Source of the DNA: an uncultured Candidatus Peribacteria bacterium
GTDB taxonomy: Bacteria > Patescibacteriota > Gracilibacteria > UBA1369 > 2-02-FULL-48-14
DNA: 64,000 bases
Assembly: GCA_964516995.1 (NCBI GenBank)
Contig: CAZFAV010000004.1
Location: 18,689-82,688 of the forward strand
Direction: 5' to 3'
The notes beneath the pieces are model-generated. The model was not told where the DNA came from. It ran no database searches and was given only the letters and a program-made list of their open reading frames with translations. The position numbers were made by a program, and so were the translations under genes. This document shows, piece by piece, positions 1 through 64,000 of the stretch (position 1 is the stretch's first letter; each line of letters begins with the position of its first letter).

Positions 1-166
1 TCACTATGTGGATTTTGGGGTGGACAGTGGCGCTACAATTCTGCAAGAAAAAGTGGCGATTGAACCTGGAGAAACACCTGAAAGTTTACGTGCCAAGGTT
101 TTGGCGCTCGAAAAAAAGGCTTATCCGGAAGTGATCCGCATGCTTTCAAAAACTCTTCAAAATTAA
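1..166 (+). CDS. purN: Phosphoribosylglycinamide formyltransferase, C-terminal fragment (runs off the window start)
   Basis: The frame is open from position 2 to the TAA at 164-166. The translation HYVDFGVDSGATILQEKVAIEPGETPESLRAKVLALEKKAYPEVI resembles the conserved C-terminal part of PurN-type GAR transformylases. Confidence 0.6.
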   Translation, partial: HYVDFGVDSGATILQEKVAIEPGETPESLRAKVLALEKKAYPEVIRMLSKTLQN

Positions 167-420
167 TGCCCTACAAAATTCGTCATGATCGTCCTAATTG
201 TATTGGCTGCACTGCTTGCGCTGCTGTTGCTCCGGGATTCTGGGAAATGAGTCTGGAAGATGGCAAATCTGATGTAGTCGGTGGTGTTTTAGGTGAGGAT
301 GGCTGGGAAGAACTTGAAATTGAGGAGGGAGATTTTCAAAAGAATATGGATGCGGCAAGCATTTGTCCGGTCAATGTGATCCATCTGATTCGGATCGGAG
401 ATGGGAAACAACTGATTTAG
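166..420 (+). CDS. Single-cluster [4Fe-4S]/[3Fe-4S] ferredoxin
   Basis: 84 aa. 'CIGCTACAAVAP' plus the distal 'CPVNVI' give a CxxCxxC...CP ligand pattern. The ATG overlaps the purN stop (TAATG). Confidence 0.75.
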   Translation: MPYKIRHDRPNCIGCTACAAVAPGFWEMSLEDGKSDVVGGVLGEDGWEELEIEEGDFQKNMDAASICPVNVIHLIRIGDGKQLI

Positions 421-461
421 GGGGTTCCTTTGCGCTGGGGGATCCTGTAAAATGCCGTAGC

Positions 462-2258
462 ATGAAAGATATTTATGAACCAGTGACCTGGCTTGTGGCC
501 GGGGAGGCCGGATACGGAATCTCGACGATGGGAGCCACCTTCGCTCGGATCTGTACCCGCGCGGGCTTGTATGTGCACGGCTATGGAGAATACCCTTCTC
601 TGATTCGCGGTGGACACAATACAGCCGGTGTGCGCGTGGGCTACGAACCCGTGACTTCTCACAGCGACAAGATTGACATTTTGCTCGCACTCAACCGCAA
701 CGCCATAGATTTTCAAATTCCGGAAATGCAACCAAATGGGATTGTGATTTATGACGGTGAAAGTCTCGTCTGGGATGTGAAGATAGCCCCCCCAAGTTTG
801 AGGCTTTGTGATGTTCCATTGGCTCGGATCACTAAGGAACTGGAGGCGGACCGCGTGATGAGAAACACTGTGGCCCTCGGTGCGAGCTTGGCAGTTTTTG
901 GTTTTGAGTTCTCCCATATGGAGGAAATGCTACAACGCATGTTTGGCCGCAAAGGACCCGAGGTGGTGCAGCACAACTTGAATGTGGCGAAGGCAGGCTA
1001 TGATTATGTGAATGAACATTTTGCGGCAGGCTTCCCCTTAGCGGGTGGAGGCACTGGGCCTTATGAACGAAAGATGCAGGCCAAGCCTAAGGCGCCCAAG
1101 CACATTTTGCTCTCTGGGAACGAAGCCCTGGCTTTGGGCGCGCTCAAAGCCGGCGTGAAGTTCATGGCAGCCTACCCCATGACTCCCGTGACTTCCATTA
1201 TGCTCGCCATTGCGGGCTGGGGAATTAAGCACAACATTGTAATGAAGCAGACGGAAGATGAGATTGCGGCGATGAACATGGCCATTGGTGCCTCTTACAT
1301 GGGTGTTCGCACGCTCACCGCTACGGCGGGTGGAGGGTTTTCTTTGATGACGGAAGCCATCGGTATGGCCGCTATTACTGAGACTCCTTTGGTGGCGATT
1401 GAAGGACAGCGCCCGGGTCCTTCTACGGGACTTCCCACCTGGACCGATCAAGCGGATCTCCGTTTTGTGATGCACGCTTCTCAGGGAGAATTCCCCCGCA
1501 TGGTACTGCTGCCCGGCGATGTGACGGAGTGTTTTGATATGATGCTCAAAGCCTTCAACTGGGCAGAAAAATATCAAATGGTGGTTTTAGTTTTGGTGGA
1601 CAAGTATATGGGTGAATCATTGCACACGGCGGATCCGTTTAAGCACGAAGATTATGTAGTGGACCGTGGAGAACTCATGACTATGGAAGAGGCGCTCAAA
1701 ATCACTCCAGGCACCTACAAACGTTACGAATTCACGGAACGCGGTGTTTCTCGCAGGGCTCTTCCGGGCTACCCCAACACCATTCATGCCGTGTCTACGG
1801 ACGAACACAAAGAAGATGGGGACCTGGATGAAAGCAGCGCGAATCGCATCAAGATGGTGGACAAACGAGCGCGTAAACTCGAGACCTTACAGCGTGAAGC
1901 GATGAACGGAACCGATGGGGCCGAACTGCATGGTCCCGAAGACGCTGACCTTACACTTGTGGGTTGGGGCTCTATGAAAGGACCCATTTTGGAAGCCATG
2001 AAAACGGCCAACGAAAATGGCGAAAAAGTGAACTTTTTACAGATAAAAATGGCACTGCCCTTTGCCACAGAACAAGTGGCTAAAATTCTGAGTACTGCTA
2101 AAAAAACCTTGCTGGTGGAAAACAATTCTATGGCGCAAATGGCTGGAGTGATTCGTGAAAACACGGGCCTCGCCATCACGAATCACCTGCTGCGTTACGA
2201 TGGCCGCCCTATTCATTCTGCACAAATTCTAGACCGGATTAACTCTGAACTCGCATGA
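462..2258 (+). CDS. 2-oxoacid:ferredoxin oxidoreductase, alpha subunit with fused N-terminal gamma-like domain
   Basis: I prefer the ATG at 462 (MKDIYEP...) to the ORF-track start at 363, which overlaps the ferredoxin. Motifs GEAGYGISTMG, GNEALALGALKAGVKFMAAYPMTP and GASYMGVRTLTATAGGGFSLM are typical of OFOR/KorA/PorA alpha subunits. Substrate specificity cannot be called. Confidence 0.85.
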   Translation: MKDIYEPVTWLVAGEAGYGISTMGATFARICTRAGLYVHGYGEYPSLIRGGHNTAGVRVGYEPVTSHSDKIDILLALNRNAIDFQIPEMQPNGIVIYDGESLVWDVKIAPPSLRLCDVPLARITKELEADRVMRNTVALGASLAVFGFEFSHMEEMLQRMFGRKGPEVVQHNLNVAKAGYDYVNEHFAAGFPLAGGGTGPYERKMQAKPKAPKHILLSGNEALALGALKAGVKFMAAYPMTPVTSIMLAIAGWGIKHNIVMKQTEDEIAAMNMAIGASYMGVRTLTATAGGGFSLMTEAIGMAAITETPLVAIEGQRPGPSTGLPTWTDQADLRFVMHASQGEFPRMVLLPGDVTECFDMMLKAFNWAEKYQMVVLVLVDKYMGESLHTADPFKHEDYVVDRGELMTMEEALKITPGTYKRYEFTERGVSRRALPGYPNTIHAVSTDEHKEDGDLDESSANRIKMVDKRARKLETLQREAMNGTDGAELHGPEDADLTLVGWGSMKGPILEAMKTANENGEKVNFLQIKMALPFATEQVAKILSTAKKTLLVENNSMAQMAGVIRENTGLAITNHLLRYDGRPIHSAQILDRINSELA

Positions 2259-3139
2259 CCGAAAAACCTCTCAAAATGTTGGAGAAACTCACGGATCTCG
2301 ACACGGGCTCGCCCTGCAACTGGTGTCCGGGCTGTGGCGATTTTGGAATTTTAGTGGCGCTCAAGCAGGCACTCTTCGAATTGAAGATTGACCCCGAAAA
2401 CACCATGATTGTTTCCGGAATTGGATGCGGATCTCAGGCCCCTCACCTCATCAAAGTTTATGGCTTCCACTCCCTGCACGGACGCGCACTGCCGGTGGCT
2501 ACTGCGATGAAAATGGCCAACCACAAAATGAATGTAATTGTGATTGGAGGGGATGGAGACGGTTACGGGATTGGGATGGCACACTTCATTCACACTGCGC
2601 GACGCAACTTCGACATCACCTATATTGTGCAAAATAACCAAGTTTACGGCCTTACCAAGGGGCAAACTTCCCCCACGAGCGATCATGGCTTTAAGACCAA
2701 GTCGACTCCTGAAGGTGTGATTGAAATTGCCGTACGACCATTGGGACTTTCTATTATGTCTGGAGCGACTTTTGTGGCTCGTGGTTTTGCCGGGGATGTG
2801 ATGGGACTCAAAGAGCTCATCAAGCAAGGCATTCAGCATCGTGGTTTCTCTCACATCGATGCGCTGCAACCTTGCGTCACCTTCAATAAAGTGAACACTT
2901 ATCAGTGGTACCAACAACGCATTTACAAGCTCGACAAAGAAGAAGGTTACGATCCCACCAACCGTGCTATGGCTTTGCAAAAGGCTGAGGAGTGGGGAGA
3001 GCGCATTGCAGTGGGTGTATACTACAAGGAAGAGCGTCCTACCTACATGGATGAACTTCCTCAGCTCAAAGACAAAACCCTTGTGGAATACAATCCTGCC
3101 GATGTAGATTTTGCGGCGACCTTACAGAATTACTTTTAA
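2255..3139 (+). CDS. 2-oxoacid:ferredoxin oxidoreductase, beta (TPP-binding) subunit
   Basis: WCPGCGDFGIL and the GGDGDGYGIG thiamine-diphosphate motif. ATGA overlap with the alpha subunit. Confidence 0.85.
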   Translation: MTEKPLKMLEKLTDLDTGSPCNWCPGCGDFGILVALKQALFELKIDPENTMIVSGIGCGSQAPHLIKVYGFHSLHGRALPVATAMKMANHKMNVIVIGGDGDGYGIGMAHFIHTARRNFDITYIVQNNQVYGLTKGQTSPTSDHGFKTKSTPEGVIEIAVRPLGLSIMSGATFVARGFAGDVMGLKELIKQGIQHRGFSHIDALQPCVTFNKVNTYQWYQQRIYKLDKEEGYDPTNRAMALQKAEEWGERIAVGVYYKEERPTYMDELPQLKDKTLVEYNPADVDFAATLQNYF

Positions 3140-3142
3140 ACC

Positions 3143-3439
3143 ATGTCTGACGTAACCATCACCAATACCGCGACCGGCGCCAAGGCCACTTGTCCCGCTG
3201 GCTCTAACTTCCGTGAAGTGGCCCAAGCTCAAAACCTGGATGTAGCGTTTGGCTGTGAAAGTGGTATTTGCTCCACTTGTCTCATTCAGATTAAGAGCGG
3301 AAAAGAAAATATCAGTCCTAAAACGGATCAAGAAGAGTTCACGTTGGACACCCGTGGCGTGGCACCCGACGACATGAATACGCGCTTAGGCTGCCAATGC
3401 CAAATCAACGGAGATGTGGAGTTTGAACCGGGGATGTAG
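3143..3439 (+). CDS. [2Fe-2S] ferredoxin
   Basis: 98 aa. 'CESGICSTC' (C-x4-C-x2-C) plus the distal 'LGCQC' match the plant/vertebrate-type 2Fe-2S ligand pattern. It lies 3 nt after the OFOR beta gene. Confidence 0.7.
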   Translation: MSDVTITNTATGAKATCPAGSNFREVAQAQNLDVAFGCESGICSTCLIQIKSGKENISPKTDQEEFTLDTRGVAPDDMNTRLGCQCQINGDVEFEPGM

Positions 3440-4034
3440 TGGGGACACGGAAAGGTTTTTTTGCTTGTCTCTCCAAAGACTCACAAGCTGCCGTTACGCG
3501 TCCTCTAATTTCTGGTGCTAGGATGGGCCTAGGATTTGTGTATTCTTGGATGCTTGTTTCTTCCGTGATGGCCATCCAAAGTATTCTTTCACCGCTTGAG
3601 TCTGCTTTTACAGTGAGTATATCTCCCGGTTGGCGAGGCGTTGGAATTCTTATTTGAATAAGATCCACTTTACCCATTTTATTATCCACAAGACTAATCG
3701 TTCCGGCGGTCCCAAAATCCACGGTAAGTTCACAGATCCCGCCCTCATTCGGCTTATATTTTACTTCCATTCCACTATTAGGGTCGCTAAAGAATACTGC
3801 ACTTACAAAAGGTTCAGCGTGTAGCCCAAGCCCTAAACTCAAGGCGCCTGGAGCTAATCTAGGCGATTCAACCACATCCATCAGACGATCTAAATTTGCT
3901 CTTAGCATGTCCATACGTGCTTCTAAAACAGCTCCGTTTTCGCCGCCAGGGAAAGGGGCTAAAGTTAAGGGTTGAGATTGCTCGTGCATTGGAGCACAAG
4001 CGGAAAGGACCAGAGGCAAAAGCATGGGGCGCAT
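3405..4034 (-). CDS. Hypothetical lipoprotein
   Basis: The N-terminus MRPMLLPLVLSAC has a signal peptide with a lipobox Cys. No other recognisable motif. The 3' end overlaps the convergent ferredoxin gene by 35 nt. Confidence 0.5.
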   Translation of the reverse strand: MRPMLLPLVLSACAPMHEQSQPLTLAPFPGGENGAVLEARMDMLRANLDRLMDVVESPRLAPGALSLGLGLHAEPFVSAVFFSDPNSGMEVKYKPNEGGICELTVDFGTAGTISLVDNKMGKVDLIQIRIPTPRQPGDILTVKADSSGERILWMAITEETSIQEYTNPRPILAPEIRGRVTAACESLERQAKKPFRVPTTSPVQTPHLR

Positions 4035-4082
4035 AATAAAGTTATTTACTATAAACTTTTTATTTTCTTTGTCAACTATTCC

Positions 4083-5054
4083 TCATTGAACCTGACCCAT
4101 CACCACGCTCACCATGAGGCAGCGGTCTTTAGCAATACAAGCCACTGCGGGGTCACCTCCGTGTGTGCCGATGAGAACTGCGTCCTCCCAGCCGTTCTTG
4201 CCCAAGTGAGCCACCCAGTTACTGGAAGCCTGCCCCATTCCGGGAGTACCATAGAAATAAAGGCCGTCTTCCCGAGCGACAAAGTTTCCTGTCCAGTTCA
4301 GTTTTTGCTCGCTAGTAAAAGTGAGATCATCTTGCATGGTAAAGGTGAGACCATCTTCAGAAGTGCCGTAGTGAGCTCCTGCGGTGTTTTCTGGCATGTT
4401 GTTGGGCGTGATCATGTGCCAGAGTCCGTCCCAATAGCCCACAGCGGAGTCGTATCCAGGCATGTCTGCCACATCAAAACGAATGCCCTCTTCGTAGGTA
4501 TAATGAATGCCATCTTCGGAGATGGCGGAGTAAATGTTGGTTTCGTCGGCGAAGGTAGCGGTCCCTTCCGGGCTGGAAGTGTAGTATAAACGTATGCGCC
4601 CGTCATCAAGCACTGCCAGCGTGGGATCAAAGGGCCGTTGAAGATCTGGAAAATCTGCGATGGTGATGGGCTCGGGTTCGGTCCATGTTTTCCCTTCATC
4701 GTCAGAAAAGATCACTGCCACTTGATCGAAAGTTTTTTCGCTGTCACAGCTGAACCACTGAAAAGCTAGAATGAGCCGGCCATCTGCATCTTGTACCAAA
4801 TTGGGTACTCCTCCCGCTTCTACAATAGTGACGGGATCCTCCTCGAATGCATCACCCTCCTCATCCAACCACTGAAGGTCCAAATTATTGTTCCATGGCC
4901 CCTGAAGCTGTTCTTCTTTCACACAAATCTGCAGAAATGCTGTGGCTTGAGGACTGCTCATTCCCGTGGGTTTATTGGGTGTCGATGTATCCGCGGGAGT
5001 GTTTGTGGAACAAGCGGTTGCTAAAACCAACAGCAAGGGCAGAAGACGGCGCAT
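4083..5054 (-). CDS. Lipoprotein with BNR/Asp-box repeats (sialidase-like beta-propeller fold suspected)
   Basis: MRRLLPLLLVLATAC lipobox. Asp-box-like 'SDDEGKTW', 'SEDGIHY' and 'SEDGLTF' repeats. Confidence 0.55.
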   Translation of the reverse strand: MRRLLPLLLVLATACSTNTPADTSTPNKPTGMSSPQATAFLQICVKEEQLQGPWNNNLDLQWLDEEGDAFEEDPVTIVEAGGVPNLVQDADGRLILAFQWFSCDSEKTFDQVAVIFSDDEGKTWTEPEPITIADFPDLQRPFDPTLAVLDDGRIRLYYTSSPEGTATFADETNIYSAISEDGIHYTYEEGIRFDVADMPGYDSAVGYWDGLWHMITPNNMPENTAGAHYGTSEDGLTFTMQDDLTFTSEQKLNWTGNFVAREDGLYFYGTPGMGQASSNWVAHLGKNGWEDAVLIGTHGGDPAVACIAKDRCLMVSVVMGQVQ

Positions 5055-5063
5055 ACAGGAGGG

Positions 5064-6371
5064 TTATAATTTCTCCTTCATCTTAGCGCGATCTTCCGAA
5101 GAGAGTACAGCTTTGTTATCTTTGATTTCGAGAATAGGACGCCCCCCGCTCACAAATTTTCCGGCTTCAATATCCTCAGCAATCACGAGGCCAGAAGTGA
5201 TCATGGTATTAGAGCCAATACGCACACCGGGCATGAGACTGGTCTGTACACCTACACGAATGTGGTCTCCCAAAATAGGACCGAGCTTATTGCGACCCGT
5301 CTGTATCCCACCCGAAAGAATTTCTTTTTCGTCAAGGCGGAGGTTGGCACAAATGGCTCCCGCTCCAAAACTCACATCGTTGCCCATGATGGTGTCTCCC
5401 ACATAATTGCTGTGAAACCAACAGTCATCACCAATAAAAGACCGTGCCACTTCTGTGGAATAGCCCACTACACAGTTTTCACCCAAAATGGATTCCCGCA
5501 CTAGAGCATTATTGGCTATCACGCTATTTTTCCCGATGTAAGCGGGGCCCACAATCGTAGCGTGATCCATGATCTTGACCCCTTCTTCGATGACCACGTC
5601 GCCTTTGATCACGGCCGTTTCAGCGATTTGAGCGCTGGAGTGAACCTTACCCTCCACTCGTTTAAAAATGTGCATCATGAGATCCAAAATGTGCCAAGGG
5701 TGTTTAATGGGCTGCCAAAAACCAGCGTAGGGAACGGCTTTAAAAATGCGCTCCTTCATCAGCTGATCGAGCGCTTGTTCGTAGCGATCATCGCGAGTAC
5801 TAGTGTTTTTTTTGAGTGCTGAGAAAAGGGCGGCTGGCTTTTTGTGTACGTGCAGCACCACATTGATCCATTGAGAAGGCTCCGTTCCTGGCTCAGGTTT
5901 TTCTATGATTCCAGTAATGCGGTCTCCTTCCATTTTGAGGTAACCTCCGGGGAAGTACTCTTTGACTTCGTGAGCAAGCAAAAAGGAATCGCCCTCGCCT
6001 TGAATGGCAGTTTTAATCGCATCATAGGCGTCTACATCTACGCGATCGTTGCTGCTCACTATAAAAAGATCCTCATCCCCCACCGCTTCTTCCACTGCGA
6101 GTACCGCTCCAGCCATTCCTTCTTCTAAATCTTTCTGTTCAAAAACTTCTACCTTAAGAACGGGGTCAGCCTCCATTTGTCTCTGTGCGGCTGCTTTGAG
6201 TTGATCCTGATTGTGTCCTCCTCCCACCAGCAAAATTACCTTAAAACCAGCAGCGCTCAGGCGGCTGATTTGGAATTCAATCAAGCTGAGGCCAAAGAAT
6301 TTGAGAAAATTTTTATCTTCAATGGGTTTAACTCGTCGGCTGCGGCCGGCGGCCAATAACAGGGTTTTCAT
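5064..6371 (-). CDS. Sugar-phosphate nucleotidyltransferase fused to a left-handed beta-helix (hexapeptide) domain, GlmU-like architecture
   Basis: I chose the start at MKTLLLAAGRSRR (a G-x-G-x-R NTP-transferase-type motif). The C-terminal half has hexapeptide repeats (IGKNSVIANNALV.., IGDDCWFHSNYVGDTIMGNDVSFGAG..). Confidence 0.7.
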   Translation of the reverse strand: MKTLLLAAGRSRRVKPIEDKNFLKFFGLSLIEFQISRLSAAGFKVILLVGGGHNQDQLKAAAQRQMEADPVLKVEVFEQKDLEEGMAGAVLAVEEAVGDEDLFIVSSNDRVDVDAYDAIKTAIQGEGDSFLLAHEVKEYFPGGYLKMEGDRITGIIEKPEPGTEPSQWINVVLHVHKKPAALFSALKKNTSTRDDRYEQALDQLMKERIFKAVPYAGFWQPIKHPWHILDLMMHIFKRVEGKVHSSAQIAETAVIKGDVVIEEGVKIMDHATIVGPAYIGKNSVIANNALVRESILGENCVVGYSTEVARSFIGDDCWFHSNYVGDTIMGNDVSFGAGAICANLRLDEKEILSGGIQTGRNKLGPILGDHIRVGVQTSLMPGVRIGSNTMITSGLVIAEDIEAGKFVSGGRPILEIKDNKAVLSSEDRAKMKEKL

Positions 6372-6485
6372 GTGCGGAGAGTATAGCGGAATACAGATTA
6401 AAAGGCCAGAGCCTGGACGGTCTGTCGTCCCCAATCGACACGACTTTTGCTTTTAAGACAGCCCTTTTCTGCTATTCTTGAATCG

Positions 6486-8117
6486 ATGAAGACCTGTGAG
6501 CGCTGCCAAATGGGGTTTGAGATCGGTACATGTGACCGCACTTTTTTAGAGAAGTTTGATGTGCCTGACCCCAAGCTTTGTCCTGATTGTCGCAACCAAC
6601 GTCGGCTTATTTTCCGTAATGACCGGAATTTCTACAAACGCAGCTGTGATCTTTGCCAAAAAGTGATCGTAAGCATTTGCTCTCCTGATAAACCCTTCCC
6701 CGTCTACTGCAAGGAATGTTATTTAAGCGATCGCTTCGACCCGCTCGTTTATGGCGCTTCCTACGATCCTTCTCGCTCTTTTATTGAGCAATTTGCTGAG
6801 ATGCGAGCTCGTGTACCTCGAGTGGCCAATTATTTTACGCAGTGTGAAAATTGCGATTACACCGTGCACACTGGCAACAGTCGCAATTGTTATATGGGCG
6901 CTTCTTTTGTGAATTGTGAAAACACTTATTATTCGGACTGGGCTTTTTATTGCAAAGACTCTTCTGATCTCTACATTTGCCAAAATATGGAGCGCTGCTA
7001 CGAATGCATGCAATGCGAGCAATGCTATAGCGGCATGTGGCTAGAAAACTGTATGGGCGTGAGTTTCTCTGCCCTTTGTTTTGATTGCCGTAGCTCTCAA
7101 TACCTTCTGGGCTGTGTGGGACAACGTCAAAAACAACACATGATTTTAAATGAGCCAGTGAGCGCGCAGGAATTTGAAAGCACTTGGAATAGGCTGATGA
7201 CTGACTCGACTTTTCGTAAGGAATTTAAAGAGAAATATCGTGCCCTTCGCCTCAGGATTCCCGTGAAATCCACTTGGGATAAAAACAGCGAAAACTGCAC
7301 TGGAAATTACGTGACCAATTCTCGCAACGCACAGGAGTCCTATGCGGTGAAAGATGTGGAGGATGGCTCTCATTTATACGAAGTGGGTGGACTCAAAGAT
7401 GGCATGGATGTGACCCGTTGTGCTCGTGGTGAATTTGTTTACGATGTGACGGCGCTCATCGATCTCAAGTTTAGTAAATTCTGCAATTTGTGTTATCAGT
7501 CCAGTAACATGGAGTACTGCGACAACTGCCAAAGTTCGCACAATTGTTTCGGTTGCATGGGGCTGAAGGGACATCGCTACTGCATTTTAAATCAGCAGTA
7601 TTCGCCCGAAGAATACGCCAGCTTGGTGGAAAAAATTCGTGCAGACATGCGAGCGCGGGGTGAGTACGGAGAGTTCTTCCCCGCTTCACTTTCGGTCTAT
7701 GGCTACAACGAAACCAAGGCTTGTGATTTCTATCCTCTGAGTAAAGAACAGGCCCTCGCAGAAGGGTTGAAGTGGCGGGACCCAGATGAAAGGTCTTACA
7801 CCGAACAAAAAATGAACTTACCAGAGGACTCCACAGAAGCTGCAGAAGATTTGGTGAACGAAGTACTGGCCTGCGAACTATGCAGTAAGAATTATCGTCT
7901 GATTTCTCAGGAATTGGCGCTGTATAAAATACTCGGAGTGCCTCTGCCACGGCAGTGCTACAATTGTAGACACTTGGCTCGCATGGCTTTGGAAACGCCT
8001 CGTCATTTGTGGGATCGCCACTGTGGCTCTTGTGGAATGGATATTCAAAGCACCTATTCCAGTGAGCGACCGGAGAAGGTTTTTTGTGAGAAGTGTTACC
8101 TAACCTCTGTAGTATGA
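6486..8117 (+). CDS. Cys-rich double-zinc-ribbon/CxxC-ladder family protein, paralogue P1 (subtype A, all four ribbons intact)
   Basis: I chose the ATG at MKTCERCQ, analogous to the other paralogues. N-module CxxC-x24-CxxC-x18-CxxC-x17-CxxC. Family motifs RPE-x-V(F/Y)CE-x-CY at the C-terminus. No TM or signal peptide. Confidence 0.9.
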   Translation: MKTCERCQMGFEIGTCDRTFLEKFDVPDPKLCPDCRNQRRLIFRNDRNFYKRSCDLCQKVIVSICSPDKPFPVYCKECYLSDRFDPLVYGASYDPSRSFIEQFAEMRARVPRVANYFTQCENCDYTVHTGNSRNCYMGASFVNCENTYYSDWAFYCKDSSDLYICQNMERCYECMQCEQCYSGMWLENCMGVSFSALCFDCRSSQYLLGCVGQRQKQHMILNEPVSAQEFESTWNRLMTDSTFRKEFKEKYRALRLRIPVKSTWDKNSENCTGNYVTNSRNAQESYAVKDVEDGSHLYEVGGLKDGMDVTRCARGEFVYDVTALIDLKFSKFCNLCYQSSNMEYCDNCQSSHNCFGCMGLKGHRYCILNQQYSPEEYASLVEKIRADMRARGEYGEFFPASLSVYGYNETKACDFYPLSKEQALAEGLKWRDPDERSYTEQKMNLPEDSTEAAEDLVNEVLACELCSKNYRLISQELALYKILGVPLPRQCYNCRHLARMALETPRHLWDRHCGSCGMDIQSTYSSERPEKVFCEKCYLTSVV

Positions 8118-9733
8118 CCACTTGCATACAGTGCCAGCGCCCCTTTGAGTGGACTCCCGAAGACGCGGCTTTCCTCAATAAAATCGCCCCGAGTATAGCT
8201 GGTACTTATTACGAATTCCCCGCGCCCACCCGATGCAGTGATTGCCGACGCCAACGCCGCTACAGTTTTCGCAATGATCGACACCTTTACAAACGTAAGT
8301 GCGACAAAACTGGGCGCGATATTATTTCCATCAATTCACCTGACAAAATTTATCCCGTCTATGCCATCGACGTGTGGTTCAGTGATGCTTATGATCCGCT
8401 AGAATACGGGCGGGACTTTGACTTTTCTAGGCCTTTTTTTGAACAGTTTGCCGAGCTCTCTCGCGTCGTACCGCGACCGGCTTCTTCGGTTGTGAACAGC
8501 GAAAACTGCGATTTCACCGCCTTCACATTGCAAAGTCGCAACTGTTTTTTAACATCTCGCCTATTTGGCAGCGAGGATATTTTCTACAGCTACTTGGCCA
8601 TTCACAGTCGATCTTCCATCGACTGTTACAACATCAACGACTGTGAGCTGTGTTACGAATGCAGCGACTGTGTACAGTGTTATCAATGCATTTACACCGA
8701 GCGTTCCAAGGGCAGCAGCGACCTCAAATTCTGCGCGGATATGAGTTCGTGCCAGAATTGTTTCGGCTCTGTGGGACTCGTGCAAAAACAATTCTATTTT
8801 TTTAATCAGCCACTCACGAAAGAGGAATATCAGAAGAAAGTGGCCGAGTGGTTCGATGGCAGTGCCGAATCGGTGGAGCGTTGTTTGAGCGCCTTCCGTG
8901 AGCACCAGAAAAAATACCCTGTGCGCGCAATGAACATTTTCAATTCCGAAAATGTTCTTGGCAGCAGCATCTTCGACAGCCGTAATATTTATAACTCTTT
9001 CGACATGGTGCAGTGCGAGGACTCGCGTTACTGCACCCAGAGTGAAAACTGCAAAGATATTATGGACGTGGATTTTGGAACGAGATCTGAAATTGGTTAT
9101 GAAGTGCTGTCTGATGGCATGAATCGCAGCGTGTATTTTTCTTATGCAGTGATTGGTAGCAACAATGATATTCTGTACTCAATGGTGGCCTACAACGGAA
9201 ATCAAAATTGTTTTGGCTGTGTGGGAATCAAAAAAAACTCCTACTGCATTTTGAACAAGCAGTACACGAAGGAAGAATATGAAGCACTGGTGCCCCGTAT
9301 CATTGAACATATGAAACAAACCGGCGAATGGGGCCAGTACTTCCCGATAGAGCTGTCTAATGTGGGGTACAACGAAAGTTGCGCGATGCTCGTACGTCCA
9401 CTTACTAAGGAACAAGCCCAGGCTCAGGGCTATCACTGGCACGACATGGAAGAAAGTGCCCCTGTGCAGGCCGAAGGCGAGAACATCGTGAAATGCAAAG
9501 AGAGCGGTCGCAGCTTTAGGCTGATCCCACAGGAGCTTAAGTTCTATGCGCAATTGGGCCTACCACGTCCTAGCGTGCATCCGGACCTCCGCCATTTAAA
9601 ACGGGTGGCCCTGCGTAATCCCTACTCCCTACACCCCAGCACCTGCCGCAAATGCTCTAAGGGCATTTGGACAGACCAAAGCGAAGACCGTATTATTTAC
9701 TGTATTGAGTGTTATTTGAGGGAGGTGTATTGA
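8114..9733 (+). CDS. Cys-rich family paralogue P2 (subtype B)
   Basis: ATGA overlap with P1 (8114-8117). MTTCIQCQ...RCSDCRRQRR, YGRDFDFSRPFFEQFAEL, YCILNKQYTKEEYEALVPRIIEHMKQTGEWGQYFP, C-terminal IIYCIECYLREVY. Confidence 0.9.
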   Translation: MTTCIQCQRPFEWTPEDAAFLNKIAPSIAGTYYEFPAPTRCSDCRRQRRYSFRNDRHLYKRKCDKTGRDIISINSPDKIYPVYAIDVWFSDAYDPLEYGRDFDFSRPFFEQFAELSRVVPRPASSVVNSENCDFTAFTLQSRNCFLTSRLFGSEDIFYSYLAIHSRSSIDCYNINDCELCYECSDCVQCYQCIYTERSKGSSDLKFCADMSSCQNCFGSVGLVQKQFYFFNQPLTKEEYQKKVAEWFDGSAESVERCLSAFREHQKKYPVRAMNIFNSENVLGSSIFDSRNIYNSFDMVQCEDSRYCTQSENCKDIMDVDFGTRSEIGYEVLSDGMNRSVYFSYAVIGSNNDILYSMVAYNGNQNCFGCVGIKKNSYCILNKQYTKEEYEALVPRIIEHMKQTGEWGQYFPIELSNVGYNESCAMLVRPLTKEQAQAQGYHWHDMEESAPVQAEGENIVKCKESGRSFRLIPQELKFYAQLGLPRPSVHPDLRHLKRVALRNPYSLHPSTCRKCSKGIWTDQSEDRIIYCIECYLREVY

Positions 9734-9758
9734 GTACGATTCATGTCTCACCCTTTAT

Positions 9759-10481
9759 CTAATTCTCGGCCCACATTTTTTCAAACACAGCCATGAACAT
9801 TTTGTAAAAGGCAGGATTGGTAATACAAATGCAGTTGGTTTCTGCGGTTGCATCAAAAAGCATGATTTTATTGTCGAACAGGATACAAGTGGTTTCAAAA
9901 TAAGGGTCTTTAGGAAGAAATCTTACCTCTCGGCAGCTGGTTTTATCTTTCTTTTTTAAGTCTAATGCTGCTGGTGTTTTTTGAGCTAATAGCCGCGCGT
10001 AAATTTTCTTTTTTATTCTCTCTTTAGTCCATTTCTCCTCCCTCTTTGGATCTATGCCTTTTAAGAAAACATCGTAGTTGATCCAAATATTGATTACTTC
10101 GGGCTCGGTTCGGAGTATGTCTTCGTACATTTCTCGGTATCCTTCTGTGCCCTTGTAATATTGAACCTCGATGACCTGAGGAACATTTTTAGTAGCTTCA
10201 GCGAATCTGTCGACTAAATTTTGTGCTGCTTCATATTTTTCTTTTTCTTGATGCAAAACTTTTTTTGGATCATCTATCACAAAATAAGTCACGCGGCCTT
10301 TTTTGTAGCTGTAGACCAAATTCCTTTCCTCCAAGTTTTTTAAGGCTGCATATACGGTGGGCCTTTTAATTCCACTCATTCGTGCAAGAACTGAGGGTTG
10401 AGCGGTCCCAAGGTTAAACAAGAGAAGATATATGGCTGCCTCTTTAGGAGAAAATCCGAGTTTATAGAGTTCTTCTCTCAC
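9759..10481 (-). CDS. TrmB-family transcriptional regulator (TrmB-1)
   Basis: N-terminal winged-helix signature LGFSPKEAAIYLLLFNLGTAQPSVLARMSGIKRPTVYAALKNLEERNLV, about 240 aa. Convergent with P2 and divergent from the next block. Confidence 0.8.
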   Translation of the reverse strand: MREELYKLGFSPKEAAIYLLLFNLGTAQPSVLARMSGIKRPTVYAALKNLEERNLVYSYKKGRVTYFVIDDPKKVLHQEKEKYEAAQNLVDRFAEATKNVPQVIEVQYYKGTEGYREMYEDILRTEPEVINIWINYDVFLKGIDPKREEKWTKERIKKKIYARLLAQKTPAALDLKKKDKTSCREVRFLPKDPYFETTCILFDNKIMLFDATAETNCICITNPAFYKMFMAVFEKMWAEN

Positions 10482-10501
10482 TTTTTTAATGTTTAGATTT
10501 C

Positions 10502-10529
10502 ATTATCCTTTTTCTATGCCATTTGCCAA
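10502..10529 (-). promoter_or_regulatory. Candidate sigma70-type promoter for TrmB-1
   Basis: On the minus strand, TTGGCA (10524-10529), a 16-nt spacer, then GATAAT (10502-10507), about 20 nt upstream of the ATG at 10481. Confidence 0.4.
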
Positions 10530-10561
10530 GACCCTGGCTGGTTCGACATGTTTTTGGCTTA

Positions 10562-10589
10562 TTGACTTTCGATCTCTTTATTTTAAAAT
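10562..10589 (+). promoter_or_regulatory. Candidate promoter for the 470-aa gene / P3-P5 block
   Basis: TTGACT (10562-10567), a 16-nt spacer, then TAAAAT (10584-10589). The ATG at 10607 is only about 11 nt from the predicted TSS. Confidence 0.45.
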
Positions 10590-10606
10590 AGAATCTTATA
10601 TTTGAC

Positions 10607-12019
10607 ATGGAAAGAGTGCCACAAAACGAAAGCGGGTGGGAAGCTTTAAAAGCGTTTTGGAAACGCACTTTAACAGAGCGGAGCCTCACTTTAGATATAG
10701 ATGAGGAAGGACTTTCCGTTCAGAAAAAGCAAAAAATTGGACCAAAAGGGTTGATCGAAGACTGTTATATCCCAGGAGGAGATGTCCATGCATTTTATGT
10801 GGGAAAGATTCCTTTAAGGGGACCATGGCTAGCACTTAAAGACATCTCTGGGTGGGAAGAACAGAATCCCACTTATTCAAAACCTTATCTACAAGCGGCC
10901 TTGTCTTATGCTCAGACTTTTCTTCAAGATGGTCCCGTACGATTTGTGATTGGAGTCGAGCTACAAACTTTTTGTAATGGCCGTGATTCTATGCAGGGAC
11001 ATTTGTCTGCTCAAGAGGAAAGGGCTTTTTTGCTTAGAGTGGCCCAAGAGCACCACGTGCCGTTGGAGGATGTTTTAATTTCTACTTTTAGAGAAGACCA
11101 TCCAGAACTGTTTTTGGCTTTAGATGCTGCTGCTGACCCTATTTCCGGTCGCGTTCAGCTAGATCAAGTTTTTCTGTCAGAAATGCCCATACTTTCTGCT
11201 TCGTCTAATGCCCTGGAGCTGGCTACTGTGCTTTATAAAGCGGCGCAAAAAAGTAGCAAGCTCAGAAAGGCTTTTCAAAGTTTGATTCCGGAGGAACTAA
11301 AAAAACAACGGGACGCGGATGAAAATACTTTCTGTTCGATGGATGCTTACGGACTTTTTGAAGTCGCCATACGCTTGGTGGATATTTTACGTGGCCGATA
11401 CATCCATGGTGGGGTGGATAGGCAAGGAGCTCTCGGCCAAGTAATTATTCAGCTGATTAGAGGGAGAGAAGGCATTTTTTCCTCTATTCTAGCCTTGGAT
11501 CCACTTTTCACTCTTCTCCAAGCTCAGTCTTTCCAAGCCCTTAATATTGATCGAAATAAGAATGAATTTGAAAGAGAGCGCATTGTTCATAGAGCTCGAT
11601 CTCGTATCCATGGCATCTATGGCCTAGGCGCAAGCATCGCGGTAGCAGTGGCTTCCAGTTATGGAATCTGGTCTTACCACCAAAAGGCCGAACAAGAGGG
11701 CTATTTTGACCAAGCTGTGCTTAGGGTGGGCTCTCATATTCAATGTCCTGAAATTCCTAATTTTGACTTAACAGAGCAGGCTAGATCAATAGAGTCACAA
11801 TTTGCATCTGACCTGAGTGATCGTTACAAAACATCCATCCCCTTTGGAGACTTGGAGCCCTTTTTGATGGAGGAGCTCTTTTCTCATCCAAAAGTCTGTT
11901 TGATTATGAATAGTGATCAAGACCGCCTAGATTTTCTTGATGATTTCGTACGCCATCACCCTTTTGTTTTTTGCTTTGAGGGAAATCCTAATCCAGCCGC
12001 TTGGTGTTTGTCTCAGTAA
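10607..12019 (+). CDS. Hypothetical protein (470 aa, one predicted TM helix near residue 345)
   Basis: Long ORF with coding-like composition and no recognisable motif. The hydrophobic stretch IYGLGASIAVAVASSYGIWSY is the only TM-like segment. It heads the second block of the array. Confidence 0.7.
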   Translation: MERVPQNESGWEALKAFWKRTLTERSLTLDIDEEGLSVQKKQKIGPKGLIEDCYIPGGDVHAFYVGKIPLRGPWLALKDISGWEEQNPTYSKPYLQAALSYAQTFLQDGPVRFVIGVELQTFCNGRDSMQGHLSAQEERAFLLRVAQEHHVPLEDVLISTFREDHPELFLALDAAADPISGRVQLDQVFLSEMPILSASSNALELATVLYKAAQKSSKLRKAFQSLIPEELKKQRDADENTFCSMDAYGLFEVAIRLVDILRGRYIHGGVDRQGALGQVIIQLIRGREGIFSSILALDPLFTLLQAQSFQALNIDRNKNEFERERIVHRARSRIHGIYGLGASIAVAVASSYGIWSYHQKAEQEGYFDQAVLRVGSHIQCPEIPNFDLTEQARSIESQFASDLSDRYKTSIPFGDLEPFLMEELFSHPKVCLIMNSDQDRLDFLDDFVRHHPFVFCFEGNPNPAAWCLSQ

Positions 12020-12034
12020 GTTCCAATAGAGAGC

Positions 12035-12063
12035 TTGTCCTGTCGACCTTTTTCCGATATAAA
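12035..12063 (+). promoter_or_regulatory. Candidate internal promoter upstream of P3
   Basis: TTGTCC (12035-12040), a 17-nt spacer, then TATAAA (12058-12063). The ATG lies at 12081. Confidence 0.4.
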
Positions 12064-12080
12064 TAAGCTCTTTGATTTTT

Positions 12081-13727
12081 ATGGAACAGACCTGCAAAAT
12101 CACGGGGAAAAAGTTTGAATTTACGGACTGGGAGCTTCAAGTTCTGAGGAAATTTAGTGTGGATTTCCCAGCTCCTACGCTGTGCATTGAAGAGCGGCAC
12201 CGTCGCCGTTTGGCGCATCGCAATGAACGTAAGATTTACAAAAGCAAATGTGCCCTTTCCGGCAAAGATATTGTTTCGGTCTACTCGCCGGATAAACCCT
12301 ATACTGTGCTGGCTCCGGAGGTGTGGTGGAGTGACCAATGGGATCCCAAGTCCTATGGGCGTGACTTTGATTTTTCTCGTCCTTTTTTTGAACAGTTTGC
12401 AGAGCTTGAGCGGGATGTGCCTCACCTCGCGCTCATCAATGTGAATGGAGAAAACAGCGACTATTGCAATCTCACCACCGGTAATAAAAACTGCTATTTG
12501 GTCTTTGGCGGGGACTACAACCAAGACTCCATGTACAGCGCCTTCAGCATGCATGGCATAGACAATGTGGACGTATACTGGGTCACGGGCTCGGAGCTCA
12601 TTTATGACTGCACCGATTGTGAGGGCTGCTACAACCTTAAGTATTCTCGCAACTGTGTCTCTTGCCGCGAAAGTGCCTTTCTTTTTGCCTGCCGCAACTG
12701 TGAGAATTGTTTTGGCTGTGTGGGGCTCATCGGAAAGAAATACCACATTTTCAATCAGCCCTACTCGCCCGAAGAGTACAAAAAGAAAATTGCGGAATAC
12801 GATTTGAGTTCTTGGAAGAGCGTACAGTATTTAAAAGAAGAATTTGAGAAATTTCGGCTTAAATTCCCTCACCGTTATGCGCAAATCATCAACTCGGAAA
12901 ACTGCACCGGGGACCATATTTCTAATGCTAAAAATTGCATCAATTGCTTTGGCATAGAAGGTCCAGCGGAGGATGCGAAGGATCTTTTTTTGAGTGCGGA
13001 GAACATCAAAGACTGTTTGAGTTCGAGTCATTTTGGATACAAGGTGGAACTTTATTACGAGATGCTCGGTTCCTTGGAAGGCCGCGACTGTGCTTTTTGT
13101 AGTTTTTCTTGGACCTCCCAATCCACCTTCTACTGCGAAATGGTCACAAACTCTCACGACCTTTTTGGCTGCAGCAATATGAAGCGCGCGGAGTACTGCA
13201 TTTTGAACAAGCAATACAGCAAGGAGGAGTATTTTGCTTTGCGAGATCGAATCATGGAGCACATGAAGAAAACCGGAGAGTGGGGTGAGTTTTTCCCGAT
13301 TCAAAACTCCTTGTTTGCCTACAATGAGACCGTGGCCCAGGACTACTTCCCTCTCACTAAAGAGGAGGCTCTGGCTAAGGGCTATCAATGGCTGGATGAA
13401 GAAAGGCGCTCTGGCATTGGTCCGATGATTCCTGATCGTATTTCTGACACAACAGATACTATTCTGGGTCAGGCTTTAGTCTGTGAAAAAACGGGCCGTC
13501 CTTACCGCGTGATTCCTCAGGAATTGGCCTTTTATAGAAAGATGGGAGTGCCCGTGCCTCACTATGCACCAGAAACTCGCAATGAGCTGCGGATTGCCCT
13601 TAGAAATCCCATTCAAACATGGGAGCGGAAATGTGTGAAGTGCAACAAACCGATTCAGAGTTCTTATGCTCCCCACCGTCCAGAAATCGTGTACTGTGAT
13701 GACTGTTATTTAGCCTTGATGTACTAA
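12081..13727 (+). CDS. Cys-rich family paralogue P3 (subtype C, N-terminal ribbons degenerate)
   Basis: ATG at MEQTCKITG (the ORF-track TTG at 12072 is less likely). The single-Cys 'CKITGKKF' and 'LCIEERHRRR' replace CxxC/CPxCR. The family core motifs and the C-terminal CVKCNKPIQSSYAPHRPEIVYCDDCY are intact. Confidence 0.9.
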   Translation: MEQTCKITGKKFEFTDWELQVLRKFSVDFPAPTLCIEERHRRRLAHRNERKIYKSKCALSGKDIVSVYSPDKPYTVLAPEVWWSDQWDPKSYGRDFDFSRPFFEQFAELERDVPHLALINVNGENSDYCNLTTGNKNCYLVFGGDYNQDSMYSAFSMHGIDNVDVYWVTGSELIYDCTDCEGCYNLKYSRNCVSCRESAFLFACRNCENCFGCVGLIGKKYHIFNQPYSPEEYKKKIAEYDLSSWKSVQYLKEEFEKFRLKFPHRYAQIINSENCTGDHISNAKNCINCFGIEGPAEDAKDLFLSAENIKDCLSSSHFGYKVELYYEMLGSLEGRDCAFCSFSWTSQSTFYCEMVTNSHDLFGCSNMKRAEYCILNKQYSKEEYFALRDRIMEHMKKTGEWGEFFPIQNSLFAYNETVAQDYFPLTKEEALAKGYQWLDEERRSGIGPMIPDRISDTTDTILGQALVCEKTGRPYRVIPQELAFYRKMGVPVPHYAPETRNELRIALRNPIQTWERKCVKCNKPIQSSYAPHRPEIVYCDDCYLALMY

Positions 13728-15317
13728 ATGATTAATCGTTGTAGAAACTGCCAAAATCCTTTTGAGGTCACAGATAAGGACATGGAGTTTTATAAAAAGA
13801 TAGAAGTGACGCCTCCTAGTTTTTGCCCTTCGTGTCGCTTGCAAAGACGTCTCAGTTTCCGGAATGAAAGTAAACTCCATAAGAGGAGTTGTGATTTGTG
13901 TAAGAGACCCGTCATTTCTTTTTATTCTGAGCAGAGCCGTTTCCCTGTTTATTGCATGGAGTGTTGGTGGTCCGACCAATGGGATCCTTCTAGTTATGGA
14001 CGGGATTTTGATTTTTCACGTCCTTTTTTTGATCAGATGAAAGAATTGATGCAAGTAGTCCCCAAAGCTTCTGCGCTTCACTTAAACAATGAAAATTCTG
14101 AATATAATGCCCTGCTCGCCTTCAGCAAAAACACTTATATGTCTGCTGGTTCTTATTACGTAGAGGATTGTTTGTATGCTCGCAAGAGTCAGTACAGTAA
14201 AGACTGTTTGATCAGTAATTTCTTGGACCATTGTGAACTGGTGGCATGGAGCACTAATTCAAAGAACTGTTATCGTGCTCACCATCTTTTAAACTGTAGA
14301 AGTTGCAACAATTCGGCCTACCTAGCCGACTGCACAAGCTGTGAAAATTGCTTTATGTGCAGTGGGCTTAGTAATAAAAAATTCTGCTTTAAAAACCAGC
14401 AGTTGAGTGAAGAAGATTATCAGAAAAAGGTGGAGGAGTATCAGGATAAAAACCCTAAAGATATTTGGAAAGAATTTTGTACATTCAGTGCCAGCATCCC
14501 TAAGCGTTACCAAAATCAGCTCAGTTGTGAAAATTCTTCTGGAGACTATATCTATAACTCTAGAAATGCTACGGAGGTTTATGATTGTTTTGAAGTTCAA
14601 GACTCCAAATATTTACTCGAATGCGTCAATGTGAAGGACAGCATGGATCTTTCTATGCACGATAAAGACATCGAGCTTTGTTATGAACTGTGTTCAGGGG
14701 GTGACAGTAATTTTAACCTTAAATTCAGTTATTGCTCTTGTGCCTCTCCTAATTCCAGCTATCTATTTTCATGTTTTTACTTGGAGGACAGTTTGGGTTG
14801 TGACGGTTTTCATGCGCGTCAAAAAAACTATATTCTGAATAAAAAATATGGTGAAAGTGAATACCAAGAACTCAAAAAGCGGATCATTGAACATATGAAG
14901 AGAACTGGCGAATGGGGCGAGTTTTTCCCTATCACGCTCTCTTCCTTTCCTTATAATGAGAGTGTGGCTTTTAATAGCTTCCCCCTTACCCGCGAAGCAG
15001 CTTTACAGAACGGTTACTCTTGGGCAGAAGAAGAGTCCCGATCCGTGGCGACTGCACTTGGTGTTTTACAATGTGAAGTCTGTTCCAAACCTTATCGAAT
15101 CATTCCACAGGAAGCAGCTCTGGGTCAAAAAATTGGTGTTCCTCCTTCTACATTATGTGCAGACTGCCGATTTGCAGAACTTTTCAGCTGGAAGAATCCC
15201 CACCAACTTTGGTCTGGACAGTGTGATCGATGCAGTATGTCTATTCAAACCACCTATTCCCCTTCTCGTCCGGAAAAAGTTTACTGTGAGAAGTGTTATT
15301 TGGAGTCGGTGTACTAG
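13728..15317 (+). CDS. Cys-rich family paralogue P4 (subtype A, all four ribbons intact)
   Basis: TAAATG junction with P3. The N and C modules both show CxxC-x24-CxxC-x18-CxxC-x17-CxxC. I hand-counted 37 Cys in 529 aa. Confidence 0.9.
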   Translation: MINRCRNCQNPFEVTDKDMEFYKKIEVTPPSFCPSCRLQRRLSFRNESKLHKRSCDLCKRPVISFYSEQSRFPVYCMECWWSDQWDPSSYGRDFDFSRPFFDQMKELMQVVPKASALHLNNENSEYNALLAFSKNTYMSAGSYYVEDCLYARKSQYSKDCLISNFLDHCELVAWSTNSKNCYRAHHLLNCRSCNNSAYLADCTSCENCFMCSGLSNKKFCFKNQQLSEEDYQKKVEEYQDKNPKDIWKEFCTFSASIPKRYQNQLSCENSSGDYIYNSRNATEVYDCFEVQDSKYLLECVNVKDSMDLSMHDKDIELCYELCSGGDSNFNLKFSYCSCASPNSSYLFSCFYLEDSLGCDGFHARQKNYILNKKYGESEYQELKKRIIEHMKRTGEWGEFFPITLSSFPYNESVAFNSFPLTREAALQNGYSWAEEESRSVATALGVLQCEVCSKPYRIIPQEAALGQKIGVPPSTLCADCRFAELFSWKNPHQLWSGQCDRCSMSIQTTYSPSRPEKVYCEKCYLESVY

Positions 15318-15347
15318 GCTGGTATAGTGCTGCAGTTCCCTATAAAT

Positions 15348-17018
15348 ATGCTGCAAAACTGTTCCCAATGTTTCCAAGTGTTCGACATCTCCCCCGAAGA
15401 CTTGGCTTTTTATGATTCCATCTCTCCAGTGATGGGAGGACAGAAGCAAGCTATTCCTCCTCCTCAGCGCTGTCCTTCTTGTCGCCTTCAAAAGCGTATG
15501 GCTTTTAGGAATGAACGAAAGCTTTACCATCGCAAAAGTGATCTTAGCGGAAAATTAATCCTCACTAACTATTCTCCTGAGAAAAATTATAAAGTTTACG
15601 ATCAAGATGAATGGTGGTCCGACCAGTGGGAGGGACTGAGTTTTGGTCGGGATTTTGATTTTAATCGAAGCTTTAGCGAGCAGTTTGACGAGCTCATGCA
15701 CGAGGTGCCGCACATCTCTCTCATCAATACCGGTTGCGAAAACAGTTACTTCACCAACTTCGCTCTTTTTCAAAAAAACTGTTACCTCATTTTTGGCGGA
15801 GGGAACAGTGAGGATTGTATGCATGGAAAGTACATTGTGAGCTGCAAAAACTGTGTAGATAATCTGACTTTGTACAACTCTGAACTTTGTTATGAAGGAG
15901 TGGCTTCGGACAATTGTTACCAGTGCCATTACTTTTCGCATTCACGAAACTGCGTGGACTGCCTCATGATCGACAACTGTCTAGCCTGCAAGAATTGTAT
16001 CGGCTGTTTTGGCCTGGTGAATAAAGAATATTTTTACTTCAATCAATTTGTAGGGAAGGAGAAGTTTATGGAACTTAAGGCGGCTTTATATCCTTTGACT
16101 CCTGCTAAGATTGCTGCGCTTCGGACTCAGTTTGAGGCCATGAAGGCTCAGCTTCCTCATCGACAAGCGCGTATTTATGCGTCAGAGAATTGTACCGGTG
16201 ACAATATTTATAACTCAAAAAATTGCCAGATTTCTTACGACATTAAAGAGTGTGAAGACTGTAAGTTCATGAATTTTGCACCCAAGTGTAAGGGCAGTTA
16301 CGACACTTCTTTCTGCGCGCCGGACGGGGTGCAATTTTCTTACAATATGTGCTCCGCCATCAGTACTCGTTCTATGACGGGCTATTTAGTGTGGTATTGC
16401 GACAGTGTTTATTACTCCGAGGAGTGCCACCATTCTAATGATTTATTTGGCTGTGTAGGTCTCAAAAATAAACGTTATTGTATTTTAAATAAGCAGTACT
16501 CTAAGGGAGAATATGAAGCTTTGATGCCACGTATTATCGAGCACATGCGTAAGACCGGAGAGTGGGGTGAGTACTTTGATTATAAGCTCTCTCCCTTCTG
16601 TTATAACGAGACCGTGGCCCAAGAATATTTCCCTTTGGATGAGGCGGGAGCGGCAGCAGTCGGCGCGCGCTGGTACCCAGTAGCTCCAGAAACATTGGAA
16701 GGAACTTTACTGAGTTCTGTGCCCGAAAATATTCAAGAAGTGGGTGATGAAATCTTAAGCCAGGTTCTGACTTGTGAAGTCACTAAAAGACCTTATAAAA
16801 TCATCCCTCCAGAGTTGAAGTTTTATCGCTCCCAAGGCTTGCCAATACCTCGTCGACATCCGGATCAAAGGCACATGGATCGGGTAGCGTTGCATACCCC
16901 CTATCACCTTTTTGATCGCGCTTGCTCCCAGTGTGGCAAAGACATGCAAACTGCCTACTCAACTCAAAAAGCACCCATCGTTTATTGTGAAGAGTGCTAC
17001 CTCAAACTCATTTACTGA
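15348..17018 (+). CDS. Cys-rich family paralogue P5 (subtype B)
   Basis: I chose the ATG at MLQNCSQCF (the ORF-track GTG at 15327 is possible). ISPVMGGQKQAIPPPQRCPSCRLQKR, YCILNKQYSKGEYEALMPRIIEHMRKTGEWGEYF, C-terminal IVYCEECYLKLIY. Confidence 0.88.
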   Translation: MLQNCSQCFQVFDISPEDLAFYDSISPVMGGQKQAIPPPQRCPSCRLQKRMAFRNERKLYHRKSDLSGKLILTNYSPEKNYKVYDQDEWWSDQWEGLSFGRDFDFNRSFSEQFDELMHEVPHISLINTGCENSYFTNFALFQKNCYLIFGGGNSEDCMHGKYIVSCKNCVDNLTLYNSELCYEGVASDNCYQCHYFSHSRNCVDCLMIDNCLACKNCIGCFGLVNKEYFYFNQFVGKEKFMELKAALYPLTPAKIAALRTQFEAMKAQLPHRQARIYASENCTGDNIYNSKNCQISYDIKECEDCKFMNFAPKCKGSYDTSFCAPDGVQFSYNMCSAISTRSMTGYLVWYCDSVYYSEECHHSNDLFGCVGLKNKRYCILNKQYSKGEYEALMPRIIEHMRKTGEWGEYFDYKLSPFCYNETVAQEYFPLDEAGAAAVGARWYPVAPETLEGTLLSSVPENIQEVGDEILSQVLTCEVTKRPYKIIPPELKFYRSQGLPIPRRHPDQRHMDRVALHTPYHLFDRACSQCGKDMQTAYSTQKAPIVYCEECYLKLIY

Positions 17019-17767
17019 GCCACAAAGGAAGTGGCACCGAGCCAAGCGAGATTGTACACCGCTCTTTGTGTGCGAGCGTACACTGCGGATTCAATGAGTA
17101 GGCCAATGGATTCCTCGGGATCGAGCGACATGACTGCAACCGTGTTCCCATAAATAGAAATTTGATTTTCAAAGTTGAACTCTTTGGGGTTTACAAAGAG
17201 AATTTCCACAAGTTCTTCTGGATAATTTTTGGGATAAAAGGTTTTCACAAAGCGACGCGCTTCTTCAGTGGAGGGGGAGAGTAGACGGGTTTTAATTCCT
17301 CGCTTCACGAGTTTCTGGGTGTAGCTGGGCAGATAGTCAGGGAGCAATTTGCCTAATGCAGCCAAGTTGGTGTAACCCAGCACTTCCGACTCCGCCTCTA
17401 GGGTTTGATCGAAGATGGTTTTGATCCCCTCGATTCCTTCGTAAGAACGAATAAGTGGTTTAAAAGATTGTGGACTGATGAGCGAAAGGAGTTGAGGCAA
17501 AAGCTTTTTGGCAGAAGCGTATTTTTCTTGAATTTGATTAACGAGAACTTGCGGAGGCTCGGCCACAAAAAACTTCACATTGCCTTTGAGATTGGACGTG
17601 ACGAGTCCGCGGCGCCGCAGATTTTCTAAGACATAATAACAGTTCACGCGTGGTACTTTGGATTTGCTGGCGATGGTGCTGGCAAAGGACCCTCCCAGCT
17701 CTAAGACGGTGAGGTAAACTTGTGCCTCTTCTTTGGATAAACCGAGTTCTTCGAGCTCAGGAAGCAT
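17012..17767 (-). CDS. TrmB-family transcriptional regulator (TrmB-2)
   Basis: LGLSKEEAQVYLTVLELGGSFASTIASKSKVPRVNCYYVLENLRRRGLV winged-helix signature, 251 aa. The 3' end overlaps the P5 stop by 7 nt (convergent). Confidence 0.8.
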   Translation of the reverse strand: MLPELEELGLSKEEAQVYLTVLELGGSFASTIASKSKVPRVNCYYVLENLRRRGLVTSNLKGNVKFFVAEPPQVLVNQIQEKYASAKKLLPQLLSLISPQSFKPLIRSYEGIEGIKTIFDQTLEAESEVLGYTNLAALGKLLPDYLPSYTQKLVKRGIKTRLLSPSTEEARRFVKTFYPKNYPEELVEILFVNPKEFNFENQISIYGNTVAVMSLDPEESIGLLIESAVYARTQRAVYNLAWLGATSFVAQ

Positions 17768-17793
17768 AGTGTTGTAAAGTTTTTTCTACAATA

Positions 17794-17822
17794 ATTTTAA
17801 TCTGTTATAAGTATAATTTCAA
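17794..17822 (-). promoter_or_regulatory. Candidate promoter for TrmB-2
   Basis: On the minus strand, TTGAAA (17817-17822), a 17-nt spacer, then TAAAAT (17794-17799). The ATG lies at 17767. Confidence 0.45.
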
Positions 17823-17831
17823 GCAAATCGT

Positions 17832-17860
17832 ATGACAATATTTACAAAATTTGCTATGAT
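17832..17860 (+). promoter_or_regulatory. Candidate promoter for the csaA-like/P6-P8 block
   Basis: ATGACA (17832-17837), a 17-nt spacer, then TATGAT (17855-17860). Its -35 lies 9 nt from the -35 of the divergent TrmB-2 promoter. Confidence 0.45.
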
Positions 17861-17919
17861 GGGTACTAGCATTTAGAAAACAGGGCCAAACCCCTGTCCG
17901 TTTATTTCATTTGTCTTCT

Positions 17920-18252
17920 ATGGCGACTATCGACGATTTCAATGCCTTAGACATCCGCGTGGGTAAAATCACAGCGGCAGAACCCTTCCCTGAGGCACGA
18001 AAACCTGCTTACAAACTCACCATAGACTTTGGTCCAGAAATTGGACTGAAGCACTCTTCAGCTCAAATCACTCAGCATTATGAACGTGAAGCTTTGGTGG
18101 GTCGTTTGGTGCTGGGCGTGGTGAACTTTCCTCCTCGGCAAATCGGGCCTTTTCAATCTGAAGTGCTAACTTTGGGTTTGCCCGATGAAAATGGAGACGT
18201 GGTCCTTATTCAGCCTGATAGAGATTTACCCTTAGGTGGTCGCCTTTTCTAA
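17920..18252 (+). CDS. csaA: CsaA/YgjH-like tRNA-binding domain protein
   Basis: DIRVGKITAAEPFPEARKPAYKLTIDFGPEIGLKHSSAQIT...LVGRLVLGVVNFPPRQIGPFQSEVLTLG matches the OB-fold tRNA-binding (EMAP/CsaA) domain pattern. I prefer the ATG at 17920 to the TTG at 17911. Confidence 0.75.
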   Translation: MATIDDFNALDIRVGKITAAEPFPEARKPAYKLTIDFGPEIGLKHSSAQITQHYEREALVGRLVLGVVNFPPRQIGPFQSEVLTLGLPDENGDVVLIQPDRDLPLGGRLF

Positions 18253-18253
18253 T

Positions 18254-19900
18254 ATGAATTCCCTGACTAAAACTTGTAGAGTGAGCGGCCAAGATTTTGT
18301 GGTGAGTCCTACGGATCAAGCCTTTTATGAGAAACTGGGAGTTCCTTTACCCACTTTGAGCCCGGAAGAAAGACGACGACGACGCTATGCTCATCGCAAT
18401 GAAAGGCACTTGTACCATCGCACTTGTGGACTCAGTGGCAAGACTTTGATTTCCAATATTTCTCCAGAAAGTGGGATCCCCGTGTATGAATCTGCGGAAT
18501 GGTGGAGCGACAAATGGGACGCCCTGCAGTATGGCCGTGACTTTGATTTCTCCCGTCCTTTTTTCGAGCAATTTAAGGAACTTAGTCGTGTAGTGCCTCA
18601 ATTGGCTCTCTCAGTTTGGAATTCTGAGAACAGTAGTTATTGCAACTATGTAGGGAACGTGAAAGACTCTTATTTGATCTTTGGTTCGGTTTACTCCGAG
18701 CAGTGTTATTTCGGCTCTCCCTACTATTCCCGAGACTGCATCGATACTTTAGTGGTGCGCGATTGTGAACACTGCTACGAATGCATTGACTGTCGCAAAC
18801 TTTACGAATGTTTTTACTGCCAAGATTGCCACACTTCTTCGCAGCTCATTGCCTGTTATGACTGCCAAAGTTGCCAAGACTGCATCGGCTGTGCGGGTCT
18901 GCGCAGAAAGCAGTATTGCATCTTTAACAAACAAGTGAGCAAGGAAGAATATGAAAAGTTTAAGTCAGAGCTGAATCTTTGCGACCCAGCTACTCGAACT
19001 CATTTAGAGCAAGAACTCGCTCGGTTAAAGTTAGAAATTCCCCACCGCTACATGCACAGCGGGCAGGTAGAAAATGTGAGCGGAGATTATGTTTATCAAA
19101 GCAAAAACGCAGAAGATTGCTTCTTTACTGACCGCTCAGAAGACGTGGCTCACTGTATGCAAGTGGTGGACTTAAAAGATTGCTTTGATAATAATTTTAC
19201 AGAAGAAAATGAGCTCTGCTACGAATATTTAGGAGCTTATCAAAATCAGCGAGTCTTGTTTTCTAAGTTTCTCAATAAGGTCTCTGAAAGTTTCTACTGT
19301 GACAGTTGTTTCAATTCCAAAAATCTTTTTGGCTGTATTGGAATGAGAGGAAAGTCTTACTGCATTCTGAACAAGCAATACAGTAAGGAAGAATATGAAG
19401 CCTTAGTTCCTCGTATCATCGAGCATATGAAGAAAACGGGCGAGTGGGGTGAGTTTTTCCCTATAGACAGCTCTCTGTTTGCCTACAACGAAACAGTGGC
19501 CAATGAGTATTTTCCTCTGACCGAGGAAGAAGCTAAGGCCCGTAGCTACGCTTGGAGAAAAGAAGATGAAAGTAGTACTTACCAAGGTCCACACGCTCAA
19601 ATTCCGGAAAATATTTCTGAGGTGCCGGACTCTATCATGGACCAGATACTCACCTGCGAAGTGAGTGGGAAACTGTATAAAATCATCCCCGCTGAGTTGG
19701 AGTTTTACCGACGAATGCATTTGCCCGTGCCTCGTCGCTGTCCCAACCAGCGGCATCAAGATCGCCTCCAAAAGCGTAATCCTCAAAAACTATGGCCATG
19801 GGAATGCTCCCAGTGCGGGACTGGTATTTCTACTGTCTACTCACCTGAGCGAGCGGAAAAGGTTTACTGTGAAGCATGTTATTTAAAATTGGTTTACTAA
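18254..19900 (+). CDS. Cys-rich family paralogue P6 (subtype C)
   Basis: The ATG lies 1 nt after the csaA-like stop. 'CRVSGQDF' and 'LSPEERRRRR' mark degenerate ribbons. There are 12 Cys in 43 residues at 18764-18892. C-terminal KVYCEACYLKLVY. Confidence 0.9.
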   Translation: MNSLTKTCRVSGQDFVVSPTDQAFYEKLGVPLPTLSPEERRRRRYAHRNERHLYHRTCGLSGKTLISNISPESGIPVYESAEWWSDKWDALQYGRDFDFSRPFFEQFKELSRVVPQLALSVWNSENSSYCNYVGNVKDSYLIFGSVYSEQCYFGSPYYSRDCIDTLVVRDCEHCYECIDCRKLYECFYCQDCHTSSQLIACYDCQSCQDCIGCAGLRRKQYCIFNKQVSKEEYEKFKSELNLCDPATRTHLEQELARLKLEIPHRYMHSGQVENVSGDYVYQSKNAEDCFFTDRSEDVAHCMQVVDLKDCFDNNFTEENELCYEYLGAYQNQRVLFSKFLNKVSESFYCDSCFNSKNLFGCIGMRGKSYCILNKQYSKEEYEALVPRIIEHMKKTGEWGEFFPIDSSLFAYNETVANEYFPLTEEEAKARSYAWRKEDESSTYQGPHAQIPENISEVPDSIMDQILTCEVSGKLYKIIPAELEFYRRMHLPVPRRCPNQRHQDRLQKRNPQKLWPWECSQCGTGISTVYSPERAEKVYCEACYLKLVY

Positions 19901-21555
19901 TGACGCCTATTACTCAAAAATGTCGGGTGACTGGCCAAGCCTTTGTCATTGATGATGGAGACCAAGCCATGCTGGCTAAGCTGGGGATGCCATTACCCAC
20001 GCTTTGTCCTCAAGAGCGTCAAAGACGTCGTATGAGTTTTAGAAACGATCACCAACTCTACCACCGTAAATGTGATGCCACGGGTAAAGAAATCATCTCC
20101 TTATACCACTCTGATAGTCCATTCACTATTTATAGCCAAGAGTTTTATAGGAGCGATAAGTGGGACCCTAAAACATATGGGCAAGATTTTGATTTTTCTA
20201 GACCTTTCTTTGAGCAGTTTGCTGAGTTGCAAAAAAAGGTGCCTCGCATTGCCATCAATGCTTTAGGCAATGAAAATTCAGATTTCACTAGTTATACCGG
20301 CTGGAATCGCAATTGTTACCTCATTGTCACTTCGGATCGAAATGAAGATTCATACTTTGGCTACTTTCTTTTTGACAGTAAGAACTGTGTGGATAGCTTG
20401 TATGTTTTCAACTCAGAACTCTGCTATGAATGCGTAGACTGTAAGAATTGCTACCACTGTTTCTTTGGCCTGAATCTGGAAAACTGTACGGACTGCTTGT
20501 TCTCTCGTGATCTTATTGGATGCAGTGAATGTTTTGGCTGTATTAATCTTCGAAATAAAAAGTACTGTTACTTTAACGAGCAGCTGACTAAAGAAGAGTA
20601 TGAAAAAAGAATCAATGCGTTAAATCTGGCCTCCTATGAATCACTAAAGGCTATTCGTGGGGAGGTAGAGGCATTCTTTTTAAGTCATCCACGACGCGCC
20701 CTGGACATTAAAGCCTCGGAAAATGTTTCTGGAGATCATATTAAATTCTCAAAAAATTGTTCTAATGCTTACGATGTAAGTAATTGTCAGGACTGCCGCT
20801 ATGTTTCTCACTTTATCAACTCTAAAGATTGTATGGATTGGGACTACTGTGGAGACAAAAGCGAAATGGGTTACGAAATTAGTGGCTGCGTTGATTTGAA
20901 GTTTTCTGCTTTTGCCACCAACTGTTGGGTGGGTAATAGCTACCTCTATTACTGTGATTTGATGAATAACTCGAAGTACTGCTTTGGGTGTATTGGACTG
21001 GATAAAGGCGAATACTGCATTTTGAATAAGCAGTACAGTAAGGAAGAATATGATGTGCTGGTAGGTCGTATCGTGGATCATATGAAGAAAACTGGTGAAT
21101 GGGGCGAATTCTTCCCTTCACCATTGAGTCCCTTTGGTTACAACGAGACGGTGGCGCAGGATTACCTTCCTTTGACCCAGGAACAGGCTCAAGAGAGAGG
21201 TTTACGTTGGCATAATAAGGCAGAAAAAGCCTCCTATCAGGGTCCGAAGCTGAGCTTGCCTGACTCTGTGAAGGAAACGGATGAAAAAATCTGTTCTCAA
21301 ATTCTCACTTGTGAAGTCAGTGATGAACATTACCGGGTCATTTCTCAAGAACTTCGCTTCCATAAAGAGCACCAACTGGCTTTGCCACGGCGTTCTCCAA
21401 ACCAAAGATTTTTGGATCGCGTTCGCTTGCGAAATCCTCGTCAACAATGGGCAAGAAGCTGTGGGCTCTGTGGCAAAACCATGATGAGCAGTTATAGCCC
21501 TGAGCGCCCTGAGATTGTCTACTGTGAAGAATGCTTTATTAAAACCGTTTACTGA
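19900..21555 (+). CDS. Cys-rich family paralogue P7 (subtype C)
   Basis: TAATG overlap with P6. 'CRVTGQAF' and 'LCPQERQRRR'. YCILNKQYSKEEYDVLVGRIVDHMKKTGEWGEFFP. C-terminal IVYCEECFIKTVY. Confidence 0.9.
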   Translation: MTPITQKCRVTGQAFVIDDGDQAMLAKLGMPLPTLCPQERQRRRMSFRNDHQLYHRKCDATGKEIISLYHSDSPFTIYSQEFYRSDKWDPKTYGQDFDFSRPFFEQFAELQKKVPRIAINALGNENSDFTSYTGWNRNCYLIVTSDRNEDSYFGYFLFDSKNCVDSLYVFNSELCYECVDCKNCYHCFFGLNLENCTDCLFSRDLIGCSECFGCINLRNKKYCYFNEQLTKEEYEKRINALNLASYESLKAIRGEVEAFFLSHPRRALDIKASENVSGDHIKFSKNCSNAYDVSNCQDCRYVSHFINSKDCMDWDYCGDKSEMGYEISGCVDLKFSAFATNCWVGNSYLYYCDLMNNSKYCFGCIGLDKGEYCILNKQYSKEEYDVLVGRIVDHMKKTGEWGEFFPSPLSPFGYNETVAQDYLPLTQEQAQERGLRWHNKAEKASYQGPKLSLPDSVKETDEKICSQILTCEVSDEHYRVISQELRFHKEHQLALPRRSPNQRFLDRVRLRNPRQQWARSCGLCGKTMMSSYSPERPEIVYCEECFIKTVY

Positions 21556-23243
21556 TGCAAAAAACTTGTAAAAATTGCCAAATTTCTTTTGAGATTTATC
21601 CTGAAGACCTTGCTTTTTATGAGCGCATCTCTCCTACTTTTGACGGCAAGAAATTTCCTATTCCTACTCCCACGCTCTGCCCAACCTGCCGATGGCAAAG
21701 GCGTACTGCTTTTAGAAATGAGCGGACGCTCTATCATGCCACTTGCGGGCTGAGTGGAAAGTCCATGATTTCCATGCATCGTCCCGACGTTCCTTTTCCT
21801 GTGTACTCCATTAACGAGTGGCGCTCCGATAAATGGAATCCTTTAGATTACGGTCGAGATTTTGATTTCTCTCGACCTTTCTTTGAACAATTTAAGGAGC
21901 TTTGTGATCGGGTTCCACACTTCAACTTATTTGTAGATCCAGACATGGATGTAAACTCCGAATACACGAACTGTGCCGATCATTCAAAAAACTGCTATCT
22001 CATTTCTCAGGCAGAAAATAATGAAGACTGTTACTACACTCGTGGCATCAACCAGTGTAAGGACTGCGTTGATGATTTGCGCATCCAACAGTCGGAACTC
22101 TGCTATGAATGTGTAGGGCTTTTTTCATGCTATCGCTGCCTTTACTGCCAAGACTGCGAAAACAGCGTGGACTGTGCTTTTTCATCTGATTTAAAAGGAT
22201 GTAAAAACTGTTTTGGCTGCCATGGTTTGGTTCAAAAACAGTATTACTTTTTTAATCAGCCACTCAGCAAGGAAGAGTGGGAGAAACGAGTTCAAGAACT
22301 GGAACTGACCCCGGTTCTCATTGAAGAACTTCAAGCGCAAAGTGAGACTGTACGACTCCAAACTCCGCATCGAGCCGTGCACCAGACTCAGTGCGAAAAC
22401 GTAACAGGAGACCATTTGGTGCAGTGTAAAAATTCTCACGATGTTTATGACTCTAAAGATTTAGAAGAATGCGCTTATTGTTACGAAATTTTGAATGGTG
22501 CCAAGTATGCTTACGATTACTCCATGTGGGGTGTAAATGCGGAATTGCTCTACGAGTGTAATGGCGTGGGAAACAATGCTTACAACGTTTTGTTCACCAA
22601 TCATGGGTGGCAGAATTTGACGAATGTTCTTTACAGCGAAAGCTGTTTCCCATCTGTTAAAGACTGCTTTGGCTGTTTTGGACTCCGTCGTGCTCAATAC
22701 TGTATTTTCAATAAGCAATACACTAAAGAAGAATATGAATCGATGGTGGCTCGCATTTTGGAACACATGCAAAAAACGGGGGAATGGGGTGAATTTTTCC
22801 CGATTGAAATGAGTCCTTTTGCGTATAACGAAACCGTAGCTCAACTGGTGCTCCCTCTAAGCAAAGAGCAAGTTTTAGCCAAGGGTTGGAAGTGGTATGA
22901 GCGTGAAGAAGCTAAAGCACAATATATTGGACCGGATGTAGAGATCCCTAGTAAAATTCGTGAAACAAGTGATGAAATCACCAAACAAATTTTACGCTGC
23001 AAAAAAACTGGAAAGCTTTATAAAGTGATCCCCCAAGAACTGAACTTCTACCGAAAAATGGGTGTCCCTGTGCCCCTTGTTTGTCCTGAGCAAAGGCTTT
23101 TGGATCGAGCGGCTCGGCGAAATCCTCGTGTTCTCTGGAATCGAGCTTGCAGCGCTTGTGGACAAAACACTCTCAGTAGCTATGCTCCGAATCGACCAGA
23201 AATCGTGTACTGCGAAGCCTGTTATTTAAAAACGGTTTACTAA
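21555..23243 (+). CDS. Cys-rich family paralogue P8 (subtype B)
   Basis: TGATG overlap with P7. MQKTCKNCQ...ISPTFDGKKFPIPTPTLCPTCRWQRR. YCIFNKQYTKEEYESMVARILEHMQKTGEWGEFFP. C-terminal IVYCEACYLKTVY. Confidence 0.9.
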   Translation: MQKTCKNCQISFEIYPEDLAFYERISPTFDGKKFPIPTPTLCPTCRWQRRTAFRNERTLYHATCGLSGKSMISMHRPDVPFPVYSINEWRSDKWNPLDYGRDFDFSRPFFEQFKELCDRVPHFNLFVDPDMDVNSEYTNCADHSKNCYLISQAENNEDCYYTRGINQCKDCVDDLRIQQSELCYECVGLFSCYRCLYCQDCENSVDCAFSSDLKGCKNCFGCHGLVQKQYYFFNQPLSKEEWEKRVQELELTPVLIEELQAQSETVRLQTPHRAVHQTQCENVTGDHLVQCKNSHDVYDSKDLEECAYCYEILNGAKYAYDYSMWGVNAELLYECNGVGNNAYNVLFTNHGWQNLTNVLYSESCFPSVKDCFGCFGLRRAQYCIFNKQYTKEEYESMVARILEHMQKTGEWGEFFPIEMSPFAYNETVAQLVLPLSKEQVLAKGWKWYEREEAKAQYIGPDVEIPSKIRETSDEITKQILRCKKTGKLYKVIPQELNFYRKMGVPVPLVCPEQRLLDRAARRNPRVLWNRACSACGQNTLSSYAPNRPEIVYCEACYLKTVY

Positions 23244-23255
23244 AGCTTTGCAGGT

Positions 23256-23284
23256 TGTATCAGGTTCAATAATCTGGTATAATA
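23256..23284 (+). promoter_or_regulatory. Candidate promoter for the TraD/VirD4-like ATPase gene
   Basis: TTGTAT (23256-23261), a 17-nt spacer ending in TGG, then TATAAT (23279-23284). The ATG at 23300 implies a leader of only about 9 nt. Confidence 0.5.
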
Positions 23285-23299
23285 GGTTATTGGATATTT

Positions 23300-25558
23300 A
23301 TGGAATTTCTACAGATTGTACTAGAACAGGGAACGGCCGAAGGGGCCAAAAAAGAGCATTTATTCCTCCAATTTTTGGAGAATCTACACAATACGGCCCA
23401 TCATGCCCATTTGTCTCTGGAGCTCTTTGGTTACAACCAATACACCTATTTTTTCATAGGTTGTGAGCCCAATATGACCAAATTGATTGAAGGAATGATC
23501 TATTCCCTCTTCCCCAACTGTGAAATTCGTCCGATGAAGGATTATACGAATTTTTATGATCCTAGTAAGCAGTTTTTGGCCGGAACCCGTGTGGGGTTCC
23601 AAATGTCTGATATTTATCCCATCAAGACTTACGAAGAATTTGAGCTCGACTCTCTTTCGGGTCTTTTTTCCGTAGTGTCTAAACTGGGCCGCAATGATCA
23701 AGCGTGGGTTCAAATTTTGGTGAATCCTCGCGAAGAAGACTGGCAGTACCATTTGGGTCGCCGTATGAAGATGCGTTTTAATAATGTGAAGCGTAATTTT
23801 CGACTTAAAAACTATACCCGTTTAAAAGACAAAAAAGAGTTTTTTGAAGAAGAACATCATGACTTTGTGCATAAGAGTGAACATCACCCTTTTGAAATTG
23901 AAGTTCGCTTTGGTGCCGTGGCTAGCAGCGAATCTGAGGCTCAATCTAACCTTTTAGCCCTAGCCAAGGCCTTCTATCAGTTCAATAAAACGGACCGCAA
24001 TCATTTTATGGTGGAGCGTATCAAGATGGGAAATTCTTTCCTAAAAGAATACCAACATCGACACATTAAAAGTCCGATGATGGTGAGCGCTCATGAACTC
24101 GCGACTCTCTACCACTTCCCCAACTCCGATCATGTTCCTCACGTGGTTCATATACTCGCGAAGAAGCATGAACCTCCCAAGAATTTGCCTTCTAATCCGG
24201 GCCCAGAAATTTCCATGTTTGGAACCACCAACTATCACAACAATTTTCAAGACTTCGGGATTAAACGTGCCGATCGCCGCCGCCACCTCTATGCGGTGGG
24301 GAAGAGTGGTACCGGTAAGTCCAAACTCTTGGAACTTTTGATTAAGAGTGACATTGAGGCAGGAAAAGGTGTGGGGGTACTCGATCCGCACGGAGACTTG
24401 GTGGACAATATTTTGCGCTTTGTACCGGAACATCGCATCAAGGATGTGATTCTCTTTGATCCCTCCGATACCGAGTTCCCCATCGCCTTCAATCCACTCG
24501 AAAAAGTGGATGAAAAGTTTAAAATGCAGATCACGATTGGGTTCATCGACATCTTTAAAAAGCTCTTTGGATCTAACTGGAGCAACCGTCTAGAACACGT
24601 GCTGCGCTATACCACTTTGGCTCTGCTCGACTCGCCCAACACTACGGTGCTCTCCATTTTGAAAATGCTTTCTGATAAAAATTACCGTCAGAAAATCATT
24701 GCGCGCATTGAAGACAGCGTGGTGAAGAATTTCTGGGTGAATGAGTTTGCCGGATGGAGTGAAAAATTTGATTCTGAGGCCATTACTCCGCTCCTCAATA
24801 AGGTCGGGCAATTGGTGTCTACCAACATGATTCGTAACATCATTGGTCAGCCTAAGAACACCTTCAACATTCGTGAGATCATGGATGGAGAAAAAATTCT
24901 TCTCATGAAAGTCTCTAAGGGTCTTTTGGGAGAAGAAAACGCTGGACTGCTCGGTTCTATGATCATTACTAAGATCTACCAGGCGGCCATGGCGCGAGCC
25001 GATATGCGTGAAGAAGATCGTAAAGATTTCTACTTCTACGTGGACGAGTTCCAAAACTTTGCTACTGATACCTTTGCGGAAATTTTATCTGAAGCTCGTA
25101 AATATCGCCTCTGTTTGACCATCGCCCACCAGTACATCGGGCAGCTGGAAGAAGAGGTCCGCAAAACGGTGTTTGGTAACGTGGGGTCGATGGTGAGCTT
25201 CCGTGTGGGAGCCGAAGACGCCGCTGTGCTTTCTGAAGAATACACTCCTATTTTTGGAGTACGTGACATCATCAACCTGGGTGTGCGAGAATTCTATTTA
25301 AAGATGTCTATTGATGGGGAACTCACTGAAGCTTTTTCTGGTAAAACACTGGGTATTGAGTATGGAAAAGTGGATCACACTCGAGCCATCATAGAGGCTT
25401 CTCGTGCGGCCTACTGTGCTTCTCGTGAAGATGTGGAAGAAAGCCTTAAAAAGTGGGACGAAGGAGGCGAGGTGGATGCGATGGCTCCTGCTTCTACGAG
25501 CAGCTCCGCCAATGATGTGATCCAAGAATCTCCGGAATTTGAAATGCCATTGATTTAG
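23300..25558 (+). CDS. P-loop NTPase of the TraD/VirD4/TraG coupling-protein type, soluble (no N-terminal TM helices)
   Basis: Walker A 'AVGKSGTGKSKLLE', Walker B-like 'FYFYVDEFQNF', and 'LTIAHQYIGQL...VFGNVGSMVSFRVG', typical of the TraG-D C-terminal region. The first ~300 aa have no hydrophobic segment and no domain I recognise. Confidence 0.65.
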   Translation: MEFLQIVLEQGTAEGAKKEHLFLQFLENLHNTAHHAHLSLELFGYNQYTYFFIGCEPNMTKLIEGMIYSLFPNCEIRPMKDYTNFYDPSKQFLAGTRVGFQMSDIYPIKTYEEFELDSLSGLFSVVSKLGRNDQAWVQILVNPREEDWQYHLGRRMKMRFNNVKRNFRLKNYTRLKDKKEFFEEEHHDFVHKSEHHPFEIEVRFGAVASSESEAQSNLLALAKAFYQFNKTDRNHFMVERIKMGNSFLKEYQHRHIKSPMMVSAHELATLYHFPNSDHVPHVVHILAKKHEPPKNLPSNPGPEISMFGTTNYHNNFQDFGIKRADRRRHLYAVGKSGTGKSKLLELLIKSDIEAGKGVGVLDPHGDLVDNILRFVPEHRIKDVILFDPSDTEFPIAFNPLEKVDEKFKMQITIGFIDIFKKLFGSNWSNRLEHVLRYTTLALLDSPNTTVLSILKMLSDKNYRQKIIARIEDSVVKNFWVNEFAGWSEKFDSEAITPLLNKVGQLVSTNMIRNIIGQPKNTFNIREIMDGEKILLMKVSKGLLGEENAGLLGSMIITKIYQAAMARADMREEDRKDFYFYVDEFQNFATDTFAEILSEARKYRLCLTIAHQYIGQLEEEVRKTVFGNVGSMVSFRVGAEDAAVLSEEYTPIFGVRDIINLGVREFYLKMSIDGELTEAFSGKTLGIEYGKVDHTRAIIEASRAAYCASREDVEESLKKWDEGGEVDAMAPASTSSSANDVIQESPEFEMPLI

Positions 25559-25720
25559 TACTATTTTTGACCTATCTCAACTCGCTCAACGGAACCGTCC
25601 CCGTCCCATGATTGGCAGGACTAGTTTTAGCATGTGAATTTTTAAAAGTCCTGACAAAAACCTGACTTAAATACTTCTAATGCAACTTTATTGCGTTAGG
25701 TCAGACTTAGGATTTGATCT

Positions 25721-26845
25721 TCAGGTTAAAACCTCCAGAAGTTTATTGGCCGCCAGTGCTTCTTTTATTTCCATCGCAATACGTTCTCCGTAGCTCACCG
25801 GGTGACCCCAGAGGTAGCTGCTGTAGGGAGTGAAGCGGGTGCCGGGAGAGCCTGGAATGCGCATGGACACGTCGAAGATCACGAACTCTTCACGTCCATT
25901 TTCTGCGGCCACAGCACCTTGGAGCGCAAAAGGACCGATGATGCCGGGCTTAGCATATTCTTGAGTGGCTTTCACGAATTTTTCCCCAATATCGAAGGCT
26001 TTCTCAACCAAGGATTCCTTCATAGTCACAGCCACGTGGCCGGTCTCTACCATGCTGGGCTGGTAGCCGCTGGTGAGGAGCTCGTTTTGCACGCCGGCAC
26101 TGAGTCGAAGAAAGCCATCGAGACTGGTTTGGCGACGCATGTCGGTTCCCATGAGTTCGAGTTCACCGGTGAGCGGAGAATAGAAATAATTGAGGTTCAC
26201 TTGGGCTCCGATGATGAATTCTTCGATCACCGCTTTATCGAGTCCTTCCTTTGTGATTTTACCGGAAGCAATCATTTCGTCAGACTTTTTCTTGTAATCT
26301 TCCGGGCTGGTGGCCACAAAGAAAGCTCGCTCGTAGGAGCGAGTGGCTTCATTTACCTTCACGATCACGGGGCCGTTGATGTCTGCTGGCTTGGCAATCA
26401 TTTTCGGCAAACGAATGCCGGCTTTTTCGAGCAAGAAGTACTGATTGTTTTCTACATCGCGTTCTTCCAAGCGCACGAGGTGGCGCGTGCCGTAAATGGG
26501 CACATTGAAGTCGTTGGCAATCGCTTCCCAATCGCAGTAGACCCAAAAATAACGGTTGTGCACAAAGATGGTATTGAGCCCGCGGAGCTCTTCTTGCACT
26601 TCGGGCTTCACGATGTCTGCGAATTTATCGAGGAGAATGAGATGGTCTACGCAGCCCTTCCCTCCTTCTCGCGTTCGGTAGTATTTTTCGTAAGTTTTTT
26701 CACGTCCCTTTTGAGCCACTACCAAGGTTTGGAACCCGAGCTTCTTGGCTCCTTCACAGACTTCCAAAGCACTGTGTCCACCCAGCACCCCAATGGTGAT
26801 TTGAGAGAGATTGTAGGATTTGAGGACTTCGGGAAGGGAGATCAT
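25721..26845 (-). CDS. purP: 5-formaminoimidazole-4-carboxamide ribonucleotide (FAICAR) synthetase, archaeal ATP-grasp type (PurP paralogue 1)
   Basis: ITIGVLGGHSALEVCEGAKKLGFQTLVV, GPVIVKV.., YFYSPLTGELELMGTDMRRQT, PGIIGPFALQG, FDVSMRIPGSPGT and YGERIAMEIKEA follow the PurP (MJ0136-type) pattern. Confidence 0.75.
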   Translation of the reverse strand: MISLPEVLKSYNLSQITIGVLGGHSALEVCEGAKKLGFQTLVVAQKGREKTYEKYYRTREGGKGCVDHLILLDKFADIVKPEVQEELRGLNTIFVHNRYFWVYCDWEAIANDFNVPIYGTRHLVRLEERDVENNQYFLLEKAGIRLPKMIAKPADINGPVIVKVNEATRSYERAFFVATSPEDYKKKSDEMIASGKITKEGLDKAVIEEFIIGAQVNLNYFYSPLTGELELMGTDMRRQTSLDGFLRLSAGVQNELLTSGYQPSMVETGHVAVTMKESLVEKAFDIGEKFVKATQEYAKPGIIGPFALQGAVAAENGREEFVIFDVSMRIPGSPGTRFTPYSSYLWGHPVSYGERIAMEIKEALAANKLLEVLT

Positions 26846-26879
26846 GAGGTTTGAACGATTAAAGCGGGACTATGGTAAC

Positions 26880-26908
26880 AAAAAAGGGACTCCCTGGGGA
26901 GTCCCTTT
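26880..26908 (-). terminator. Rho-independent terminator after the SLH/S-layer gene
   Basis: The minus-strand RNA reads AAAGGGACUCC-CCAG-GGAGUCCCUUU followed by UUUGUU: a perfect 11-bp stem, 4-nt loop and U-tract, 12 nt after the stop at 26920. Confidence 0.75.
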
Positions 26909-26919
26909 GAGTGAGATTC

Positions 26920-28278
26920 TTAGTTGTCCATGACCCAAGCGCGGTAGGCGTTGTTCACCATTACAGCTGCTTCGGCACGGGAGAGGTTGCGTTCAGGCTT
27001 GAACGTTCCATCGGGGTAACCTTCTACTACATCGTAGTCGGTGGCCACACGAACGGTGGAAGCGAACCAGTCACTGCGGTAGATATCGGAGAAGCGAGTA
27101 GCGGTTTCATCGGTGTCTACACCAGCGAGACGAACGAGGAGCATGAGAGCTTCTACACGAGAGATGGGTTGGTTGGGGTAGTAGTGATTGTCCTCATCAA
27201 TCGCATCAAGACGGTAAGCGGTCGCTACGTACTTGTAGTACCATTCACTTTCTTCTACGTCGCTGAAGGGAACGCTGAAGTCATCGTACTTGCTGGTGTC
27301 TATGGCGGCATTCATAATAGCCATTTTGAGGAACTCAGCACGAGTGATGGTGTGGTTCACCATGTAGTTTCCTTGTTCACCTTCGATGATTCCACGGCAG
27401 TAAAGATCCGTGATAGCGGTTTTTCCCCAGTGGAAATCAATGTCTTGGAAGGGTGTTTGGCAACCGTTATCAGGAGTGAGTTGAACCTTATAAGACTGAG
27501 TTTCGGTGTTGATATCATTCACGTTGAAACCTTGATCGAGATAACCATCCACGCTCACAGCGAGCATGTAATCGGTGTCGCTCATTTCGGTTTGAAGAGC
27601 AAGGAGGTAACTTCCATCTCCATTGTCTTCAACGGCATAAATGTGGGTGTCGGTTCCTTCTCCCAATTGGAAGTTACTGGAATCGAGGTTCTTAATCGAA
27701 CTTCCCTTGTCGTTGATTACCGTCACTTCAAGGTTGAAAACGCGAGCAGATACTTGGTCAATCTTAGCGCTCTTGGTGCTTTCTTCATCGGCACGTACAC
27801 GAATCCAGTAAGCATTGTTGTCTTCGAATTCAAACTTTTCCCAGTCGGAAGGAAGGTCAAAAATGACATTGTAAGTACCAATCTTGCTGAAGTTGTCGAT
27901 GGTATCGTCGTTCACATCGAGAGTTTGCCAAGAATCTCCGTCGTTGTATTGCCAGCTGAGCTCGGCATCCTTGTCGTCTTCATATTGAGCATCTCCTTCA
28001 ATAGTGAAGAAAACTTCATCGAAAGGAGACTTGGATCCCATATAGAGATATTCGCTGTCTTCTTCATCGCCTCCGAAGAGTGAGAAGTTGGCATCGTCAT
28101 TCTTTTCTGCAGCAGTTGTCACATCATCGGTGTCTTCACCGTCGGTGTAAACGTAGTCGAGATCTGCAGAAGCACCGGTGATCACCTCAGTGGTAGAGTT
28201 AGAACCGGCCAAAGGAGCGAGTGCACTCAGGAAGGAAAGGCCCAGGAGCGCAATGAGTAAAAGGGAGAACTTTTTCAT
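26920..28278 (-). CDS. Secreted S-layer-type protein with three C-terminal SLH domains
   Basis: Signal peptide MKKFSLLLIALLGLSFLSALAPLAG. Three SLH-like repeats (FQDIDFHWGKTAITDLYCRGII..ITRAEFLKM; FSDVEESEWYYKYVATAY..ISRVEALMLL; FSDIYRSDWFASTVRVATDYDVVEGYPDGTFKPERNLSRAEAAVMV). Confidence 0.75.
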   Translation of the reverse strand: MKKFSLLLIALLGLSFLSALAPLAGSNSTTEVITGASADLDYVYTDGEDTDDVTTAAEKNDDANFSLFGGDEEDSEYLYMGSKSPFDEVFFTIEGDAQYEDDKDAELSWQYNDGDSWQTLDVNDDTIDNFSKIGTYNVIFDLPSDWEKFEFEDNNAYWIRVRADEESTKSAKIDQVSARVFNLEVTVINDKGSSIKNLDSSNFQLGEGTDTHIYAVEDNGDGSYLLALQTEMSDTDYMLAVSVDGYLDQGFNVNDINTETQSYKVQLTPDNGCQTPFQDIDFHWGKTAITDLYCRGIIEGEQGNYMVNHTITRAEFLKMAIMNAAIDTSKYDDFSVPFSDVEESEWYYKYVATAYRLDAIDEDNHYYPNQPISRVEALMLLVRLAGVDTDETATRFSDIYRSDWFASTVRVATDYDVVEGYPDGTFKPERNLSRAEAAVMVNNAYRAWVMDN

Positions 28279-28300
28279 GGGATACAGTTAAAAGGAGAGT

Positions 28301-28329
28301 AATTTATACTATCCTTGCTTAATTGTCAA
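28301..28329 (-). promoter_or_regulatory. Candidate promoter for the SLH/S-layer gene
   Basis: On the minus strand, TTGACA (28324-28329), a 17-nt spacer, then TAAATT (28301-28306). The ATG lies at 28278. Confidence 0.5.
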
Positions 28330-28336
28330 TAGTGGT

Positions 28337-28864
28337 TTAGAACCTCAAAGTTTCCAGGACTGTTTGAGTCTTTTCTTTTTTCTCATCAGTTCCTTCCCGT
28401 ACCACCCAGAGGGTTCCGTTCTTTTCCAAGAGGTATTCGGTCACCATGTAGTCACCGAACTCAGAATAATATGTTACTTTTGTGAAAGTATTCTCCCCTA
28501 TGTCTACCGTCTCCTGTGTGAATTCATGTTCGTCAACAGCTCCCCCAGTTTTAAGGTAGTCCACTTCCGCGTTCAAGTTTCTTTCCGATGGCTTAAGGGT
28601 GATGGCCCCGAGTAATTCTCCTTCAAAACCAGTACGATCCACGGTGTCCAATACCAGAAAGTCGGAATAGGGCATGTCAGAAACCACCAAGCCATCCGGT
28701 ACTTCAAAGGAGATTCCGTGTTTTGTCCAAGTGTAACGATCTTCTGTGTCCATGCTACTTTCTTCGCCGCCATCTGTAGTGTCCGTTGTGATGGGAGTAG
28801 TTGTTTGCTCACAAGCGGATAAAGCCAGTGCGAGTAGGAAAAATGAAAGGAAAGTTTTTTTCAT
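28337..28864 (-). CDS. Hypothetical lipoprotein
   Basis: I chose the start at MKKTFLSFFLLALALSAC (lipobox). Nothing else is recognisable. Confidence 0.55.
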   Translation of the reverse strand: MKKTFLSFFLLALALSACEQTTTPITTDTTDGGEESSMDTEDRYTWTKHGISFEVPDGLVVSDMPYSDFLVLDTVDRTGFEGELLGAITLKPSERNLNAEVDYLKTGGAVDEHEFTQETVDIGENTFTKVTYYSEFGDYMVTEYLLEKNGTLWVVREGTDEKKEKTQTVLETLRF

Positions 28865-28923
28865 GGGAAAAATTAAAGTCGCTGCCATCATCTCCTCCTA
28901 GGCTTCCAGTTGCAAGAAAATGG

Positions 28924-29970
28924 CTAACCTAAAATCTCATCTAAACGCCCTGACTCTATCGCCTGCTTGATTTCACGCGCCAAACGACGGCCCGTGGACA
29001 TGGGTTCCTTGTAACGAAGGGCAGTGTAGGGGGATCCTTCTATATAGGGGTTGGTTCCTGCCACAATACGAGCAGAGATTTCAAAGACACGGAAGTTGAG
29101 ATTGGGATCGATAATGCCTTCTAAACAGAAGGGCCCAAAGAGACCTGCGGTTTTATCATCCAAATTTTTAGAATGTTCAATTACGCTTTTCCCTATTTTG
29201 AAAAACATGGGGAGCATGGATTCTCGCACCACAATGGGGATGTTGCCGGTGATGGTGTAGCTGGTCCTGATGTTGGCTTCGATTTGATCCTTAGCGGCGA
29301 TGCGCCCGATGGAATCGGCATTGGACTCGTAGCGCTTGTCGAAGCTCATGATTTCGAGTTCTCCGGTAAGCGCCGAGTAGAAATAATGCACATACATAGG
29401 CACTCCAACGATGTATTCCTGAATGGCATATTCACTTTGCTCCGGAAATTCTTTGATGCGCTCCTGGAATTCTTCTGGTGACTTGGCGATAAAATACCCG
29501 AACCCTCCTTTGGCTCCATGGAATTTTACAATCACTGGGCGATCGATTTGTTCCGGTTTTTTGAAGACTTCCGGGAGATTGAGGCCCGCTTTTTTGAGCC
29601 ACTGTCTTTCCATGCTGCGATCGGATTCCCATTGCAAGATTCCTTTGCAACCATAGTAGTTTGCCTTCATTTTTTGAATCACATTTTCTACTCCGACATA
29701 ACTCACAAAACTGCCGTGAGGAATCACAATGGCATTCTTAGCGATGAGTTGGTCTTCGATGCTAAAATAATCTGCAAAACTGGGAATTTCGATGAGTTCG
29801 TCTGCTACCGGAAAGCTTTCAAAAACCGGCCGTATTTCGGGCGTGATGATGGCGATGGTACGGAAGCCTTCATCTTTGGCACCTTTTAGAATTTGTAGGG
29901 CCGTGTGGCTGCCAATGGTGGCAATGGCGTAATCGGAAATAGAAGTGGACATAGCAGAGCTTTTGGCCAT
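28924..29970 (-). CDS. purP: FAICAR synthetase, archaeal ATP-grasp type (PurP paralogue 2)
   Basis: IATIGSHTALQILKGAKDEGFRTIAI, IVIPHGSFVSYVG, DRPVIVKFHGAKGGFGYFIA, YFYSALTGELEIMSFDKRYESN, TGNIPIVVRES, GPFCLEG, FEISARIVAGTN. This copy is closer to the canonical PurP consensus than paralogue 1. Confidence 0.8.
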   Translation of the reverse strand: MAKSSAMSTSISDYAIATIGSHTALQILKGAKDEGFRTIAIITPEIRPVFESFPVADELIEIPSFADYFSIEDQLIAKNAIVIPHGSFVSYVGVENVIQKMKANYYGCKGILQWESDRSMERQWLKKAGLNLPEVFKKPEQIDRPVIVKFHGAKGGFGYFIAKSPEEFQERIKEFPEQSEYAIQEYIVGVPMYVHYFYSALTGELEIMSFDKRYESNADSIGRIAAKDQIEANIRTSYTITGNIPIVVRESMLPMFFKIGKSVIEHSKNLDDKTAGLFGPFCLEGIIDPNLNFRVFEISARIVAGTNPYIEGSPYTALRYKEPMSTGRRLAREIKQAIESGRLDEILG

Positions 29971-30000
29971 CTTAGCAAAGTCCAGAAAATTGTCGAGGGT

Positions 30001-30738
30001 TTAGAAAAATGCGAGTAGGAGGAGTCCCAGGGCGATGCGATAATAACCAAAGGCCTGTAGGCCGTGCTTATGAAGAAATTTCATGAGGAAGTCTGCTGCA
30101 AACCAGCTCGAGAAAAAAGCGGTAACAAACCCTGTCACCAGCACAGCGGCACTGAGCGTAACGGGATCCTCGCCAATGGCAATATGGTATGAGGTCAGTA
30201 ATCCTGCTCCGGTGATGGCCACTGCTCCCAGCATAAAAGAAAATTTGGCTGCTTCTTCGCGCTTTATCCCAAGCATCATTCCCGTAAAAATAGTGGAGCC
30301 ACTCCGAGAAACACCAGGGATGAGTGCAAACATTTGTGCAAACCCTATAGCGATTCCTCTCCCCCATGTCAGAGGCCGGTCATTTCGGGGTTGAGGTATA
30401 AAATACAAAAGACCCATCACAATCATGAGAATAGCGATTGAGTTGAGATTCCGTAAATGTGCATCGATGGTGTCTTCTAAAAGTACCCCGGCTATAGCGG
30501 CGGGAAGCGTAGCTAGGATGAGTAACGGCCAGCGGCGGGGCTGGAAGATGTCGCGACGGAAATAAATTAATATGGCGAGCAAAGTACCGAGGTGCAGTGT
30601 TACATCAAAGTCTTTGAGTTGGTCGACTTTGAGATCCAATAAAATTTCTGCCACAACTAAATGTCCAGAAGAGGAAATGGGTAAAAACTCCGTAAGGCCC
30701 TGGAGTAATCCGAGAAAAGCGGCTTGGAAAAGACTCAT
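30001..30738 (-). CDS. uppP: Undecaprenyl-diphosphate phosphatase
   Basis: LLQGLTEFLPISSSGHLVV and PGVSRSGSTI motifs in a polytopic membrane protein of 245 aa. Confidence 0.85.
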   Translation of the reverse strand: MSLFQAAFLGLLQGLTEFLPISSSGHLVVAEILLDLKVDQLKDFDVTLHLGTLLAILIYFRRDIFQPRRWPLLILATLPAAIAGVLLEDTIDAHLRNLNSIAILMIVMGLLYFIPQPRNDRPLTWGRGIAIGFAQMFALIPGVSRSGSTIFTGMMLGIKREEAAKFSFMLGAVAITGAGLLTSYHIAIGEDPVTLSAAVLVTGFVTAFFSSWFAADFLMKFLHKHGLQAFGYYRIALGLLLLAFF

Positions 30739-30747
30739 GGGCTGAGT

Positions 30748-30969
30748 CTAGTTTTTGCTGGGTCTTTTTACAAGGTCGTAGATCGCTGCCAGCGTGAAGA
30801 TGACTTGCAGAACGATAAAAATGAGGTCGTTCAAATAAATACTGTAGGCCTCTAAGCAAAGCCCTCCCGCAATGTAGAGCCCATCTTGCTGAGAACGTTT
30901 TTTGGTGACGATTCCTATGGAAATTAAAAGAAGCCCTGCTGCTCCAATCCCTTTAAATAAGAGATCCAT
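30748..30969 (-). CDS. Small hypothetical membrane protein (73 aa)
   Basis: Two or three hydrophobic helices, packed tightly between purH and uppP. No family recognised. Confidence 0.45.
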   Translation of the reverse strand: MDLLFKGIGAAGLLLISIGIVTKKRSQQDGLYIAGGLCLEAYSIYLNDLIFIVLQVIFTLAAIYDLVKRPSKN

Positions 30970-30972
30970 TTT

Positions 30973-32544
30973 TTAATGTTTAAAGCTACGAATTCCACTG
31001 AGCACCATGGCCATTCCTAGCTCGTCCGCTTTAGCAATCACCTCTGCATCACGAATAGAGCCTCCGGGCTGAATCACTGCGTGTATTCCTGCCGCATGTG
31101 CTTCTTCTACAGCATCCGGGAAAGGAAAGAACGCGTCGGAAGCCATAACGGATCCTGGGATGCGGTCGGCACCTTTGCGCTTAGCGATAATTACACTGTC
31201 TACACGAGACATCTGTCCGGCTCCAATTCCAGTAGCGGTGCAACCTCCTTTATCGTTGAGTTTGGCAAAAACGACGGCATTGGATTTTACATGCTTTACG
31301 AGAACGCGAGCGAAAAGCAGAGCTTCAATTTCCTCCTGGGTGGGCGCAGCTTTAGTGACCACCTGTAAGTCCTTTTCCGTAACAACATGTTGGTCTGCCG
31401 TTTGAACGAGAAGACCCCCCGACACGGAACGAATGTGTCTTTGATTGGGGTTTTTACGGAGCTCTCCTGTTTCCAGCAAGCGGAGTTTTTCTTTAGCGCT
31501 AAAAAGTTCGCGTGAGCCTTTGTCGAAGCTGGGCGCGATGACGATTTCTACGAAGAGTTTTTTCTCCTGAATGAATTCAGCGATCTCTTTGGTACAGGGC
31601 CGGTTGAGAGCAATCACACAGCCAAAAGCAGCCATGGGATCCACGGCATAAGCTTCTCGAAAGGCGTCCTCTATGCTGTCAGCAGTAGCGGCACCACATG
31701 GGTTGGTGTGCTTTATAATAGCCGCTGCTGGCTTGTCAAAATCTTTGACGAGTTCGAGAGCGCCGTCGGCATCAATGATGTTGTTGTAAGAAAGTTCCTT
31801 ACCTTGCAGTACCTTTGCGTTGGTCACATTGGGGAAGTTGTCCGAAGGGTCGCGGAAGAAAGCTGCTTTTTGATGTGGGTTCTCGCCATAACGTAGCTTC
31901 ATTACCTTCTCATAATGGAGGTCAAGGAGTTCGTTGGGCTCGCCTTTGTAGCGAAGATACTCTGCAATGGCATGATCGTAATGGCTGGTTTTTTCAAAGA
32001 CTGAAATGGCACAGTGACGTCGAGTTTCCAGGGTTATACCCCCTTGTTTCTCGAGTTCTTCGATCACTAGTGGGTAATCTTTTGGATCACACACGGCGGT
32101 GACCCATTTGAAGTTTTTAGAAGCGCTACGAAGCATGGAAGGCCCACCGATGTCGATCTGTTCAATAGCTTCAAGCTCAGTTACTCCTTCTTTGGCAATG
32201 GTGTCTTCAAAAGGATAAAGATTAATTACTACCATATCGATTTCGCTGATTCCGTTGGCTGCGGCTACTTCGTCGTCCTCACCTCGGCGCATCAAAAGAC
32301 CTCCGTGCACTTTGGGGTGCAAGGTTTTTACGCGGCCCCCCATCATTTCAGGAAAACCCGTGTACTCAGAAACATCTTTTACTGGAATGCCTGCGTCTTT
32401 AATGGCCTTAGCGGTGCCTCCTGTAGAAAGCAACTCTGCTCCATGTTGGTGCAGCGCTTGGGCAAGAGGAATTAGATTTGTTTTGTCGGACACACTCAGT
32501 AGAGCGCGCTTAATGATCCGAACGTCACTAGAACCTTTTTCCAT
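30973..32544 (-). CDS. purH: Bifunctional AICAR transformylase / IMP cyclohydrolase
   Basis: KRALLSVSDKTNL, TGGTAKA, GGRVKTLHPKVHGG, KHTNPCG and SDAFFPFPD motifs. I chose the ATG at 32544 (the TTG at 32556 is also possible). Confidence 0.9.
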   Translation of the reverse strand: MEKGSSDVRIIKRALLSVSDKTNLIPLAQALHQHGAELLSTGGTAKAIKDAGIPVKDVSEYTGFPEMMGGRVKTLHPKVHGGLLMRRGEDDEVAAANGISEIDMVVINLYPFEDTIAKEGVTELEAIEQIDIGGPSMLRSASKNFKWVTAVCDPKDYPLVIEELEKQGGITLETRRHCAISVFEKTSHYDHAIAEYLRYKGEPNELLDLHYEKVMKLRYGENPHQKAAFFRDPSDNFPNVTNAKVLQGKELSYNNIIDADGALELVKDFDKPAAAIIKHTNPCGAATADSIEDAFREAYAVDPMAAFGCVIALNRPCTKEIAEFIQEKKLFVEIVIAPSFDKGSRELFSAKEKLRLLETGELRKNPNQRHIRSVSGGLLVQTADQHVVTEKDLQVVTKAAPTQEEIEALLFARVLVKHVKSNAVVFAKLNDKGGCTATGIGAGQMSRVDSVIIAKRKGADRIPGSVMASDAFFPFPDAVEEAHAAGIHAVIQPGGSIRDAEVIAKADELGMAMVLSGIRSFKH

Positions 32545-32580
32545 AATGAAGGGCAAACCTGGGGGAGTTTAACGACATTT

Positions 32581-32811
32581 TTAAGGCAAATCAAGCCCGC
32601 CCTTGCTCCAAGGATTACAGCGGAGGATGCGCCATAGACCCATAAAAGATCCACGGATCACACCGTATTTACCAATAGCCATGTGAGTATAGGCGCTGCA
32701 AGAAGGTGTGTAGCGGCAAAAACCTCCCGGGAAGATATGCCTCAGCCATGAATGATCTGGAGAGAGCAGCAGTTGATAGAGGCGAATGAGACCTTGGGCG
32801 ATTTTTTTCAT
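32581..32811 (-). CDS. yidD: Membrane protein insertion efficiency factor YidD
   Basis: LIRLYQLLLSP...CRYTPSCSAYTHMAIGKYGVIRGSFMGLWRILRCNPW signature. I chose the start at MKKIAQG so the gene does not overlap the upstream peptidase gene. Confidence 0.85.
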   Translation of the reverse strand: MKKIAQGLIRLYQLLLSPDHSWLRHIFPGGFCRYTPSCSAYTHMAIGKYGVIRGSFMGLWRILRCNPWSKGGLDLP

Positions 32812-32815
32812 AGCA

Positions 32816-34015
32816 TCACCATACTCCCATGAAGCTGGGACTGATCTTGGCTCCATTGTATTCCACTTCAAAGTGAAGGTGGATTCCTGTGACTCCATAC
32901 ACACGTCCGGTATTTCCCATCTTTCCTATGACTTGGCCTTGAGAGACGTAGTCCCCTTCTTGCACGTAGAATTCGGACATGTGGGCGTAGTGGGTGCGGT
33001 AACCGTTTCCGTGGTCTATCCAGACGTTATTTCCATATCCACCGCTCCAACCTGTACCTGTTTTGTCTACCGTACCGGCGGCCACAGCCACGATGTCGGG
33101 TTTACTGCGGTCAGCGATATCGTAAGCGTAGTGTCCACTGTGGTAACCTTGGGTGATGCTTCCACTGGTGGGACGGATCCAACCCAAAGCATTGGGAGCC
33201 GAAATAATGGCTCCCACATCAGGCCCAGAGGCCGAGTATCCTCCCGTGGTATTGAAACCACTGCCTGTATTGTAGTTTTTATTGCTGTTAGACGCGATGT
33301 ACGTGACTTCAGGCTTTCCATCTACGATGAAGAATGATTCGCCTTCTTTTAAGTCGCTGTCGTCTGTTACTCCGTTAAAGTCTTTGGTCTTGTCTAAATT
33401 CCCCTTGTACTTGTCCATGAGAGACACGAGGGTGGCTCCTTTAGGGATGGTCACATAAACACCATCTTTAGGAGGTATTTTGAGAGTTTGCCCGATCTTG
33501 AGGTAATCACTAGAGAGGCCAGAATTGGCGTATATAATAGAGTTTACGGAAAGGCCATAACGATAAGCAATCATCGAGAGAGTTTCCCCTTCTTGAACCA
33601 CATGGTCTGCCATTTCGGTGCGGTTTTGGTCAAACGTAGCCTGCCCTGCGAGTGGCATGTTTTTGATTAAATACCCCTCTTCATCAGTAACCTGTTCTGT
33701 GGGATTAAGACTCAAATATTCCTGACCAGCCCCTTCTCCTCCAGCGAACTGTCCATTCGTGGTGTTCACAGAAGTGAGTAATAACAAACCGACACTCCAG
33801 GTGGCCAACTGAGTATAAAGACGGCGAGGTGCCGGAAGGCGATCCAAGGGATGCATAAATTGGGACAACCTTTTCCCAGAAGGGGAAATGAAATCCCAGG
33901 CTTTTCTAATTGCTCTCTTTGTGCTGAACCAAACTCGTCCGATTGTGCTGTGGTAGTGACCTTCCCAGAGCTTTTTATGCCGCTCCTGTCGGGCCTCTTT
34001 ATTGACAGTACTCAT
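32816..34015 (-). CDS. LysM domain-containing M23 family metallopeptidase
   Basis: LysM: HVVQEGETLSMIAYRYGLSVNSIIYAN...IGQTLKIP. M23: HYAYDIA...WIDHGNGYRTHYAHMSEFYVQEGDYVSQGQVIGKMGNTG...GIHLHFEV. One N-terminal TM helix. Confidence 0.85.
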   Translation of the reverse strand: MSTVNKEARQERHKKLWEGHYHSTIGRVWFSTKRAIRKAWDFISPSGKRLSQFMHPLDRLPAPRRLYTQLATWSVGLLLLTSVNTTNGQFAGGEGAGQEYLSLNPTEQVTDEEGYLIKNMPLAGQATFDQNRTEMADHVVQEGETLSMIAYRYGLSVNSIIYANSGLSSDYLKIGQTLKIPPKDGVYVTIPKGATLVSLMDKYKGNLDKTKDFNGVTDDSDLKEGESFFIVDGKPEVTYIASNSNKNYNTGSGFNTTGGYSASGPDVGAIISAPNALGWIRPTSGSITQGYHSGHYAYDIADRSKPDIVAVAAGTVDKTGTGWSGGYGNNVWIDHGNGYRTHYAHMSEFYVQEGDYVSQGQVIGKMGNTGRVYGVTGIHLHFEVEYNGAKISPSFMGVW

Positions 34016-34097
34016 CTTATGGAGGATAGCTCAAGCATGGTGGTGGGTCAAGCGGGCTCCGGTTGTGTTTGCGTCCCCAAGCCACTATTCTGACGCT

Positions 34098-35807
34098 ATG
34101 AATCGTATCCGACTGCTTTCGGATGAGCTCATCAGTCAAATTGCCGCCGGTGAGGTGATTGAACGTCCTGCCTCGGCTCTCAAAGAGTTGGTGGAGAACA
34201 GCATAGATGCAGGAGCCACTCAAATTTCTATAGAGTTGGAGGAAGGAGGTTTGGAAAAAATACGTGTAGTGGATGATGGCTGTGGTATGACCGGGGAGGA
34301 AGCCCGAACTGCTTTTCTGAGGCATGCCACGAGTAAAATTAAGAGTTTAGAAGATCTTTTTACAATTAAAAGCTTGGGGTTTCGCGGCGAAGCCTTGGCG
34401 AGCATCGCCAGTATTTCTAGGTTGAGCTTGAAGACTCGACCAGCAGAAGAACGGGTGGGGACGCGCGTTGAAATGGACGGAGGAAAAGAACTTTCTGTAG
34501 AAGAAACCGCTTGCCCTGTGGGAACAGATGTTACAGTTTTAGCTTTGTTCCATGCCACTCCTGCTCGTAAAAAATACATGAAGAGCGTGGGTACCGAATA
34601 TGGACACTGTTTTGACATGCTCAGCCAGATCGGGATGTCTCACCCAGAGGTGGGCTTTCGTCTCAGTAAAGATGGCACTTTGGTTTTTGAACTTCCCCCC
34701 AGGCAAGACCTCAAAGAGCGCATTCGAATTCTTTATGGCGGTAGCATTGCGGATGCGCTTTTGCCCCTTCATTATCAGCAGTCCAATTTAAGGATTTCCG
34801 GTTTTGTAGGAAAACCCGAACTCTCACGCAGCAGCCGAAAGTACCAATTTTTATTTGTGAATGGACGAGCCATTGAGAGCCGCCTTGTTGCTCGGGCAGT
34901 GGAAGAAGCTTTCCATTCCCTACTTATGACCGACAAGCACCCCTGGTTTGCGGTGACCATAGAAATGGATCCCACTTTTTTAGATGTGAATGTGCATCCA
35001 CGAAAACTGGAGGTGAAGTTTGTAAATACGCAGGAAGTGTATCGAGCGGTTTTTGGGGCCGTGCAGCATGCTTTGCAAAACAGCATGATTGCTCCTGTTT
35101 TGGGCCGACAAAATTCGTCTGATTTTATGCCCACTCCTTCCCTGGAAATGGTCTTTGAGCCACGGCCTGTTCTTGCTCAGCAAGAGCGCCGCGCGGACGC
35201 GGTGGAGCATCCTATGGAGGCGCGAGGAGTTTTGTTTAAACCCGTCGCACAAGTGGCTAACTGTTATATTGTGGCCGAGAGTGAGGAAGGCTTGGTGCTC
35301 ATTGATCAACACGCGGCGCACGAGCGAGTTCGCTATGCTCGTCTGATGAAATCTTTGGAAGAAAAACAGCCCATGCTTCAACCCTTGCTCACTCCTCTTT
35401 CTCTGGATTTGGGGGTAGAAAGTCTTGAGCTCATTCGTGGACACTTGGACGAATTTTTGGCTTTAGGCTTTGACCTTGAACCCTTTGGTGGAAACACTTA
35501 TTTGCTCCGTGCTGTGCCCGATGGACTGCAAAAGAAAGACCCCGAACGGGTGATGAGGGAAGTACTCGCGGATGTGGCCCGTGATGAACGTCAGAAAATA
35601 TTGCCTGTGCGCGAAGCCTTAGTGACTAGCGCCGCTTGTCGCGGTGCAATTAAATTTGGAGACTCGCTGAGCATGATCGAAATGGAGGCTTTACTCCGGG
35701 ACATGGCGGATACACCAAACTACACTCATTGTCCTCATGGTCGTCCAGCCCTCATTACCTGGACTTATGGTAGGTTAGAAGAGCTGTTCAAAAGGAAGAA
35801 CTTTTAG
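34098..35807 (+). CDS. mutL: DNA mismatch repair protein MutL
   Basis: I chose the start at MNRIRLLSDELISQIAAGEVIERPASALKELVENSIDAG (GHKL ATPase motif I). The ORF-track upstream extension overlaps the divergent peptidase gene. Confidence 0.9.
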   Translation: MNRIRLLSDELISQIAAGEVIERPASALKELVENSIDAGATQISIELEEGGLEKIRVVDDGCGMTGEEARTAFLRHATSKIKSLEDLFTIKSLGFRGEALASIASISRLSLKTRPAEERVGTRVEMDGGKELSVEETACPVGTDVTVLALFHATPARKKYMKSVGTEYGHCFDMLSQIGMSHPEVGFRLSKDGTLVFELPPRQDLKERIRILYGGSIADALLPLHYQQSNLRISGFVGKPELSRSSRKYQFLFVNGRAIESRLVARAVEEAFHSLLMTDKHPWFAVTIEMDPTFLDVNVHPRKLEVKFVNTQEVYRAVFGAVQHALQNSMIAPVLGRQNSSDFMPTPSLEMVFEPRPVLAQQERRADAVEHPMEARGVLFKPVAQVANCYIVAESEEGLVLIDQHAAHERVRYARLMKSLEEKQPMLQPLLTPLSLDLGVESLELIRGHLDEFLALGFDLEPFGGNTYLLRAVPDGLQKKDPERVMREVLADVARDERQKILPVREALVTSAACRGAIKFGDSLSMIEMEALLRDMADTPNYTHCPHGRPALITWTYGRLEELFKRKNF

Positions 35808-35841
35808 CTATAATGTTCCCTTAGCTTTTTAAAGTCTTTTT

Positions 35842-36315
35842 ATGAATCTACTGAAGCTGAGCGTTTTGGGTCTTGGATTAGCTGGAACTGCAGAAGCGTC
35901 AGAAACGGCTTTGCGTGAGCTTACAGCACCCTATTCGGAGACTGTTCACGGACAGCTGAGGGTGCGCCCGGCTTCTGAGGACAACCGGACTGCGCTGGCC
36001 TATTTGGTGGTCAATGAAGTACCCAATCCGTCTTTTCATGAACAACTTTTAAAAGCAGCACAAGAAGGTGGCGCTCTCCATTTAGAAGGTAATACTGTTT
36101 GGCTCCGCTTGGGCTGTCTTCGGGGTGATGAAGTTTTGGACCAAAGCGGCAAACCCGTAGTGAGCAACCTTCCACTCTTGCACAATGCTACTTATCTGCA
36201 TTTAGCCGAGGTACGTTTGGATTTTGATGTGGGGCTTTCCGAAGCTGTTACGGGGCTGTGTAGCTCACCTGTGGACCGTGCTACCGTTGTGGGCTTTACT
36301 GGTACAAAAGATTGA
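35842..36315 (+). CDS. Hypothetical secreted protein
   Basis: Signal-peptide-like MNLLKLSVLGLGLAGTAEA. No recognisable domain. The 3' end overlaps the convergent DUF4012 gene by 20 nt. Confidence 0.5.
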   Translation: MNLLKLSVLGLGLAGTAEASETALRELTAPYSETVHGQLRVRPASEDNRTALAYLVVNEVPNPSFHEQLLKAAQEGGALHLEGNTVWLRLGCLRGDEVLDQSGKPVVSNLPLLHNATYLHLAEVRLDFDVGLSEAVTGLCSSPVDRATVVGFTGTKD

Positions 36316-38392
36316 GACTAAGATCTTGATCAAAAGATCCAGATACAAAGTAATCTCTACCCGGTTGAATCTCTGTGGGGACAGGGCTAGAGGACAGAAG
36401 CGTGCGAGTTTCTGCGGTGACGGATTCTTCGTAGGTTACGTTTTTTAAACCTGGTTGTTTGAACCATTGGAAGTTGTAATTTTGGAAAGATCCTTGAAGT
36501 TTGAGCGGTAGTGCAAATTGCAGTGTGATGGTTTGGCTTTCACCGGGCAGAAGCGTTTGGTCGAAGTAGTAGTATGATAGGTCCTGATCGGAGTCGTAGA
36601 AAATCCGTACATCGTCACGATAAATTCCGCTTGAATCAAGGAGGGTGGCTCCTTCGGGCAAATAGAGGCGGATGGCTGCTTTATTGGGAGCATTGCCCAT
36701 GAGAGCTTCTAAAGTACCCGTCCATGCCGTGAACCCATATTCTCGCGTGGTCTGCTTGAGCCAAGCGAGGGTGTTGTCGTTAAAGGTGTGAGTGCGAGTA
36801 AGACTGACCGTAGCCACCATACTGCCATCCTCTAAAATTTCGGTATCGTGCGTAAGCTTAGTTTGAATGTAACGCTCTGTTTTATTCCCGCTGATGGTCT
36901 CTACAGTAGGCATGTAAAAGTCCCCTTCTAATGTAGAAAGTTTTGGGATAGATCCCTCCATTCCAAGATCAGTGAAGAGTTTTTCTACGCGGGGATCTTT
37001 GTGATAGAAGAGCAGTTGTTTCTTTTGAATTTGCTCCCATGCGGTTCCTCCCAAAGCAGCAGCGGTTTGTGGGTTACTCGCTTTTTCCATAAAGGCATTC
37101 AGCAATTCTCCGAGCACCGCTTTGGGGGTGGTCTTGCCAAAAGTCTTGGCTTCCACCAATGTGCTCAAAACGGCGGGGAAAGTTTCGGCGGAAAGAGCCT
37201 TAGACAGTGAGGGCAAAGTGAGCGCTCCCGTGTCTTCCATAAAAGCTTGAGCGGCAGAAAGATTGACGGCAATGACTCCATCTACACCGGGGCCTCCTTC
37301 TTGTTCTAAAAACCACGCGCTTTTTTGAGCAGAAGTGGGGAAATCAGGTGAATAGTTGCTGTCACGTAGACGCCACTGAGTGGTGAGTCCGGTGAGCTCA
37401 GGGATGGGTACCGGAATGTCTTGATAACTGCGGTTGTCGAACTCGTAAACATCGTGGAAGTCGAGTGGTGAAAGGCGTCCGTCATTGAGAGTCACTAAAA
37501 CAAAGCTTCCAATAAATCCTCCACCCAGGCGCATTTCATCATTGTTCTGCAAAAGTACAAGGTAGGTTTGAGGAGTCTTGTCTCCCAGAGCGGTGAGGAG
37601 CGGATCTTTAACACTCACCCATAGATTGAGGAGGTTCGATAGCGCAGCTAATTTGTCTTCGTATTCAGCGAATTGAACTTGATATTCTGTGCCCGAAAGA
37701 TCCACATTTTCTAAGAGTGTTTGGATCTGATTCATTTGCTCGGCGGCGGGCTCTAAATCGGCTTCGGAAACGGTGCGAAGATAGTCGGTGAGGGAGCCTT
37801 CTGGGGGAAGCTGCGTGAGTGAACTGCGTGCACTGGAGAGGTGCTTCCCTACTTCGGCCATCAAAGATCCGGCGTCTAAAACATTGCTGAGGCTCTGCAC
37901 AGGACCAGGTTCGTCCAGCCAAGGTGAAGCCGCGGTGAGCAAGAAGGCTCCTTTGTTTTTGGCTTCATCAAAAAGCTGCTGAGCTTGATCAAACATCAGG
38001 AGGTCAGCCCCGCTTTCTCCCGATACAAAAGACTGACTCGCTCCTTTGAGTGACATAAAACCTTCTGCTGCCAAGGCGAGAGCTTCCTCTCCCTGGTTTT
38101 TACCCAGAAAGATCATCTGACCTACGTTGAGTGCTAAGATCATAAAGAGCGCGGCTACCAGCATGGGGATACGCCCCAATCCGCGTCGACGACTAAAGTT
38201 TTTTCCTACAATATGAATTTTTTCTGGACTGGAATTTTTGAATTCAATTTCTTTCTTGAGGTCCACGGTGACTCTTTCGTGGGCCTTTTTTTTGCTGGAA
38301 GCGTCTACGTTTTTTAAATCAATGACATGACTGGATGCCTTGGGGTTGTCCCGAGGAGGCGTGTTTTCTGGACCGATGTCGAGCCTGATCAT
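36296..38392 (-). CDS. DUF4012 domain-containing membrane-anchored protein
   Basis: One TM helix (IPMLVAALFMILALNVGQMIFL) and the DUF4012-like core 'LLQNNDEMRLGGGFIGSFVLVTLNDGRL'. Family assignment is from memory of the motif, not a search. Confidence 0.6.
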   Translation of the reverse strand: MIRLDIGPENTPPRDNPKASSHVIDLKNVDASSKKKAHERVTVDLKKEIEFKNSSPEKIHIVGKNFSRRRGLGRIPMLVAALFMILALNVGQMIFLGKNQGEEALALAAEGFMSLKGASQSFVSGESGADLLMFDQAQQLFDEAKNKGAFLLTAASPWLDEPGPVQSLSNVLDAGSLMAEVGKHLSSARSSLTQLPPEGSLTDYLRTVSEADLEPAAEQMNQIQTLLENVDLSGTEYQVQFAEYEDKLAALSNLLNLWVSVKDPLLTALGDKTPQTYLVLLQNNDEMRLGGGFIGSFVLVTLNDGRLSPLDFHDVYEFDNRSYQDIPVPIPELTGLTTQWRLRDSNYSPDFPTSAQKSAWFLEQEGGPGVDGVIAVNLSAAQAFMEDTGALTLPSLSKALSAETFPAVLSTLVEAKTFGKTTPKAVLGELLNAFMEKASNPQTAAALGGTAWEQIQKKQLLFYHKDPRVEKLFTDLGMEGSIPKLSTLEGDFYMPTVETISGNKTERYIQTKLTHDTEILEDGSMVATVSLTRTHTFNDNTLAWLKQTTREYGFTAWTGTLEALMGNAPNKAAIRLYLPEGATLLDSSGIYRDDVRIFYDSDQDLSYYYFDQTLLPGESQTITLQFALPLKLQGSFQNYNFQWFKQPGLKNVTYEESVTAETRTLLSSSPVPTEIQPGRDYFVSGSFDQDLSLNLLYQ

Positions 38393-38401
38393 GCGAGGCG
38401 T

Positions 38402-39874
38402 TCAAGGAGTGGAAAGTTGAACGACTGAGCGGCTAAAGCTTCCGTCATCAAAGAGTTTACGTGCGGTAATGATGGTGTCGAAGTCGCTCAGAAGCGTCTT
38501 TAGTATAGACCCTTCTGGGAGGAGTAGACAATGGAGAGTAAAAAGCTCATCTGAACCTGTTATTAAGCTGTCCAAATTGTCCAGAGTTCTTGGAGCTTGA
38601 AGACCTAAGCTGCGATCGAGGGCTGTAAAGACCGTTTGTTCTTGCCCGCCAATGAGGGCCAAGTTCTCTGTGAGAAGTACTGTCGCAACTGCGTTTCCTT
38701 CGGCGGAAAAACTATAGTACTGGTAACCTTGATATTGACTCGTAGATTCTTCTACAGGGATCCATTCAGCACGGGTTTCTCCGCTCTCGATACGATAGGT
38801 TTTTCCGTAAAGAAAATACTCAGCAAAAAGGTCCTTCAACTGAAGAGCCTGAGTGACTTCTTCGTTTGAATCGAGCTGCGTGATAAACAAAAAATCAGAT
38901 CCTGGAGTAAAACCAAGATACTGCTCACCATTAAGGAGCGGCATAAGTTGAATGCCAAAGTCGACATCGGGGCCGAATAAATTTTCGACTTTATTCTGGA
39001 TCTCTTCGTCCCAAGCTTGAGCAGCGAGCGGGGTCCGTTTTTTAAGTACATTTTGGACTTGTGCCCACTGCTCTCCCAGATTTTGTCCACCCCACTCCAC
39101 TGCAAAAGATTCTGACGTCCATGGTAAGAGGCGGCCTGAATATTTTTCTGTGGGGTGCCAGTAAGCATCGTCTTCGATTAAAGTTTTGTCGATCGCCAGA
39201 GTGCTTTCTACCTGCCATTTCTGATTGAAACGCAAACTCATTCCAACGGCCGGATAAAGAGCAAGGAGGGGTTCTAAATTAGGGAAATCTTCTTGGTAAC
39301 GAGGAAAGACTTTTTGCAGGTCAGCATAAATAAAGCCATCCCTCCAAGAAGCTAACCTTCCTCTGATGTTTTGATAATTTGAACTGCTTTTTAAACTGTC
39401 CTCCTCGCCACTGGCTACTTTTTGGACAGTGCTCAAAAGATCCTGATCCTCCGACAAGAGGAGTAAATCTCCCATCCAGGTAAAACAAGGTTGTGATTTT
39501 TTTGAATAACAGGTGACTTGGCTCCACAAAGAGGCTGTGGCCCGTGTGCTTTCCCATGTCTCTCCCTCTGTTTTCAAACTCTTCAAATACTGCTCTGCAG
39601 CTTCGCTAGAATTGATTTGCAAAATGGTGAGTTTGGCGTTGTCCACCGTAGCGCTACCGTAAGCATCTACCCACGGCTCAGATACGTAAGGACTTTTAAG
39701 TACTGTGCCCGTATGAGCCGTTTTGACAAGGTAAAAACTCTCTGTTTCTAAAGGTAAAATCTCAGCCAAATCTGGCAAGCTGGTCCATTTAACAAAAATT
39801 GCCGCAGCGATTAAAAGTACCCCCAGCAGTATGCTGAGTGCAAAAAGCGCTTTCACAAGAATTTGCTTTTTCAT
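38402..39874 (-). CDS. Hypothetical membrane-anchored protein
   Basis: I chose the start at MKKQILVKALFALSILLGVLLIAAAIFV (N-terminal anchor), followed by a large extracytoplasmic-looking domain with no motif recognised. Confidence 0.6.
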   Translation of the reverse strand: MKKQILVKALFALSILLGVLLIAAAIFVKWTSLPDLAEILPLETESFYLVKTAHTGTVLKSPYVSEPWVDAYGSATVDNAKLTILQINSSEAAEQYLKSLKTEGETWESTRATASLWSQVTCYSKKSQPCFTWMGDLLLLSEDQDLLSTVQKVASGEEDSLKSSSNYQNIRGRLASWRDGFIYADLQKVFPRYQEDFPNLEPLLALYPAVGMSLRFNQKWQVESTLAIDKTLIEDDAYWHPTEKYSGRLLPWTSESFAVEWGGQNLGEQWAQVQNVLKKRTPLAAQAWDEEIQNKVENLFGPDVDFGIQLMPLLNGEQYLGFTPGSDFLFITQLDSNEEVTQALQLKDLFAEYFLYGKTYRIESGETRAEWIPVEESTSQYQGYQYYSFSAEGNAVATVLLTENLALIGGQEQTVFTALDRSLGLQAPRTLDNLDSLITGSDELFTLHCLLLPEGSILKTLLSDFDTIITARKLFDDGSFSRSVVQLSTP

Positions 39875-39969
39875 GCTCGGGCTACTGTAGCATCTCTTTA
39901 TTTTTCTCGAAAGCCTGTGTAAAATCTGCCCACACTGCACACAACGCTGTGCTCCTCTAAAAAGTACTT

Positions 39970-42099
39970 ATGCTCGCTCAGGAACTTCGCCAAAAATACC
40001 TCGATTTCTTCTCTAAAAAACATGGCCACAAGGTCATCCTGGGTTCGAGCTTGCTTCCCGAAAACGATCCGACGGTGCTTTTTACGACCGCAGGAATGCA
40101 CCCTTTAGTACCTTACCTTCTCGGCGAAAAACATCCAGAAGGAACACGCCTCGTGGACGTGCAAAAATGCGTCCGAACCGATGATATTGAAGAAGTGGGT
40201 GATCCTACGCACTGTACTTTTTTTGAAATGCTGGGCAACTGGTCTTTAGGAGATTACTTTAAGGCCGAAGCCATTCAAATGTCCTACGAATTCATGACAA
40301 AGGAACTGGGGCTGGATCCCAAGAGGCTCATGGTGACTTGTTTTGAAGGAGATGAAAATGCACCTCGTGACGATGAGGCGGCTGGAGAATGGGAAAAGCT
40401 TGGCTTTAAGCGTGCGGAAGATGCCCCTAACGAAAAACAACTGATTTTCTTTTACGAAAAAAAGAAAAACTGGTGGGGTCCTGCGGGACAAACTGGTCCG
40501 TGCGGTCCGGACACCGAAATGTTCTATGATCTTTGCCCTGAATTGCCAGTGGGGCAGCACCGCGAAGGAGCTTCCGCAGATTTAATCGCCCGTTATCCCC
40601 TCAAGAATGGCAGTGGTCGCTGTCATCCCAACTGTGAGTGTGGACGTTATGTAGAGATTTGGAACGATGTGTTCATGCAGTACAATAAGACAGAGGATGG
40701 ACGCTTTGAGCCCCTCCAGCAACAGAATGTAGACACTGGTATGGGACTGGAACGTGTGACGGCTATTTTGCAGGGCAAAGCCACTCACTACGATACGGAG
40801 CTTTTTGAATCCATGATCAAACGGATTCGTGCTCTTTCTAAAGAGGAGAATACGGTGAGTGAGCGCATTGTGGCTGATCATATTCGTAGCGCCGTATTTA
40901 TTATTGGAGATGAACGAGGGGTAACCCCATCCAACAACGATCAAGGCTATGTACTACGCAAACTCATTCGCCGTGCGATTCGTCACGGACGCAAGCTTGG
41001 GATTCAAGGTTCGTTTACGGTGGAATTGGCTCGCCTAGTGATTGGTACCTATGGAGATTTTTATAAAGAGCTGCCTAAGTATGAACAGCGCATTTTAGAC
41101 AGTCTCAAGAAAGAAGAAGAGCAATTCCAAGAAGCTCTTACCAATGGAGAAGCGGAGATCTCTAAAGACATTGAGAAGGTGGATCAAGCTCTCCATATTT
41201 TGTTGAATGAAAATAATGTGGCTCGCCTAGAGATGGCTCTCAATATTTTGAAGCAAACTCTAGAAAATGAGGTGCTCCCCAGCGGTGAGAATAAGGATGA
41301 TAAAATCCTAACTTCTATTTATAAAGACCTCAGCCCCGTTTTAGGAAAAATGCGCAGCGAGTTTAAAAATGAAGCTTCCAACAAAACTGTAGATGAAGCT
41401 ATTTTGAGCTCTGTACGAGAGAGTGTGAAGAAGCTTTTGGACCGAGAGCTTACGACTTTGATCGTGAGTGGGAAACGTGCTTTTTATTACTTTGAAAGTT
41501 TTGGTTTCCCCTTAGAAATGACTATTGAAATGCTCAAAGAGAAAGGTTTATCGGTAGACCAAATCAAGTTCAATGAAGCCTTTTCTCAACACCAAGAAAA
41601 ATCCCGCTTGGCTTCCGGACAAAAGTTTGCGGGAGGTTTAGCGGACCATAGTTTTGAAACCAAGAAGCTCCACACGGCTACCCACCTCATGCTGGAGGCG
41701 CTGCGTCGTGTGCTGGGGAAAACTGTGGAACAAAAGGGTTCCAACATCACCCAAGAACGTCTACGTTTTGACTTTAACTACGAGGACAAACTGAGCCCGG
41801 AACAAATTGCTGAGGTAGAGAAATTAGTAAACGATGCGATTCAAGCCGATTATCCTATCCACTGGGAAGAAATGAGCGTAGAAGAGGCTCGTAAAATCGA
41901 TGCTACCGGAGTGTTTGTGGACAAGTATGAAGGGGAATTAGCGGGGCGTGTAAAAGTTTACTTTATGGGTGATTACTCCAAGGAAATTTGTGGAGGTCCT
42001 CACGTGGATCACACGGGGCAACTGGGAGGACACTTTAAGATCGTAAAGGAGGAGTCCAGTTCTTCTGGTATTCGTCGCGTAAAGGCGATTTTGGAATGA
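39970..42099 (+). CDS. alaS: Alanine--tRNA ligase (lacks the C-Ala domain)
   Basis: LFTTAGMHP, KCVRTDDIEEVGD, FFEMLGNWSLGDYFK, EIWNDVFMQY, DTGMGLERV, and editing-domain HTATHLM and CGGPHV motifs. The protein ends 7 aa after GIRRVKA. Confidence 0.9.
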   Translation: MLAQELRQKYLDFFSKKHGHKVILGSSLLPENDPTVLFTTAGMHPLVPYLLGEKHPEGTRLVDVQKCVRTDDIEEVGDPTHCTFFEMLGNWSLGDYFKAEAIQMSYEFMTKELGLDPKRLMVTCFEGDENAPRDDEAAGEWEKLGFKRAEDAPNEKQLIFFYEKKKNWWGPAGQTGPCGPDTEMFYDLCPELPVGQHREGASADLIARYPLKNGSGRCHPNCECGRYVEIWNDVFMQYNKTEDGRFEPLQQQNVDTGMGLERVTAILQGKATHYDTELFESMIKRIRALSKEENTVSERIVADHIRSAVFIIGDERGVTPSNNDQGYVLRKLIRRAIRHGRKLGIQGSFTVELARLVIGTYGDFYKELPKYEQRILDSLKKEEEQFQEALTNGEAEISKDIEKVDQALHILLNENNVARLEMALNILKQTLENEVLPSGENKDDKILTSIYKDLSPVLGKMRSEFKNEASNKTVDEAILSSVRESVKKLLDRELTTLIVSGKRAFYYFESFGFPLEMTIEMLKEKGLSVDQIKFNEAFSQHQEKSRLASGQKFAGGLADHSFETKKLHTATHLMLEALRRVLGKTVEQKGSNITQERLRFDFNYEDKLSPEQIAEVEKLVNDAIQADYPIHWEEMSVEEARKIDATGVFVDKYEGELAGRVKVYFMGDYSKEICGGPHVDHTGQLGGHFKIVKEESSSSGIRRVKAILE

Positions 42100-43101
42100 T
42101 TACCGCCCTTCGTAAATGGGATGCGGATTCCAATGTGCTATATCGCCCACCATACGATGCACATCAGCTAAGAGATGATGGAGTGCAGCGCTTCTTGAAT
42201 GCGGTTTTAAAGGCGGTAAAGCTGCCTGTTCTTTTTGCCGCTTTGACATTCGTTCTTCAAAGTTCAATCGGTCTACTCTGCTTCTTTTGGCCATGATTTC
42301 ATCAATTAAGATCTGAGCCATATCGGCGGCAAAAGGTGAAGTATGGGCATGCAAAGCCTCTACGGCGGACATAGATTCGTCTACCCAACTCCCCCCGTGT
42401 TGTCTTCCTCTAGTGACTTGAGGATAAGTATCATCACTGCAAACAATATTAATGGCTTGGCTAGCACCTACTACATTTCCTGTATCTATTCCTGCATCCA
42501 CATGATGGCAAGTCATACGAGTGGTCCTCTCTCCCGCTTCCATCATTTCTCCAAAAGGATTTCCACCAGGATATTTACCCCTGGCCAAATCAGAGGGGTG
42601 AAAGTTGTAGGTACCTAAAGGAGCTTGACTAAAAACTTCAGGAGGAATCTTCTGCCCAAAAGTGGCCGAAAAAATGACATGGGGTCTCCACTCATTTAAC
42701 AGACCTTCGTGAAAAAACTTTGCTTTAATGTCTCCAGTCCACACGGGCACACCTGCGAGTAGGGAAAAGCCCGTCATCCAACCTTGAAGAGTCCGCTGTG
42801 CCTCTGGAGGAATGTATTGCCATAAACGTTTATGAGCACTCACCCTTGCCTGCCCACCCTCCGTTTGTCCTGGCTGACGAGCATTAATAACATCGTCTGT
42901 GCAAACTCCCACGATGTTTAAACCTGGATTGCCTCGAGCCATTTCGTTGAGCCTAAAAACAACATTGAGCCCTCGGTAGGCGCTACCAAAAATAGCCACT
43001 CTCAAGGCATCTGGATTTTTAAGCTGCATTAAACGTGCAGGAGGTCTTGTTAATTCTCCCCATCGGGCGTCCCCGTAGTCTTGTACCTCTTCCCCTTCCA
43101 T
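42100..43101 (-). CDS. Formyltransferase-family protein (divergent)
   Basis: 'YNFHPSDL' (the N-x-H catalytic pair as in HPSLLP) and 'HHVDAGIDTGNVV' (catalytic Asp region) resemble the Fmt/PurN N-terminal fold. The long insert and C-terminal tail are unlike either. Confidence 0.5.
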   Translation of the reverse strand: MEGEEVQDYGDARWGELTRPPARLMQLKNPDALRVAIFGSAYRGLNVVFRLNEMARGNPGLNIVGVCTDDVINARQPGQTEGGQARVSAHKRLWQYIPPEAQRTLQGWMTGFSLLAGVPVWTGDIKAKFFHEGLLNEWRPHVIFSATFGQKIPPEVFSQAPLGTYNFHPSDLARGKYPGGNPFGEMMEAGERTTRMTCHHVDAGIDTGNVVGASQAINIVCSDDTYPQVTRGRQHGGSWVDESMSAVEALHAHTSPFAADMAQILIDEIMAKRSRVDRLNFEERMSKRQKEQAALPPLKPHSRSAALHHLLADVHRMVGDIAHWNPHPIYEGR

Positions 43102-43167
43102 TTTAATTAAATAGTGAAAGATTCTTATTTAAATATAATTCCACCCTTAAGTCAACCTCAACAGCTT

Positions 43168-44532
43168 TTAGAGAAGTTCTCCTTTCAAGTAGAAGTTGTG
43201 CGAGCCTGTCACTTTGACGGGGACTATTTCCCCAATGAGTGGTCTGCCTGAACGGAACTCAATCTCTTTGAATTCTGGTGTTCGACCACGGCATGTCTGT
43301 CCGATTTGTTCGGAGACGAGCACTTCCACCGTGCGTCCCACAAAAGCTTGAGTTTTTTGGTCGGCAATTTTTTTGATGAGCTCGTTTAGACGATGCCAGC
43401 GCTCGGCTTTGACTTTGGCTGGTACGTCATCCTTGAGACTACGCTCAGAATAGGTGCCTTTGCGTGGAGAATAACGTGAGGAATAACACATGTCCCATTC
43501 CAGTTCTTCGTACATACGGTAAGTCCTTTCAAACTCTTCTTCTGTTTCCCCAGAAAAGCCCACTATAATGTCCGTGCTGATGGCACATCCTGGAATCGCG
43601 GCTTTAATTTTCTTGAGAATTTCTATGTATTCAGCACTGCGGTAATTGCGGTTCATGCGGCGCAGTACGGCATCATCGCCAGACTGAATGGGCATGTGCA
43701 CATAAGGACATATCGTCCGGAGACTAGCCATGGTTTCTATGACTTCGTCATGGAAATCACGAGGATGTGGAGAAGTAAAACGCAGGCGGCGAAGGCCCAA
43801 ATCATAGAGTTGGTCTACTGCTCTCAAAAGCGCTGCGAAAGGGCTTTTACCATAGTTTTCAAAGTCTCCAGATTTTTTGTCGCTAAAAGAGAGTCCATAG
43901 GAATTTACCGTTTGACCCACAAGTGTAATCTCTACGGCTCCATCGCGGACATGTTTTTCGCACTCCGCTAGGATTTCTTTGAAGTTTCGACTTTTTTCTC
44001 TACCGCGAGTAAAGGGCACAATGCAGTAAGTACAAAATTTGTCACAGCCTGTCATAATGGGAACAAAGACAGAGTGATTGCTGGTCTTTGTCGGTACAAT
44101 TTTGAAGTAATTTTCAAGTTCGCCATCATCAATTTGATCTTTAAAATCGAGCTGCGGATTGACGTCTTTCAGAAGTTCGGCGAGTTGCGCTACATCCTCA
44201 ATACGGAAGGCAATGTCTACTTCGGCCATGGTATCCAAAATAGGATCTCTTTTTTCTTCGTGAGCATTTTGAGTTGAAGTTTTGCGTATCATGCAACCGG
44301 TGATGCCAATGCGGAGCTCAGGGTTTTCATCATGGAGTTTTTTGAGGATTTTGCGAAGTCCAAAAACCTTGTCCTCTGCCTTCTGTTTCACACTGCAAGT
44401 ATTGAGAACTAGTACGTCTGCTTTCTCATCTTTCTGAGCAGCTTCATAGCCCAGACGTTCCAAAACACTGGCGACCCGCTCGGAGTCGGAGTAGTTCATC
44501 GCACAACCGTAAGTTTGTATAGTGTATTTCAT
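43168..44532 (-). CDS. miaB: tRNA (N6-isopentenyl-A37) methylthiotransferase, radical SAM (MiaB family)
   Basis: N-terminal UPF0004 'TYGCAMNYSDSE', radical-SAM 'CDKFCTYCIVPFTRG', and a C-terminal TRAM-like region. MiaB versus other methylthiotransferase subfamilies was not rigorously resolved. Confidence 0.7.
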   Translation of the reverse strand: MKYTIQTYGCAMNYSDSERVASVLERLGYEAAQKDEKADVLVLNTCSVKQKAEDKVFGLRKILKKLHDENPELRIGITGCMIRKTSTQNAHEEKRDPILDTMAEVDIAFRIEDVAQLAELLKDVNPQLDFKDQIDDGELENYFKIVPTKTSNHSVFVPIMTGCDKFCTYCIVPFTRGREKSRNFKEILAECEKHVRDGAVEITLVGQTVNSYGLSFSDKKSGDFENYGKSPFAALLRAVDQLYDLGLRRLRFTSPHPRDFHDEVIETMASLRTICPYVHMPIQSGDDAVLRRMNRNYRSAEYIEILKKIKAAIPGCAISTDIIVGFSGETEEEFERTYRMYEELEWDMCYSSRYSPRKGTYSERSLKDDVPAKVKAERWHRLNELIKKIADQKTQAFVGRTVEVLVSEQIGQTCRGRTPEFKEIEFRSGRPLIGEIVPVKVTGSHNFYLKGELL

Positions 44533-44577
44533 TCCACGTGAAAAGCGGAGCCGAGTCTAACAGAAAAGAGGGCTATT

Positions 44578-45054
44578 TTAAAGCGTTTGGAAGCGGAAAA
44601 GCGCTGCGGCTAAAGAATACGGGAACTCTCTACGCTTTGCATTAAAAGCTTCGGCCGCTTTTTGTAATTCAAGCTTTTGTTGATCGATCAGAGTGCTGAT
44701 TTCTTGAATTCCCTTTTTAGCTTCCAAAAAATTGACTGACCGAAGGCTTGTTTGATCCAAAAAAGACAAAAGTTCTTTCTCAAAAGCTTCTTCCTCAACA
44801 CGAGATGCGGCACTTCTAAAGGCCATGCGATCACTCACTAATTTTCTCCATGCATCTGTGGGCTCTTGAAGTTCTCGAATACTTTCCAGAAGTAAAGGGA
44901 CTTGATCTCGACGACGCTCATAGTCTTTGAAGAGGACTTCTTGGCGCCTCTGTAAATCGTGCAGTGCATTCAGCAAACTTTGCCTCAGCCAAAGCATCCC
45001 TACAAAGTAGAGGATAAGCAGCGTGATCAACAGTAAAATCAAATTAGTGAGCAT
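44578..45054 (-). CDS. LemA family membrane protein
   Basis: N-terminal TM, 'YERRRDQVPLLLESI' (compare the LemA RR-x-DLIPNLV motif) and C-terminal 'FNAKRREFPYSLAAALFRF'. Confidence 0.55.
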   Translation of the reverse strand: MLTNLILLLITLLILYFVGMLWLRQSLLNALHDLQRRQEVLFKDYERRRDQVPLLLESIRELQEPTDAWRKLVSDRMAFRSAASRVEEEAFEKELLSFLDQTSLRSVNFLEAKKGIQEISTLIDQQKLELQKAAEAFNAKRREFPYSLAAALFRFQTL

Positions 45055-45586
45055 GACGATTTGCGATAGATTGATCGCGAGAATCTAAAATACGTCTCGC
45101 GTTTTCGTAGGGATGATCCACATACTTCATGATGAAAAAAATATCGTTGGAAGCTGTCATGATTTCTAATGTACCAAAGTGCAAAATGCTTTCTAAAATT
45201 CCTTGCTCAATTCCTTTTACATCCTCAATTTGACTCACATTGGTTTCAGAAATTTGCCTATGGAAGAGGTCAATTTGCTCGTGTGAAATAACACGTTGAT
45301 CTGTGACCACAATGATATCGAGTTCATCATTGAGCCAATGCACATAAGTAATGAGACTGATGAAAAGAATGTAGGTGATGAAGAGCAGCATACTGCCCCA
45401 AAAAATCTGGTTGCTGCTGTTCTCCCAGAGGCCACCCAAAACAGCCATCCCCAACAAGAAAGGAATTCCTCCGATGAGCAAAAGTACCAAAGCCGCTTTA
45501 ACATCGGTAATCCAATGTTTGCGGATCAAAAGCTTGATATGCTCGTTTTCTTTTTGTCCGGGAAAGTGTTTAACGTGATTGCTCAT
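45044..45586 (-). CDS. Bacterial PH-domain (YdbT/DUF304-like) membrane protein
   Basis: Two TM helices followed by 'IIVVTDQRVISHEQ...GTLEIMTASNDIFFIMKYVDHP', typical of bPH_2 domains. Confidence 0.55.
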   Translation of the reverse strand: MSNHVKHFPGQKENEHIKLLIRKHWITDVKAALVLLLIGGIPFLLGMAVLGGLWENSSNQIFWGSMLLFITYILFISLITYVHWLNDELDIIVVTDQRVISHEQIDLFHRQISETNVSQIEDVKGIEQGILESILHFGTLEIMTASNDIFFIMKYVDHPYENARRILDSRDQSIANRHAH

Positions 45587-46611
45587 TTACGGAGGGCTTT
45601 GAGAAAGAGTTGTGCGGACTTGGGCCAAGAATACTGCTTCGCGGCGGCTCGTCCTGCCGCGCGGAGTGAGGCAACGGCTTGAGGGTCTTCTAGCTTTTTA
45701 AGCGTAGCAGAAAGTGAGCCTTTAAGAAACAGCGCCGCCCCGTGGGACACTTCACGATTGACGGGCAAATCCTTAACGACAGCGGGCGTCCCTACGGAAA
45801 GTGCTTGAAGCAAAGGAATATTAAAGCCTTCTTGATCTGAAAAATGCAACAGCGCCTTACTAGACTTGAGAGCAGAGTAAAGTTCTTTTTCGGACAGCCT
45901 TCCTAAATGAAGAACTGAGGGATGACTGGGCACGGCAGGATAATAACGTGAACGATGGTGGGGCACACCCACCAGGAGTAAACGACTCTCAGCGTGAGTT
46001 TTTTGATAAAGCACAAATTGCTGCACCAGCTCTGTCACATTTTTTCTAAGATCGTAGCCACCAATGTAAATAAAATCATTTTGATAAGGTTTTTTACTCA
46101 GCCCGGTGGGAATTTCTGGTGCAGCATTGGGCAAGATTTTAGCAGCGGGTATACCAAGTTCATCGTGAGTGGCGTGGGAGACGGTGAAGAGTTGGTCTAC
46201 GTGCACTAAGGCCCTTTTAGCTTGTCTATAGTAAGTGCGTTTGAGTCTGGACCCTTGGTAACGAGGATCATCCCACAAAATGAGGTCGTGCACGGTCATG
46301 GCGCGCAGATGCGAGGAGCGCGCTGGCAAAGGACAGGGGTAAGGGTAATATTCCCAGTCGAGATTGTGACGAGCAAAATAGGCCGGTACTTGAACCCGCT
46401 CCCAGACCCACTTTTTGAGAGCGGGATGAGGAAGCCAAGTTTTAGGGCGAAGCGTGTGCACTTTGAGACCAGGAATTTTCACGGGAGCCGGACTCACCAC
46501 AGTGAGTTCTACTTTCTTAGTAGCAGCCAAGGCTTTGAGTAGTCCTAGAGAATGCTGACCGATGCCGGTATGAGGCTGTGAGAGGAACCAGCCTTGGAAT
46601 CCAAGCTTCAT
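45583..46611 (-). CDS. Glycosyltransferase, GT4/GT-B family
   Basis: C-terminal half 'LLVGVP...ELYSALKSSKALLHFSDQEGFNIPLLQALSVGTPAVV' is a glycosyl-transferase group 1 signature. ATGA-type overlap with the downstream gene. Confidence 0.7.
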   Translation of the reverse strand: MKLGFQGWFLSQPHTGIGQHSLGLLKALAATKKVELTVVSPAPVKIPGLKVHTLRPKTWLPHPALKKWVWERVQVPAYFARHNLDWEYYPYPCPLPARSSHLRAMTVHDLILWDDPRYQGSRLKRTYYRQAKRALVHVDQLFTVSHATHDELGIPAAKILPNAAPEIPTGLSKKPYQNDFIYIGGYDLRKNVTELVQQFVLYQKTHAESRLLLVGVPHHRSRYYPAVPSHPSVLHLGRLSEKELYSALKSSKALLHFSDQEGFNIPLLQALSVGTPAVVKDLPVNREVSHGAALFLKGSLSATLKKLEDPQAVASLRAAGRAAAKQYSWPKSAQLFLKALRK

Positions 46612-47643
46612 TTAAAGGTAAGATAAAAGGAGCCAAGCGATTTTTTCTGTGGCGGTATTGGGGTGGATGCTTTGGGGCCGTTGGGGCAAAGCGAGGAGTT
46701 GTTTGAGGGCAGGCTTAGTTTGGTCTGCAATGGAGAAAAGCGATGATTCTACAGCAGCGATTTGAGCATTGGCCATTTGGTCTCCACGACTGGCGTGTGT
46801 GCCGAGTGGATAAAGCAGGGCAGGAATTTGTACCGCCTCCAATTCGGCAAGAGTGTTGGCTCCAGCACGGGTCAGCGCGAGCGAAGCGAGCGCGTAGAGG
46901 TCGTTCATCCCTTTTTCTACGTAAGGGAATTCTATGTAGTGCTTTTCTCTTTTCACTTTTCCTTTTTTTCCACTGATATGGATCACATCAAAATGCTCCA
47001 GCCATGACTTTTTTTCACGTTCAGTGAGGGCATTGAGTTGCGCAGAGCCACTGCTGCCTCCCATCACTAAGAGCACCGGCCGTGTGCCGGTGAAACCTGT
47101 CATTTTTTGTGCCTTTTTTTTACTTCCATCAAATAAAGAAAGTCGAACTGGATTTCCCACAATTTCTATTTTCTCCTCGTATTTTTCCAACTCCAGGTGA
47201 GCTGTTTCATAAGCCAAAAGAATTTTGCTGGCAAAGCGGGCGCTGAGCTTGGTCGCCAGCCCTGGGATAGCATCCGAATCGTGGATCACTACTGGGATTT
47301 TCCTCATCCAGGCAGCAAATACCACTGGGAAACCCACAAAGCCTCCCTTGCTAAAAACCACCGTGGGCTTTAAGCGCCCTAGTTTAAAATAGGCCTGTAT
47401 TATGCCGAGCGGAATTCGGAAGAGATCCACGAGATTTTGAAGGGAGAAATAACGCCTCAGTTTGCCGGTGCTGATCTCTTCAAAAGGGATTCCGGCTGCG
47501 GTAACAAGAGTCTTTTCAATTCCCTTATGAGAGCCTAGATAGACGAGTTTTGCTTTGGGTTCAAACGCGCGTATAGCGTCCGCTATAGCGAGGTTGGGAA
47601 TGACGTGCCCAGCTGTTCCTCCTCCGGTCAGGAGAATATTCAT
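46612..47643 (-). CDS. murG: UDP-GlcNAc:undecaprenyl-PP-MurNAc-pentapeptide GlcNAc transferase
   Basis: I chose the start at MNILLTGGGTAGHVIPNLAIADA (MurG G-loop 1). Also 'LVMGGSSGSAQLN' and 'RAGANTLAELE'. Confidence 0.85.
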   Translation of the reverse strand: MNILLTGGGTAGHVIPNLAIADAIRAFEPKAKLVYLGSHKGIEKTLVTAAGIPFEEISTGKLRRYFSLQNLVDLFRIPLGIIQAYFKLGRLKPTVVFSKGGFVGFPVVFAAWMRKIPVVIHDSDAIPGLATKLSARFASKILLAYETAHLELEKYEEKIEIVGNPVRLSLFDGSKKKAQKMTGFTGTRPVLLVMGGSSGSAQLNALTEREKKSWLEHFDVIHISGKKGKVKREKHYIEFPYVEKGMNDLYALASLALTRAGANTLAELEAVQIPALLYPLGTHASRGDQMANAQIAAVESSLFSIADQTKPALKQLLALPQRPQSIHPNTATEKIAWLLLSYL

Positions 47644-48802
47644 AAAGGGTCGTGGTTTGAGAGATGTTGAGCAGAATGCCGATGGCAAACAGCGTCATTA
47701 CCATGGAGGAACCTCCGTAACTGATGAACGGCAAGGTGATTCCAGTGATCGGGAACAAGGCTGTGTTCACCATGATATTAACGAAAGCCTGCACCGAAAT
47801 CCAGGTTCCAATCCCTGCAGCAGTGAGCATGGCGAATTTATTGGGGGCGTGACTGGCGATTTGGAAACTACGATAAGCCACTACCGCATAGAGCAGCACA
47901 ATCATGGACATGCGCACAAAGCCCAATTCTTCGGAAGAAGCGGCAAAGATAAAGTCATCCACTGCTTGAGGCAGCCAGAAAGATTTTTGAATTCCTTGAG
48001 TGAGTCCCTTCCCCCAAAACCCTCCGCTGCCAATGGCAATGTTGGCTTGGCGCGTCTGCCAACAATAATCTTCGGTACAATCGCTGGGAGGATTCACAAA
48101 AGCTTCCACTCGCTCTCTTATGTGCTGAGAGCTGGCGAAAATTCCTAAAACCGCCACTGCTACGATCAAAGCTCCCCCGAGCATGTGACTCAGTCGTGCT
48201 CCAGCGAGATAGTAAATAACGACTGCAATGAGAGCAAAAATCATGGAAGATCCGATATCAGGCTGCAAGGCTACGGGCAAAATAATAAGCCCTGCAATGA
48301 TGGCGAACTTAAGAAAACCTTCCTTAAGCTCTCCTATTTTTTCAAAAGAAATCCTTTCGGCAAAAAAGTAACTGAGGAAGAAAATCAGCCCGAGTTTGGC
48401 GATCTCCGAAGGCTGAACGGAGTCAATAAAAGGCAGTGCGGGCAGATTGATCCAGCTCTTGGCAAACGTGTTGTTGCTGTCTCCGGCAATGAGCACATAC
48501 ATGAGCAGTCCAAAACCCGCCGCATAAAAAATGGGCGCTAAGGTTTTCCACACGCGAAAAGGGGTCTTCCAAGCCACCAGCATAGCGGCTAGGCCGAGGC
48601 CTGCACGAACCAAGTGCTTCTTCAAAATGAGGTAACAATCCACGGCCACATTGGAACAGTCGGCGTACTTGAGGTCGGGAGCGGAAATACGGATGGACTT
48701 GGGCACTCCAATAGAAGTGATCATTACCACGCCCACCACGACCAGCGCTAAAACTGCCAGGAGGAGAATCTTATCGTATTTTTGGTTCTTAAATAGCCTC
48801 AC
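47561..48802 (-). CDS. ftsW: SEDS-family peptidoglycan glycosyltransferase (FtsW-type, adjacent to murG)
   Basis: About 10 TM helices with 'LQPDIGS', 'LPQAVDDFIFA' and 'GITLPFISYGGSS' motifs. The C-terminal tail overlaps the murG start by 83 nt. Confidence 0.75.
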   Translation of the reverse strand: MRLFKNQKYDKILLLAVLALVVVGVVMITSIGVPKSIRISAPDLKYADCSNVAVDCYLILKKHLVRAGLGLAAMLVAWKTPFRVWKTLAPIFYAAGFGLLMYVLIAGDSNNTFAKSWINLPALPFIDSVQPSEIAKLGLIFFLSYFFAERISFEKIGELKEGFLKFAIIAGLIILPVALQPDIGSSMIFALIAVVIYYLAGARLSHMLGGALIVAVAVLGIFASSQHIRERVEAFVNPPSDCTEDYCWQTRQANIAIGSGGFWGKGLTQGIQKSFWLPQAVDDFIFAASSEELGFVRMSMIVLLYAVVAYRSFQIASHAPNKFAMLTAAGIGTWISVQAFVNIMVNTALFPITGITLPFISYGGSSMVMTLFAIGILLNISQTTTLYEYSPDRRRNSWARHSQPRYSGRYTRV

Positions 48803-48869
48803 TGGCCTTGGGATGCATTAAAGTGAGGACAGTGTAGCGGAAGAGGGTAGCTGTTGGAAGTTGAAGCGT

Positions 48870-51800
48870 TTACTGAAGAGGGATTCTCAAGATGCCCATC
48901 GTACCCATTTCGGGATGATGCCTCTGCTCATCAAAGCAAATTTTTGCTTTACCTTGATAGACTACAGCTCCATGTCTTCCTTCTGGCGCCAACTGAACCA
49001 TCATTGCTCTACTTCCGTAGTGACCTTTAGCTCTACTAGCGATCTGCTCGATTTCAGAATTAGTAGGGATGGTTAATCCTTCGCTTAGCATTAAACTCGT
49101 ATTATTTTCTATAAATGTTTTACCTTGTGTGTTTCTGTGCATTCTACAATCTGCAATTTTTAAACATTGATCTTCCACCCAAAAAATTGTTTCTCCATCA
49201 CTACCCTTTTCTATGTACTCCAAGCTATTGATAAAAGATTGGCCGGTGAGTGGATTCTCTCTTCCCAGTGCTTGGCCAATTTCTTCCAAAGAAATGTCTG
49301 CTTCGGTTCCAGCTGGGTACTGTTTTCCGTAAGATCTAATGAGACCTTCCACGCGAGGATCTTTCGAGAGATTCACTTCTACTATTCGTGGATATTCTAT
49401 GCCACCCATCGCTGCCAATTCATGAGCTTTTTCTGGATCTATAGTCAAGCACTCCATTATCCAAGCTATTTTTGATTTTTCCGGAGTTTTTTTCACTTCA
49501 TCTATAGCAGCTTTAGCATCTTCAGTCGCAAATCTATATCTAAGAGCTAGAGCAGCTAATACCATCCAAGTTTTACCCTTAAATCTGTTTGGCTTGTTTT
49601 CAATAATTCTTTTTAAGAGAGGTCTCAATTTTGTGAATTCTATTTTCTCAGTAGCTTTTTGCCTAAACACTCCTACCCTCCTTTCTTTTCCTAAAAAGAT
49701 ATCTATGTAAAAAAGTTCCGGGGCAGTTTCTAAAATGGTGGCTAGTATTCTTTCATCTTCTGTCTCTACGCACTTCTCTAAACAAAAAAGTACGAGCTCC
49801 TCAAGAATGCAATCTGTAGCTCCTTGAAATTCAGGTTTACATAGTATTATAGAGATATTCTTAAGAATATCTCTATAAATAGTCTTCGCTATTTGTTCTC
49901 CAAAAATCATCTCAAGATCTAAGGCATAAAGATATCGTATATTTCGGGTAATTAGCTCAAGCACTACTTCAGAAGCTTCATCTACCAATCCAGCTAAAAG
50001 TAATGCCCTAACTAGAGTAAATTGAGCTTTAACGTTTCCTTTATCGGCTTCCACTGCTCTTCTTAAAGATGTAAGCGCTTCTGGCAATTCACCTGTTTTT
50101 GATTTTAATCCGGCATATTTTGTCCATGCCTCAGAGGCTAATTCCACATTTTCTGACATTCTTCCAACTATTCTATACCGCTTCATTGCTTCCTCATCCT
50201 CACCTAAAACTTCCGCCGATACACCTGCCCCATATTGATTACCCATAACCGTAGGATCTGCTTGAACTCCTTCCATAAATAACTTCAGTGCCTCTCGAAA
50301 ATCTTCATGAGCTTCCGCACTTCTTAAAAATACCGTTCCTTGCCTCAACCTTTGTTTAGCAACATTTCCAAGACTATCTTCAGTTAGATCTATTAACCTT
50401 TCAAGTAAAGCGTTGCCCTGTTGAACTTCTTTTTGGATATTTGCGTTTCCTCTTTCGAGCGTGGAGTCTATTTGCCTTAATTGAGACAAAATAGCTGCTT
50501 TTGAAATAGCAATTTGTGTTGCTATGGCATCCAGTGCCTCTAGCCCTAAATTGACTCCACGCTCCAAAACCCCATTTACTTGTGAGAACCCGTAATTCAT
50601 TGCTTCTATGAACCCTGCTGCTAGCTCTTCTAAATTTACTAAATGCTGATTAGTACCAACTATCCCAACTGCAATGTCTGATAAAAGGTGATTGCCTCTT
50701 TCCCGCTGTGCTATTTCATGCTCTTGACCGACTACTAATATTTCTCCCAATACAGTGTGTCTTCTTAGCTCTCCTATTCCTATCTCTCGCTGATCTATGG
50801 CTTTGTCTCCTTGGATAAGTAAGTCAATTAAACTGAAACTCCTTTCTAGTGCAGAACCATCTACACGAGCTTCTCTATACCTTTTTTTAACTTCATAACT
50901 TATTCCTTCCACAACTAAGTTATTATTACTCATGTCTATGAGTAAATCCTCTTCAATGGTTGACTGACGGGCTTGATCACACACATTTAAAAGTGCATAA
51001 GCATCTTGAATGAAACTTTCAACATCCTGATTAGGGAACTCCCCCACAACTTTTTCCAACCTTCTTAGTTGTTGAACTGCACCGTCTCTTGTTGCTCTTT
51101 TAGCCAGTCTACTTGGATGGTCTACTAGGGTGAGTATCTCGCGACCCTCTCTTTTTAAAGTTGCGTCTGCGATTTTATTTTCAATTACACCCTCAATAAA
51201 TCTTTTGGCCGTAGGTGATGCGAGCCTCGTGTCCAGTAATAACTCTAAATCCCCGCTTGCATCTTCATTTAGTAAGCCATTTTGATGTGCTGAAAGAATT
51301 TGCATGAAACGCGTATTAGTGCGGATGAACTCTCTAGGTGTTTCTTTAGTATACCGAGGTCCTTGTGCCTCTCTGGCTTGTCTCGCTAAAGCGCTGCCAG
51401 AAGAAACTACCTCCCTCCCTACTGCACGAACAGCAGATTCCACCTCATGGACTGCATGGGTTGTGTGGTCTATCCGTCTACCTAAATCATCAAACCCTCC
51501 GGCAGTAAGTTTGGCCAAACTTCTTGTTTCCCCTATGAGCCCATTAAAACCACCTTGTGCAATCCTCGCGAGTACCCTTGTCTCTTCTAATAAACCTTCG
51601 CCTCTCTGGTTTAAAGCACCCATTTGAAAAGCAGCTTCTTTTAAAACTCTCTGCGTTTCGTATGCTTTTTTGTCGAAGTCTTCCCTTCTTACTACCGTAC
51701 TTCCTCCATGCAACCCTTTTAGAGCTGTCACGAGTTCTCTCTGTAAAACTAAAGTGTCTCCATGTCTTTGTGCTTGTTCCTTCCTCGCTCTATGCAGTTC

Positions 51801-51905
51801 ACTTACAATCCTTCCATCTGGTGTACGACTCAAGCTATAAGAAGGTGTCCCATAAAACACGCTTTCGAAGAATCGATCGCTTTGAACATCTGTACTTCGA
51901 GCCAT
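48870..51905 (-). CDS. Giant hypothetical protein G3 (1011 aa; TPR-like central region)
   Basis: Uninterrupted ORF with no signal peptide or TM. Short tandem 'ETR-x-LA-x4-GGF-x2-L' repeat at residues ~108-140. TPR-like helices around residues 520-650. The 3' two-thirds are AT-rich. No enzymatic motif recognised. Confidence 0.75.
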   Translation of the reverse strand: MARSTDVQSDRFFESVFYGTPSYSLSRTPDGRIVSELHRARKEQAQRHGDTLVLQRELVTALKGLHGGSTVVRREDFDKKAYETQRVLKEAAFQMGALNQRGEGLLEETRVLARIAQGGFNGLIGETRSLAKLTAGGFDDLGRRIDHTTHAVHEVESAVRAVGREVVSSGSALARQAREAQGPRYTKETPREFIRTNTRFMQILSAHQNGLLNEDASGDLELLLDTRLASPTAKRFIEGVIENKIADATLKREGREILTLVDHPSRLAKRATRDGAVQQLRRLEKVVGEFPNQDVESFIQDAYALLNVCDQARQSTIEEDLLIDMSNNNLVVEGISYEVKKRYREARVDGSALERSFSLIDLLIQGDKAIDQREIGIGELRRHTVLGEILVVGQEHEIAQRERGNHLLSDIAVGIVGTNQHLVNLEELAAGFIEAMNYGFSQVNGVLERGVNLGLEALDAIATQIAISKAAILSQLRQIDSTLERGNANIQKEVQQGNALLERLIDLTEDSLGNVAKQRLRQGTVFLRSAEAHEDFREALKLFMEGVQADPTVMGNQYGAGVSAEVLGEDEEAMKRYRIVGRMSENVELASEAWTKYAGLKSKTGELPEALTSLRRAVEADKGNVKAQFTLVRALLLAGLVDEASEVVLELITRNIRYLYALDLEMIFGEQIAKTIYRDILKNISIILCKPEFQGATDCILEELVLFCLEKCVETEDERILATILETAPELFYIDIFLGKERRVGVFRQKATEKIEFTKLRPLLKRIIENKPNRFKGKTWMVLAALALRYRFATEDAKAAIDEVKKTPEKSKIAWIMECLTIDPEKAHELAAMGGIEYPRIVEVNLSKDPRVEGLIRSYGKQYPAGTEADISLEEIGQALGRENPLTGQSFINSLEYIEKGSDGETIFWVEDQCLKIADCRMHRNTQGKTFIENNTSLMLSEGLTIPTNSEIEQIASRAKGHYGSRAMMVQLAPEGRHGAVVYQGKAKICFDEQRHHPEMGTMGILRIPLQ

Positions 51906-51931
51906 GGTTCTAAAGAGTAGTCAGATCGCTT

Positions 51932-51960
51932 AAATTACCCTCGAATGTGTGAGTTGTCAA
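51932..51960 (-). promoter_or_regulatory. Candidate promoter for G3
   Basis: On the minus strand, TTGACA (51955-51960), a 17-nt spacer, then TAATTT (51932-51937). The ATG lies at 51905. Confidence 0.45.
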
Positions 51961-52024
51961 TCGTGCTGCGTTTTAAATTGTTGTCAGGGTTTAGCAACTC
52001 TAATTTAAACCTCCTCTCAGTAAA

Positions 52025-54418
52025 CTACGTAAAAATGACATCGTAGTTTGTACCAAAGGTGAGACATTGGTTCACTTGCGCTAATGCTATGCGGAAAGCA
52101 TTCGCTTGAGTACTTGCCGCAACATTTGTCCTCAAAGGTCCAGTGGTGACCCAACCACTTACTAAATCGTCCATTAATTTTACATTCTGCGCCACCTCTC
52201 CTCTGGTTGGGGTTCTTGCTGGTGCAATACCTAAAAGACGATTGCACTGATCACGAGCGATGGCCTTATCTGCCGGGTTGATTGCGGCTGCACCTGTACC
52301 ATAAATAATACCAAAATTCGCTCCAAAAAGACCTGATGAGAATTCATTGAGGACATCGCTCATTTCTTGACTAGTTCTTGCACCGGTAATTCTTCCAAAC
52401 GTATCCTGATAGAGATCCCTCTTTTCCGGTCCATTGGAAATCAGGGCCACCAAGTCGACAGGAGGAGTAACCGTGGTGTCGTAGAGTGCATTGAGAACCG
52501 CTGTTAAATCGGCGGCCATTGCAGCGTGAGCAGTCGCTTCTGTGGAACCTGCCGTAAGCCGTGCTGGGTTAAAGCGCGTAATAAAGTTGGTGATAAAGTT
52601 GGCCAAACGAGGTCCCGTGTTTACCGTATCGTTACCCGTAAGTTGTTGAACGAGTCTCTTGTAACCCTCTCGTTTCGTAGTATCCACGCAAGCAGCTTGT
52701 ATTTCTGCGCGTTGCAAGAGAGGTCCAAAATGAAGCGTGAAGTCACCGGTGCGGTAGCTGCGGAGGAATTGATCTTGATCTGCTGGTTTTTCGAGACCCA
52801 AAACGATTTCTCCAAAGCTTTTCATCTTTCCGAGACCGAGTTCCATGGTCTTTGGGTCGGAATGGTAGAGTGCTTCCACTAAACTACCGTAAGCTCCCCC
52901 TGCTGTGCGTTGAGGAACTCCGGCGCGAGCAGGAGCTGCTGCGGCCAAGTTGTTGAAGACGGTCACCAAGAAAGCATTGAGCTGATCGAAGTGAGTTTGA
53001 GCCTCACCCGTATAGGCCGTTCTTTCTCCCAGTTTAGAGTCGGTGGTCCCAGGAGCAATACCTCCTAAATCTAGAACTGTGCCCGGTGCTGCTGGAGAAT
53101 GGGTGCGCAAAATTTCGTAAATTTCGATGGGCAAAGTGTCTGGACGCAGCTTGGTCGTCGCTTTGAGATTGAACAGATTTTTAAGCAAAGTTTTGATTTC
53201 CTCTCTTCCCTCTGGAGTCACCAAATCATTTTCTAAACGACCAGGATTGAGAAGTTGTGCAAAAGTCGCTCGAAAGGCGTCGGCATTAAAGTTTTCTAAG
53301 AAAGCTTCACGCGTCGTACCACTTTGCACTTGAGCGTCTATGCTGGCTCCAAATTCTGTGTACTTGATGTCTACCTTGGTCCTATCTTGTGGGTAAAGGC
53401 GGTCCAAAGTTCCGACTACTGGAGGAACGGCGGCGGTGTTGGACGCGGTTAAGAGCGTCATGGCGTTGGCGTAGATTTGAGCAAATTGCAAATGATTGGC
53501 ATCGTCTTGAGGATTGCGAAGTCCGTGACGATGACCAGCGTCTACAATGTATCGATCGGGATGCATAGGATCGGGGACAATGTGTGCCCCCCAACGGCGC
53601 ATGATTTCTGTGGTCATGGTTTCTACTTCATCTCGGGTGAGGTCATCGTCCAGATTGAAAAGAATGCTGCATTCTTTTTTAATGGCGGCTCGACCCGCAG
53701 GACTGCCCATGCTATGGCGGAACATTGCTGGATTAGAGAGCCGTCGGAGGCGTGTAGTGAGGGCAAAGCCGTTTCCAAAACCACGGCAAAGATTTTCTAC
53801 ATCGTGGTGAAAGTGATGTGTCCGGTGATCCACAAAACTGAGCACCTGTCCTCCCAGATTGTCCCAAGTGGGAGTTAAAGGAGTGACGGGGTGTTCTGGG
53901 ATTCCAAAAAGCCAGCCAGCTAAACGAGCCACCGCTTTTTTTGTGTAGGATGAGCGAAATAAATCCCAATCCGCGAGATCAGCAAAATGACCCCAAGCAT
54001 GCTCTATATCGTGTTGAGAGAGGTTGCCCTCCACTCGTTTATCGTTGAGTTCTCCCAAGCTTTCTATCGCTTCTAACAAGTCTCCTTTATCCCCTGGAAT
54101 GAGTCGTCTTAAGAAGGATTTTTTTTCTCCTTTGACGTGTCCATGTCCATGCCCATGTTCTCCTTCTTTTTTTGAGGAATCACCGTCTCCTTTGGGATGA
54201 TCTGGCTTAGGATGACCTCCACCCTTTTTATCGGCTTCTGCAGGATGATCTTCTTTTGTACCTAAAGCTGCATTGGTCACATTGCTAAAGGCTTGTCCAA
54301 ATTGACCGAGGGCGGCCATGACTGAAGGGTCTGCCCACGGATTAACCGAGGGGGCAGAAGGGGCTCCTGAGGGAGCGCCTGTAGGTCCGTGGTTGGGGTG
54401 ATGAGGTCCTGCGACCAT
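52025..54418 (-). CDS. Giant hypothetical protein G2 (797 aa; His-rich N-terminus, internally repetitive)
   Basis: Uninterrupted GC-rich ORF. N-terminal 'KEDHPAEADKKGGGHPKPDHPKGDGDSSKKEGEHGHGHGH'. In frame with G1, 9 nt after its TAA. No recognised domain. Confidence 0.75.
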   Translation of the reverse strand: MVAGPHHPNHGPTGAPSGAPSAPSVNPWADPSVMAALGQFGQAFSNVTNAALGTKEDHPAEADKKGGGHPKPDHPKGDGDSSKKEGEHGHGHGHVKGEKKSFLRRLIPGDKGDLLEAIESLGELNDKRVEGNLSQHDIEHAWGHFADLADWDLFRSSYTKKAVARLAGWLFGIPEHPVTPLTPTWDNLGGQVLSFVDHRTHHFHHDVENLCRGFGNGFALTTRLRRLSNPAMFRHSMGSPAGRAAIKKECSILFNLDDDLTRDEVETMTTEIMRRWGAHIVPDPMHPDRYIVDAGHRHGLRNPQDDANHLQFAQIYANAMTLLTASNTAAVPPVVGTLDRLYPQDRTKVDIKYTEFGASIDAQVQSGTTREAFLENFNADAFRATFAQLLNPGRLENDLVTPEGREEIKTLLKNLFNLKATTKLRPDTLPIEIYEILRTHSPAAPGTVLDLGGIAPGTTDSKLGERTAYTGEAQTHFDQLNAFLVTVFNNLAAAAPARAGVPQRTAGGAYGSLVEALYHSDPKTMELGLGKMKSFGEIVLGLEKPADQDQFLRSYRTGDFTLHFGPLLQRAEIQAACVDTTKREGYKRLVQQLTGNDTVNTGPRLANFITNFITRFNPARLTAGSTEATAHAAMAADLTAVLNALYDTTVTPPVDLVALISNGPEKRDLYQDTFGRITGARTSQEMSDVLNEFSSGLFGANFGIIYGTGAAAINPADKAIARDQCNRLLGIAPARTPTRGEVAQNVKLMDDLVSGWVTTGPLRTNVAASTQANAFRIALAQVNQCLTFGTNYDVIFT

Positions 54419-54427
54419 AGAAATAGG

Positions 54428-57400
54428 TTAAGCGGCGTGTTTAGCGTGATCTTCCTTGGGATGATCTTCCTTGGGATGATCTTCTTTGGGATGATCTTCT
54501 TTGGGATGATCTTCTTTTGATTTTCCTCCAGCTACTACCGTGAGGGCTGGCTTCCCCTTCTTAGCAGCGGACTTTCCTCTTTCTACTGTCGCTTTTCCAT
54601 CAGCACCTCCAAAGAGATCGGGCACTAAGTTACGAGACCAATATCGTCCGTGTTCGCTTCCAGCGAGAGTCACTCCCACAAAAGTAGGAACTGCGCCTAA
54701 AGCACCCCAAACTAAACCAGCAGCTCCTGTGGGAACAGCGGCTACGGTGCGGAGGGCTTTATCGGCGGTCCATTGGAGCGCATTTTTAGCTCGGCGTAGT
54801 CCGTTGCCCATCCACGTAAAAGGACTGGTCCATCCCTTAGCTTCTTTCATTTCTGAATAGTTCGGCTCATCAAAGTAATTCCAGGCGTTAACGGCTCCTG
54901 CGCTCATTTCGGTGAGCGGTTCTCCTAAACCAGCAGCAACTCCATTTAGAGCGCCTGCCACTAAGAGTCCACCTCCTTTGGCCACTGCTGGAATCGATTT
55001 GATCCCTGCCACTCCTACATCGATTCCCTTACCAATCAATTTGAGTGCGCCGTAGCTCACGACTGCAGCGGTTCCCGCTACGGCTACCCCAGCTCCAATG
55101 GCCACATTACGCACTAAGTTAGGAAATCGACTAGGCGCAGCGGGGGCTGCTGGTCTTGCGGGTGCCGCAGTTCCGGCAGGTGCATTGGTGCCGTTCCACC
55201 AGTTTCTTACACGATTGAATTGATTTCTAAAAAAACCAGGGCTTGCTCGAGTAAGGTCCCGAGCAGTTTGCCATCCTTGTTGCAAATCGTTTCTCACCCA
55301 ACGCCCAGCCCTTTTCACAGGACTCGTGCGGTCGGCTGTTTGAAGGCGAACAATTTCATCGTAAATATCACCATAAAATCCAGGCTGAATTTCTTCTGCT
55401 TGTCCAGGATTCGCCCCATCTAGTGCGGCGCGGAGGTCATTCACGATTTGGTCACGAGTCATTCCCTCGGCTTGCATTTCGGTCACCATGGGGATGAGAT
55501 TGTTGGCTGTAATGTATCGTCCCAAAGCTGCTCGGACTTCGGCTTGCTCGCGGCGAGCTTGAAGCGTTCCTACTAGGCGGTCCGCTCCAGCATTGCCTGC
55601 GTTGACCACTGCACGGCCTATTCCCCTTAGACGATCTCCATCTGTAGTTTCTGTAGAACCGCGGCGTACACGTTGAATGGTGCCCGTGTCCTCGTCCACT
55701 ACAAAACTAACTCGATCTGCTGGTCTCAAATGCGCAGCTTCCTCAGGAGGCGTGCCGTCTGGAATTTGTGCCGTTCCAGTATTGAGGCTCTGCGCCACCT
55801 GTTGTAAAACGTCGTTGTCTGCTACTCGTACATGAGTTTCGTTTCCATCTTCATTCAAAACCACGTTTCCTTCATCATCTAAGTTTCGGCGATACACTTC
55901 ACCCTGATACAGGAGGACGTTCTCAGGTTCACCTGCTAAGTCCACACCTACTGTTCCATTGACTCCTGTTCTGGTGGTTTCCGCTGCGGCGCGTTCCCTC
56001 ACTACTTCGCCAATTTGTCCTTCTACAGCGGCGCGAGCTCCCAGGGCTGAGCGTGCGGCACCCGTCAAGGCGCCCCAAGCTCCTGAAACTGCTCCAGTCA
56101 CTGCAACCTGAGCCTGTTGAAGACGAGTTGGGGGGGCTGGCCTATTGTGTCGAGCTAAACGCCCTCGGGCTGTTCCTCTTTGGGTTTCTAGCTCACCGAT
56201 GCGAGTTCGGATTTCAGTGATCGTTGCTAAGGCGGAAGTGATCGTAGCCAAGGCCTGTGCCAAATGGTCTCTTCTTTCTGTGTAACTACGAACCAGTCCA
56301 GCTCTATTAAAAGTTTCTGTCGGGAGGCCTGCTATGGTTTGTTCTAAGTGTGTTTGAGTTTGTGTGGCTGCGGTTTGTAAATGGGTGAGATAAGCTTCTA
56401 TTTCACCGAGTTCTTCACCTGTGGCAGTCAAAGTGGCGTCGTCGGTTTGCTCATTGATGGCTGTGTTTAAAGCAGCTAATCTTTGAGTATTTCCTGCTAA
56501 GGCTAGATCAGAGCCCCTTGTCGCTATATTTTCGAAAGAATCTTCTTCTGCTTGTGTGAGGCCTCTGCGTGCTTGCATCTCACCTTGTAAGACTCCTTCT
56601 TGGACAGAGAGATGAGCAGATACCTGTGTTCTTAATTGAGTAAACCCATCAATCGCTTCCCTCAAACCTGCGGGCCGGATTAGATTATTCAAACTTGTGA
56701 AATGAGGTTCTGAAAGGTTGATCCCTCGTTTGGTAGCCATCTCTTGGATGCGCCCCCCCACTGTTTCTAAGGCTGTTAAAGCCTTAAGCAGATCGTTGAT
56801 AAGAACCCTCGTAGCCGCTTCTGGATTCCCTGTGCTATTACTCGTAGTGATTCCCGTCTGATAACCTGCAACAAAGACTCTGGCACTCGCTGTTGTGGCA
56901 CATTGTTTTGACAAATGCAGGAGGCTCCATCCAGACTCTGTATCGATTTCTTCGGCTACACGGCCCCATTCTGTGTTTGCTTCTTGGACAAAGCTGTTTA
57001 TATCGGCCAGTTCATCTAAGCGTCTCGAAGCCTGATCTCGGAGTGTAGTGAGTTGGCTTTTCAGTGCGGCGCGTCCTTCTTCCCTGCCGATCAAAAGATC
57101 AGAGAAAGGAGTTTTTGTGAGATCTATTTTTTCGCTTCTAGCTTGTTCCCCTAAGGCCTGCTCGTAACGGTCAAATTCGTGCAAGGTGTGCAAGTACTCA
57201 TTGAGTTCTTCATGAACTGCCCTGGTGCCTGCATGGTTATTCTGTGCTTTATGAAGCTCGTTAGAAAACCTGCGTGCTGCGGTGTCCGCGGTAGCAGAGC
57301 TAGCTGCTGCCTGAAGGGTTTCTTGGTGCCGAGGAAGAGATCCTAAATTCTTTCTATTGCCTCCCCACCTAGAGACGAACGCTGTTTCGGCTCTTTGTCG

Positions 57401-57844
57401 ATCTTCGGCTACTTTTCTCTCTGCATCAACACGGGCTGTCTCGGCTTCTTCTTTGGCTTTATGCGTTGCAGCGGCTCTACGGAGTTGCTCTCTCATTACT
57501 TCGATCCATGCATCGGGCACCGTGCGATCGTTTCCTCCATCGGAAAGAATGAGCTGGAAGAGGGGGTGATTGCCGTTTCTGTTGATTTGCACGTGACCGT
57601 GGTCGCGACGAAGAGGCGCATTGAGCACATGACGAACCTCGTCGTATTCCTGTGGATTAGGTGCGCGCTCTGTACCGCGGTCAATGATCGTGAGTCGGCC
57701 AGCTTCTATGCGAAAAGCACGAGGTCCTAAATGCTCCCTTAAATTTCCTACGGCATTCACATTTCCATCTGCGTCCACTTGCAGCCTTTGGGCTACTTCG
57801 GGGAGGAGACTTCGATCAAAGCTTTGATCTGTGTTTGATGCCAT
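54428..57844 (-). CDS. Giant hypothetical protein G1 (1138 aa; coiled-coil-rich, C-terminal Gly/Ala-rich hydrophobic region, KEDHP x5 tail)
   Basis: Uninterrupted GC-rich ORF behind a near-consensus promoter. Long Ala/Glu/Arg/Gln-rich helical stretches. Hydrophobic Gly/Ala segments encoded at 54662-55108. No recognised domain. Confidence 0.8.
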   Translation of the reverse strand: MASNTDQSFDRSLLPEVAQRLQVDADGNVNAVGNLREHLGPRAFRIEAGRLTIIDRGTERAPNPQEYDEVRHVLNAPLRRDHGHVQINRNGNHPLFQLILSDGGNDRTVPDAWIEVMREQLRRAAATHKAKEEAETARVDAERKVAEDRQRAETAFVSRWGGNRKNLGSLPRHQETLQAAASSATADTAARRFSNELHKAQNNHAGTRAVHEELNEYLHTLHEFDRYEQALGEQARSEKIDLTKTPFSDLLIGREEGRAALKSQLTTLRDQASRRLDELADINSFVQEANTEWGRVAEEIDTESGWSLLHLSKQCATTASARVFVAGYQTGITTSNSTGNPEAATRVLINDLLKALTALETVGGRIQEMATKRGINLSEPHFTSLNNLIRPAGLREAIDGFTQLRTQVSAHLSVQEGVLQGEMQARRGLTQAEEDSFENIATRGSDLALAGNTQRLAALNTAINEQTDDATLTATGEELGEIEAYLTHLQTAATQTQTHLEQTIAGLPTETFNRAGLVRSYTERRDHLAQALATITSALATITEIRTRIGELETQRGTARGRLARHNRPAPPTRLQQAQVAVTGAVSGAWGALTGAARSALGARAAVEGQIGEVVRERAAAETTRTGVNGTVGVDLAGEPENVLLYQGEVYRRNLDDEGNVVLNEDGNETHVRVADNDVLQQVAQSLNTGTAQIPDGTPPEEAAHLRPADRVSFVVDEDTGTIQRVRRGSTETTDGDRLRGIGRAVVNAGNAGADRLVGTLQARREQAEVRAALGRYITANNLIPMVTEMQAEGMTRDQIVNDLRAALDGANPGQAEEIQPGFYGDIYDEIVRLQTADRTSPVKRAGRWVRNDLQQGWQTARDLTRASPGFFRNQFNRVRNWWNGTNAPAGTAAPARPAAPAAPSRFPNLVRNVAIGAGVAVAGTAAVVSYGALKLIGKGIDVGVAGIKSIPAVAKGGGLLVAGALNGVAAGLGEPLTEMSAGAVNAWNYFDEPNYSEMKEAKGWTSPFTWMGNGLRRAKNALQWTADKALRTVAAVPTGAAGLVWGALGAVPTFVGVTLAGSEHGRYWSRNLVPDLFGGADGKATVERGKSAAKKGKPALTVVAGGKSKEDHPKEDHPKEDHPKEDHPKEDHAKHAA
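54446..54520 (-). repeat. 15-bp tandem repeat x5 encoding (KEDHP)n at the G1 C-terminus
   Basis: Plus-strand units are gtgatcttccttggg / atgatcttccttggg / atgatcttctttggg / atgatcttctttggg / atgatcttcttttga at 54446-54520. Confidence 0.9.
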
Positions 57845-57873
57845 ACATTGATCTTAAAAATCAATATTACATT

Positions 57874-57902
57874 ATTATAACGTAGATCTGTTTTTTAGTC
57901 AA
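57874..57902 (-). promoter_or_regulatory. Near-consensus sigma70-type promoter for G1
   Basis: On the minus strand, TTGACT (57897-57902), a 17-nt spacer, then TATAAT (57874-57879). The ATG lies at 57844. An inverted repeat ATTGAT-N7-ATCAAT (57847-57865) lies between the -10 and the start codon. Confidence 0.6.
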
Positions 57903-57966
57903 TCCCTTCTGAAATTTAATATGCGTTTGAGCTATTCAAAAATTTAAAAATCCTTACTATGAGGCC

Positions 57967-58440
57967 ATGGACCGCAAAGAAGCCACAAGACTCGACCGCG
58001 TTTGGATGTTTTTTGCCCCGATTTTTGTCGGACTTTTAGCTTTGGACCAGGTCACCAAATGGTGGGCAGTGAATCATGTGGCTCCAGAAGCGAATGTGGA
58101 TTTTGGCTTTTCTCTGGTTTACAACCGAGTGCTTTTGTTCAACATTTCTCTGCCTCAGTGGGCCATTTATATTCTCACTTTTTGTATTTTAGCTCTGGGC
58201 GTTTATCTGGTACTCAAAAATAAGATGTGGGAACAAAAAATTCACCTGGTGGGTTTTGCCCTCATTTTGGCGGGTGCCATTGGTAACTTGATCGACCGAC
58301 TGCATTATGGAGCGGTGGTGGATTTTATCAAAGTCTATTGGTGGCCCAATTTCAACCTGGCAGACGTATTTATTGTGAGCGCCGTGGTGATTTTGGCTTG
58401 GGACATTTTGTTCCACGAAAACGCGCTCGATGATCTTTGA
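57967..58440 (+). CDS. lspA: Lipoprotein signal peptidase (signal peptidase II)
   Basis: LDQVTKWWAV, GAIGNLIDRLHYGAVVDFI and NLADVFI motifs. 157 aa, 4 TM helices. Confidence 0.85.
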   Translation: MDRKEATRLDRVWMFFAPIFVGLLALDQVTKWWAVNHVAPEANVDFGFSLVYNRVLLFNISLPQWAIYILTFCILALGVYLVLKNKMWEQKIHLVGFALILAGAIGNLIDRLHYGAVVDFIKVYWWPNFNLADVFIVSAVVILAWDILFHENALDDL

Positions 58441-58449
58441 GTGGGCGTG

Positions 58450-59262
58450 CTACCGAGCGATGTCCTTGGACTCGTGCGTGAGTTTGGTCATGAGTTCCTC
58501 GGGGCCGGTTTTGCCCGTGATGAGTTCGTGCATGGGAAAGATTTGATTGAGAAACCAAATTTCGCCCGAAAGCACGTGGGGAACGTGCATGGCTTTGGCT
58601 TCCTCCAAAAAGAGGCTGGTTTTGCCGTAGACTGCGTCTAGTGCCAACTGCGTGGTCTTCCAGAAACGGAAAGGAATGAGCGTCGATTGACGGTCTGCGC
58701 TGCTGGCTGCGGTAGCATTGATGATGAGATCGGGCGCGCCATTCCAGCTGTCTAGATGCTCGATCCATTCCAGCTCCATTTCTTGTGCAAAGGCCTTGGC
58801 GCGCTCGGGTGTACGGTTCCAAATGGCCACGCGGGCACCCTCTTTTTTGAGCCCGTAAGCCGCCGCGCGTGCAGCCCCTCCCGCCCCCAAAATGAGCACA
58901 GTTTTATCTTTGAGCTCACTCATTTTGTTCTTGATGGCTCCTACTGCTCCCATCCAATCCGTATTGTAGCCATAAAGTTTACCTTCGCGGTTCACGATCA
59001 CATTCACGGCGTTGACTGCCTTCACGTCTTCACTGGCTTCGTCCAAGTAGGCAATGGAAGGAGTTTTATAAGGCATTGTGGCCACAATACCACTGAGTTC
59101 TCCGTTTTTGAGTTTAGCCATGACGCCCTCAAATTCTTCGGGCGGTACATCATGGGTCTCAAAGTGAGCTTCTACTCCTTCTTCTTCAAAGGCCCCGTTC
59201 ATGACGGGAGTCGTTAAACAGAAGGACAGTGGATGTCCGACAATCCAGTACTGTTTGATCAT
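58450..59262 (-). CDS. aroE: Shikimate dehydrogenase
   Basis: GHPLSFCLTTPVMNGAF, GIVATMPYK, GYNTDWMG and LILGAGGAARAAAYGL (Rossmann) motifs. Confidence 0.85.
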   Translation of the reverse strand: MIKQYWIVGHPLSFCLTTPVMNGAFEEEGVEAHFETHDVPPEEFEGVMAKLKNGELSGIVATMPYKTPSIAYLDEASEDVKAVNAVNVIVNREGKLYGYNTDWMGAVGAIKNKMSELKDKTVLILGAGGAARAAAYGLKKEGARVAIWNRTPERAKAFAQEMELEWIEHLDSWNGAPDLIINATAASSADRQSTLIPFRFWKTTQLALDAVYGKTSLFLEEAKAMHVPHVLSGEIWFLNQIFPMHELITGKTGPEELMTKLTHESKDIAR

Positions 59263-60017
59263 TTCTTACTGTTGGATTTCATGAGTTCACCAGCAGCCTC
59301 TACTGCTCGAAGTACTTCGATAGGTACCATCCAAACAGTGGTGTTGGATGCATCAGAAGAAAGATCATCGATGGCGTCCAGAGTGCGAAGGTGAAGAGCG
59401 CCAGGTTGTGCGCTGAGCATACGTGCGGCTTTGCTCAAGTTTTCGGCAGCGATCACTTCTCCTTCAGCCTTAATGATGGTGGCTTCGCGTTCACGTTGAG
59501 CTTCTGCCGCCTTACCAATCGTACGCTTCATATCCTCTGGGATGTTGATATCCTTGAGTTCTACATTCACTACATTCACTCCCCACACTTTAATCATTTC
59601 TACTACTGCATTGCGGATTTTTTCAGACTGTTGTTCACGTTGAGAAAGCAGTTCGTTTAAGGTCACTTCTCCCACCACATTACGCATGGTGGTCTGAGCG
59701 AGTTGGCTGGTGGCGTAATAGAAATTTTCGATGTTCAAAACGGCCTTGCTGGCATCATCTACTTTGAAGAACAAAACCGCTGTCACTGCCACAGAAATAT
59801 TGTCTTTGGTGAGACAGTCTTGGCTGGGCACTTCCACAGTACGAAGGCGAAGGTCTACTTTGGTCATGGATTGGAAAATAGGCAAAACCAAGCGCCAGCC
59901 TGGATCCACCATCTTTGTGAATTTTCCTAAAGTAAATTTCACTCCACGTTCGTACTGATTGACCTGCCGGATGCTGATGAGCAAAACGAAGAGGACGAGG
60001 AAAATCAAGAAGGGCAT
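59259..60017 (-). CDS. SPFH/band-7 (stomatin/slipin-like) membrane protein
   Basis: N-terminal TM, 'VNQYERGVKFTLGKF', 'TKDNISVAVTAVLFFKV', and a C-terminal coiled coil 'AEAQREREATIIKAEGE'. ATGA overlap with aroE. Confidence 0.8.
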   Translation of the reverse strand: MPFLIFLVLFVLLISIRQVNQYERGVKFTLGKFTKMVDPGWRLVLPIFQSMTKVDLRLRTVEVPSQDCLTKDNISVAVTAVLFFKVDDASKAVLNIENFYYATSQLAQTTMRNVVGEVTLNELLSQREQQSEKIRNAVVEMIKVWGVNVVNVELKDINIPEDMKRTIGKAAEAQREREATIIKAEGEVIAAENLSKAARMLSAQPGALHLRTLDAIDDLSSDASNTTVWMVPIEVLRAVEAAGELMKSNSKK

Positions 60018-60040
60018 AGTGTTTTAGAAAAGGGGTAGCC

Positions 60041-61015
60041 CTATTCTAACAGAGTGGCCGCATTTTGCCACAAGACTTTTCTCAGAATGGAGTAAGGCAA
60101 GTTGAGTCCGACGTAGTCCGCCGTAGAATCGTCATCTAAGCCTGTATTGAAACTAGCCTTGGAAAGGATCCAAATGTAATTCTGATAGAGACCAGTGAGG
60201 TATTCCACATCTTTATTCTCATAATCGCTCACTACGTTATCGGTTCCAAACAAGATGCGATCTTGGAACTCAGTAAAGAAACTGACGAAAGCGTCGTGAT
60301 TCTGGCTGATGGTGGTGAAGCCTGTATGAGCTAGGCTTTCTTTTCCAAAACTGGTATCGATGTAGAGATTAGGAAAGCGCGTCATCAGGTCCGTCAGGCG
60401 GCCCAAAGATTGAGATGAGAGACAGTAGTGAGGACAAATCACCGGCAATTTTGGGTTGAGGCTGAGCACATTCTCTAACTCTCCTTGGTATTCCCCGCTA
60501 TTGATGGCGAGCATGAGCACACCGCCCGCGTCACTCAAAGCCTGATAAAGATCGGCCAAACGGGCATCGTCCACAGGAATCACATGAGTGTAGCTGTAGC
60601 CGTTGTAAAGCTTGATGCCAAGTCCTCCGTTGGCTAAACATTCTTGCATTTTCTCTACTCTTTCCAAGTCCAAGGGATCGATCGTACAGAAGTACTCAAA
60701 ACTGTCTTGGTTTTGAGTTTGTTGCACTACAGAAGCGATCAGAGCGTTGTTGTCGTTGCTGTCGGCCAAAGAAAGGTCCTTTTTTTCAGTGTAATAAAGG
60801 ATATCTTTGGGGATGCCTTGTAAAACCACTTTTTGAATATTGAGCTGAGCCATGGCTTCCTGCAGCTCTACCACATTGCCCAAGCTTTCTACAGACTCAT
60901 GAACGTTAAAAATAGGCGGTGTACTGGGGCTTGCGGTGTAGAATTGGATCAAGACCAGGACCGGAGCAAGGATCCAGAAAAGAGTTTTGGAGGCTTTCAT
61001 AGGGTGGAAAGGCAT
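60041..61015 (-). CDS. Amidohydrolase-2-like (TIM-barrel metal-dependent hydrolase) protein, membrane-anchored or secreted
   Basis: N-terminal hydrophobic segment. 'LYIDTSFG' and 'ILFGTDNV' resemble the C-terminal strands of amidohydrolase-fold proteins. Assignment is weak. Confidence 0.4.
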   Translation of the reverse strand: MPFHPMKASKTLFWILAPVLVLIQFYTASPSTPPIFNVHESVESLGNVVELQEAMAQLNIQKVVLQGIPKDILYYTEKKDLSLADSNDNNALIASVVQQTQNQDSFEYFCTIDPLDLERVEKMQECLANGGLGIKLYNGYSYTHVIPVDDARLADLYQALSDAGGVLMLAINSGEYQGELENVLSLNPKLPVICPHYCLSSQSLGRLTDLMTRFPNLYIDTSFGKESLAHTGFTTISQNHDAFVSFFTEFQDRILFGTDNVVSDYENKDVEYLTGLYQNYIWILSKASFNTGLDDDSTADYVGLNLPYSILRKVLWQNAATLLE

Positions 61016-61062
61016 GGAATACGCGGTTTAGTATGGCATACTGAGGAAAATTTGCAATTCTT

Positions 61063-61686
61063 ATGCAAGTGTTGCCGTTTACTATTTTTGGTCCGAGTGT
61101 GAAAGCCGGGGTATTAAAAGTCCAAAAAGATGTGCTGGAAGAACTGCCTTTTCCTGTTCAGTGGCTGAACCAAGTACACGGGGTAAAGGTTTTGGAAGTA
61201 GAGAAAATCAGCGGGCCAGAGGAAGCAGATGCCATGATCAGCACTACAAGAGGAGTGCCATTACTGATCAAAACGGCGGATTGTATTCCTTTGGTTATGG
61301 CCGATGAGAAGGCTGGTTTGGTGGCGGCGGTACACGCGGGGTGGCGAGGCCTTACAGCGGACATCGTGCCTTTGGTGATTTCTAGAATGATTGCGCTGGG
61401 AGCTTCCGTGGACCGTTTGAAGGTGGGCGTGGGCCCTTCATTAGGTGTGGAATGTGCGGAATTTAGTGAGCCGGAGAAGGAAATTCCAGAAAAATACCAC
61501 TGGGCGGTGCGCGAAGACCGTCACGTGGATTTGTGGAGAATTTTAGAGCATCAATTGCGTGAAGCAGGTGTAACGGAAGACCGGGTGGAATGGATGCGAG
61601 TTTGTACCTGCTGCTCGTCGGAATGGTTTTCGTGGCGACGGGATAAAGTTATGCATCGCTTTGGTACTTTTATTGAACTTCTTTAG
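61063..61686 (+). CDS. pgeF: Peptidoglycan editing factor PgeF / YfiH (laccase-domain, DUF152) protein
   Basis: LNQVHGVKV, ADAMIS, IKTADCIPLV, AAVHAGWRGL and WFSWRRD motifs. Confidence 0.8.
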   Translation: MQVLPFTIFGPSVKAGVLKVQKDVLEELPFPVQWLNQVHGVKVLEVEKISGPEEADAMISTTRGVPLLIKTADCIPLVMADEKAGLVAAVHAGWRGLTADIVPLVISRMIALGASVDRLKVGVGPSLGVECAEFSEPEKEIPEKYHWAVREDRHVDLWRILEHQLREAGVTEDRVEWMRVCTCCSSEWFSWRRDKVMHRFGTFIELL

Positions 61687-61724
61687 GGGTGGTTTTTTTT
61701 GCCCTTTTCTGGCAGACTATCCGC

Positions 61725-62657
61725 ATGAAACCTTTAGAGCCCCAGATTGACTTTGCGGTGGGCGGCCAAGCCGTGATCGAAGGAGTGATGATGCGCTCGC
61801 CTCATTTTTACACGGTGAGCGTACGAAACCCAGAAGGTGAGATTAAAATGAAGCAAAAGAAGTTTGAAAGTTTAACGAGCCATTTTGCCTTACTGCGCCT
61901 TCCTTTTCTGCGAGGAATGGTGCAGCTCGTGGAGTCTATGATCATCGGCTATCGCTCTTTGAGTTTTTCTAACGCAGTGTTTATTGGACAAGAAGAAGAA
62001 TCGGAAAAAGGTTGGAAGAAAGTTTTATTCGTGATTTTTGGCGGCCTTTATGCCCTCTTCACTTTGGGCGTTACCCTGTTTATGCTCAAATTTTTACCCC
62101 TGTGGGTAGCGGAACAAGCTGCAAAAGCATGGCCAGTAGTTAAAGAGCATTACCTACTTTTTAATGCGATCGATGGGCTTACTAAGATCACTATCTTCCT
62201 CGTTTACATTGGATCGATTTCGTTGCTACGCGACATTGCGCGGGTATTTCAGTATCACGGAGCTGAACACAAATCCATTTGGACTTACGAGAAGGGTCTT
62301 GAACTCACGGTAGCTAATGCGCGGAAGCAAACTCGCTTCCATCCGCGATGTGGGACGAGCTTTATTTTCTTAGTTATCCTCACTAGCGTATTGGTGTACA
62401 CCCTGGTCCCACCCAGTGAGAATTTTTGGGCTTTACTGCTCAGCCGCATTGCGGTGATTCCTCTTATTGCCGGAGCAAGTTACGAAGTGCTCAAACTCAG
62501 CGCGAAGTATCAAAATTTTGCACTGGTTAAAATGCTGGTGGCTCCAGGCTTGTTTTTACAAAGACTCACCACACGTGAGCCCGATGATCTTCAACTGGAA
62601 GTGGCTTTGAACTCACTGCGTGAATCCTTGGCTGTTGAAAAATTACCTGTTCCCTGA
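61725..62657 (+). CDS. DUF1385 domain-containing membrane protein
   Basis: VGGQAVIEGVMMRSP and YHGAEHKSI...HPRCGTSF motifs. I chose the start at MKPLEPQ. Confidence 0.7.
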   Translation: MKPLEPQIDFAVGGQAVIEGVMMRSPHFYTVSVRNPEGEIKMKQKKFESLTSHFALLRLPFLRGMVQLVESMIIGYRSLSFSNAVFIGQEEESEKGWKKVLFVIFGGLYALFTLGVTLFMLKFLPLWVAEQAAKAWPVVKEHYLLFNAIDGLTKITIFLVYIGSISLLRDIARVFQYHGAEHKSIWTYEKGLELTVANARKQTRFHPRCGTSFIFLVILTSVLVYTLVPPSENFWALLLSRIAVIPLIAGASYEVLKLSAKYQNFALVKMLVAPGLFLQRLTTREPDDLQLEVALNSLRESLAVEKLPVP

Positions 62658-64000
62658 TGGAAATACGTAAGATCCAAAGACGTAAACCACGCATCGCCAT
62701 GATTATGGACACGTGGTTTCCTGTCCACACGGGCGAGCAAGTGTACTGCGCTAAATTGGCGGTGGCTCTTGCGGAAGAACATGGCTTTGAAGTGGATCTT
62801 TATACGCGAGCCATTGAAGGCAAACTCACGGCAGAAGAACGGGCTGTAGAAGACATCGATGCCATTCGGGTGAAACGTCTGGGGTTCGCCAGCCATCCTT
62901 GGAACATCTTTATGCAGCTCTGGTTTATTTTTGGAACCTTTTTCCACCTGGTCAAGTCAGGACGCTCATATCGAGCTTACCACGCGCATACCGCCACCAG
63001 TGCAGTCGCTATGAAAATGGCTTCGTGGTTTACTCGTGTGCCCACTCTACTCACCGTACACGCCAATGCCGTTTTTCAAAAATCATGGACACTGCGCAAA
63101 ATCATACACCGTGTGATGTTTTTAGAAACCAAGTACTCACAAGAGGTGTCCATTGCTGAAAACTTTTTGAAGGCCTCTAATGTGAATGATCCTGTCTTGG
63201 TGATCCCCTACGGAGTCGATACCGAGGCTTTTGATGAAGTCATTGGTAAAAAAGATCCGCATCAGTTCAATGTGCTGAGCGTCGGTCGACTCGACATAGC
63301 CAAAGGATTGGATTTGCTTTTAGAAGCTGCCAAGCGAGTGATCGAATCCAATGGCTTCATTCAATCCCAAAAAGATTTTCAATTGCACTTAGTGGGTACC
63401 GGACCCGATCGAAAGATGCTCGAAGAAAAGGTCCAGCAACTGGGCATTGCAAAGTATGTACGATTCCATGGTTTGGTTACGGGTACTGCACTCATTGAGC
63501 TCTACAAATCCATGGATCTTTTTGTGCTTCCCTCCCGTTCAGAGGCTTTGCCGTTTGCAGCATTGGAAGCTTGCGCGGCCCGCCTGCCTTTGCTCGCTAC
63601 GGATGTGGGAGATTTGCGAAAATTGGTGTTTGAAAATACGAACGGTCATTTGATTGAACCCGAAGACGTAGATGAGCTGGCTTACTACTTGGAGCACTTT
63701 GCGAGCAATCCACACTTAGAAAGTATGGGGCAAGCCAGCTATGACTTGGTTTCGCAGGAATACACCTGGGACGACACTGTGCAGAAAATGCTGCGTGTTT
63801 ACGACAGCGTGATGCAAAGAAAAGTGGTTCAAGACATTGAAAAAAAAGAGGTTTTAGTTTCGCCTTTGCGTTTGCCTTTTGCTTTTTGGAAATCCCGTGC
63901 TTCTCGTACACCCTACAAAGGCAAGGCCCCCCTGCGTTTTTGCATGACTGTGAACTTGGAACAAAATGCAGCGGATGAACTGCCGCACGAGGACAGTGTG
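62657..64000 (+). CDS. Glycosyltransferase, GT4/GT-B family (3' end beyond the window; not in the ORF track because no stop is reached)
   Basis: TGATG overlap with the previous gene. I translated it by hand with no stop up to 64000. 'LSVGRLDIAKGLDLLLEA...LHLVGTGPD...ELYKSMDLFVLPSRSEALPFAALEACAARLPLLATDVGD' is a group-1 glycosyltransferase signature. About 60 further residues follow the GT domain. Confidence 0.75.
   Translation, partial: MEIRKIQRRKPRIAMIMDTWFPVHTGEQVYCAKLAVALAEEHGFEVDLYTRAIEGKLTAEERAVEDIDAIRVKRLGFASHPWNIFMQLWFIFGTFFHLVKSGRSYRAYHAHTATSAVAMKMASWFTRVPTLLTVHANAVFQKSWTLRKIIHRVMFLETKYSQEVSIAENFLKASNVNDPVLVIPYGVDTEAFDEVIGKKDPHQFNVLSVGRLDIAKGLDLLLEAAKRVIESNGFIQSQKDFQLHLVGTGPDRKMLEEKVQQLGIAKYVRFHGLVTGTALIELYKSMDLFVLPSRSEALPFAALEACAARLPLLATDVGDLRKLVFENTNGHLIEPEDVDELAYYLEHFASNPHLESMGQASYDLVSQEYTWDDTVQKMLRVYDSVMQRKVVQDIEKKEVLVSPLRLPFAFWKSRASRTPYKGKAPLRFCMTVNLEQNAADELPHEDSV

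Follow-up and report, generated by a model that had tools for sequence, protein, structure and literature searches.

What do eight related, cysteine-rich proteins do side by side on the chromosome of an ultra-small (CPR) bacterium, a Candidatus Peribacteria member? The window analysed here, a stretch of 64,000 nucleotides, carries on its plus strand eight open reading frames, P1 to P8, each with an ATG start and a single stop, placed to the nucleotide by a preliminary description (Table 1). Pairwise identity among them is 33-48% in a full-length colinear alignment. Their consensus contains the colinear motifs already reported over the full length, and the earlier hand count of cysteines in P4 is exact.

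Table 1. Features of the array locus, in window coordinates.
Feature	Coordinates	Strand	Length (aa)	Cys	Remarks
P1	6486..8117	+	543	42	All four terminal CxxC...CxxC sites intact
P2	8114..9733	+	539	30	ATGA overlap with P1 stop; N1 and C2 sites intact
TrmB_a	9759..10481	-			Winged-helix TrmB-like regulator; Pfam TrmB E=3.8e-13
Promoter-like sites, TrmB_a region	10502..10589	both			Divergent; 10/12 consensus matches each
orf470	10607..12019	+	470		Heads the second transcription unit; outside the P1-P8 family
P3	12081..13727	+	548	28	Four Cys kept only at C2 (C-terminal ribbon)
P4	13728..15317	+	529	37	All four terminal sites intact; start abuts P3 stop
P5	15348..17018	+	556	35	N1 and C2 sites intact
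TrmB_b	17012..17767	-			TrmB-like regulator; Pfam TrmB E=3.7e-16
Palindrome TGTAAAGTTTTTTCTACA	17773..17790	.			Abuts TrmB_b start; putative operator
Promoter-like sites, TrmB_b region	17794..17860	both			Divergent; 10/12 consensus matches
CsaA/tRNA-binding-domain protein	17911..18252	+	113		First gene of the third unit
P6	18254..19900	+	548	33	Reference for domain borders
P7	19900..21555	+	551	33	Start overlaps P6 stop
P8	21555..23243	+	562	36	Start overlaps P7 stop
VirD4/TraD-like (T4CP-like) P-loop ATPase	23300..25558	+	752		Last gene of the third unit

P1-P8 are real genes and not an assembly artefact, a possibility that had been raised: the copies share no repeats at the DNA level, and a sister strain (~97-99.9% identical), whose independent assembly drew on four sequencing runs, has the identical order P3-P4-P5-TrmB-CsaA-P6-P7-P8-ATPase. 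Its gene calls for P4-P8 are equal in length to those of the window. The family genes are under purifying selection, with dN/dS against the sister strain of 0.076-0.115 (P6 0.076; P8 0.082). Between strains, divergence is mosaic, and a ninth family copy, found in a sister strain, is present or absent.

The eight copies do follow one another, as first described, with the correction that four non-family genes break up the run. Gene orientation and promoter-like sites divide the locus into three transcription units: P1-P2, orf470-P3-P4-P5 and CsaA-P6-P7-P8-ATPase. TrmB_a is convergent with P2 and divergent from the second unit; TrmB_b overlaps the P5 stop with its 3' end and is divergent from the third. 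The junction strings ATGA (8114-8117), TAAATG (13725-13730), TAATG (19898-19902) and TGATG (21553-21557) lie exactly where they had been located. The translational coupling read from them holds at short range, within these sub-operons; stoichiometric co-expression of all eight genes is unlikely. The CsaA-like gene stops 1 nt ahead of the P6 start and matches Pfam tRNA_bind (E=6e-15) and the NCBIfam entries tRNA-binding protein (E=5e-53) and CsaA (E=1e-46). The orf470 protein matches nothing in Pfam, NCBIfam, PADLOC or PHROGs, nor the family HMM; among array loci, its homologues occur in L001 and L008 only.

The family has not been described before: neither characterised families nor solved structures include the protein. 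Searches of Pfam, NCBIfam, PADLOC, PHROGs, PDB sequences and Foldseek gave no full-length or significant match, in line with the first impression of an uncharacterised family. The only matches, all below threshold, are to terminal treble-clef/Zn-ribbon domains. Each public copy is annotated 'hypothetical protein', and a literature search found no paper on the family. Clustering at 90% identity yields over 7,589 clusters, and at 50% at least 5,639, of uniform length. The family is CPR/Patescibacteria-wide: in 78 genome loci, every taxon that has a name belongs to a CPR lineage. A locus holds 1-10 copies and usually an array of 2-10 old paralogues. The locus had been called exceptional; since multi-copy arrays (up to 10) are the family's usual state across CPR, it is not.

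Copies of one locus are typically 42% identical (median) and never more than 57%, and 235 of 248 copies have their closest relative in another genome. Every genome thus far sampled keeps the genes as a set of strongly diverged copies. The window's eight copies are old, deeply diverged paralogues, with one-to-one orthologues recognisable in close relatives only. In Peribacteria the synteny of arrays with housekeeping genes is conserved, and the family was not found in the phage, plasmid and viral contigs searched. Its genes are chromosomal and vertically inherited in a core-chromosome context. The same lineage has other proteins with unusually high Cys content: those of Ca. Peribacter riflensis are extracellular and large (mean 1,655 aa), most of them with signal peptides (PeerJ 2016, PMC4736985), whereas the present family, not discussed there, has ~550 aa and neither signal peptide nor TM segment.

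All members are built to one mirror-like plan, in which a basic Zn module is followed by two solenoid-like segments, a linker and a second basic Zn module. In P6, the borders are A (aa 1-85), L1 (86-114), B (115-228), helices (229-262), B' (263-376), L2 (377-435), a variable linker (436-464) and A' (465-548). With hhalign, both the terminal modules (A~A' 99.8%, E=7e-28) and the central segments (B~B' 99.8%, E=2e-28) appear as internal duplications. The proteins are acidic overall and in the core, and basic in the terminal modules.

The N-terminal module consists of a treble-clef finger and a Zn ribbon, with an Arg-rich helix; the C-terminal one is its copy, and the last CxxC...CxxC ribbon is nearly invariant. 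Weak matches in these modules are to zinc-ribbon entries: PF23477 zf_Tbcl_2 in six of the eight copies (best E=2.2e-4), TIGR04272 (CxxC-x17-CxxC, 'probable treble-clef') in five, and PF13451 zf_Tbcl in one and in some homologues. Foldseek superposes phage 'putative zinc-ribbon domain' proteins at 0.4 A over ~40 residues. All the zf_Tbcl-type matches fall under the curated cut-offs (21.3 bits against 27) and cover <10% of the protein, and the domains themselves have no assigned function. CxxC pairs are spaced by ~24 residues in the family (read from P1), against 17 in TIGR04272. Zn ligands show graded retention and loss between copies, and from many they have disappeared completely.

The central segments, ~110 aa each, carry an inward-pointing Cys or Ser at every third position, with Val or Leu as less frequent substitutes; the period-3 Cys signal has a spectral power of 14-19, which 0 of 5000 shuffles reach. 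Independent AF2 models of P1 (pLDDT 81.5, pTM 0.84) and P6 (pLDDT 83.8, pTM 0.83) agree in secondary-structure layout, with strands 12 residues apart and moderate confidence in the solenoid parts (pLDDT 60-72). The two Cys-dense segments noted earlier are indeed two homologous segments, but a duplicated solenoid whose Cys/Ser ladder faces inward describes them better than distinct, obvious metal clusters do. Antifreeze-type 12-residue beta-helices of Tenebrio molitor and left-handed beta-helices of hexapeptide repeats likewise place a small inward residue at every third position. The T. molitor repeat, TCTxSxxCxxAx, suggests a likeness to the Cys ladder at the level of sequence pattern. Structure searches with the central part brought up beta-helix proteins only, none of them significantly (best E=0.5, TM <0.2); they retrieved no antifreeze protein, and Pfam Hexapep gave no match. 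A soluble, cytoplasmic location, as first proposed, is supported for P1-P8: the hydropathy of 19-aa windows peaks at 1.36, short of transmembrane-like values, and nothing hydrophobic and signal-like is seen at the N-termini. As probable cytoplasmic proteins, they are unlikely to form disulfides along the ladder.

Residues invariant across the family are mainly aromatic, Gly, Pro, Asn and Arg, and its alignment contains no conserved His/Ser/Lys set: the proteins look non-enzymatic, and their conserved residues seem structural. The basic C-terminal module is the most conserved part (that of P8 is the most basic among the copies, +10), and the aromatic/acidic linker after the solenoids is highly conserved. 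L1 and L2 are conserved throughout the family, equally among paralogues and among P6 orthologues. For the first halves of the solenoids, identity is 0.31-0.32 among paralogues versus 0.67-0.70 among P6 orthologues. Solenoid surfaces, unlike L1 and L2, appear to be copy-specific: variable between copies, conserved among orthologues.

Besides the internal duplications and the graded loss of Zn ligands, the preliminary description missed the downstream ATPase and the linkage of arrays to TrmB-like and ATPase genes. Among 1,198 ORFs, TrmB-like regulators and VirD4-like ATPases are the only recurrent array neighbours. TrmB_a homologues adjoin arrays in 38 of 82 loci, and the ATPase gene in 24; TrmB_b orthologues (E 1e-65 to 1e-135) occupy the equivalent place at many loci. 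The ATPase lies within 3 kb of 7 of the 23 fully bounded arrays, including all five with at least three copies. Conversely, 6/6 ATPase loci hold 2-5 family members, two of these loci in inverted orientation; the six are rather closely related, with ATPases of at least 62% identity. The gene linkage is reciprocal yet facultative. The ATPase matches Pfam T4SS-DNA_transf, TrwB_AAD_bind and TraG-D_C and, weakly, DUF87/HerA; its N-terminus is a DUF8128-type domain (homologues carry PF26449 DUF8128). It has no TM segment or membrane anchor (maximum hydropathy 1.00).

We tentatively propose that the family provides non-enzymatic, copy-specific adaptor or recognition subunits for the VirD4-like ATPase, a role that, judged from sequence and gene neighbourhood, is possible rather than probable. 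The paralogues would belong to a cytoplasmic machine driven by this ring ATPase. The terminal basic Zn modules and L1/L2 would serve a common function, nucleic acid binding and/or docking to the ATPase, and each copy may have its own client, since solenoid surfaces differ between copies and are conserved among orthologues. Zn in the terminal sites would be structural, and dispensed with in many copies. Nucleic-acid binding by these modules, which have no characterised homologue, is putative and suggested by their Arg-rich composition and the name given by a source.

The locus also recalls VirD4/TraD/TrwB T4CPs, where a VirD4-family ATPase gene likewise adjoins, and is co-oriented with, the genes of presumed clients; several paralogous partners per ATPase and a common basic C-terminal module add to the likeness. 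Relaxosome proteins and the XVIPCD-bearing effectors of Xanthomonas-type T4SS would be substrate partners comparable to the paralogues. The latter might then be cargo or effectors that the ATPase, as coupling protein or unfoldase, feeds through the Patescibacteria T4SS into host cells, with the CsaA-like chaperone possibly helping, which we consider unlikely. T4CPs do recognise nearby-encoded substrates, often via basic C-terminal signals or conserved C-terminal domains such as the best-conserved part of the paralogues would offer, and the gene of a CsaA-type 'export-related chaperone' heads the P6-P7-P8-ATPase unit. The T4SS of Patescibacteria lack relaxases and are supposed to serve another purpose (PMC12102498). 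However, the ATPase has DUF8128 in place of an N-terminal membrane anchor, and virB4 is distant from most such genes: of 5,713 VirD4-like T4CPs in Patescibacteria only 148 are near it, and it is left open that they were 'exapted for other functions' (PMC12102498). For epibiotic growth of Ca. Southlakia, T4SS genes are essential and the T4CP homologue is not (PMC12102498). No relaxase, T4SS channel gene, toxin domain or immunity gene is found near the VirD4-like ATPase or the arrays, and CsaA is next to only 5/82 array loci. The family shows full-length conservation and is vertically inherited, core-chromosomal and under strong purifying selection, as effectors usually are not, and Zn-bound, tightly wound solenoids would make poor unfolding substrates.

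A second comparison is with ring ATPases of the HerA/FtsK superfamily. HerA-NurA and the defence complexes Sir2-HerA and DUF4297-HerA each consist of a ring ATPase and its partners, and the locus seems to resemble them in coupling a soluble ring-ATPase gene to non-ATPase partners. By analogy, it might be a defence or conflict system whose diversified sensor/effector paralogues recognise invaders. The several diverged paralogues with copy-specific surfaces per genome would fit, as would the ninth copy, present or absent in a mosaic of divergence, the weak PADLOC matches of the ATPase to mad8 and HerA, and the toxin-antitoxin (ParE/Phd, MazF/PemK) and ORF6N genes interspersed in some arrays. Yet we judge it distinctly unlikely. 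The family has no PADLOC match; it contains neither nuclease, NADase or protease domains nor others typical of effectors, and none of its residues look catalytic. Its 2-10 diverged copies show no recent turnover, as within-locus pairs never exceed the 57% given above. It is near-universal in CPR lineages and not patchy, absent from the mobile contigs searched and syntenic with housekeeping genes across Peribacteria, behaving as core chromosome and not as a defence island.

It is improbable that the paralogues are enzymes acting on nucleic acid, for instance highly divergent relaxase-like proteins or nucleases, or RNA modifiers, with a substrate for each copy. Relaxase genes classically adjoin T4CP genes. 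In Patescibacteria, 'very different relaxases' might yet be discovered (PMC12102498). The family has near-invariant tyrosines (Y376 0.99, Y411 0.97, Y381 0.96) and acidic residues (D86, D164, D312, E481), and genes for the CsaA/tRNA-binding protein or a DEAD-box helicase adjoin arrays in 5 loci each. But there is no conserved His, hence no HUH motif, and no match to nuclease, relaxase or methyltransferase families or folds; the conserved residues look structural, and a genome with eight to ten relaxases would be without precedent.

The solenoids could also be metal or redox devices, their inward Cys binding Zn, Fe or Fe-S for storage, buffering, metallochaperone activity or electron conduction, with paralogues differing in metal load; this is very improbable. 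Family members have 21-52 Cys, with CxxCxxC spacing that recalls ferredoxin motifs, and their Zn ligands are lost by degrees. In the last coil of solenoid B, Cys207, 210 and 213 are conserved at 0.85-0.93, and all four positions of that coil (204-213) are jointly Cys in only 52% of members; were these a metal or redox centre, the chemistry could be different. One array (L090) adjoins Fur and ferredoxin, another (L092) thioredoxin and DsbD_2. Most ladder positions, however, are only 30-75% Cys, freely swapped for Ser, Val or Leu, and in the second solenoid the fold persists with most Cys gone. Neither Fer4 nor another metal-cluster family matches, conservation is strongest in the non-Cys aromatic/acidic linkers, and the link to an FtsK/HerA/VirD4-type ATPase would go unexplained.

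The obligate hetero-oligomer of eight stoichiometrically co-expressed copies, as first envisaged, would suit the start/stop overlaps in P1-P2, P3-P4 and P6-P7-P8 and copies that are old, non-redundant and individually conserved, but is very unlikely, because two divergent TrmB-like regulators split the array into three separately regulated units, genomes differ in copy number (1 to 10; nine in a sister strain), and one-to-one orthologues of the window's copies can be recognised in close relatives only.

If the paralogues are adaptor subunits for the VirD4-like ATPase, the TrmB-like repressors would choose which subset of copies is expressed. The window's best promoter-like sites, by consensus matches, are in the two divergent intergenic regions. 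In the first, a minus-strand site (10529-10502) would serve TrmB_a and a plus-strand site (10562-10589) orf470-P3-P4-P5; in the second, a plus-strand site (17832-17860) would serve the third unit and two minus-strand sites (17838-17810, 17822-17794) TrmB_b. The TTTACA...TATAAT element of this second region is conserved across orthologous loci. The palindrome beside TrmB_b, with the family consensus TGTAGAAA-NN-TTTCTACA, is not significant in the window alone. It is kept at the same position in 8 aligned loci, and 16 of the 39 matches that 1.35 Mb contains are at the 5' ends of TrmB-like genes, an enrichment of ~80-fold.

The eight open reading frames of the undescribed cysteine-rich family, P1 to P8, lie on the plus strand exactly where the preliminary description had placed them, and the four start/stop junctions that it gave are all exact. 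With lengths counted from the ATG that opens each interval, the proteins align colinearly from end to end, as had been described, at 33–48% pairwise identity, and their consensus contains every motif reported earlier. None has a hydrophobic N-terminus, and Kyte-Doolittle means over 19 residues reach 1.36 at most, in keeping with the absence of signal peptides and transmembrane (TM) segments first read from the sequence; all are acidic, with a pI of 5.5–5.9. The array had also been called tandem: the eight copies stand, but they do not form an uninterrupted run, as four other genes intervene. All eight are already present in public collections, each under the name 'hypothetical protein'. Elsewhere the window is core chromosome of the usual kind for a CPR (Patescibacteria) organism of Peribacteria type, with genes for PFOR, a GlmU-like protein, PurP, PurH, UppP, MutL, AlaRS, a MiaB-like protein, MurG and FtsW.

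Genes and other features of the array and its surroundings (N1, N2, C1 and C2 are candidate Zn sites of the terminal modules)
Feature	Position	Strand	Length (aa)	Cys	Intact Zn sites	Remark
P1	6486-8117	+	543	42	N1, N2, C1, C2	
P2	8114-9733	+	539	30	N1, C2	
27-nt tandem repeat	8638-8690					two units, 80% identity, inside P2
TrmB_a	9759-10481	-				TrmB-like regulator; interrupts P run
orf470	10607-12019	+	470			interrupts P run
P3	12081-13727	+	548	28	C2	
P4	13728-15317	+	529	37	N1, N2, C1, C2	
P5	15348-17018	+	556	35	N1, C2	
TrmB_b	17012-17767	-				TrmB-like regulator; interrupts P run
Palindrome	17773-17790					TGTAAAGTTTTTTCTACA
CsaA/tRNA-binding-domain gene	17911-18252	+				interrupts P run
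P6	18254-19900	+	548	33	C2	
P7	19900-21555	+	551	33	C2	
P8	21555-23243	+	562	36	N1, C2	
VirD4/TraD-like P-loop ATPase	23300-25558	+	752			directly 3' of P8
PurP-type paralogue pair	25721-26845, 28924-29970	-				DUF1246/DUF1297
PurH	30973-32556	-				AICARFT/IMPCHase
Three successive large ORFs	48870-57844	-	1011, 797, 1138			Pfam signal: TPR repeat, in the first only

P1 to P8 have no nucleotide-level repeats in common. A sister strain (locus L083), assembled independently from four sequencing runs, retains the order P3-P4-P5-TrmB-CsaA-P6-P7-P8-ATPase with equal gene lengths. Since the copies share no DNA repeats and recur in the same order in that assembly, we reject an assembly artefact. Between the window and the sister strain, dN/dS is 0.076 for P6, 0.082 for P8 and 0.115 for the ATPase. 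Nucleotide identity over window 13728-25558 is 99.9% for P4, P5 and P7, 97.0% for P6, 98.5% for P8 and 97.8% for the ATPase; this mosaic divergence suggests recombination inside the array. The sister strain also carries a ninth, more degenerate family copy of 544 aa (L083 14022-15656, minus strand; family HMM E=1e-102), absent from the window. Together with a 152-aa gene it sits between the ATPase and the PurP-like gene, where the window has a mere 162-nt intergenic gap (25559-25720), which indicates gain or loss of a copy at the strain level. Rfam and tandem-repeat scans of the array returned nothing relevant; its sole DNA tandem repeat codes for part of a Cys hexad region. The whole 64 kb has neither tRNA genes nor Rfam matches.

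CPR bacteria represent a large share of bacterial diversity, and their genomes measure about 1 Mb. Despite this small size, one family can occupy over 13 kb at one locus, here about 20% of the window. Word-indexed search gave upwards of 7,589 clusters for it at 90% identity, and exhaustive profile search 5,639 clusters at 50% identity, 2,424 of them at E≤1e-30; the top 150 of the latter search are nearly all full length, about 530–600 aa. At least 571 matches were confirmed in species-representative genomes. All named taxa in the best 78 loci are CPR: Peregrinibacteria/Peribacteria, Gracilibacteria, Abawacabacteria, Paceibacterota, Nomurabacteria, Staskawiczbacteria, Liptonbacteria, Harrisonbacteria, Gribaldobacteria, Sungiibacteriota and Saccharibacteria. 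Save for one partial edge match, the family is missing from phage records, plasmid records and 2.9 million viral contigs, so we reject an origin from phages or mobile elements.

Arrays are the rule, with 1–10 full copies per locus and loci of up to 22 kb. Copies within one locus share a median identity of 42% and a maximum of 57%, none exceeding 60%, which rules out recent amplification. For 235 of 248 copies the closest relative is found in another genome, at a median identity of 58%; clear one-to-one orthologues of P1, P2, P3, P4 and P6 are confined to close Peribacteria. As judged from these sequence comparisons, the pattern fits long-term upkeep of non-redundant copies and neither rapid turnover nor a recent amplification. 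That as many as ten copies, each conserved in its own right, are kept in many CPR phyla is strong evidence for an important lineage-specific function. In several genomes, toxin-antitoxin pairs (ParE/Phd, MazF/PemK-like) and ORF6N genes lie between family copies, for instance at 13323-13864, 15572-16153 and 20332-20871 of locus L001; the window array has none.

A census of 1,198 neighbouring ORFs in 83 loci gave only two recurrent partners, a VirD4-like ATPase and TrmB-like regulators. Other neighbours (ABC ATPase, ORF6N, DEAD-box helicase, MazF, RF1) are sporadic. The ATPase accounts for 29 genes, spread over 25 loci; as a rule it shares the strand of the array, at a distance of 4–60 nt, and it occurs in Peregrinibacteria, Gracilibacteria, Nomurabacteria, Saccharibacteria and Paceibacterota. 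Of 23 arrays that are fully bounded within their locus, it accompanies 7, and 5/5 of those with at least three copies. The reverse test used six loci of ATPase homologues, chosen by length of available sequence alone (60–92% identical, 739–773 aa, nearly all with PF26449 DUF8128 and a TrwB/VirD4 ATPase domain). All six carry 2–5 family members (hmmsearch E 1e-177 to 1e-222), five of them together with a TrmB-like gene. In two of the six, array and ATPase lie on different strands, hence the linkage survives rearrangement.

The ATPase itself lacks a TM segment (maximum hydropathy 1.00). It matches phrog_5156, of unassigned function, with E=4e-67; relatives in SPO1-like Bacillus phages and phage G are distant and limited to the ATPase domain, and a sequence search of the PDB gave no solved relative. 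For VirD4-like proteins of Patescibacteria, it was left as a possibility that they are 'exapted for other functions', and the neighbours of their genes were not described (PMC12102498). The gene linkage of the P family to an orphan ATPase resembling type IV coupling proteins (T4CP) is undescribed. It offers a concrete candidate partner for thousands of such 'orphan' coupling proteins, for which the question of a role in Patescibacteria is posed explicitly in the literature (PMC12102498).

TrmB-like regulators account for 48 genes in 37 of the 83 loci; in almost every case they run antiparallel to a family gene no more than a few hundred bases away. Of the six promoter-like matches that score best (10/12) in the 20-kb region, five fall in the two divergent intergenic regions between a TrmB-like gene and an operon. 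Their position supports three predicted transcription units: P1-P2, orf470-P3-P4-P5 and CsaA-P6-P7-P8-ATPase. Upstream of TrmB_b, a TTTACA...TATAAT element for the downstream operon is conserved across eight aligned loci, along with a palindrome of consensus TGTAGAAA-NN-TTTCTACA that abuts the start codon of the regulator. The palindrome is perfect (TGTAGAAATGTTTCTACA) in L007 (18262-18279) and L042 (18148-18165), occurs at TrmB_b-type starts in Peregrinibacteria and Abawacabacteria loci, and is absent upstream of TrmB_a (10482-10606). With up to three mismatches it has 39 matches in 1.35 Mb of loci, 16 of which fall between −80 and +60 nt of a TrmB-like 5' end, a zone of about 0.5% of the searched sequence. 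A single match in the window alone is not significant, and the palindrome is credible because of its conservation across loci only; it is a likely operator of TrmB_b-type regulators. The regulators and their conserved palindrome define a regulatory handle on the system. Shine-Dalgarno-like motifs at a workable spacing are missing from all 11 cluster genes between 6486 and 25558: a scan of 25 nt ahead of each start gave a sole GGAG/GAGG/AGGA/GGTG match, 19 nt before P6.

The 470-aa product of orf470 has no match in Pfam, NCBIfam, PADLOC or PHROGs, and we ruled it out as a degenerate family member. Longer homologues, delimited from stop to stop, occupy the equivalent position adjoining a TrmB-like gene in L001 (2959-5598, ~880 codons) and L008 (16218-18233, ~672 codons).

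Profile-profile comparison revealed two internal duplications in the P proteins. The first 85 residues (module A) are homologous to the C-terminal 84 (A'; probability 99.8%, E=7e-28), and P6 residues from about 115 to 228 (B) to those from about 263 to 376 (B'; E=2e-28). The resulting layout is A – L1 – B – helices – B' – L2 – variable linker – A', where L1 and L2 are linkers. AlphaFold2 models of P6 (pLDDT 83.8, pTM 0.83) and of P1, the Cys-richest copy (pLDDT 81.5, pTM 0.84), both confident as a whole, have an identical order of secondary structures. In the models, A and A' each consist of a treble-clef-like β-hairpin and helix, after which comes a ribbon of two hairpins. B and B' are solenoid-like coils poor in strands; those detectable recur every 12 residues, and pLDDT is 60–72 in the first half of each segment but exceeds 90 in its last coil.

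An alignment of 272 full-length members, drawn from 83 loci, places the Cys-rich columns of segments B and B' strictly on a lattice of 3 residues. For period 3 the spectral power is 14.4 and 18.7, respectively, against ~1 at other periods, and was reached by none of 5000 shuffles; the signal is absent in A and L2. Lattice positions have a Cys frequency of 0.3–0.9 and replace it by Ser, then by Val or Leu. We infer that they form the inward ladder of a tight solenoid rather than discrete ligand sites. The three best conserved, 207, 210 and 213 in the last coil of B (0.85–0.93 Cys), could be a genuine site.

Of the candidate Zn sites in the terminal modules, C2 (C-terminal ribbon) has its four Cys in 94% of members, N1 (N-terminal treble clef) is intact in 86%, C1 (C-terminal treble clef) in 45% and N2 (N-terminal ribbon) in 35%. 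Paralogues that retain or lack these sites constitute a natural series for studying whether the metal sites are dispensable. A charge of +1 to +10 makes both terminal modules basic, and their R40, R44, R500 and R504 are near-invariant; everything between the two modules is acidic. Residues invariant across the family are for the most part aromatic or else Gly, Pro, Asn and Arg; among the 272 members no column holds a conserved His, and no Ser/Lys/Asp constellation hints at catalysis.

Mean pairwise column identity in the first half of B is 0.31 among the paralogues P1–P8 versus 0.70 among P6 orthologues, and in the first half of B' 0.32 versus 0.67, which marks the solenoid segments as copy-specific yet constrained. 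The corresponding values are similar for L1 (0.64 and 0.57) and L2 (0.57 and 0.61), identifying the linkers as a family-wide core. Two fusions appear among the profile-search clusters: a GNAT acetyltransferase N-terminal to the family body (P0231, 731 aa), and a family body with a 250-aa C-terminal extension, winged-helix-like by eye and without a Pfam match (P0149, 808 aa). Both are singletons and may be gene-calling run-ons.

The novelty claimed for the family withstood searches of Pfam, the PDB and predicted folds, none of which gave a characterised full-length match. The body of the proteins has no match in Pfam, NCBIfam, PADLOC or PHROGs; sub-threshold matches to 'probable treble clef' models are confined to the termini. 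For the terminal modules, the best PF13451 (E=0.015) and TIGR04272 (E=7.3e-4) matches are short of the gathering threshold, and zf_Tbcl_2 (PF23477) reaches 21.3 bits at best, its cut-off being 27, although some homologues have a precomputed PF13451 or PF23477 match. A single PHROG match fell on the Cys hexads and is probably compositional. The family profile retrieved only weak LIM-domain and ribosomal S17 matches from all PDB sequences.

Foldseek comparison of the P1 and P6 models with the PDB, and of P6 with viral predicted structures (BFVD), returned nothing at E≤0.001; the predicted fold has no significant solved or viral neighbour. The best PDB matches were left-handed β-helix enzymes (LpxA, γ-carbonic anhydrase; E≥0.5, TM<0.2), and the best viral ones were local, between a terminal module and function-unassigned phage 'zinc-ribbon domain' proteins. 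Hexapeptide β-helices are built of [LIV]-[GAED]-x2-[STAV]-x hexads in 18-residue coils, whereas the P family has period 3 and strands every 12 residues; with no Hexapep (PF00132) match at E≤1 and no power at 6 or 18, we rejected this fold. The domain architecture with its period-3 Cys/Ser ladder has no characterised relative by sequence or predicted-fold search.

The cysteine-rich proteins of the Peribacter genome paper are large (about 1,655 aa), extracellular and bear a signal peptide (PMC4736985); we rejected identity with the P proteins, which at 529–562 aa have no hydrophobic N-terminus or TM segment. Full-text searches (including Peregrinibacteria, Pfam/TIGRFAM accessions, DUF8128, Patescibacteria VirD4, CPR zinc ribbon and TrmB) found no description of the family, and the CPR protein-family, CPR-C4 and conflict-systems papers are unrelated to it. 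No paper, structure or family model that came to light covers these public, unannotated sequences.

The family to which P1 to P8 belong is new and spans the CPR. Its members are soluble, two-fold-duplicated Cys-ladder proteins capped by Zn ribbons, maintained as ancient paralogue panels that are tied genetically to a soluble VirD4-like ATPase and TrmB-like regulators. Tentatively, we regard them as possible non-enzymatic, copy-specific adaptor or recognition subunits of the VirD4-like ring ATPase. The basic termini and L1/L2 would provide a common function, nucleic-acid binding and/or docking to the ATPase; specificity would come from the solenoid surfaces, and TrmB-like repressors would pick the expressed subset. 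Somewhat more doubtful is that the orphan, membrane-less VirD4-like ATPases widespread in Patescibacteria might have no part in secretion and be the motor of a CPR-specific cytoplasmic machine, whose clients would be set by a genome-encoded panel of 2–10 ancient Cys-ladder solenoid adaptors, each with its own TrmB-like repressor. Such a machine, if it exists, would represent a new class of ring-ATPase/adaptor systems, on a protein fold without a solved relative. A bolder variant would have the period-3 inward Cys ladder hold a stack of metal-thiolate centres.

It is unlikely that the P proteins are cargo of a type IV secretion system (T4SS): their genes adjoin a VirD4-like gene as those of substrates might, but translocation needs a membrane-docked T4CP and a channel, the ATPase has no TM anchor, and the loci surveyed contain no T4SS channel genes. 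We find a defence system quite unlikely, as in PADLOC-DB 2.0 P1, P4 and P6 have no match and the ATPase shows weak mad8 and HerA matches only. Very unlikely, too, are nucleic-acid enzymes or an unorthodox relaxase. Conserved Tyr residues do exist in the family, but conjugative relaxases (MOB) combine a catalytic Tyr with an HUH or equivalent metal-binding His motif; the P family has no conserved-His column and no match to a relaxase or Rep family.

A metal or redox device is highly improbable. A weak hint in its favour comes from two arrays, one adjoining Fur and ferredoxin genes (L090 1805-2528), the other thioredoxin, DsbD_2 and a Crp-like regulator (L092 1314-3193). Fe-S proteins have invariant CxxCxxCxxxC(P)-type ligand sets, while the ladder Cys of the P family vary: their columns are 30–75% Cys with Ser, Val and Leu as substitutes, four Cys occur in the last coil of B in only 52% of members, and there is no match to Fer4 or another cluster family. 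We give equally little credence to an obligate hetero-oligomer of eight subunits, the strict form of the possible hetero-oligomer suggested in the preliminary description; it is weakened by the separate regulators, the copy number varying from 1 to 10 and the ninth copy of the sister strain.

Beyond the array, the PurP-type paralogues (archaeal-type 5-formaminoimidazole-4-carboxamide ribonucleotide synthetase family) lie near a bacterial PurH, and the synteny of the pair is kept in L088 and L089. At 50–52 kb of the window, GC skew (−0.23) and AT skew (−0.18) are both strongly negative.

Follow-up and report, generated by a model that had tools for sequence, protein, structure and literature searches.

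Recurrent decay of terminal fingers, not old subtypes, in a tandem paralogue array of Patescibacteria

We find that the graded loss of cysteine ligands across a tandem array of eight paralogues from an uncultured Candidatus Peribacteria bacterium represents grades of recurrent, directional finger decay and not old gene lineages. The array lies in a 64,000-nucleotide stretch of DNA (the window), and its members belong to a large family that is restricted to Patescibacteria and has no name. An initial annotation had sorted the copies into subtypes A, B and C, ordered A-B, C-A-B and C-C-B along three blocks, and had ascribed them to duplication of a multi-gene unit. The account that we favour, and consider likely as a whole, is that decay recurred in one direction within this family, A, B and C being its stages, and that their order is specific to the lineage.

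The array, its family and the predicted architecture

Eight plus-strand ORFs of 529-562 aa at 6486-23243 are full-length homologues. They are old lineages, 33-48% identical to one another and 33-38% identical to P1, with 60 invariant columns in the eight-protein alignment. We describe them by a four-digit code for the sites N1, N2, C1 and C2, in which 1 denotes an intact Cys4 site, and place each at its most likely start. The first block holds P1 (6486-8117; 1111, subtype A) and P2 (8114-9733; 1001 with a 9-residue N1 loop, subtype B), whose start overlaps the P1 stop (ATGA). It is set apart from the second by a minus-strand TrmB-like gene (9759-10481; PF01978, E 3.8e-13), divergent from the next block, and by a plus-strand 470-aa ORF (10607-12019) that heads that block; this ORF has no family assignment, with no Pfam or PADLOC match and a single homologue among 78 loci (L004, 29% identity). 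The second block consists of P3 (12081-13727; 0001, subtype C), P4 (13728-15317; 1111, A), whose ATG directly follows the P3 TAA, and P5 (15348-17018; 1001 with the 9-residue loop, B), whose start follows a 556-aa gene call in the sister strain L082. A second minus-strand TrmB-like gene (17012-17767; PF01978, E 3.7e-16), divergent from the third block, and a plus-strand tRNA_bind gene (CsaA/Trbp111-like; 17920-18252; PF01588, E 6e-15) separate it from P6 (18254-19900; 0001, C), P7 (19900-21555; 0001, C; TAATG overlap with P6) and P8 (21555-23243; 1001 with the 9-residue loop, B; TGATG overlap with P7). A co-oriented VirD4/TrwB-like P-loop ATPase (23300-25558, plus strand; PF02534, PF10412, PF12696) comes after the array.

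The ligand columns (N1.N2.C1.C2) read CCCC.CCCC.CCCC.CCCC in both P1 and P4, with four ligands in CxxC...CxxC at every site. This holds for N1 and C2 in P2 (CCCC.CTAV.CSHL.CCCC), P5 (CCCC.SSDE.CTHQ.CCCC) and P8 (CCCC.CSSE.CTCQ.CCCC), and for C2 alone in P3 (CTCE.CSAV.CTAT.CCCC), P6 (CSSE.CSEE.CSCQ.CCCC) and P7 (CTCE.CTSF.CSSQ.CCCC). The eight-paralogue array, its blocks and their order, the graded ligand loss and all strings quoted in the initial annotation are thus exactly as described there, including the B motif (T/S/Y)PED(A/L)AF(L/Y)..I(A/S)P and, in P2, P5 and P8, a first loop that is 9 residues longer. Any of the four sites, to judge from these residues, may bind zinc.

Two sequence searches returned 5297 and more than 7500 family matches, all hypothetical or 'zinc-ribbon domain containing', in Peregrinibacteria, Peribacteria, Gracilibacteria and other Patescibacteria. 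At 50% identity and E<=1e-30 they form 2424 clusters, and nearly all are 530-600 aa long. Our comparison sample comprised 78 loci from Patescibacteria MAGs, taken as +/-10 kb segments around copies and not as whole genomes. As a rule, family members stand in tandem arrays of 5-10 paralogues that are old and divergent; up to 10 copies occur per 21 kb, and one MAG carries at least 17 copies. PADLOC gave no match to defence-system models for six paralogues of the window, and generic P-loop matches alone for the ATPase (mad8 at 1.4e-9, HerA).

Each protein begins with a finger pair, a long CxxC-x24/33-CxxC module (N1) joined by a basic helix to a short CxxC-x17-CxxC ribbon (N2), and ends with a homologous pair in which C1 resembles N1 and C2 resembles N2 (hhalign E 4e-32 for the pairs, 1e-24 for N1 with C1, 8e-14 for N2 with C2). 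The core consists of two homologous Cys-rich domains of 12-residue repeats (E 5e-35), both of which close with a conserved FGCxGL..K.YCI.N.QYSKEEY cap and a helix. Its autocorrelation has periods of 3 and 12, and the core Cys all fall in one register. The finger modules are basic (net charge +1 to +10) and the solenoid-like core is acidic. AF2 models of P4 (me0debfcdc68d; pLDDT 86.6, pTM 0.86) and P6 (m8cd4633679d1; pLDDT 84.0) place short strands in the repeat core with 2-3 residues between them, and confidence in the repeat domains drops to 57-72 in places. Foldseek with both models found no significant PDB or viral structural neighbour. The sole structural matches were weak ones to the left-handed beta-helix proteins GlmU, LpxA, LpxD and gamma-carbonic anhydrase (E 0.016-0.2, TM about 0.1, 0.09-0.11 for the best), and the P6 model gave none. 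From the periodicity, the strand pattern and these weak matches, we provisionally propose a beta-solenoid fold.

Left-handed beta-helix proteins share with this core a strict short period (here 3 within 12), but we do not assign the array proteins to that class. They have no Hexapep (PF00132) match among Pfam matches at E<=0.1, no acyltransferase motif was identified in them, and no Foldseek match is significant; the periodicity fits some solenoid, not demonstrably a left-handed helix. Another comparison is with the 12-residue Cys-rich beta-helix of the Tenebrio antifreeze protein; antifreeze proteins have a signal peptide, however, and none was read from the sequences here.

In their CxxC...CxxC spacing the terminal modules match zf_Tbcl (PF13451), zf_Tbcl_2 (PF23477) and TIGR04272, of which they are probably distant relatives. 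Scores were 16.6 bits for N1 of P2 against PF13451 (gathering cut-off 24), 14.8-21.3 bits for C2 of P3-P8 against PF23477 (cut-off 27) and 12.9-19.2 bits for C2 of P4-P8 against TIGR04272 (cut-off 36). No window match reached the curated cut-off of these three models, and some orthologues carry precomputed PF13451 or PF23477 matches. The knuckle-plus-helix layout, with a helix from the second CxxC, and the weak zf_Tbcl matches suggest that N1 and C1 are treble-clef-like and not classical ribbons, which refines the 'ribbons' of the initial annotation. While zf_Tbcl-type families are single small domains, here four modules frame a repeat core of about 340 residues to which no model corresponds. 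Because these 'probable treble clef' domains are without established function, the likeness adds no mechanism.

Subtypes are grades of decay, not clades

Among 247 copies, the commonest state is 1001 (88 copies), which retains one finger of each kind, followed by 1111 (56), 1011 (49), 1101 (23) and 0001 (19). C2 was scored defective in 6 of the 247, at least two of these from alignment gaps or truncation. Orthogroups are supported by bootstraps of 95-100%, yet have mixed ligand states: both states occur within at least 7 well-supported clades for N1, at least 4 for N2 and at least 12 for C1. The decay is ordered, with N2 and C1 lost first to give 1001 and N1 lost afterwards, C2 being almost never lost. 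It converges on C-x2-[S/T]-G ... [C/H]-x2-[E/Q].

The histories of single orthogroups illustrate this course. P1 forms a clade (bootstrap 100) with orthologues that are 1111 in L001:9992 and L002:10001 and 1101 in L003-L008. The P2 orthologues L027:3212, L047:1922 and L079:11557 are all 1001, and P8 groups with L036:4572 and L060:2687 (bootstrap 100). P3, P6 and P7 each decayed along a lineage of its own, and the orthogroup of each contains, or nests among, N1-intact members. P3 lost N1 within its own orthogroup, in which L027:4753, L002:13206 and L001:11620 have a C-C-C-H N1 (bootstrap 100) and L079:13176 is also 0001. P6 came from a B-like ancestor, and its orthologues run from fully liganded through B-like to C-like. 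Members with 68% identity or more to P6 are 0001 and lack the loop, apart from P0285, which like P0284 is 0001 with the loop; at 58-67% they are 1001 with the loop, and at 57% or less 1111 members appear. P7 comes from a distinct orthogroup, older and N1-less, which the core-only tree supports with a bootstrap of 98. Once N1 had been lost, its 9-residue loop was deleted in both the P6 and the P7 orthogroup.

These data bear on the proposal of the initial annotation, in which a multi-gene unit was duplicated (A-B, then C-A-B, then C-C-B) to yield three monophyletic subtypes; these would have subfunctionalised into a hetero-oligomer in which each unit supplies one fully liganded subunit with a catalytic or sensing role. 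In its favour, the window order is as described, a B copy stands last in all three blocks (P = 1/56 if 2A, 3B and 3C are placed at random, a post hoc statistic for an arrangement not reproduced in related genomes), the B copies have a homologous 9-residue loop in common, P5 and P8 share one small neighbour-joining (NJ) clade, though with bootstrap 2, and translational coupling is compatible with a complex. However, the NJ tree recovers neither B nor C as monophyletic, and A pairs with A at a bootstrap of only 23%; C is polyphyletic by origin of loss, its three genes having lost N1 separately. Within at least 9 well-supported clades the loop is variable, and it is also present in 1111 copies. 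Nor is duplication of a unit supported: the distance between P1 and P4 (1.37) is exceeded only by that between P1 and P5 (1.45), and the closest pair, P6 and P8 (0.87), joins a C to a B copy. Every copy has orthologues elsewhere at distances of 0.33-0.8, and each is closer to its orthologues in other Peribacteria than to paralogues in its own array.

Gene order is not conserved either. With o marking orthologues, the arrays read P4o-P2o-P3o, then 0101-P6o-1011 in L079; P4o-P1o-P3o, then P6o-0000 in L001; and 1101-P2o-P3o, then 0101-P6o-1011 in L027. Order and composition differ from the window in these three and in L002 and L036, and the window's subtype order is kept only in the near-identical strain L082. 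Nor is there one fully liganded copy per unit, as block 3 has none and no 1111 copy occurs in about 21 kb at L060, L017, L028, L022 or L036. Non-monophyletic groupings, and order and ligand loss that vary among relatives, are what the initial annotation named as refuting it, and we regard its proposal, which these data already largely refute, as highly unlikely. Deep NJ nodes have bootstraps of about 0-30, and P2, P5 and P8 could still descend from one old B-like ancestor. The A-B, C-A-B, C-C-B order would instead be a lineage-specific product of rearrangement and of gene gain and loss.

A different route to the same patterns is exchange between tandem neighbours, by gene conversion or swapping of modules, through which degenerate fingers would spread without independent in-situ substitution. 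On the core tree, both the loop and the ligand states show homoplasy, and in the 0001 members of the P6 orthogroup N1 identity is 0.56 to the P7 orthogroup vs 0.49 to their own 1001 orthologues, the core showing the opposite (0.41 vs 0.65), with P6 and P7 adjacent. Some of the losses counted as independent may thus reflect short conversion tracts. However, the N1 difference is of about 3 residues over 46 columns, P6 N1 keeps in its C-terminal part the P6-type RRF.HRNERHLYH and not the P7-type RRMAFRND, and no tract above 85% nucleotide identity connects window paralogues. The degenerate N1 of P3 keeps its orthogroup's WEQ..LKKF signature, so this loss took place in situ. We regard conversion as unlikely to be the general explanation.

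Constraint on the degenerate modules

Degenerate modules are conserved and under purifying selection. Their non-ligand columns are at least as conserved as those of intact modules (entropy 1.68 vs 1.95 for N1, 1.85 vs 2.08 for N2 and 1.65 vs 2.16 for C1), and the ligand replacements are stereotyped. Against the sister strain, dN/dS is 0.076 for P6, a C-type copy, and 0.082 for P8. AF2 models the degenerate modules of P6 at pLDDT 88-95, and their secondary structure matches that of P4. The number of core Cys is unchanged or higher in degenerate classes, at 23-27 per degenerate copy. This conservation under purifying selection suggests that the fold is probably kept. Fold retention without metal, as the initial annotation proposed, is accordingly plausible from the column conservation, the P6 model and the dN/dS of 0.076, and loss of the Cys4 site may leave both the fold and the job of the modules intact.

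The same data weigh against B and C copies being functionally relaxed duplicates on their way to pseudogenes. Ligand loss is indeed progressive, and one strain carries an extra, fully degenerate (0000) copy that the other lacks. However, all eight ORFs are intact with their 60 invariant columns, the degenerate modules are not less conserved, dN/dS is 0.076-0.082, and 0001 orthogroups persist down to 51% identity in the P7 series. We give this explanation almost no weight, the least of those considered here.

Ribosomal proteins L31, L33, L36, S14 and S18 are zinc-ribbon proteins with Cys-less paralogues. Examples of such C+/C- pairs are given in PMC5912738 and PMC9825181. As in those pairs, the Cys4 site has been lost recurrently here while the fold and function of the module would be kept. 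This precedent of C- paralogues under zinc limitation (PMC5912738, PMC9825181), together with the coexistence of paralogues with and without Cys4 sites, could suggest that degenerate copies are zinc-independent substitutes. However, C+/C- ribosomal proteins are alternatives, typically Zur-switched under zinc limitation, whereas intact and degenerate copies here share the same apparently coupled operons. Scanning of the neighbouring genes found no zinc regulator near the array, the local regulators being TrmB-like and not Zur/Fur. Also unlike the ribosomal proteins, four sites per protein are lost in a set order, C2 almost never; each degenerate copy retains its C2 site and 23-27 core Cys, and the orthogroups are old lineages of 33-48% identity, not interchangeable pairs. 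Zinc economy thus appears very improbable.

Operons, regulators and the co-oriented ATPase

The start/stop overlaps in the array (ATGA, TAATG and TGATG) and the TAA-n-ATG junction between the tRNA_bind gene and P6 point to translational coupling of the array genes. Back-to-back promoter-like sites lie by the first TrmB-like gene (10502-10529, minus; 10562-10589, plus), and sites facing both ways lie at 17794-17860 by the second. Orthologues of the second regulator, 72-82% identical, occupy the same place in L027, L047, L001 and L002. Across the +/-10 kb segments, 29 of 48 TrmB-like genes are adjacent and divergent. The tRNA_bind gene adjoins P6-orthogroup genes in L001, L044 and L019.

From the hetero-oligomer of the initial annotation, then, co-expression, its prerequisite, is plausible from the overlaps, and the fully liganded copy per unit falls away. 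Without unit duplication, the copies could still form a hetero-oligomer or an obligatory co-functioning set, assembled via the repeat domains, with partners supplying lost fingers. Several features favour this: the multi-copy arrays, the coupled genes, the finger of each kind left in 1001 copies, and the age of the paralogues, every one of which constitutes an orthogroup of its own that has been conserved separately and under purifying selection. However, copy numbers of 5 (L001), 6 (L079), 6 (L027), 8 (window) and 9 (L082) among close relatives are unusual for a fixed-stoichiometry complex, and our structure models are of single chains only. We consider such a set possible, though not the likelier outcome.

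In our favoured account, that of repeated finger decay, the proteins would be cytoplasmic, with basic finger modules flanking an acidic solenoid-like core and binding nucleic acid or a partner. Local TrmB-like regulators would control translationally coupled operons from which the copies are expressed together, and the copies would act as non-redundant partners or adaptors, probably together with the co-oriented orphan VirD4-like ATPase. A bolder proposal, which we regard as a long shot, is that the family is a multi-subunit nucleic-acid-handling partner of these ATPases, which are widespread in Patescibacteria, its paralogues assembling via the Cys-laddered 12-residue solenoid and its zinc sites replaced by metal-free or labile three-ligand C/[ST]/[CH]/[EQ] sites. 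If so, it would constitute a CPR-specific machine, for example for DNA/RNA uptake, transfer or processing during episymbiosis, with a previously unseen 12-residue Cys-laddered solenoid and a zinc-site replacement repeated in fixed order.

A survey of 2,918 Patescibacteria genomes reported 5,713 VirD4 homologues, only 148 of them near virB4 (PMC12102498). With matches to T4SS-DNA_transf, TrwB_AAD_bind and TraG-D_C, the ATPase that comes after the array is comparable to the orphan VirD4-like proteins of that study, in which the finger/repeat family is not mentioned and 'zinc' is absent from the main text. Orthologues of the ATPase carry a DUF8128 N-terminus, and no hydrophobic stretch was seen by eye in its N-terminal region. 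VirD4-like ATPases occur in 23 of the 78 loci, where 28 of 29 copies are co-oriented with the array and 17 adjoin a family gene; this linkage provides a new context for orphan VirD4-like ATPases.

Ligand states of the eight paralogues

The eight plus-strand genes at 6486-23243 (P1 to P8) encode proteins of 529-562 aa, which share 60 invariant columns in a full-length alignment and are 33-38% identical to P1. We scored sixteen putative zinc-ligand columns in four sites, N1, N2, C1 and C2, with P4 as the reference, each site being recorded as intact (1) or lost (0). In this order of sites, P1 and P4, the type A copies of the initial annotation, read CCCC.CCCC.CCCC.CCCC (class 1111). Type B (1001) comprises P2 (CCCC.CTAV.CSHL.CCCC), P5 (CCCC.SSDE.CTHQ.CCCC) and P8 (CCCC.CSSE.CTCQ.CCCC), which have in common a PED(L/A)AF motif and a nine-residue longer N1 loop. 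Type C (0001) comprises P3 (CTCE.CSAV.CTAT.CCCC), P6 (CSSE.CSEE.CSCQ.CCCC) and P7 (CTCE.CTSF.CSSQ.CCCC). The eight-protein alignment shows the sequence-level statements of the initial annotation (ligand patterns, B motif, loop, and the block order A-B, C-A-B, C-C-B) to be correct throughout. The observation of graded ligand patterns is therefore confirmed, while the interpretation attached to it is partly supported.

Blocks 1 and 2 are parted by a TrmB-like gene and a 470-aa ORF, and blocks 2 and 3 by a second TrmB-like gene and a tRNA_bind gene. That a B copy closes all three blocks has a probability of 1/56 under random placement, a post hoc statistic for a pattern that is unrepeated in relatives. 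The first TrmB-like gene and the 470-aa ORF (9759-12019) separate P2 from P3, the orthologues of which adjoin in two related loci (L079 and L027); this two-gene segment appears to have been inserted into the array. For the 470-aa protein, which has no family assignment, the 78 loci offer a single homologue (L004, 29% identity).

Phylogeny of the subtypes and array order in relatives

The initial annotation suggested duplication of a multi-gene unit followed by subfunctionalisation as the origin of the three subtypes, to be checked by whether A, B and C form clades and whether related genomes keep the order. We aligned 284 homologous ORFs from 78 Patescibacteria loci, 247 of them full length, to the family HMM and, after taking out the ligand columns, computed NJ trees (100 bootstraps; deep nodes lacked resolution). 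B and C are non-monophyletic in the NJ tree, and the grouping of the two A copies has a bootstrap of 23%. Distances between the window paralogues range from 0.87 to 1.45; the A copies P1 and P4 lie 1.37 apart, second only to P1-P5 at 1.45, and the closest pair joins a C with a B copy (P6-P8, 0.87). Every paralogue except P7 has orthologues in other loci at distances of 0.33-0.8, with bootstraps of 95-100% for the six orthogroups tested (P1, P2, P3, P4, P6 and P8). The nearest relative of P7 in the loci is at 0.90; a protein search supplied P7 orthologues with 51-81% identity.

The locus itself is syntenic in relatives, between an NTP-transferase/hexapeptide gene and a VirD4-like gene, and the array content differs. 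With o denoting an orthologue, L079 reads P4o-P2o-P3o, TrmB, 0101-P6o-1011; L027 reads 1101-P2o-P3o, TrmB, 0101-P6o-1011; L001 reads P4o-P1o-P3o, TrmB and tRNA_bind, P6o-0000; L002 reads P4o-P1o-1111-P3o, TrmB, 0001-0011; and L036 has P8o-P5o, P6o and one more 1001 copy. All five depart from the subtype order of the window. The window order is kept only in the sister strain (L082), within the coverage of its contig (P3 to P8), and that strain has a ninth copy. With the A copies among the most distant pairs and the order varying in relatives, unit duplication and subfunctionalisation is essentially refuted: non-monophyletic groupings and variable order and ligand loss are what the relatives display. 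A neat pattern within one window, such as the subtype order, can arise by accident in a single lineage. The changing copy number between close genomes also argues against a fixed-stoichiometry complex.

Ligand states vary inside orthogroups. P3 groups at a bootstrap of 100 with copies from L027, L002 and L001 in which N1 reads C-C-C-H, and its closest relative, from L079, is also 0001. In the P6 orthogroup, the range from 68% identity upwards consists of 0001 members lacking the loop, except for P0285; in both P0284 and P0285, which are 0001, the nine-residue loop is still there. Members at 58-67% identity are 1001 with the loop, and thus B-like, and 1111 members appear from 57% downwards. The P7 orthogroup is separate (bootstrap 98, core-only tree) and 0001 down to 51% identity, with the loop still in distant members. 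Because of these orthogroup states, and because the P6 core has an identity of 0.65 to its own 1001 orthologues versus 0.41 to the P7 group, the core phylogeny indicates that N1 was lost three separate times among the C genes of the window. Alternatively, P6 may have obtained its N1 module from a neighbour by short-tract conversion, a reading kept viable for P6 by the N1 module of its 0001 orthologues, which is 0.56 identical to that of the P7 orthogroup vs 0.49 to that of their own 1001 orthologues; it is contradicted for P3, and we found no recent conversion tracts. Recent concerted evolution among the window copies was rejected, shared tracts reaching at most 83-85% nucleotide identity apart from very short motifs. 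Repeated loss extends across the family, both states occurring within at least seven well-supported clades for N1, at least four for N2 and at least 12 for C1, and the loop is variable in at least nine.

Direction of loss and constraint on degenerate fingers

Over the 247 full-length copies, the graded loss described in the initial annotation holds and is also directional. Class 1001 is the commonest (88), followed by 1111 (56), 1011 (49), 1101 (23) and 0001 (19), and C2 scores as defective in just 6 of the 247, at least two of these six being alignment gaps or truncations with no substitution. Profile-profile comparison matched the N-terminal finger pair to the C-terminal pair (E 4e-32), N1 to C1 (1e-24) and N2 to C2 (8e-14), so a protein in the commonest state is left with a single finger of each kind. 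Loss of N2 is associated with loss of C1 (odds ratio 5, uncorrected for phylogeny). The core contains 23-27 Cys in all classes, with no fall as fingers are lost, and the loss is thus specific to the fingers; a global loss of cysteine, for example through sulphur or redox adaptation, was rejected on the same count.

Degenerate modules are under constraint, with no relaxation: outside the ligand positions, their columns have lower entropy than those of intact modules. Ligand 1 remains Cys in 77/79, 291/363 and 332/349 degenerate modules. Ligand 2 is replaced by Ser or Thr, with Gly next; ligand 3 is kept as Cys or gives way to His, Ser or Ala, and in N2 to Asp or Glu; ligand 4 becomes Glu or Gln. 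This constraint contradicts the view that the degenerate copies are on their way to becoming pseudogenes. The AF2 model of P6 gives its degenerate modules a pLDDT of 88-95 and unchanged secondary structure, which is weak evidence because zinc-type homologues are in the alignment. The dN/dS comparison per subtype proposed in the initial annotation could be made in part. Against the sister strain, values are 0.076 for P6, 0.082 for P8 and 0.115 for the ATPase, and P4, P5 and P7 yield no estimate because they are 99.9% identical there; dS was limited to this strain, remoter orthologues (at best about 71-73% identical in amino acids) being considered too divergent.

Degenerate paralogues elsewhere include zinc-sparing alternates (PMC5912738, PMC9825181), a role with which the co-operonic layout of the array is at odds; the gene junctions are ATGA (P1/P2), TAA/ATG (P3/P4), TAA-n-ATG (tRNA_bind/P6), TAATG (P6/P7) and TGATG (P7/P8). 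Judged from the alignments, the duplicated putative zinc sites have decayed repeatedly and convergently, following a fixed order. The same Cys4 sites have been lost often, with the same replacements and with the modules constrained, which amounts to a natural replicated experiment and allows direct tests of how a zinc finger turns metal-independent.

Architecture, distribution and genomic context of the family

The two central domains are mutually homologous (probability 99.9%, E 5e-35, profile-profile comparison), with a strict period-3 signal, a 12-residue super-period and all Cys-rich core columns in one register. AF2 models of P4 (pLDDT 86.6, pTM 0.86) and P6 (84.0, 0.87) contain short strands 2-3 residues apart and helices after each domain, with confidence in the repeat domains falling to 57-72 in places. 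Foldseek searches of both models against PDB and BFVD returned nothing at E<=0.001; the best matches were left-handed beta-helix proteins and were weak (E 0.016-0.2, TM about 0.1). We provisionally describe the core as a Cys-rich 12-residue-repeat solenoid. Alignment columns 135-210 and 286-368 (for example window 18750-18900 in P6) carry Cys runs such as CxxCxxCxxCxxC, in which single positions swap freely for S, L, V or G among paralogues; these cysteines could line up as a buried ladder or provide additional metal sites. The finger modules carry a net positive charge (+1 to +10), the core is acidic, and Cys makes up 5-8% of whole proteins.

Profile scans found no model for the core in Pfam, NCBIfam or PADLOC and nothing informative in PHROGs; the terminal modules match zf_Tbcl, zf_Tbcl_2 and TIGR04272, all below threshold. 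A profile search of PDB sequences gave solely LIM-domain noise on C2 (E 0.006). Homologues number in the thousands, all annotated as hypothetical or zinc-ribbon domain containing, in Peregrinibacteria, Peribacteria, Gracilibacteria, Abawacabacteria, Paceibacterota and other Patescibacteria; among 1.84 billion representatives, 2424 clusters matched at E<=1e-30, nearly all of 530-600 aa. Phage and plasmid collections gave no tblastn match. Central repeats of P2, P3, P5 and P6 (for example P6 residues 167-221) weakly match phrog_15341, a phage family with no assigned function (best E 7e-8), so phages may have Cys-rich repeats related to the core; a tblastn search of the phage collection with P8 gave no match. 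The Cys-rich proteins of Peribacter riflensis (PMC4736985) were rejected as members, differing in size (580-3860 aa) and being mostly described as signal-peptide-bearing.

Two MAGs hold at least 17 (CAYWJA01, L004 and L038) and at least 12 (CAYSVN01, L008 and L060) copies, each on two contigs. Such numbers correspond to about 3% of a 1-Mb genome, the approximate genome size of Patescibacteria; the window holds eight copies in 13 kb. The family is specific to Patescibacteria, unnamed and strongly expanded, its finger/repeat architecture is symmetric, and no description of it was found in the literature searched. That paralogues lose zinc ligands is nothing new in kind; what has gone undescribed, as far as we found, is the family, together with its architecture, scale and genomic context. 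It makes up a considerable share of CPR 'dark matter': we found no Pfam model for its core, no structural neighbour and no paper on the family. Its architecture is clear and open to testing, and its context of TrmB-like regulator, array and orphan VirD4-like ATPase is conserved.

TrmB-like genes occur in 36 of the 78 loci, 29 of 48 lying next to a family gene in divergent orientation, and both divergent TrmB gaps of the window hold promoter-like pairs. VirD4-like ATPases occur in 23 loci (28/29 genes co-oriented, 17/29 adjacent); Patescibacteria VirD4 homologues are abundant and mostly unlinked to virB4 (PMC12102498). The family proteins would work in the cytoplasm as partners or adaptors that are expressed together without being redundant, and their basic finger modules would bind nucleic acid or a partner, possibly together with the VirD4-like ATPase. 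Third in frequency among the neighbour clusters is one found in 18 loci (median 170 aa, no Pfam match), which was set aside as it looks like spurious antisense ORFs. The 110-aa tRNA_bind gene (PF01588; 17920-18252) is translationally coupled to P6, which may hint at an RNA connection; homologues adjoin P6-orthogroup genes, on either side, in L001, L044 and L019, and L047 also has one, beside a family copy that is no clear P6 orthologue. The 64-kb window contains no tRNA gene by ARAGORN and no Rfam family at the gathering score. In other genomes, a MazF/PemK toxin gene (L065:13352-13903) and a phage antirepressor-type ORF6N/Rha-like gene (L038:7282-7938) lie near family arrays.

The sister strain is 98.9% identical in nucleotides over 12235-25558. 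It has an additional 2.3 kb (13319-15655 in L082), absent from the window (25558-25721), that separate the VirD4-like gene from PurP and encode a 152-aa protein and the ninth family member (minus strand, 544 aa, HMM E 2.5e-110). On inspection by eye, outside the ligand-column classifier, the four finger sites of this member all look degenerate. The adjacent PurP-like gene (DUF1246/DUF1297; 25721-26849) is 84.8% identical in nucleotides (dS 1.13, dN/dS 0.024), with flanks about 99% identical, and seems to be an allele exchanged by recombination beside the indel. Within the array (12235-23243) divergence from the sister strain is mosaic, with nucleotide identities of 99.9% for P4, P5 and P7, 98.5% for P8 and 97.0% for P6, which suggests gene-scale recombination.

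Follow-up and report, generated by a model that had tools for sequence, protein, structure and literature searches.

The window, the whole 64-kb stretch of DNA that was analysed, encodes eight tandem paralogs of ancient divergence, all from a single family of cytoplasmic proteins, and P4 is one of the eight. The chain is composed, in order, of a two-finger module, a linker, solenoid A, two helices, solenoid B, a helix, a linker and a second two-finger module. Zinc-finger/solenoid proteins of this type form a very large, undescribed family. The explanation preferred here for the array as a whole, held with a confidence just short of even, is that zinc-capped double-solenoid paralogs work with a VirD4/TraD-like ATPase. 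The parts of P4 are the following:

13728..15317, + strand: P4 coding sequence, a translated open reading frame of 529 aa plus stop, cysteine-rich
13728..13871, + strand: N1, residues 1-48, Cys4 treble-clef-like finger (C5, C8, C33, C36)
13872..13979, + strand: N2, residues 49-84, putative CxxC-x17-CxxC zinc ribbon (C55, C58, C76, C79)
13980..14078, + strand: linker 1, residues 85-117, a unique, highly conserved aromatic/acidic segment with one helix
14079..14402, + strand: core half A, residues 118-225, a 12-residue repeat in about 8-9 coils, homologous to core half B
14403..14510, + strand: inter-half helices, residues 226-261 (AlphaFold helices 228-239 and 243-256)
14511..14843, + strand: core half B, residues 262-372, duplicate of core half A
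14844..15062, + strand: helix after core half B and linker 2, residues 373-445, unique and highly conserved
15063..15203, + strand: C1, residues 446-492, duplicate of N1 (C449, C452, C477, C480, R481)
15204..15314, + strand: C2, residues 493-529, duplicate of N2 (C499, C502, C520, C523)

The P4 ATG abuts the stop codon of P3 (TAAATG). The other members of the array, and the genes found recurrently with such arrays, are distributed in the window as follows:

6447..8117, + strand: P1, paralog with all four Cys4 sites intact
8093..9733, + strand: P2, paralog in which N2 and C1 are down to one Cys each
9759..10481, - strand: TrmB-like winged-helix regulator, within the array
12072..13727, + strand: P3, paralog with degenerate N1, N2 and C1, Arg ladder kept
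15327..17018, + strand: P5, paralog
17012..17767, - strand: second TrmB-like regulator, within the array
18236..19900, + strand: P6, paralog, modelled at pLDDT 89.3
19876..21555, + strand: P7, paralog
21555..23243, + strand: P8, paralog, last copy of the array
23300..25558, + strand: apparently soluble VirD4/TraD-like P-loop ATPase, 752 aa, with Walker A motif GKSGTGKS and acidic C-tail

Seven of the eight copies are 58-72% identical to their best match in another genome, and 39-47% identical to other copies of the window; only P7 departs from this, its best match elsewhere being 46.7% identical. Orthologues of the array proteins are in general 55-72% identical, and full-length orthologues of P4 reach 72%.

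At both termini of P4 the cysteines are spaced CxxC-x24-CxxC-x18-CxxC-x17-CxxC, as the first-pass annotation had read from the letters. A Cys scan of the translation places them at residues 5, 8, 33, 36, 55, 58, 76 and 79 in the N-terminal module and at 449, 452, 477, 480, 499, 502, 520 and 523 in the C-terminal one, and the nucleotide ranges that had been assigned to the two modules, 13740-13964 and 15072-15314, are correct. The same spacing, claimed also for the N module of P1, is found there (Cys 17/20/45/48/67/70/88/91) and is identical at the C-terminal end of P1 as well (Cys 476/479/504/507/526/529/547/550). An alignment of the 16 modules of the window bears out the sequence context that the modules had been said to share: F/Y-x-I/V past knuckle 1, PP ahead of knuckle 2, CR past knuckle 2, and a VYCxxC(Y/W) ending. 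Just two residues are invariant in all 16, the first Cys and the Arg that follows knuckle 2.

Each terminus had been described as a tandem pair of four-Cys ribbons. The pairing stands, and the word ribbon does not suit finger 1, which in the AlphaFold models looks like a treble clef rather than a classical ribbon, being made of a knuckle, a hairpin and a helix that begins with the second CxxC. C5 and C8 lie beside strands 2-4 and 11-13, and C33 and C36 start helix 34-43; C449/452 and C477/480 are placed equivalently, the helix spanning residues 478-487. The beta-hairpin pair of N2 is present in both AlphaFold models. Structure prediction, proposed earlier as a check, gives the two modules the same order of elements, beta-beta-alpha-alpha-beta-beta-alpha.

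Across the family, cysteines of the modules covary (phi 1.0 for 58/76/79, 0.96 for 452/480 and 0.8 for 8/36), and all four Cys of C2 are present in about 99% of members. Among 240 copies, a ribbon contains mostly four Cys or 0-2, one being the commonest number in the latter class, and seldom three. The cysteines of individual terminal ribbons are thus retained or lost largely as sets, the behaviour expected of real zinc sites. P4 has four complete Cys4 sites, and we infer from these patterns that its four terminal quartets bind structural zinc. The Zn ligands of N2 and C1 are lost in many paralogs, so that at least some of the function does not require zinc.

The N1 finger is followed by a basic helix carrying a ladder of arginines (R37, R41, R45) and N46. 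These four residues are found in at least 90% of the family, including paralogs devoid of the cysteines. Net charge is +2.8 in N1 and +5.3 in C1, and ranges from -4 to -6 in the cores and linker 2. Nucleic-acid binding, which had been voiced as a speculation and is kept as such, is compatible with this distribution of charge and with the conservation of the Arg ladder. Two observations count against the preferred explanation: the C1 segment of P4 itself has a charge of only +1, and the whole protein is acidic (pI 5.6-6.0).

The closest known relatives of the modules are the families zf_Tbcl (PF13451) and zf_Tbcl_2 (PF23477)/TIGR04272, which collect small, uncharacterised bacterial, archaeal and phage proteins annotated as 'zinc-ribbon domain containing'. 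N1 and C1 align to zf_Tbcl, N2 and C2 to zf_Tbcl_2, and the spacings of the knuckles are equal. A search of zinc-finger families with the isolated module, also suggested earlier, did reveal this weak likeness, with P4 staying below all the curated cut-offs. N1 of P4 scores 19.0 bits against zf_Tbcl (cut-off 24; E 0.0014), residues 4-40 aligning to positions 7-44 of the 48 in the profile, and a weak match to the same family is seen in five of the 16 modules of the window; PF13451 is also listed for some orthologues in precomputed Pfam annotation. In the models, as in zf_Tbcl, a beta-hairpin is followed by a helix with the second CxxC at its N-terminus. The CxxC-x17-CxxC spacing of zf_Tbcl_2/TIGR04272 is found at both ends (C55/58-x17-C76/79, C499/502-x17-C520/523). 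P4 scores 17.3 bits against zf_Tbcl_2 (cut-off 27) and 12.9 bits against TIGR04272 (cut-off 36), and the best paralog of the window about 19 bits, again below cut-off; nine of the 16 modules match when searched in isolation (best E 6e-6). Models of phage proteins labelled 'putative zinc-ribbon domain' superimpose on the module with a Foldseek probability of 1.0 and rmsd of 0.3-5 A, over 41-70 columns and with E of only 0.019-1.4, and Foldseek searches of BFVD returned small zinc-ribbon proteins only. Differently from all these, P4 and its paralogs feature both types of finger fused, duplicated, and flanking a large non-zinc core in a chain of 530 aa. The zf_Tbcl families have no known function, and the likeness explains nothing about mechanism. 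The second finger of LIM/CRP proteins also aligns to C2 and N2 (CxxC-x17-CxxC, VYC..CY) in PDB searches, with E of 0.005-0.01. The likeness is to half a LIM domain only: the first finger with its His is missing here, as is the fold of two contiguous fingers, no His ligand is found, and the score of P6 against LIM PF00412 is 15.3 bits for a cut-off of 22.9.

The first-pass annotation regarded the two termini as duplicates of each other, and the two halves of the core as a second duplicated pair. Both propositions are upheld by profile-profile comparison, also when cysteines are masked, and the former by BLASTP as well. Within P4 alone, BLASTP aligns the N and C modules over 79 ungapped residues (28% identity, E 5e-14). 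The hhalign comparison of family sub-alignments yields Prob 99.8-99.9 and E 6e-30 to 7e-33 for the modules, and Prob 99.4-99.9 and E 1e-21 to 1.5e-33 for core A versus core B. The lack of any internal homology is refuted by these data. It could be argued that the termini are convergent zinc-finger motifs, and that the duplication of the core is an artefact of a Cys/Asn-rich composition. CxxC spacings do arise convergently in many unrelated zinc ribbons, and the core halves of P4 taken alone align weakly (BLASTP E 0.002). The argument is hardly tenable, because similarity persists when every Cys is masked to X (Prob 99.5, E 3e-23 for the modules; Prob 99.8, E 1e-28 for the cores), whereas masked module versus core controls stay below Prob 2; moreover, alignments of modules and of cores are ungapped and have non-Cys motifs in common, and there is no match between ribbon 1 and ribbon 2 (Prob <16). 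As negative controls, modules were compared with cores, the first ribbon with the second, and the linkers with each other; these altogether range from Prob 0.1 to 16, pairs of unrelated segments scoring below Prob 3. Linkers 1 and 2 were considered as a third duplicated pair, and rejected (residues 80-120 versus 390-448, Prob 0.1).

The overall layout reported earlier, which runs from ZnR2 through core A, helices, core B and a helix to a second ZnR2, is correct. The term 'pseudo-twofold' describes the order of domains only. This order is mirrored (ZnR-A, B-ZnR) and not tandem (ZnR-A-ZnR-B), and, the linkers being unrelated, duplication of a single ZnR-core unit cannot account for it. The mirrored arrangement would derive from at least two separate duplication events.

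Each core half contains a stack of 12-residue repeats, which had escaped earlier notice. The coil consensus is [SN]-[EK]-[ND]-C-[YF]-x-c-x-x-c-x-n. The autocorrelation of core cysteines peaks at lags 3, 9 and 12, with a value of 0.66 at lag 12, and one mod-3 register holds, on average, 94% of the about 14 core-A Cys of each protein. The 12-residue frame gives the series sENS/nKNC/nEDC/sKDC/sELC, and aligns 8-9 coils of core A and the first five of core B. A repeat of 21 residues, the first reading of the core, was dropped, since the 12-residue frame fits better and agrees with both the structural model and the match to the 1EZG protein described below. Core A, made of coils of the type [SN]-[EK]-[ND]-C-[YF], ends with CENCFMCSGL and a beta-hairpin cap. 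Core B has the same order of motifs (ENS, KN, ED, KD, ELCYE ... FGCxG ... ILNK.Y..EY) and more degenerate cysteines. The first of the inter-half helices, 'SEEDYQKKVEEY', still belongs to repeat A. Within the 12-residue repeat the Cys, Ser and aliphatic positions keep strictly to a register of three residues, so that a narrow beta-solenoid is the probable fold of each half. The AlphaFold model of P6 (pLDDT 89.3, pTM 0.91) features bridges of 12-residue period, and of 6-residue period in part of core B; the geometry of the solenoid comes from AlphaFold models in which the core segments are moderately confident (pLDDT 58-85).

Core cysteines behave differently from those of the termini. Single columns are occupied by Cys in 27-94% of sequences, replacements are S, V, L, I or A, and phi stays below 0.45 for all pairs of core Cys, none of which covaries. 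For the lack of covariation and the hydrophobic replacements, additional zinc quartets of the type CxxC-x8-CxxC were rejected, and core cysteines are best viewed, from alignments, as buried ladder residues and not as metal ligands.

Pfam has no family model for the core, and Foldseek searches of the PDB with both AlphaFold models gave no match with E < 0.2. In sequence, the PDB entry that matches the core profile best is the antifreeze protein of Tenebrio molitor (1EZG), a Cys-rich right-handed beta-helix with 12 residues per coil. The match spans 65 ungapped columns with a borderline E of 0.013, and scores 21.3 bits against -5.8 +/- 2.9 for 500 composition-matched shuffles. Core and antifreeze protein share the 12-residue period, one Cys ladder per coil, and turns rich in Asn, Ser and Thr. 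In contrast, the antifreeze helix is secreted and built on TCTxSxxCxxAx units that form a Thr-Cys-Thr face, while the core is cytoplasmic and lacks the TCT ice-binding motif; antifreeze Cys are six residues apart and form a disulfide ladder, while core Cys are spaced by multiples of 3 and are often S, V, L or I. No Tenebrio-type antifreeze Pfam match is found in the window proteins. The resemblance is probably a structural analogy, not homology, and the match may reflect the shared periodicity only. Left-handed beta-helices (GlmU, LpxA/LpxD, gamma-carbonic anhydrase) dominate the Foldseek lists of both models. These matches are weak (E >= 0.23, TM <= 0.2), repeat length and motif differ, and no Pfam match to Hexapep (PF00132) is found at E <= 1.

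Only the TrmB-like genes and the ATPase are recurrent neighbours of the arrays. TrmB-like genes are found at 33 of 83 loci. The ATPase lies directly downstream of the array on the same strand in 14 of its 21 occurrences, and within 10 kb of the array at 16 of the 45 loci of at least 15 kb; it is syntenic in loci L001-L003 and divergent in L004. It was seen at only 21 of the 83 loci, a number held down in part by the 10-kb flanks and by short contigs; this weighs against the preferred explanation, and some arrays may be without it. The protein is above the Pfam cut-offs for T4SS-DNA_transf (36.6 versus 20.1 bits) and TrwB_AAD_bind (35.3 versus 20.5 bits), and far below the NCBIfam equivalog cut-offs of every T4CP family. 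No N-terminal hydrophobic stretch is present in its sequence, and no VirB genes are found among the annotated neighbours of arrays in this window and at the compared loci. Genomes of Patescibacteria encode about two VirD4 homologues each, mostly located away from virB4, and the literature leaves open what such orphan VirD4-like ATPases do (PMC12102498). A 470-aa ORF (10607-12019), found at no other locus examined, and a small gene for a tRNA-binding domain, recurring at only four of 83 loci, are not conserved parts of the array. No tRNA or Rfam elements are found in the window.

Our best guess on function is a scaffold partnered with the ATPase, acidic except for basic helices that zinc would stabilise at its two ends. 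In this picture the Zn sites would fix these helices to an otherwise acidic, rigid double-solenoid body, the N-terminal helix bearing R37/R41/R45/N46 and the C-terminal one R481 and its neighbours. The basic helices could then dock a polyanionic partner, most likely nucleic acid or, alternatively, the acidic C-tail of the ATPase. The paralogs would act jointly, or with different specificities, with an ATPase of hexameric type usually encoded by the last gene of the array. An acidic-tail ATPase of the VirD4/TraD family, encoded beside small or medium-sized basic-patch proteins able in principle to dock on it, recalls the pairs formed by T4CPs and their partners, such as R388 TrwB-TrwA, F TraD-TraM and Legionella DotL-IcmSW. 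Unlike in these systems, the ATPase is here apparently soluble and very divergent, and has no VirB neighbours, and the array proteins, its putative partners, have no similarity to known relaxosome or adaptor proteins.

Other functions may be envisaged. The solenoids could polymerise as bactofilins do, the paralogs forming a hetero-oligomeric cytoplasmic scaffold in which Zn modules are interaction caps. Two rigid solenoid halves, a number of ancient, non-redundant paralogs per array (2-10) fitting a hetero-oligomer, and a high gene dosage in a genome of only about 1 Mb would suit such a role, which is nonetheless unlikely: a hairpin and a helix apparently cap both solenoid ends, against open-ended polymerisation, no match to bactofilin or cytoskeletal families is found, and the best conserved residues belong to linkers and Arg helices, not to solenoid ends. 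The link to the ATPase could also mean that the paralogs are effectors or adaptors of a VirD4-like coupling protein, exported via the T4SS of Patescibacteria into the host bacterium. The operon association is conserved, a T4SS is essential for the epibiotic growth of a cultured Saccharibacterium (PMC12857230), most VirD4 homologues lie away from virB4 (PMC12102498), and effector repertoires are typically multi-copy families. Export is rather unlikely in view of an ATPase devoid of the N-terminal hydrophobic stretch and far under all T4CP cut-offs, and of annotated loci in which no VirB genes are seen around the arrays. The proteins have no obvious C-terminal translocation signal and no signal peptide, their N-terminus being a zinc finger; tightly folded, predicted to bind zinc and strongly conserved (orthologues 55-72% identical), they are unlike fast-evolving effectors.

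Two further readings, both quite improbable, concern the core and the linkers. The core may be a metal-cluster, storage or redox domain (Fe-S, Zn or Cu), and the paralogs metalloproteins or metallothionein-like buffers, not scaffolds. The paralogs contain 5-7.6% Cys, with many CxxC and CxxCxxCxxC strings of cluster-binding appearance (for instance CYECMQCEQC of P1 and CEHCYECIDC of P6), and the window encodes ferredoxin-dependent enzymes (PFOR). The low occupancy and covariation of core Cys described above contrast with phi of 0.8-1.0 in the terminal quartets, and the replacing residues are not H, D or E; no match to Fer4 or other cluster families is found in Pfam or NCBIfam, and P4 lacks several of the consensus cysteines. 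Alternatively the paralogs may be enzymes, with an active site formed by the two linkers, WWSDxWDP..YGRDFDFSRPFFEQF and GEWGEFFP..YNET..FPL, solenoids and Zn fingers serving for scaffolding or substrate binding, and substrates differing by paralog. Residues conserved in at least 90% of the family are D83, W85, D95, F100, F101 and Q103 in the region of linker 1, where L107 and P112 are equally frequent, and G397, F399, F400, P401, Y409 and N410 in linker 2, the signature of which is GEWGEFFP...YNE(S/T)...FPL...W; ancient paralogs with stable orthologues, too, recall enzyme subfamilies. Against this, there is no similarity to catalytic families or folds and no obvious catalytic dyad, triad or nucleotide-binding motif, and the aromatic/acidic segments could equally be hydrophobic core or interface.

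The zinc-capped scaffold partnered with the ATPase, which we prefer to these readings, makes the array proteins a concrete partner candidate for 'orphan' VirD4-like ATPases, the role of which becomes directly testable if the link is functional. It is conceivable, if doubtful, that arrays, soluble ATPase and TrmB-like regulators make up an unrecognised cytoplasmic machine occurring throughout Patescibacteria, an 'exapted' role for thousands of orphan VirD4 proteins, and that the core is a new beta-solenoid fold class of 12-residue coils, its Cys ladder set in a 3-residue register. In a Patescibacteria genome of about 1 Mb, some 13 kb are given to eight old, non-redundant copies of one type of protein, nameless, without a relative of solved structure, and with a core that no Pfam model covers. 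The domain map could seed the definition of a new family, and the core is a predicted new short-repeat solenoid. The paralogs also offer a natural experiment in the loss of zinc sites, in which whole quartets vanish and the adjacent Arg ladder stays.

Clustered at 50% identity, the family falls into more than 3,300 groups, with taxon labels almost only of Patescibacteria (CPR), and its arrays consist of 2-10 old paralogs. No description of it was found in a literature search. A tblastn search of 50,697 phage records with P6 gave no match. No PDB match to family, module or core profiles is significant, the half-LIM and the borderline Tenebrio antifreeze helix being the only ones retrieved. Full-length paralogs gave only sub-threshold zinc-finger matches in Pfam, NCBIfam, PADLOC and PHROGs, with the exception of phrog_15341, a phage family of unknown function, which matches the Cys repeat of core A.

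P4 is one of eight paralogs forming a single interrupted tandem array at window positions 6447-23243; its seven neighbours are 36-40% identical to it. The genes and ORFs of the region are as follows.

Features of the P4 array and its flanks (window coordinates, strand)
363-3139 (+), pyruvate:ferredoxin oxidoreductase (PFOR) subunits
5064-6434 (-), GlmU-like nucleotidyltransferase/hexapeptide protein
6447-8117 (+), P1, paralog
8093-9733 (+), P2, paralog
9759-10481 (-), TrmB-family winged-helix regulator, about 240-250 aa, inside the array
10607-12019 (+), ORF of 470 aa interrupting the array, one hydrophobic stretch near residue 340
11988-12746 (-), long antisense ORF inside a paralog gene (example)
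12072-13727 (+), P3, paralog
13710-13979 (-), antisense ORF inside P4
13728-15317 (+), P4, translating to 529 aa
14322-14600 (-), antisense ORF inside P4
15327-17018 (+), P5, paralog
15555-15941 (-), long antisense ORF inside a paralog gene (example)
17012-17767 (-), TrmB-family winged-helix regulator, about 240-250 aa, inside the array
17911-18252 (+), tRNA-binding-domain protein (PF01588), 113 aa, overlapping by 17 nt the annotated GTG start of P6
18236-19900 (+), P6, paralog
19403-19786 (-), long antisense ORF inside a paralog gene (example)
19876-21555 (+), P7, paralog
21555-23243 (+), P8, paralog
23300-25558 (+), apparently soluble VirD4/TraD-like P-loop ATPase, Walker A GKSGTGKS, acidic C-tail
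25721-26845 (-), PurP-like DUF1246/DUF1297 protein

The start codon of P4 immediately follows the P3 stop (TAAATG), and the gene model is confirmed by full-length orthologues at 72% identity. A script run on the translation placed cysteines at residues 5, 8, 33, 36, 55, 58, 76 and 79, and, in the C-terminal module, at protein residues 449, 452, 477, 480, 499, 502, 520 and 523. This listing bears out the spacing CxxC-x24-CxxC-x18-CxxC-x17-CxxC read at both ends in the first-pass annotation, where the nucleotide ranges of the modules were also right; P1, credited there with the same N-module spacing, has it at both termini.

The modules had been called duplicates of each other, and the core between them had been called duplicated as well. 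Both claims hold at the profile level. The two P4 modules alone are 28% identical over 79 ungapped residues (BLASTP, E 5e-14), and hhalign matches N to C module with Prob 99.8 and E 5.7e-30 (52 sequences) or Prob 99.9 and E 7e-33 (273 sequences). Core A and core B, the two halves, match with Prob 99.4 and E 1e-21, or Prob 99.9 and E 1.5e-33, in the same two sets. Control comparisons were flat: module against core (Prob 0.6-2.2), finger 1 against finger 2 (Prob 3-16) and linker 1 against linker 2 (Prob 0.1). With all cysteines masked as X, the modules still align (Prob 99.5, E 3e-23), as do the core halves (Prob 99.8, E 1e-28), and homology is therefore independent of Cys spacing. The 16 modules of the eight paralogs align almost without gaps, likewise the 16 core halves. 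Origin of the matching termini or halves by convergence or chance is refuted by these alignments, the masked ones included. Domain order is mirrored (ZnR / A / B / ZnR), and the two linkers are mutually unrelated. A single tandem ZnR-core duplication would yield ZnR-A-ZnR-B. The mirrored order therefore requires two events or more: one that duplicated the core, and a separate one in which the module was duplicated and relocated. We are highly confident of this architecture and duplication history.

Each module comprises two Cys4 fingers (N1 and N2, C1 and C2), which gave only sub-threshold zinc-finger matches in Pfam, NCBIfam, PADLOC and PHROGs scans. Among 156 diverse members, cysteines of a terminal quartet are kept or lost together (phi 1.0 for 58/76/79, 0.96 for 452/480, 0.8 for 8/36). 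In 240 full-length copies from 83 loci, ribbons mostly have four cysteines or zero to two, one being the commonest of the latter, and rarely three. Copies with all four sites complete (4444) are the most common (68 of 240); C2 is almost never degraded, and losses fall most often on N2 and C1. Judged from sequence, such quartet-wise behaviour is that expected of real Cys4 metal sites. P1 and P4 are 4444, and the remaining six paralogs are 4114, 2114, 4014, 1124, 2114 and 4124. In lost quartets the first cysteine (C5, C55, C449) is still present in 91-98% of members, and the other three ligands become S/T, E/D/Q or H in the family alignment. The only residues invariant in all 16 window modules are the first cysteine and the arginine following the second knuckle (R37/R481). 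R37, R41, R45 and N46 occur in at least 90% of the family, and the basic helix at these positions is kept in P3, P6 and P7, where the N1 cysteines are lost.

Core cysteines do not covary; occupancy ranges from 27 to 94% per column, with S, V, L, I or A as substitutes, and they seem to behave as buried ladder residues, not as ligands. Core-A cysteines show positive autocorrelation at no lag other than multiples of 3, peaking at 3, 9 and 12, and on average 94% of the roughly 14 per protein fall in one mod-3 register. Core A can be written in a 12-residue frame (sENS.. / nKNCYL.. / nEDCyY.. / skdCvD.. / sELCYEC..C.n / CYnc.....C.n / CsDS.....C.g / C.NCFgC), and core B follows the same frame in the same order (ENc / sKNc / sEDc / KDc / sELcYE). 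Periodicity and models thus point to a short-repeat solenoid, to which Pfam, NCBIfam, PADLOC and PHROGs assign no family. The best PDB sequence match of a profile of the 16 core halves is the Tenebrio antifreeze protein 1EZG, a classic 12-residue Cys-rich beta-helix (65 ungapped columns, E 0.013; 21.3 bits versus -5.8 +/- 2.9 for 500 composition-matched shuffles). Periodicity is common to both, but the TCT motif and i/i+6 Cys pattern of the antifreeze protein are absent from the P4-family core, and the resemblance is taken as shared periodicity and structural analogy, not membership. The core-A Cys repeat (P6 residues 167-221, window 18734-18898; P1 residues 131-218) also matches phrog_15341, a phage protein family of unknown function (E 7e-8); a tblastn search of 50,697 phage genomes with P6 gave no match.

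Structures were predicted for P4 (52 sequences; pLDDT 80.9, pTM 0.83) and P6 (148 diverse sequences; pLDDT 89.3, pTM 0.91). In both models the N and C modules consist of a beta-hairpin, two helices, a beta-hairpin and a C-terminal helix. The P6 core has isolated bridges (E--E--E-----) with a 12-residue period at residues 181-216, and part of core B has bridges that recur every 6 residues. Foldseek comparison of both models with 350,542 PDB chains returned nothing at E < 0.2; left-handed beta-helix enzymes fill the lists, but with TM <= 0.2. The modelled core looks solenoid-like, not superimposable on any solved fold. In BFVD, the terminal module was matched only by small phage 'putative zinc-ribbon domain' proteins.

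A search of 5.8 billion proteins found 5,297 relatives; among the matches listed, named relatives are 'hypothetical' or 'zinc-ribbon domain containing', nearly all from Patescibacteria. Exhaustive HMMER searching of 50%-identity representatives gave 3,365 clusters (1,262 at E <= 1e-30) of the same length and architecture. GTDB species representatives carrying the family belong to Peregrinibacteria/Peribacteria, Gracilibacteria, Abawacabacteria, Staskawicz-, Nomura- and Giovannonibacteria, Paceibacterota and Minisyncoccia; a few records, mostly MAGs, are labelled 'Gammaproteobacteria' or 'Pseudomonadota', as given there. For seven of the eight paralogs the closest counterpart elsewhere is 58-72% identical versus 39-47% for the closest in the window, the exception being P7 (46.7 versus 45.2%). 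Hence the copies diverged long ago and are presumably not redundant.

Junctions are tight, with overlaps of 25 nt at P1/P2 and at P6/P7 and of 1 nt at P7/P8, no spacer at P3/P4 and a 9-nt gap at P4/P5, which suggests translational coupling within sub-operons. Four related loci, fetched via individual orthologues, resemble the window in having 2-7 tandem copies and one protein of about 750 aa with both DUF8128 and T4SS-DNA_transf, with TrmB-like regulators interspersed among the copies in most. In a sample of at least 82 loci, skewed toward close relatives of P4, two or more copies (maximum 10) occur in 34 of the 45 loci of at least 15 kb; with 10-kb flanks, which under-count neighbours of long arrays, the ATPase lies within 10 kb in 16 of these 45 and a TrmB-like gene in 18. 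Unbiased clustering of all flanking ORFs in 83 loci returned, besides the family itself, only three recurrent families: TrmB-like genes (33 loci, either orientation), the ATPase (21 loci) and a set of antisense ORFs. In 14 of its 21 occurrences the ATPase is 5-250 bp downstream of the last copy on the same strand, and in many CPR genomes it closes the array as a conserved final gene.

The ATPase has no hydrophobic segment at its N-terminus. It scores above the Pfam cut-offs for T4SS-DNA_transf and TrwB_AAD_bind and far under every NCBIfam T4CP/TraD/CedD cut-off; there is a match to phrog_5156, a phage family of unknown function (E 4e-67), and a weak one to PADLOC mad8, and a PDB search by sequence found no relative. 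A Patescibacteria survey counted 5,713 VirD4 homologues from 2,918 genomes, only 148 of them near virB4, and its authors suggested a possible exaptation to other roles (PMC12102498). By a rough estimate, with about two copies per genome of about 1 Mb, a random 21-kb window would hold a VirD4 homologue in about 4% of cases, versus the 36% observed near arrays.

The paralogs are acidic overall (pI 5.6-6.0); average charge is +2.8 in N1 and +5.3 in C1, and -4 to -6 in each core and in linker 2. The most economical reading of function is that a rigid acidic double solenoid would bear at each end a helix stabilised by zinc and carrying an Arg ladder (i/i+4/i+8); these helices would bind a polyanionic partner, which could be nucleic acid or the acidic ATPase tail, and the paralog set would work with the ATPase, a co-transcribed FtsK/HerA-superfamily enzyme. 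We infer this with low confidence. Alternatives considered were metal storage or metal-cluster binding, a role as T4SS effector or adaptor, polymerisation into a scaffold, and enzymatic activity at an active site formed by the linkers (residues about 80-117 and 394-445), the best-conserved non-Cys regions of P4.

The building blocks, treble-clef finger, zinc ribbon and beta-solenoid, are of known kinds. The family, of which no description was found in the literature, its core domain and its mirrored duplicated architecture appear undescribed, as do the decay of zinc sites by whole quartets while the Arg ladder persists and the association in operons with orphan VirD4-like ATPases. That the family represents a truly new system is possible, though doubtful.

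Scans of the 470-aa ORF with Pfam, NCBIfam, PADLOC and PHROGs gave no match, and none of the other 82 loci yielded a counterpart in a tblastn screen; one related locus has, in a similar position, a 473-aa unannotated ORF that the screen did not match. The tRNA-binding-domain gene is probably outside the system, since a similar gene occurs in only 4 of 83 loci. The antisense ORFs, 66 of which (median 152 aa) form a cluster spanning 32 loci, are most probably not genes but shadows of the sense frame, which is conserved. Scans of the whole 64-kb window (1-64000) returned no tRNA, tmRNA or Rfam family. The flanking genes, PFOR among them, have ordinary housekeeping functions. Synteny of the PFOR and nucleotidyltransferase genes with one of the four related loci argues that the array is chromosomal and not on a mobile element.
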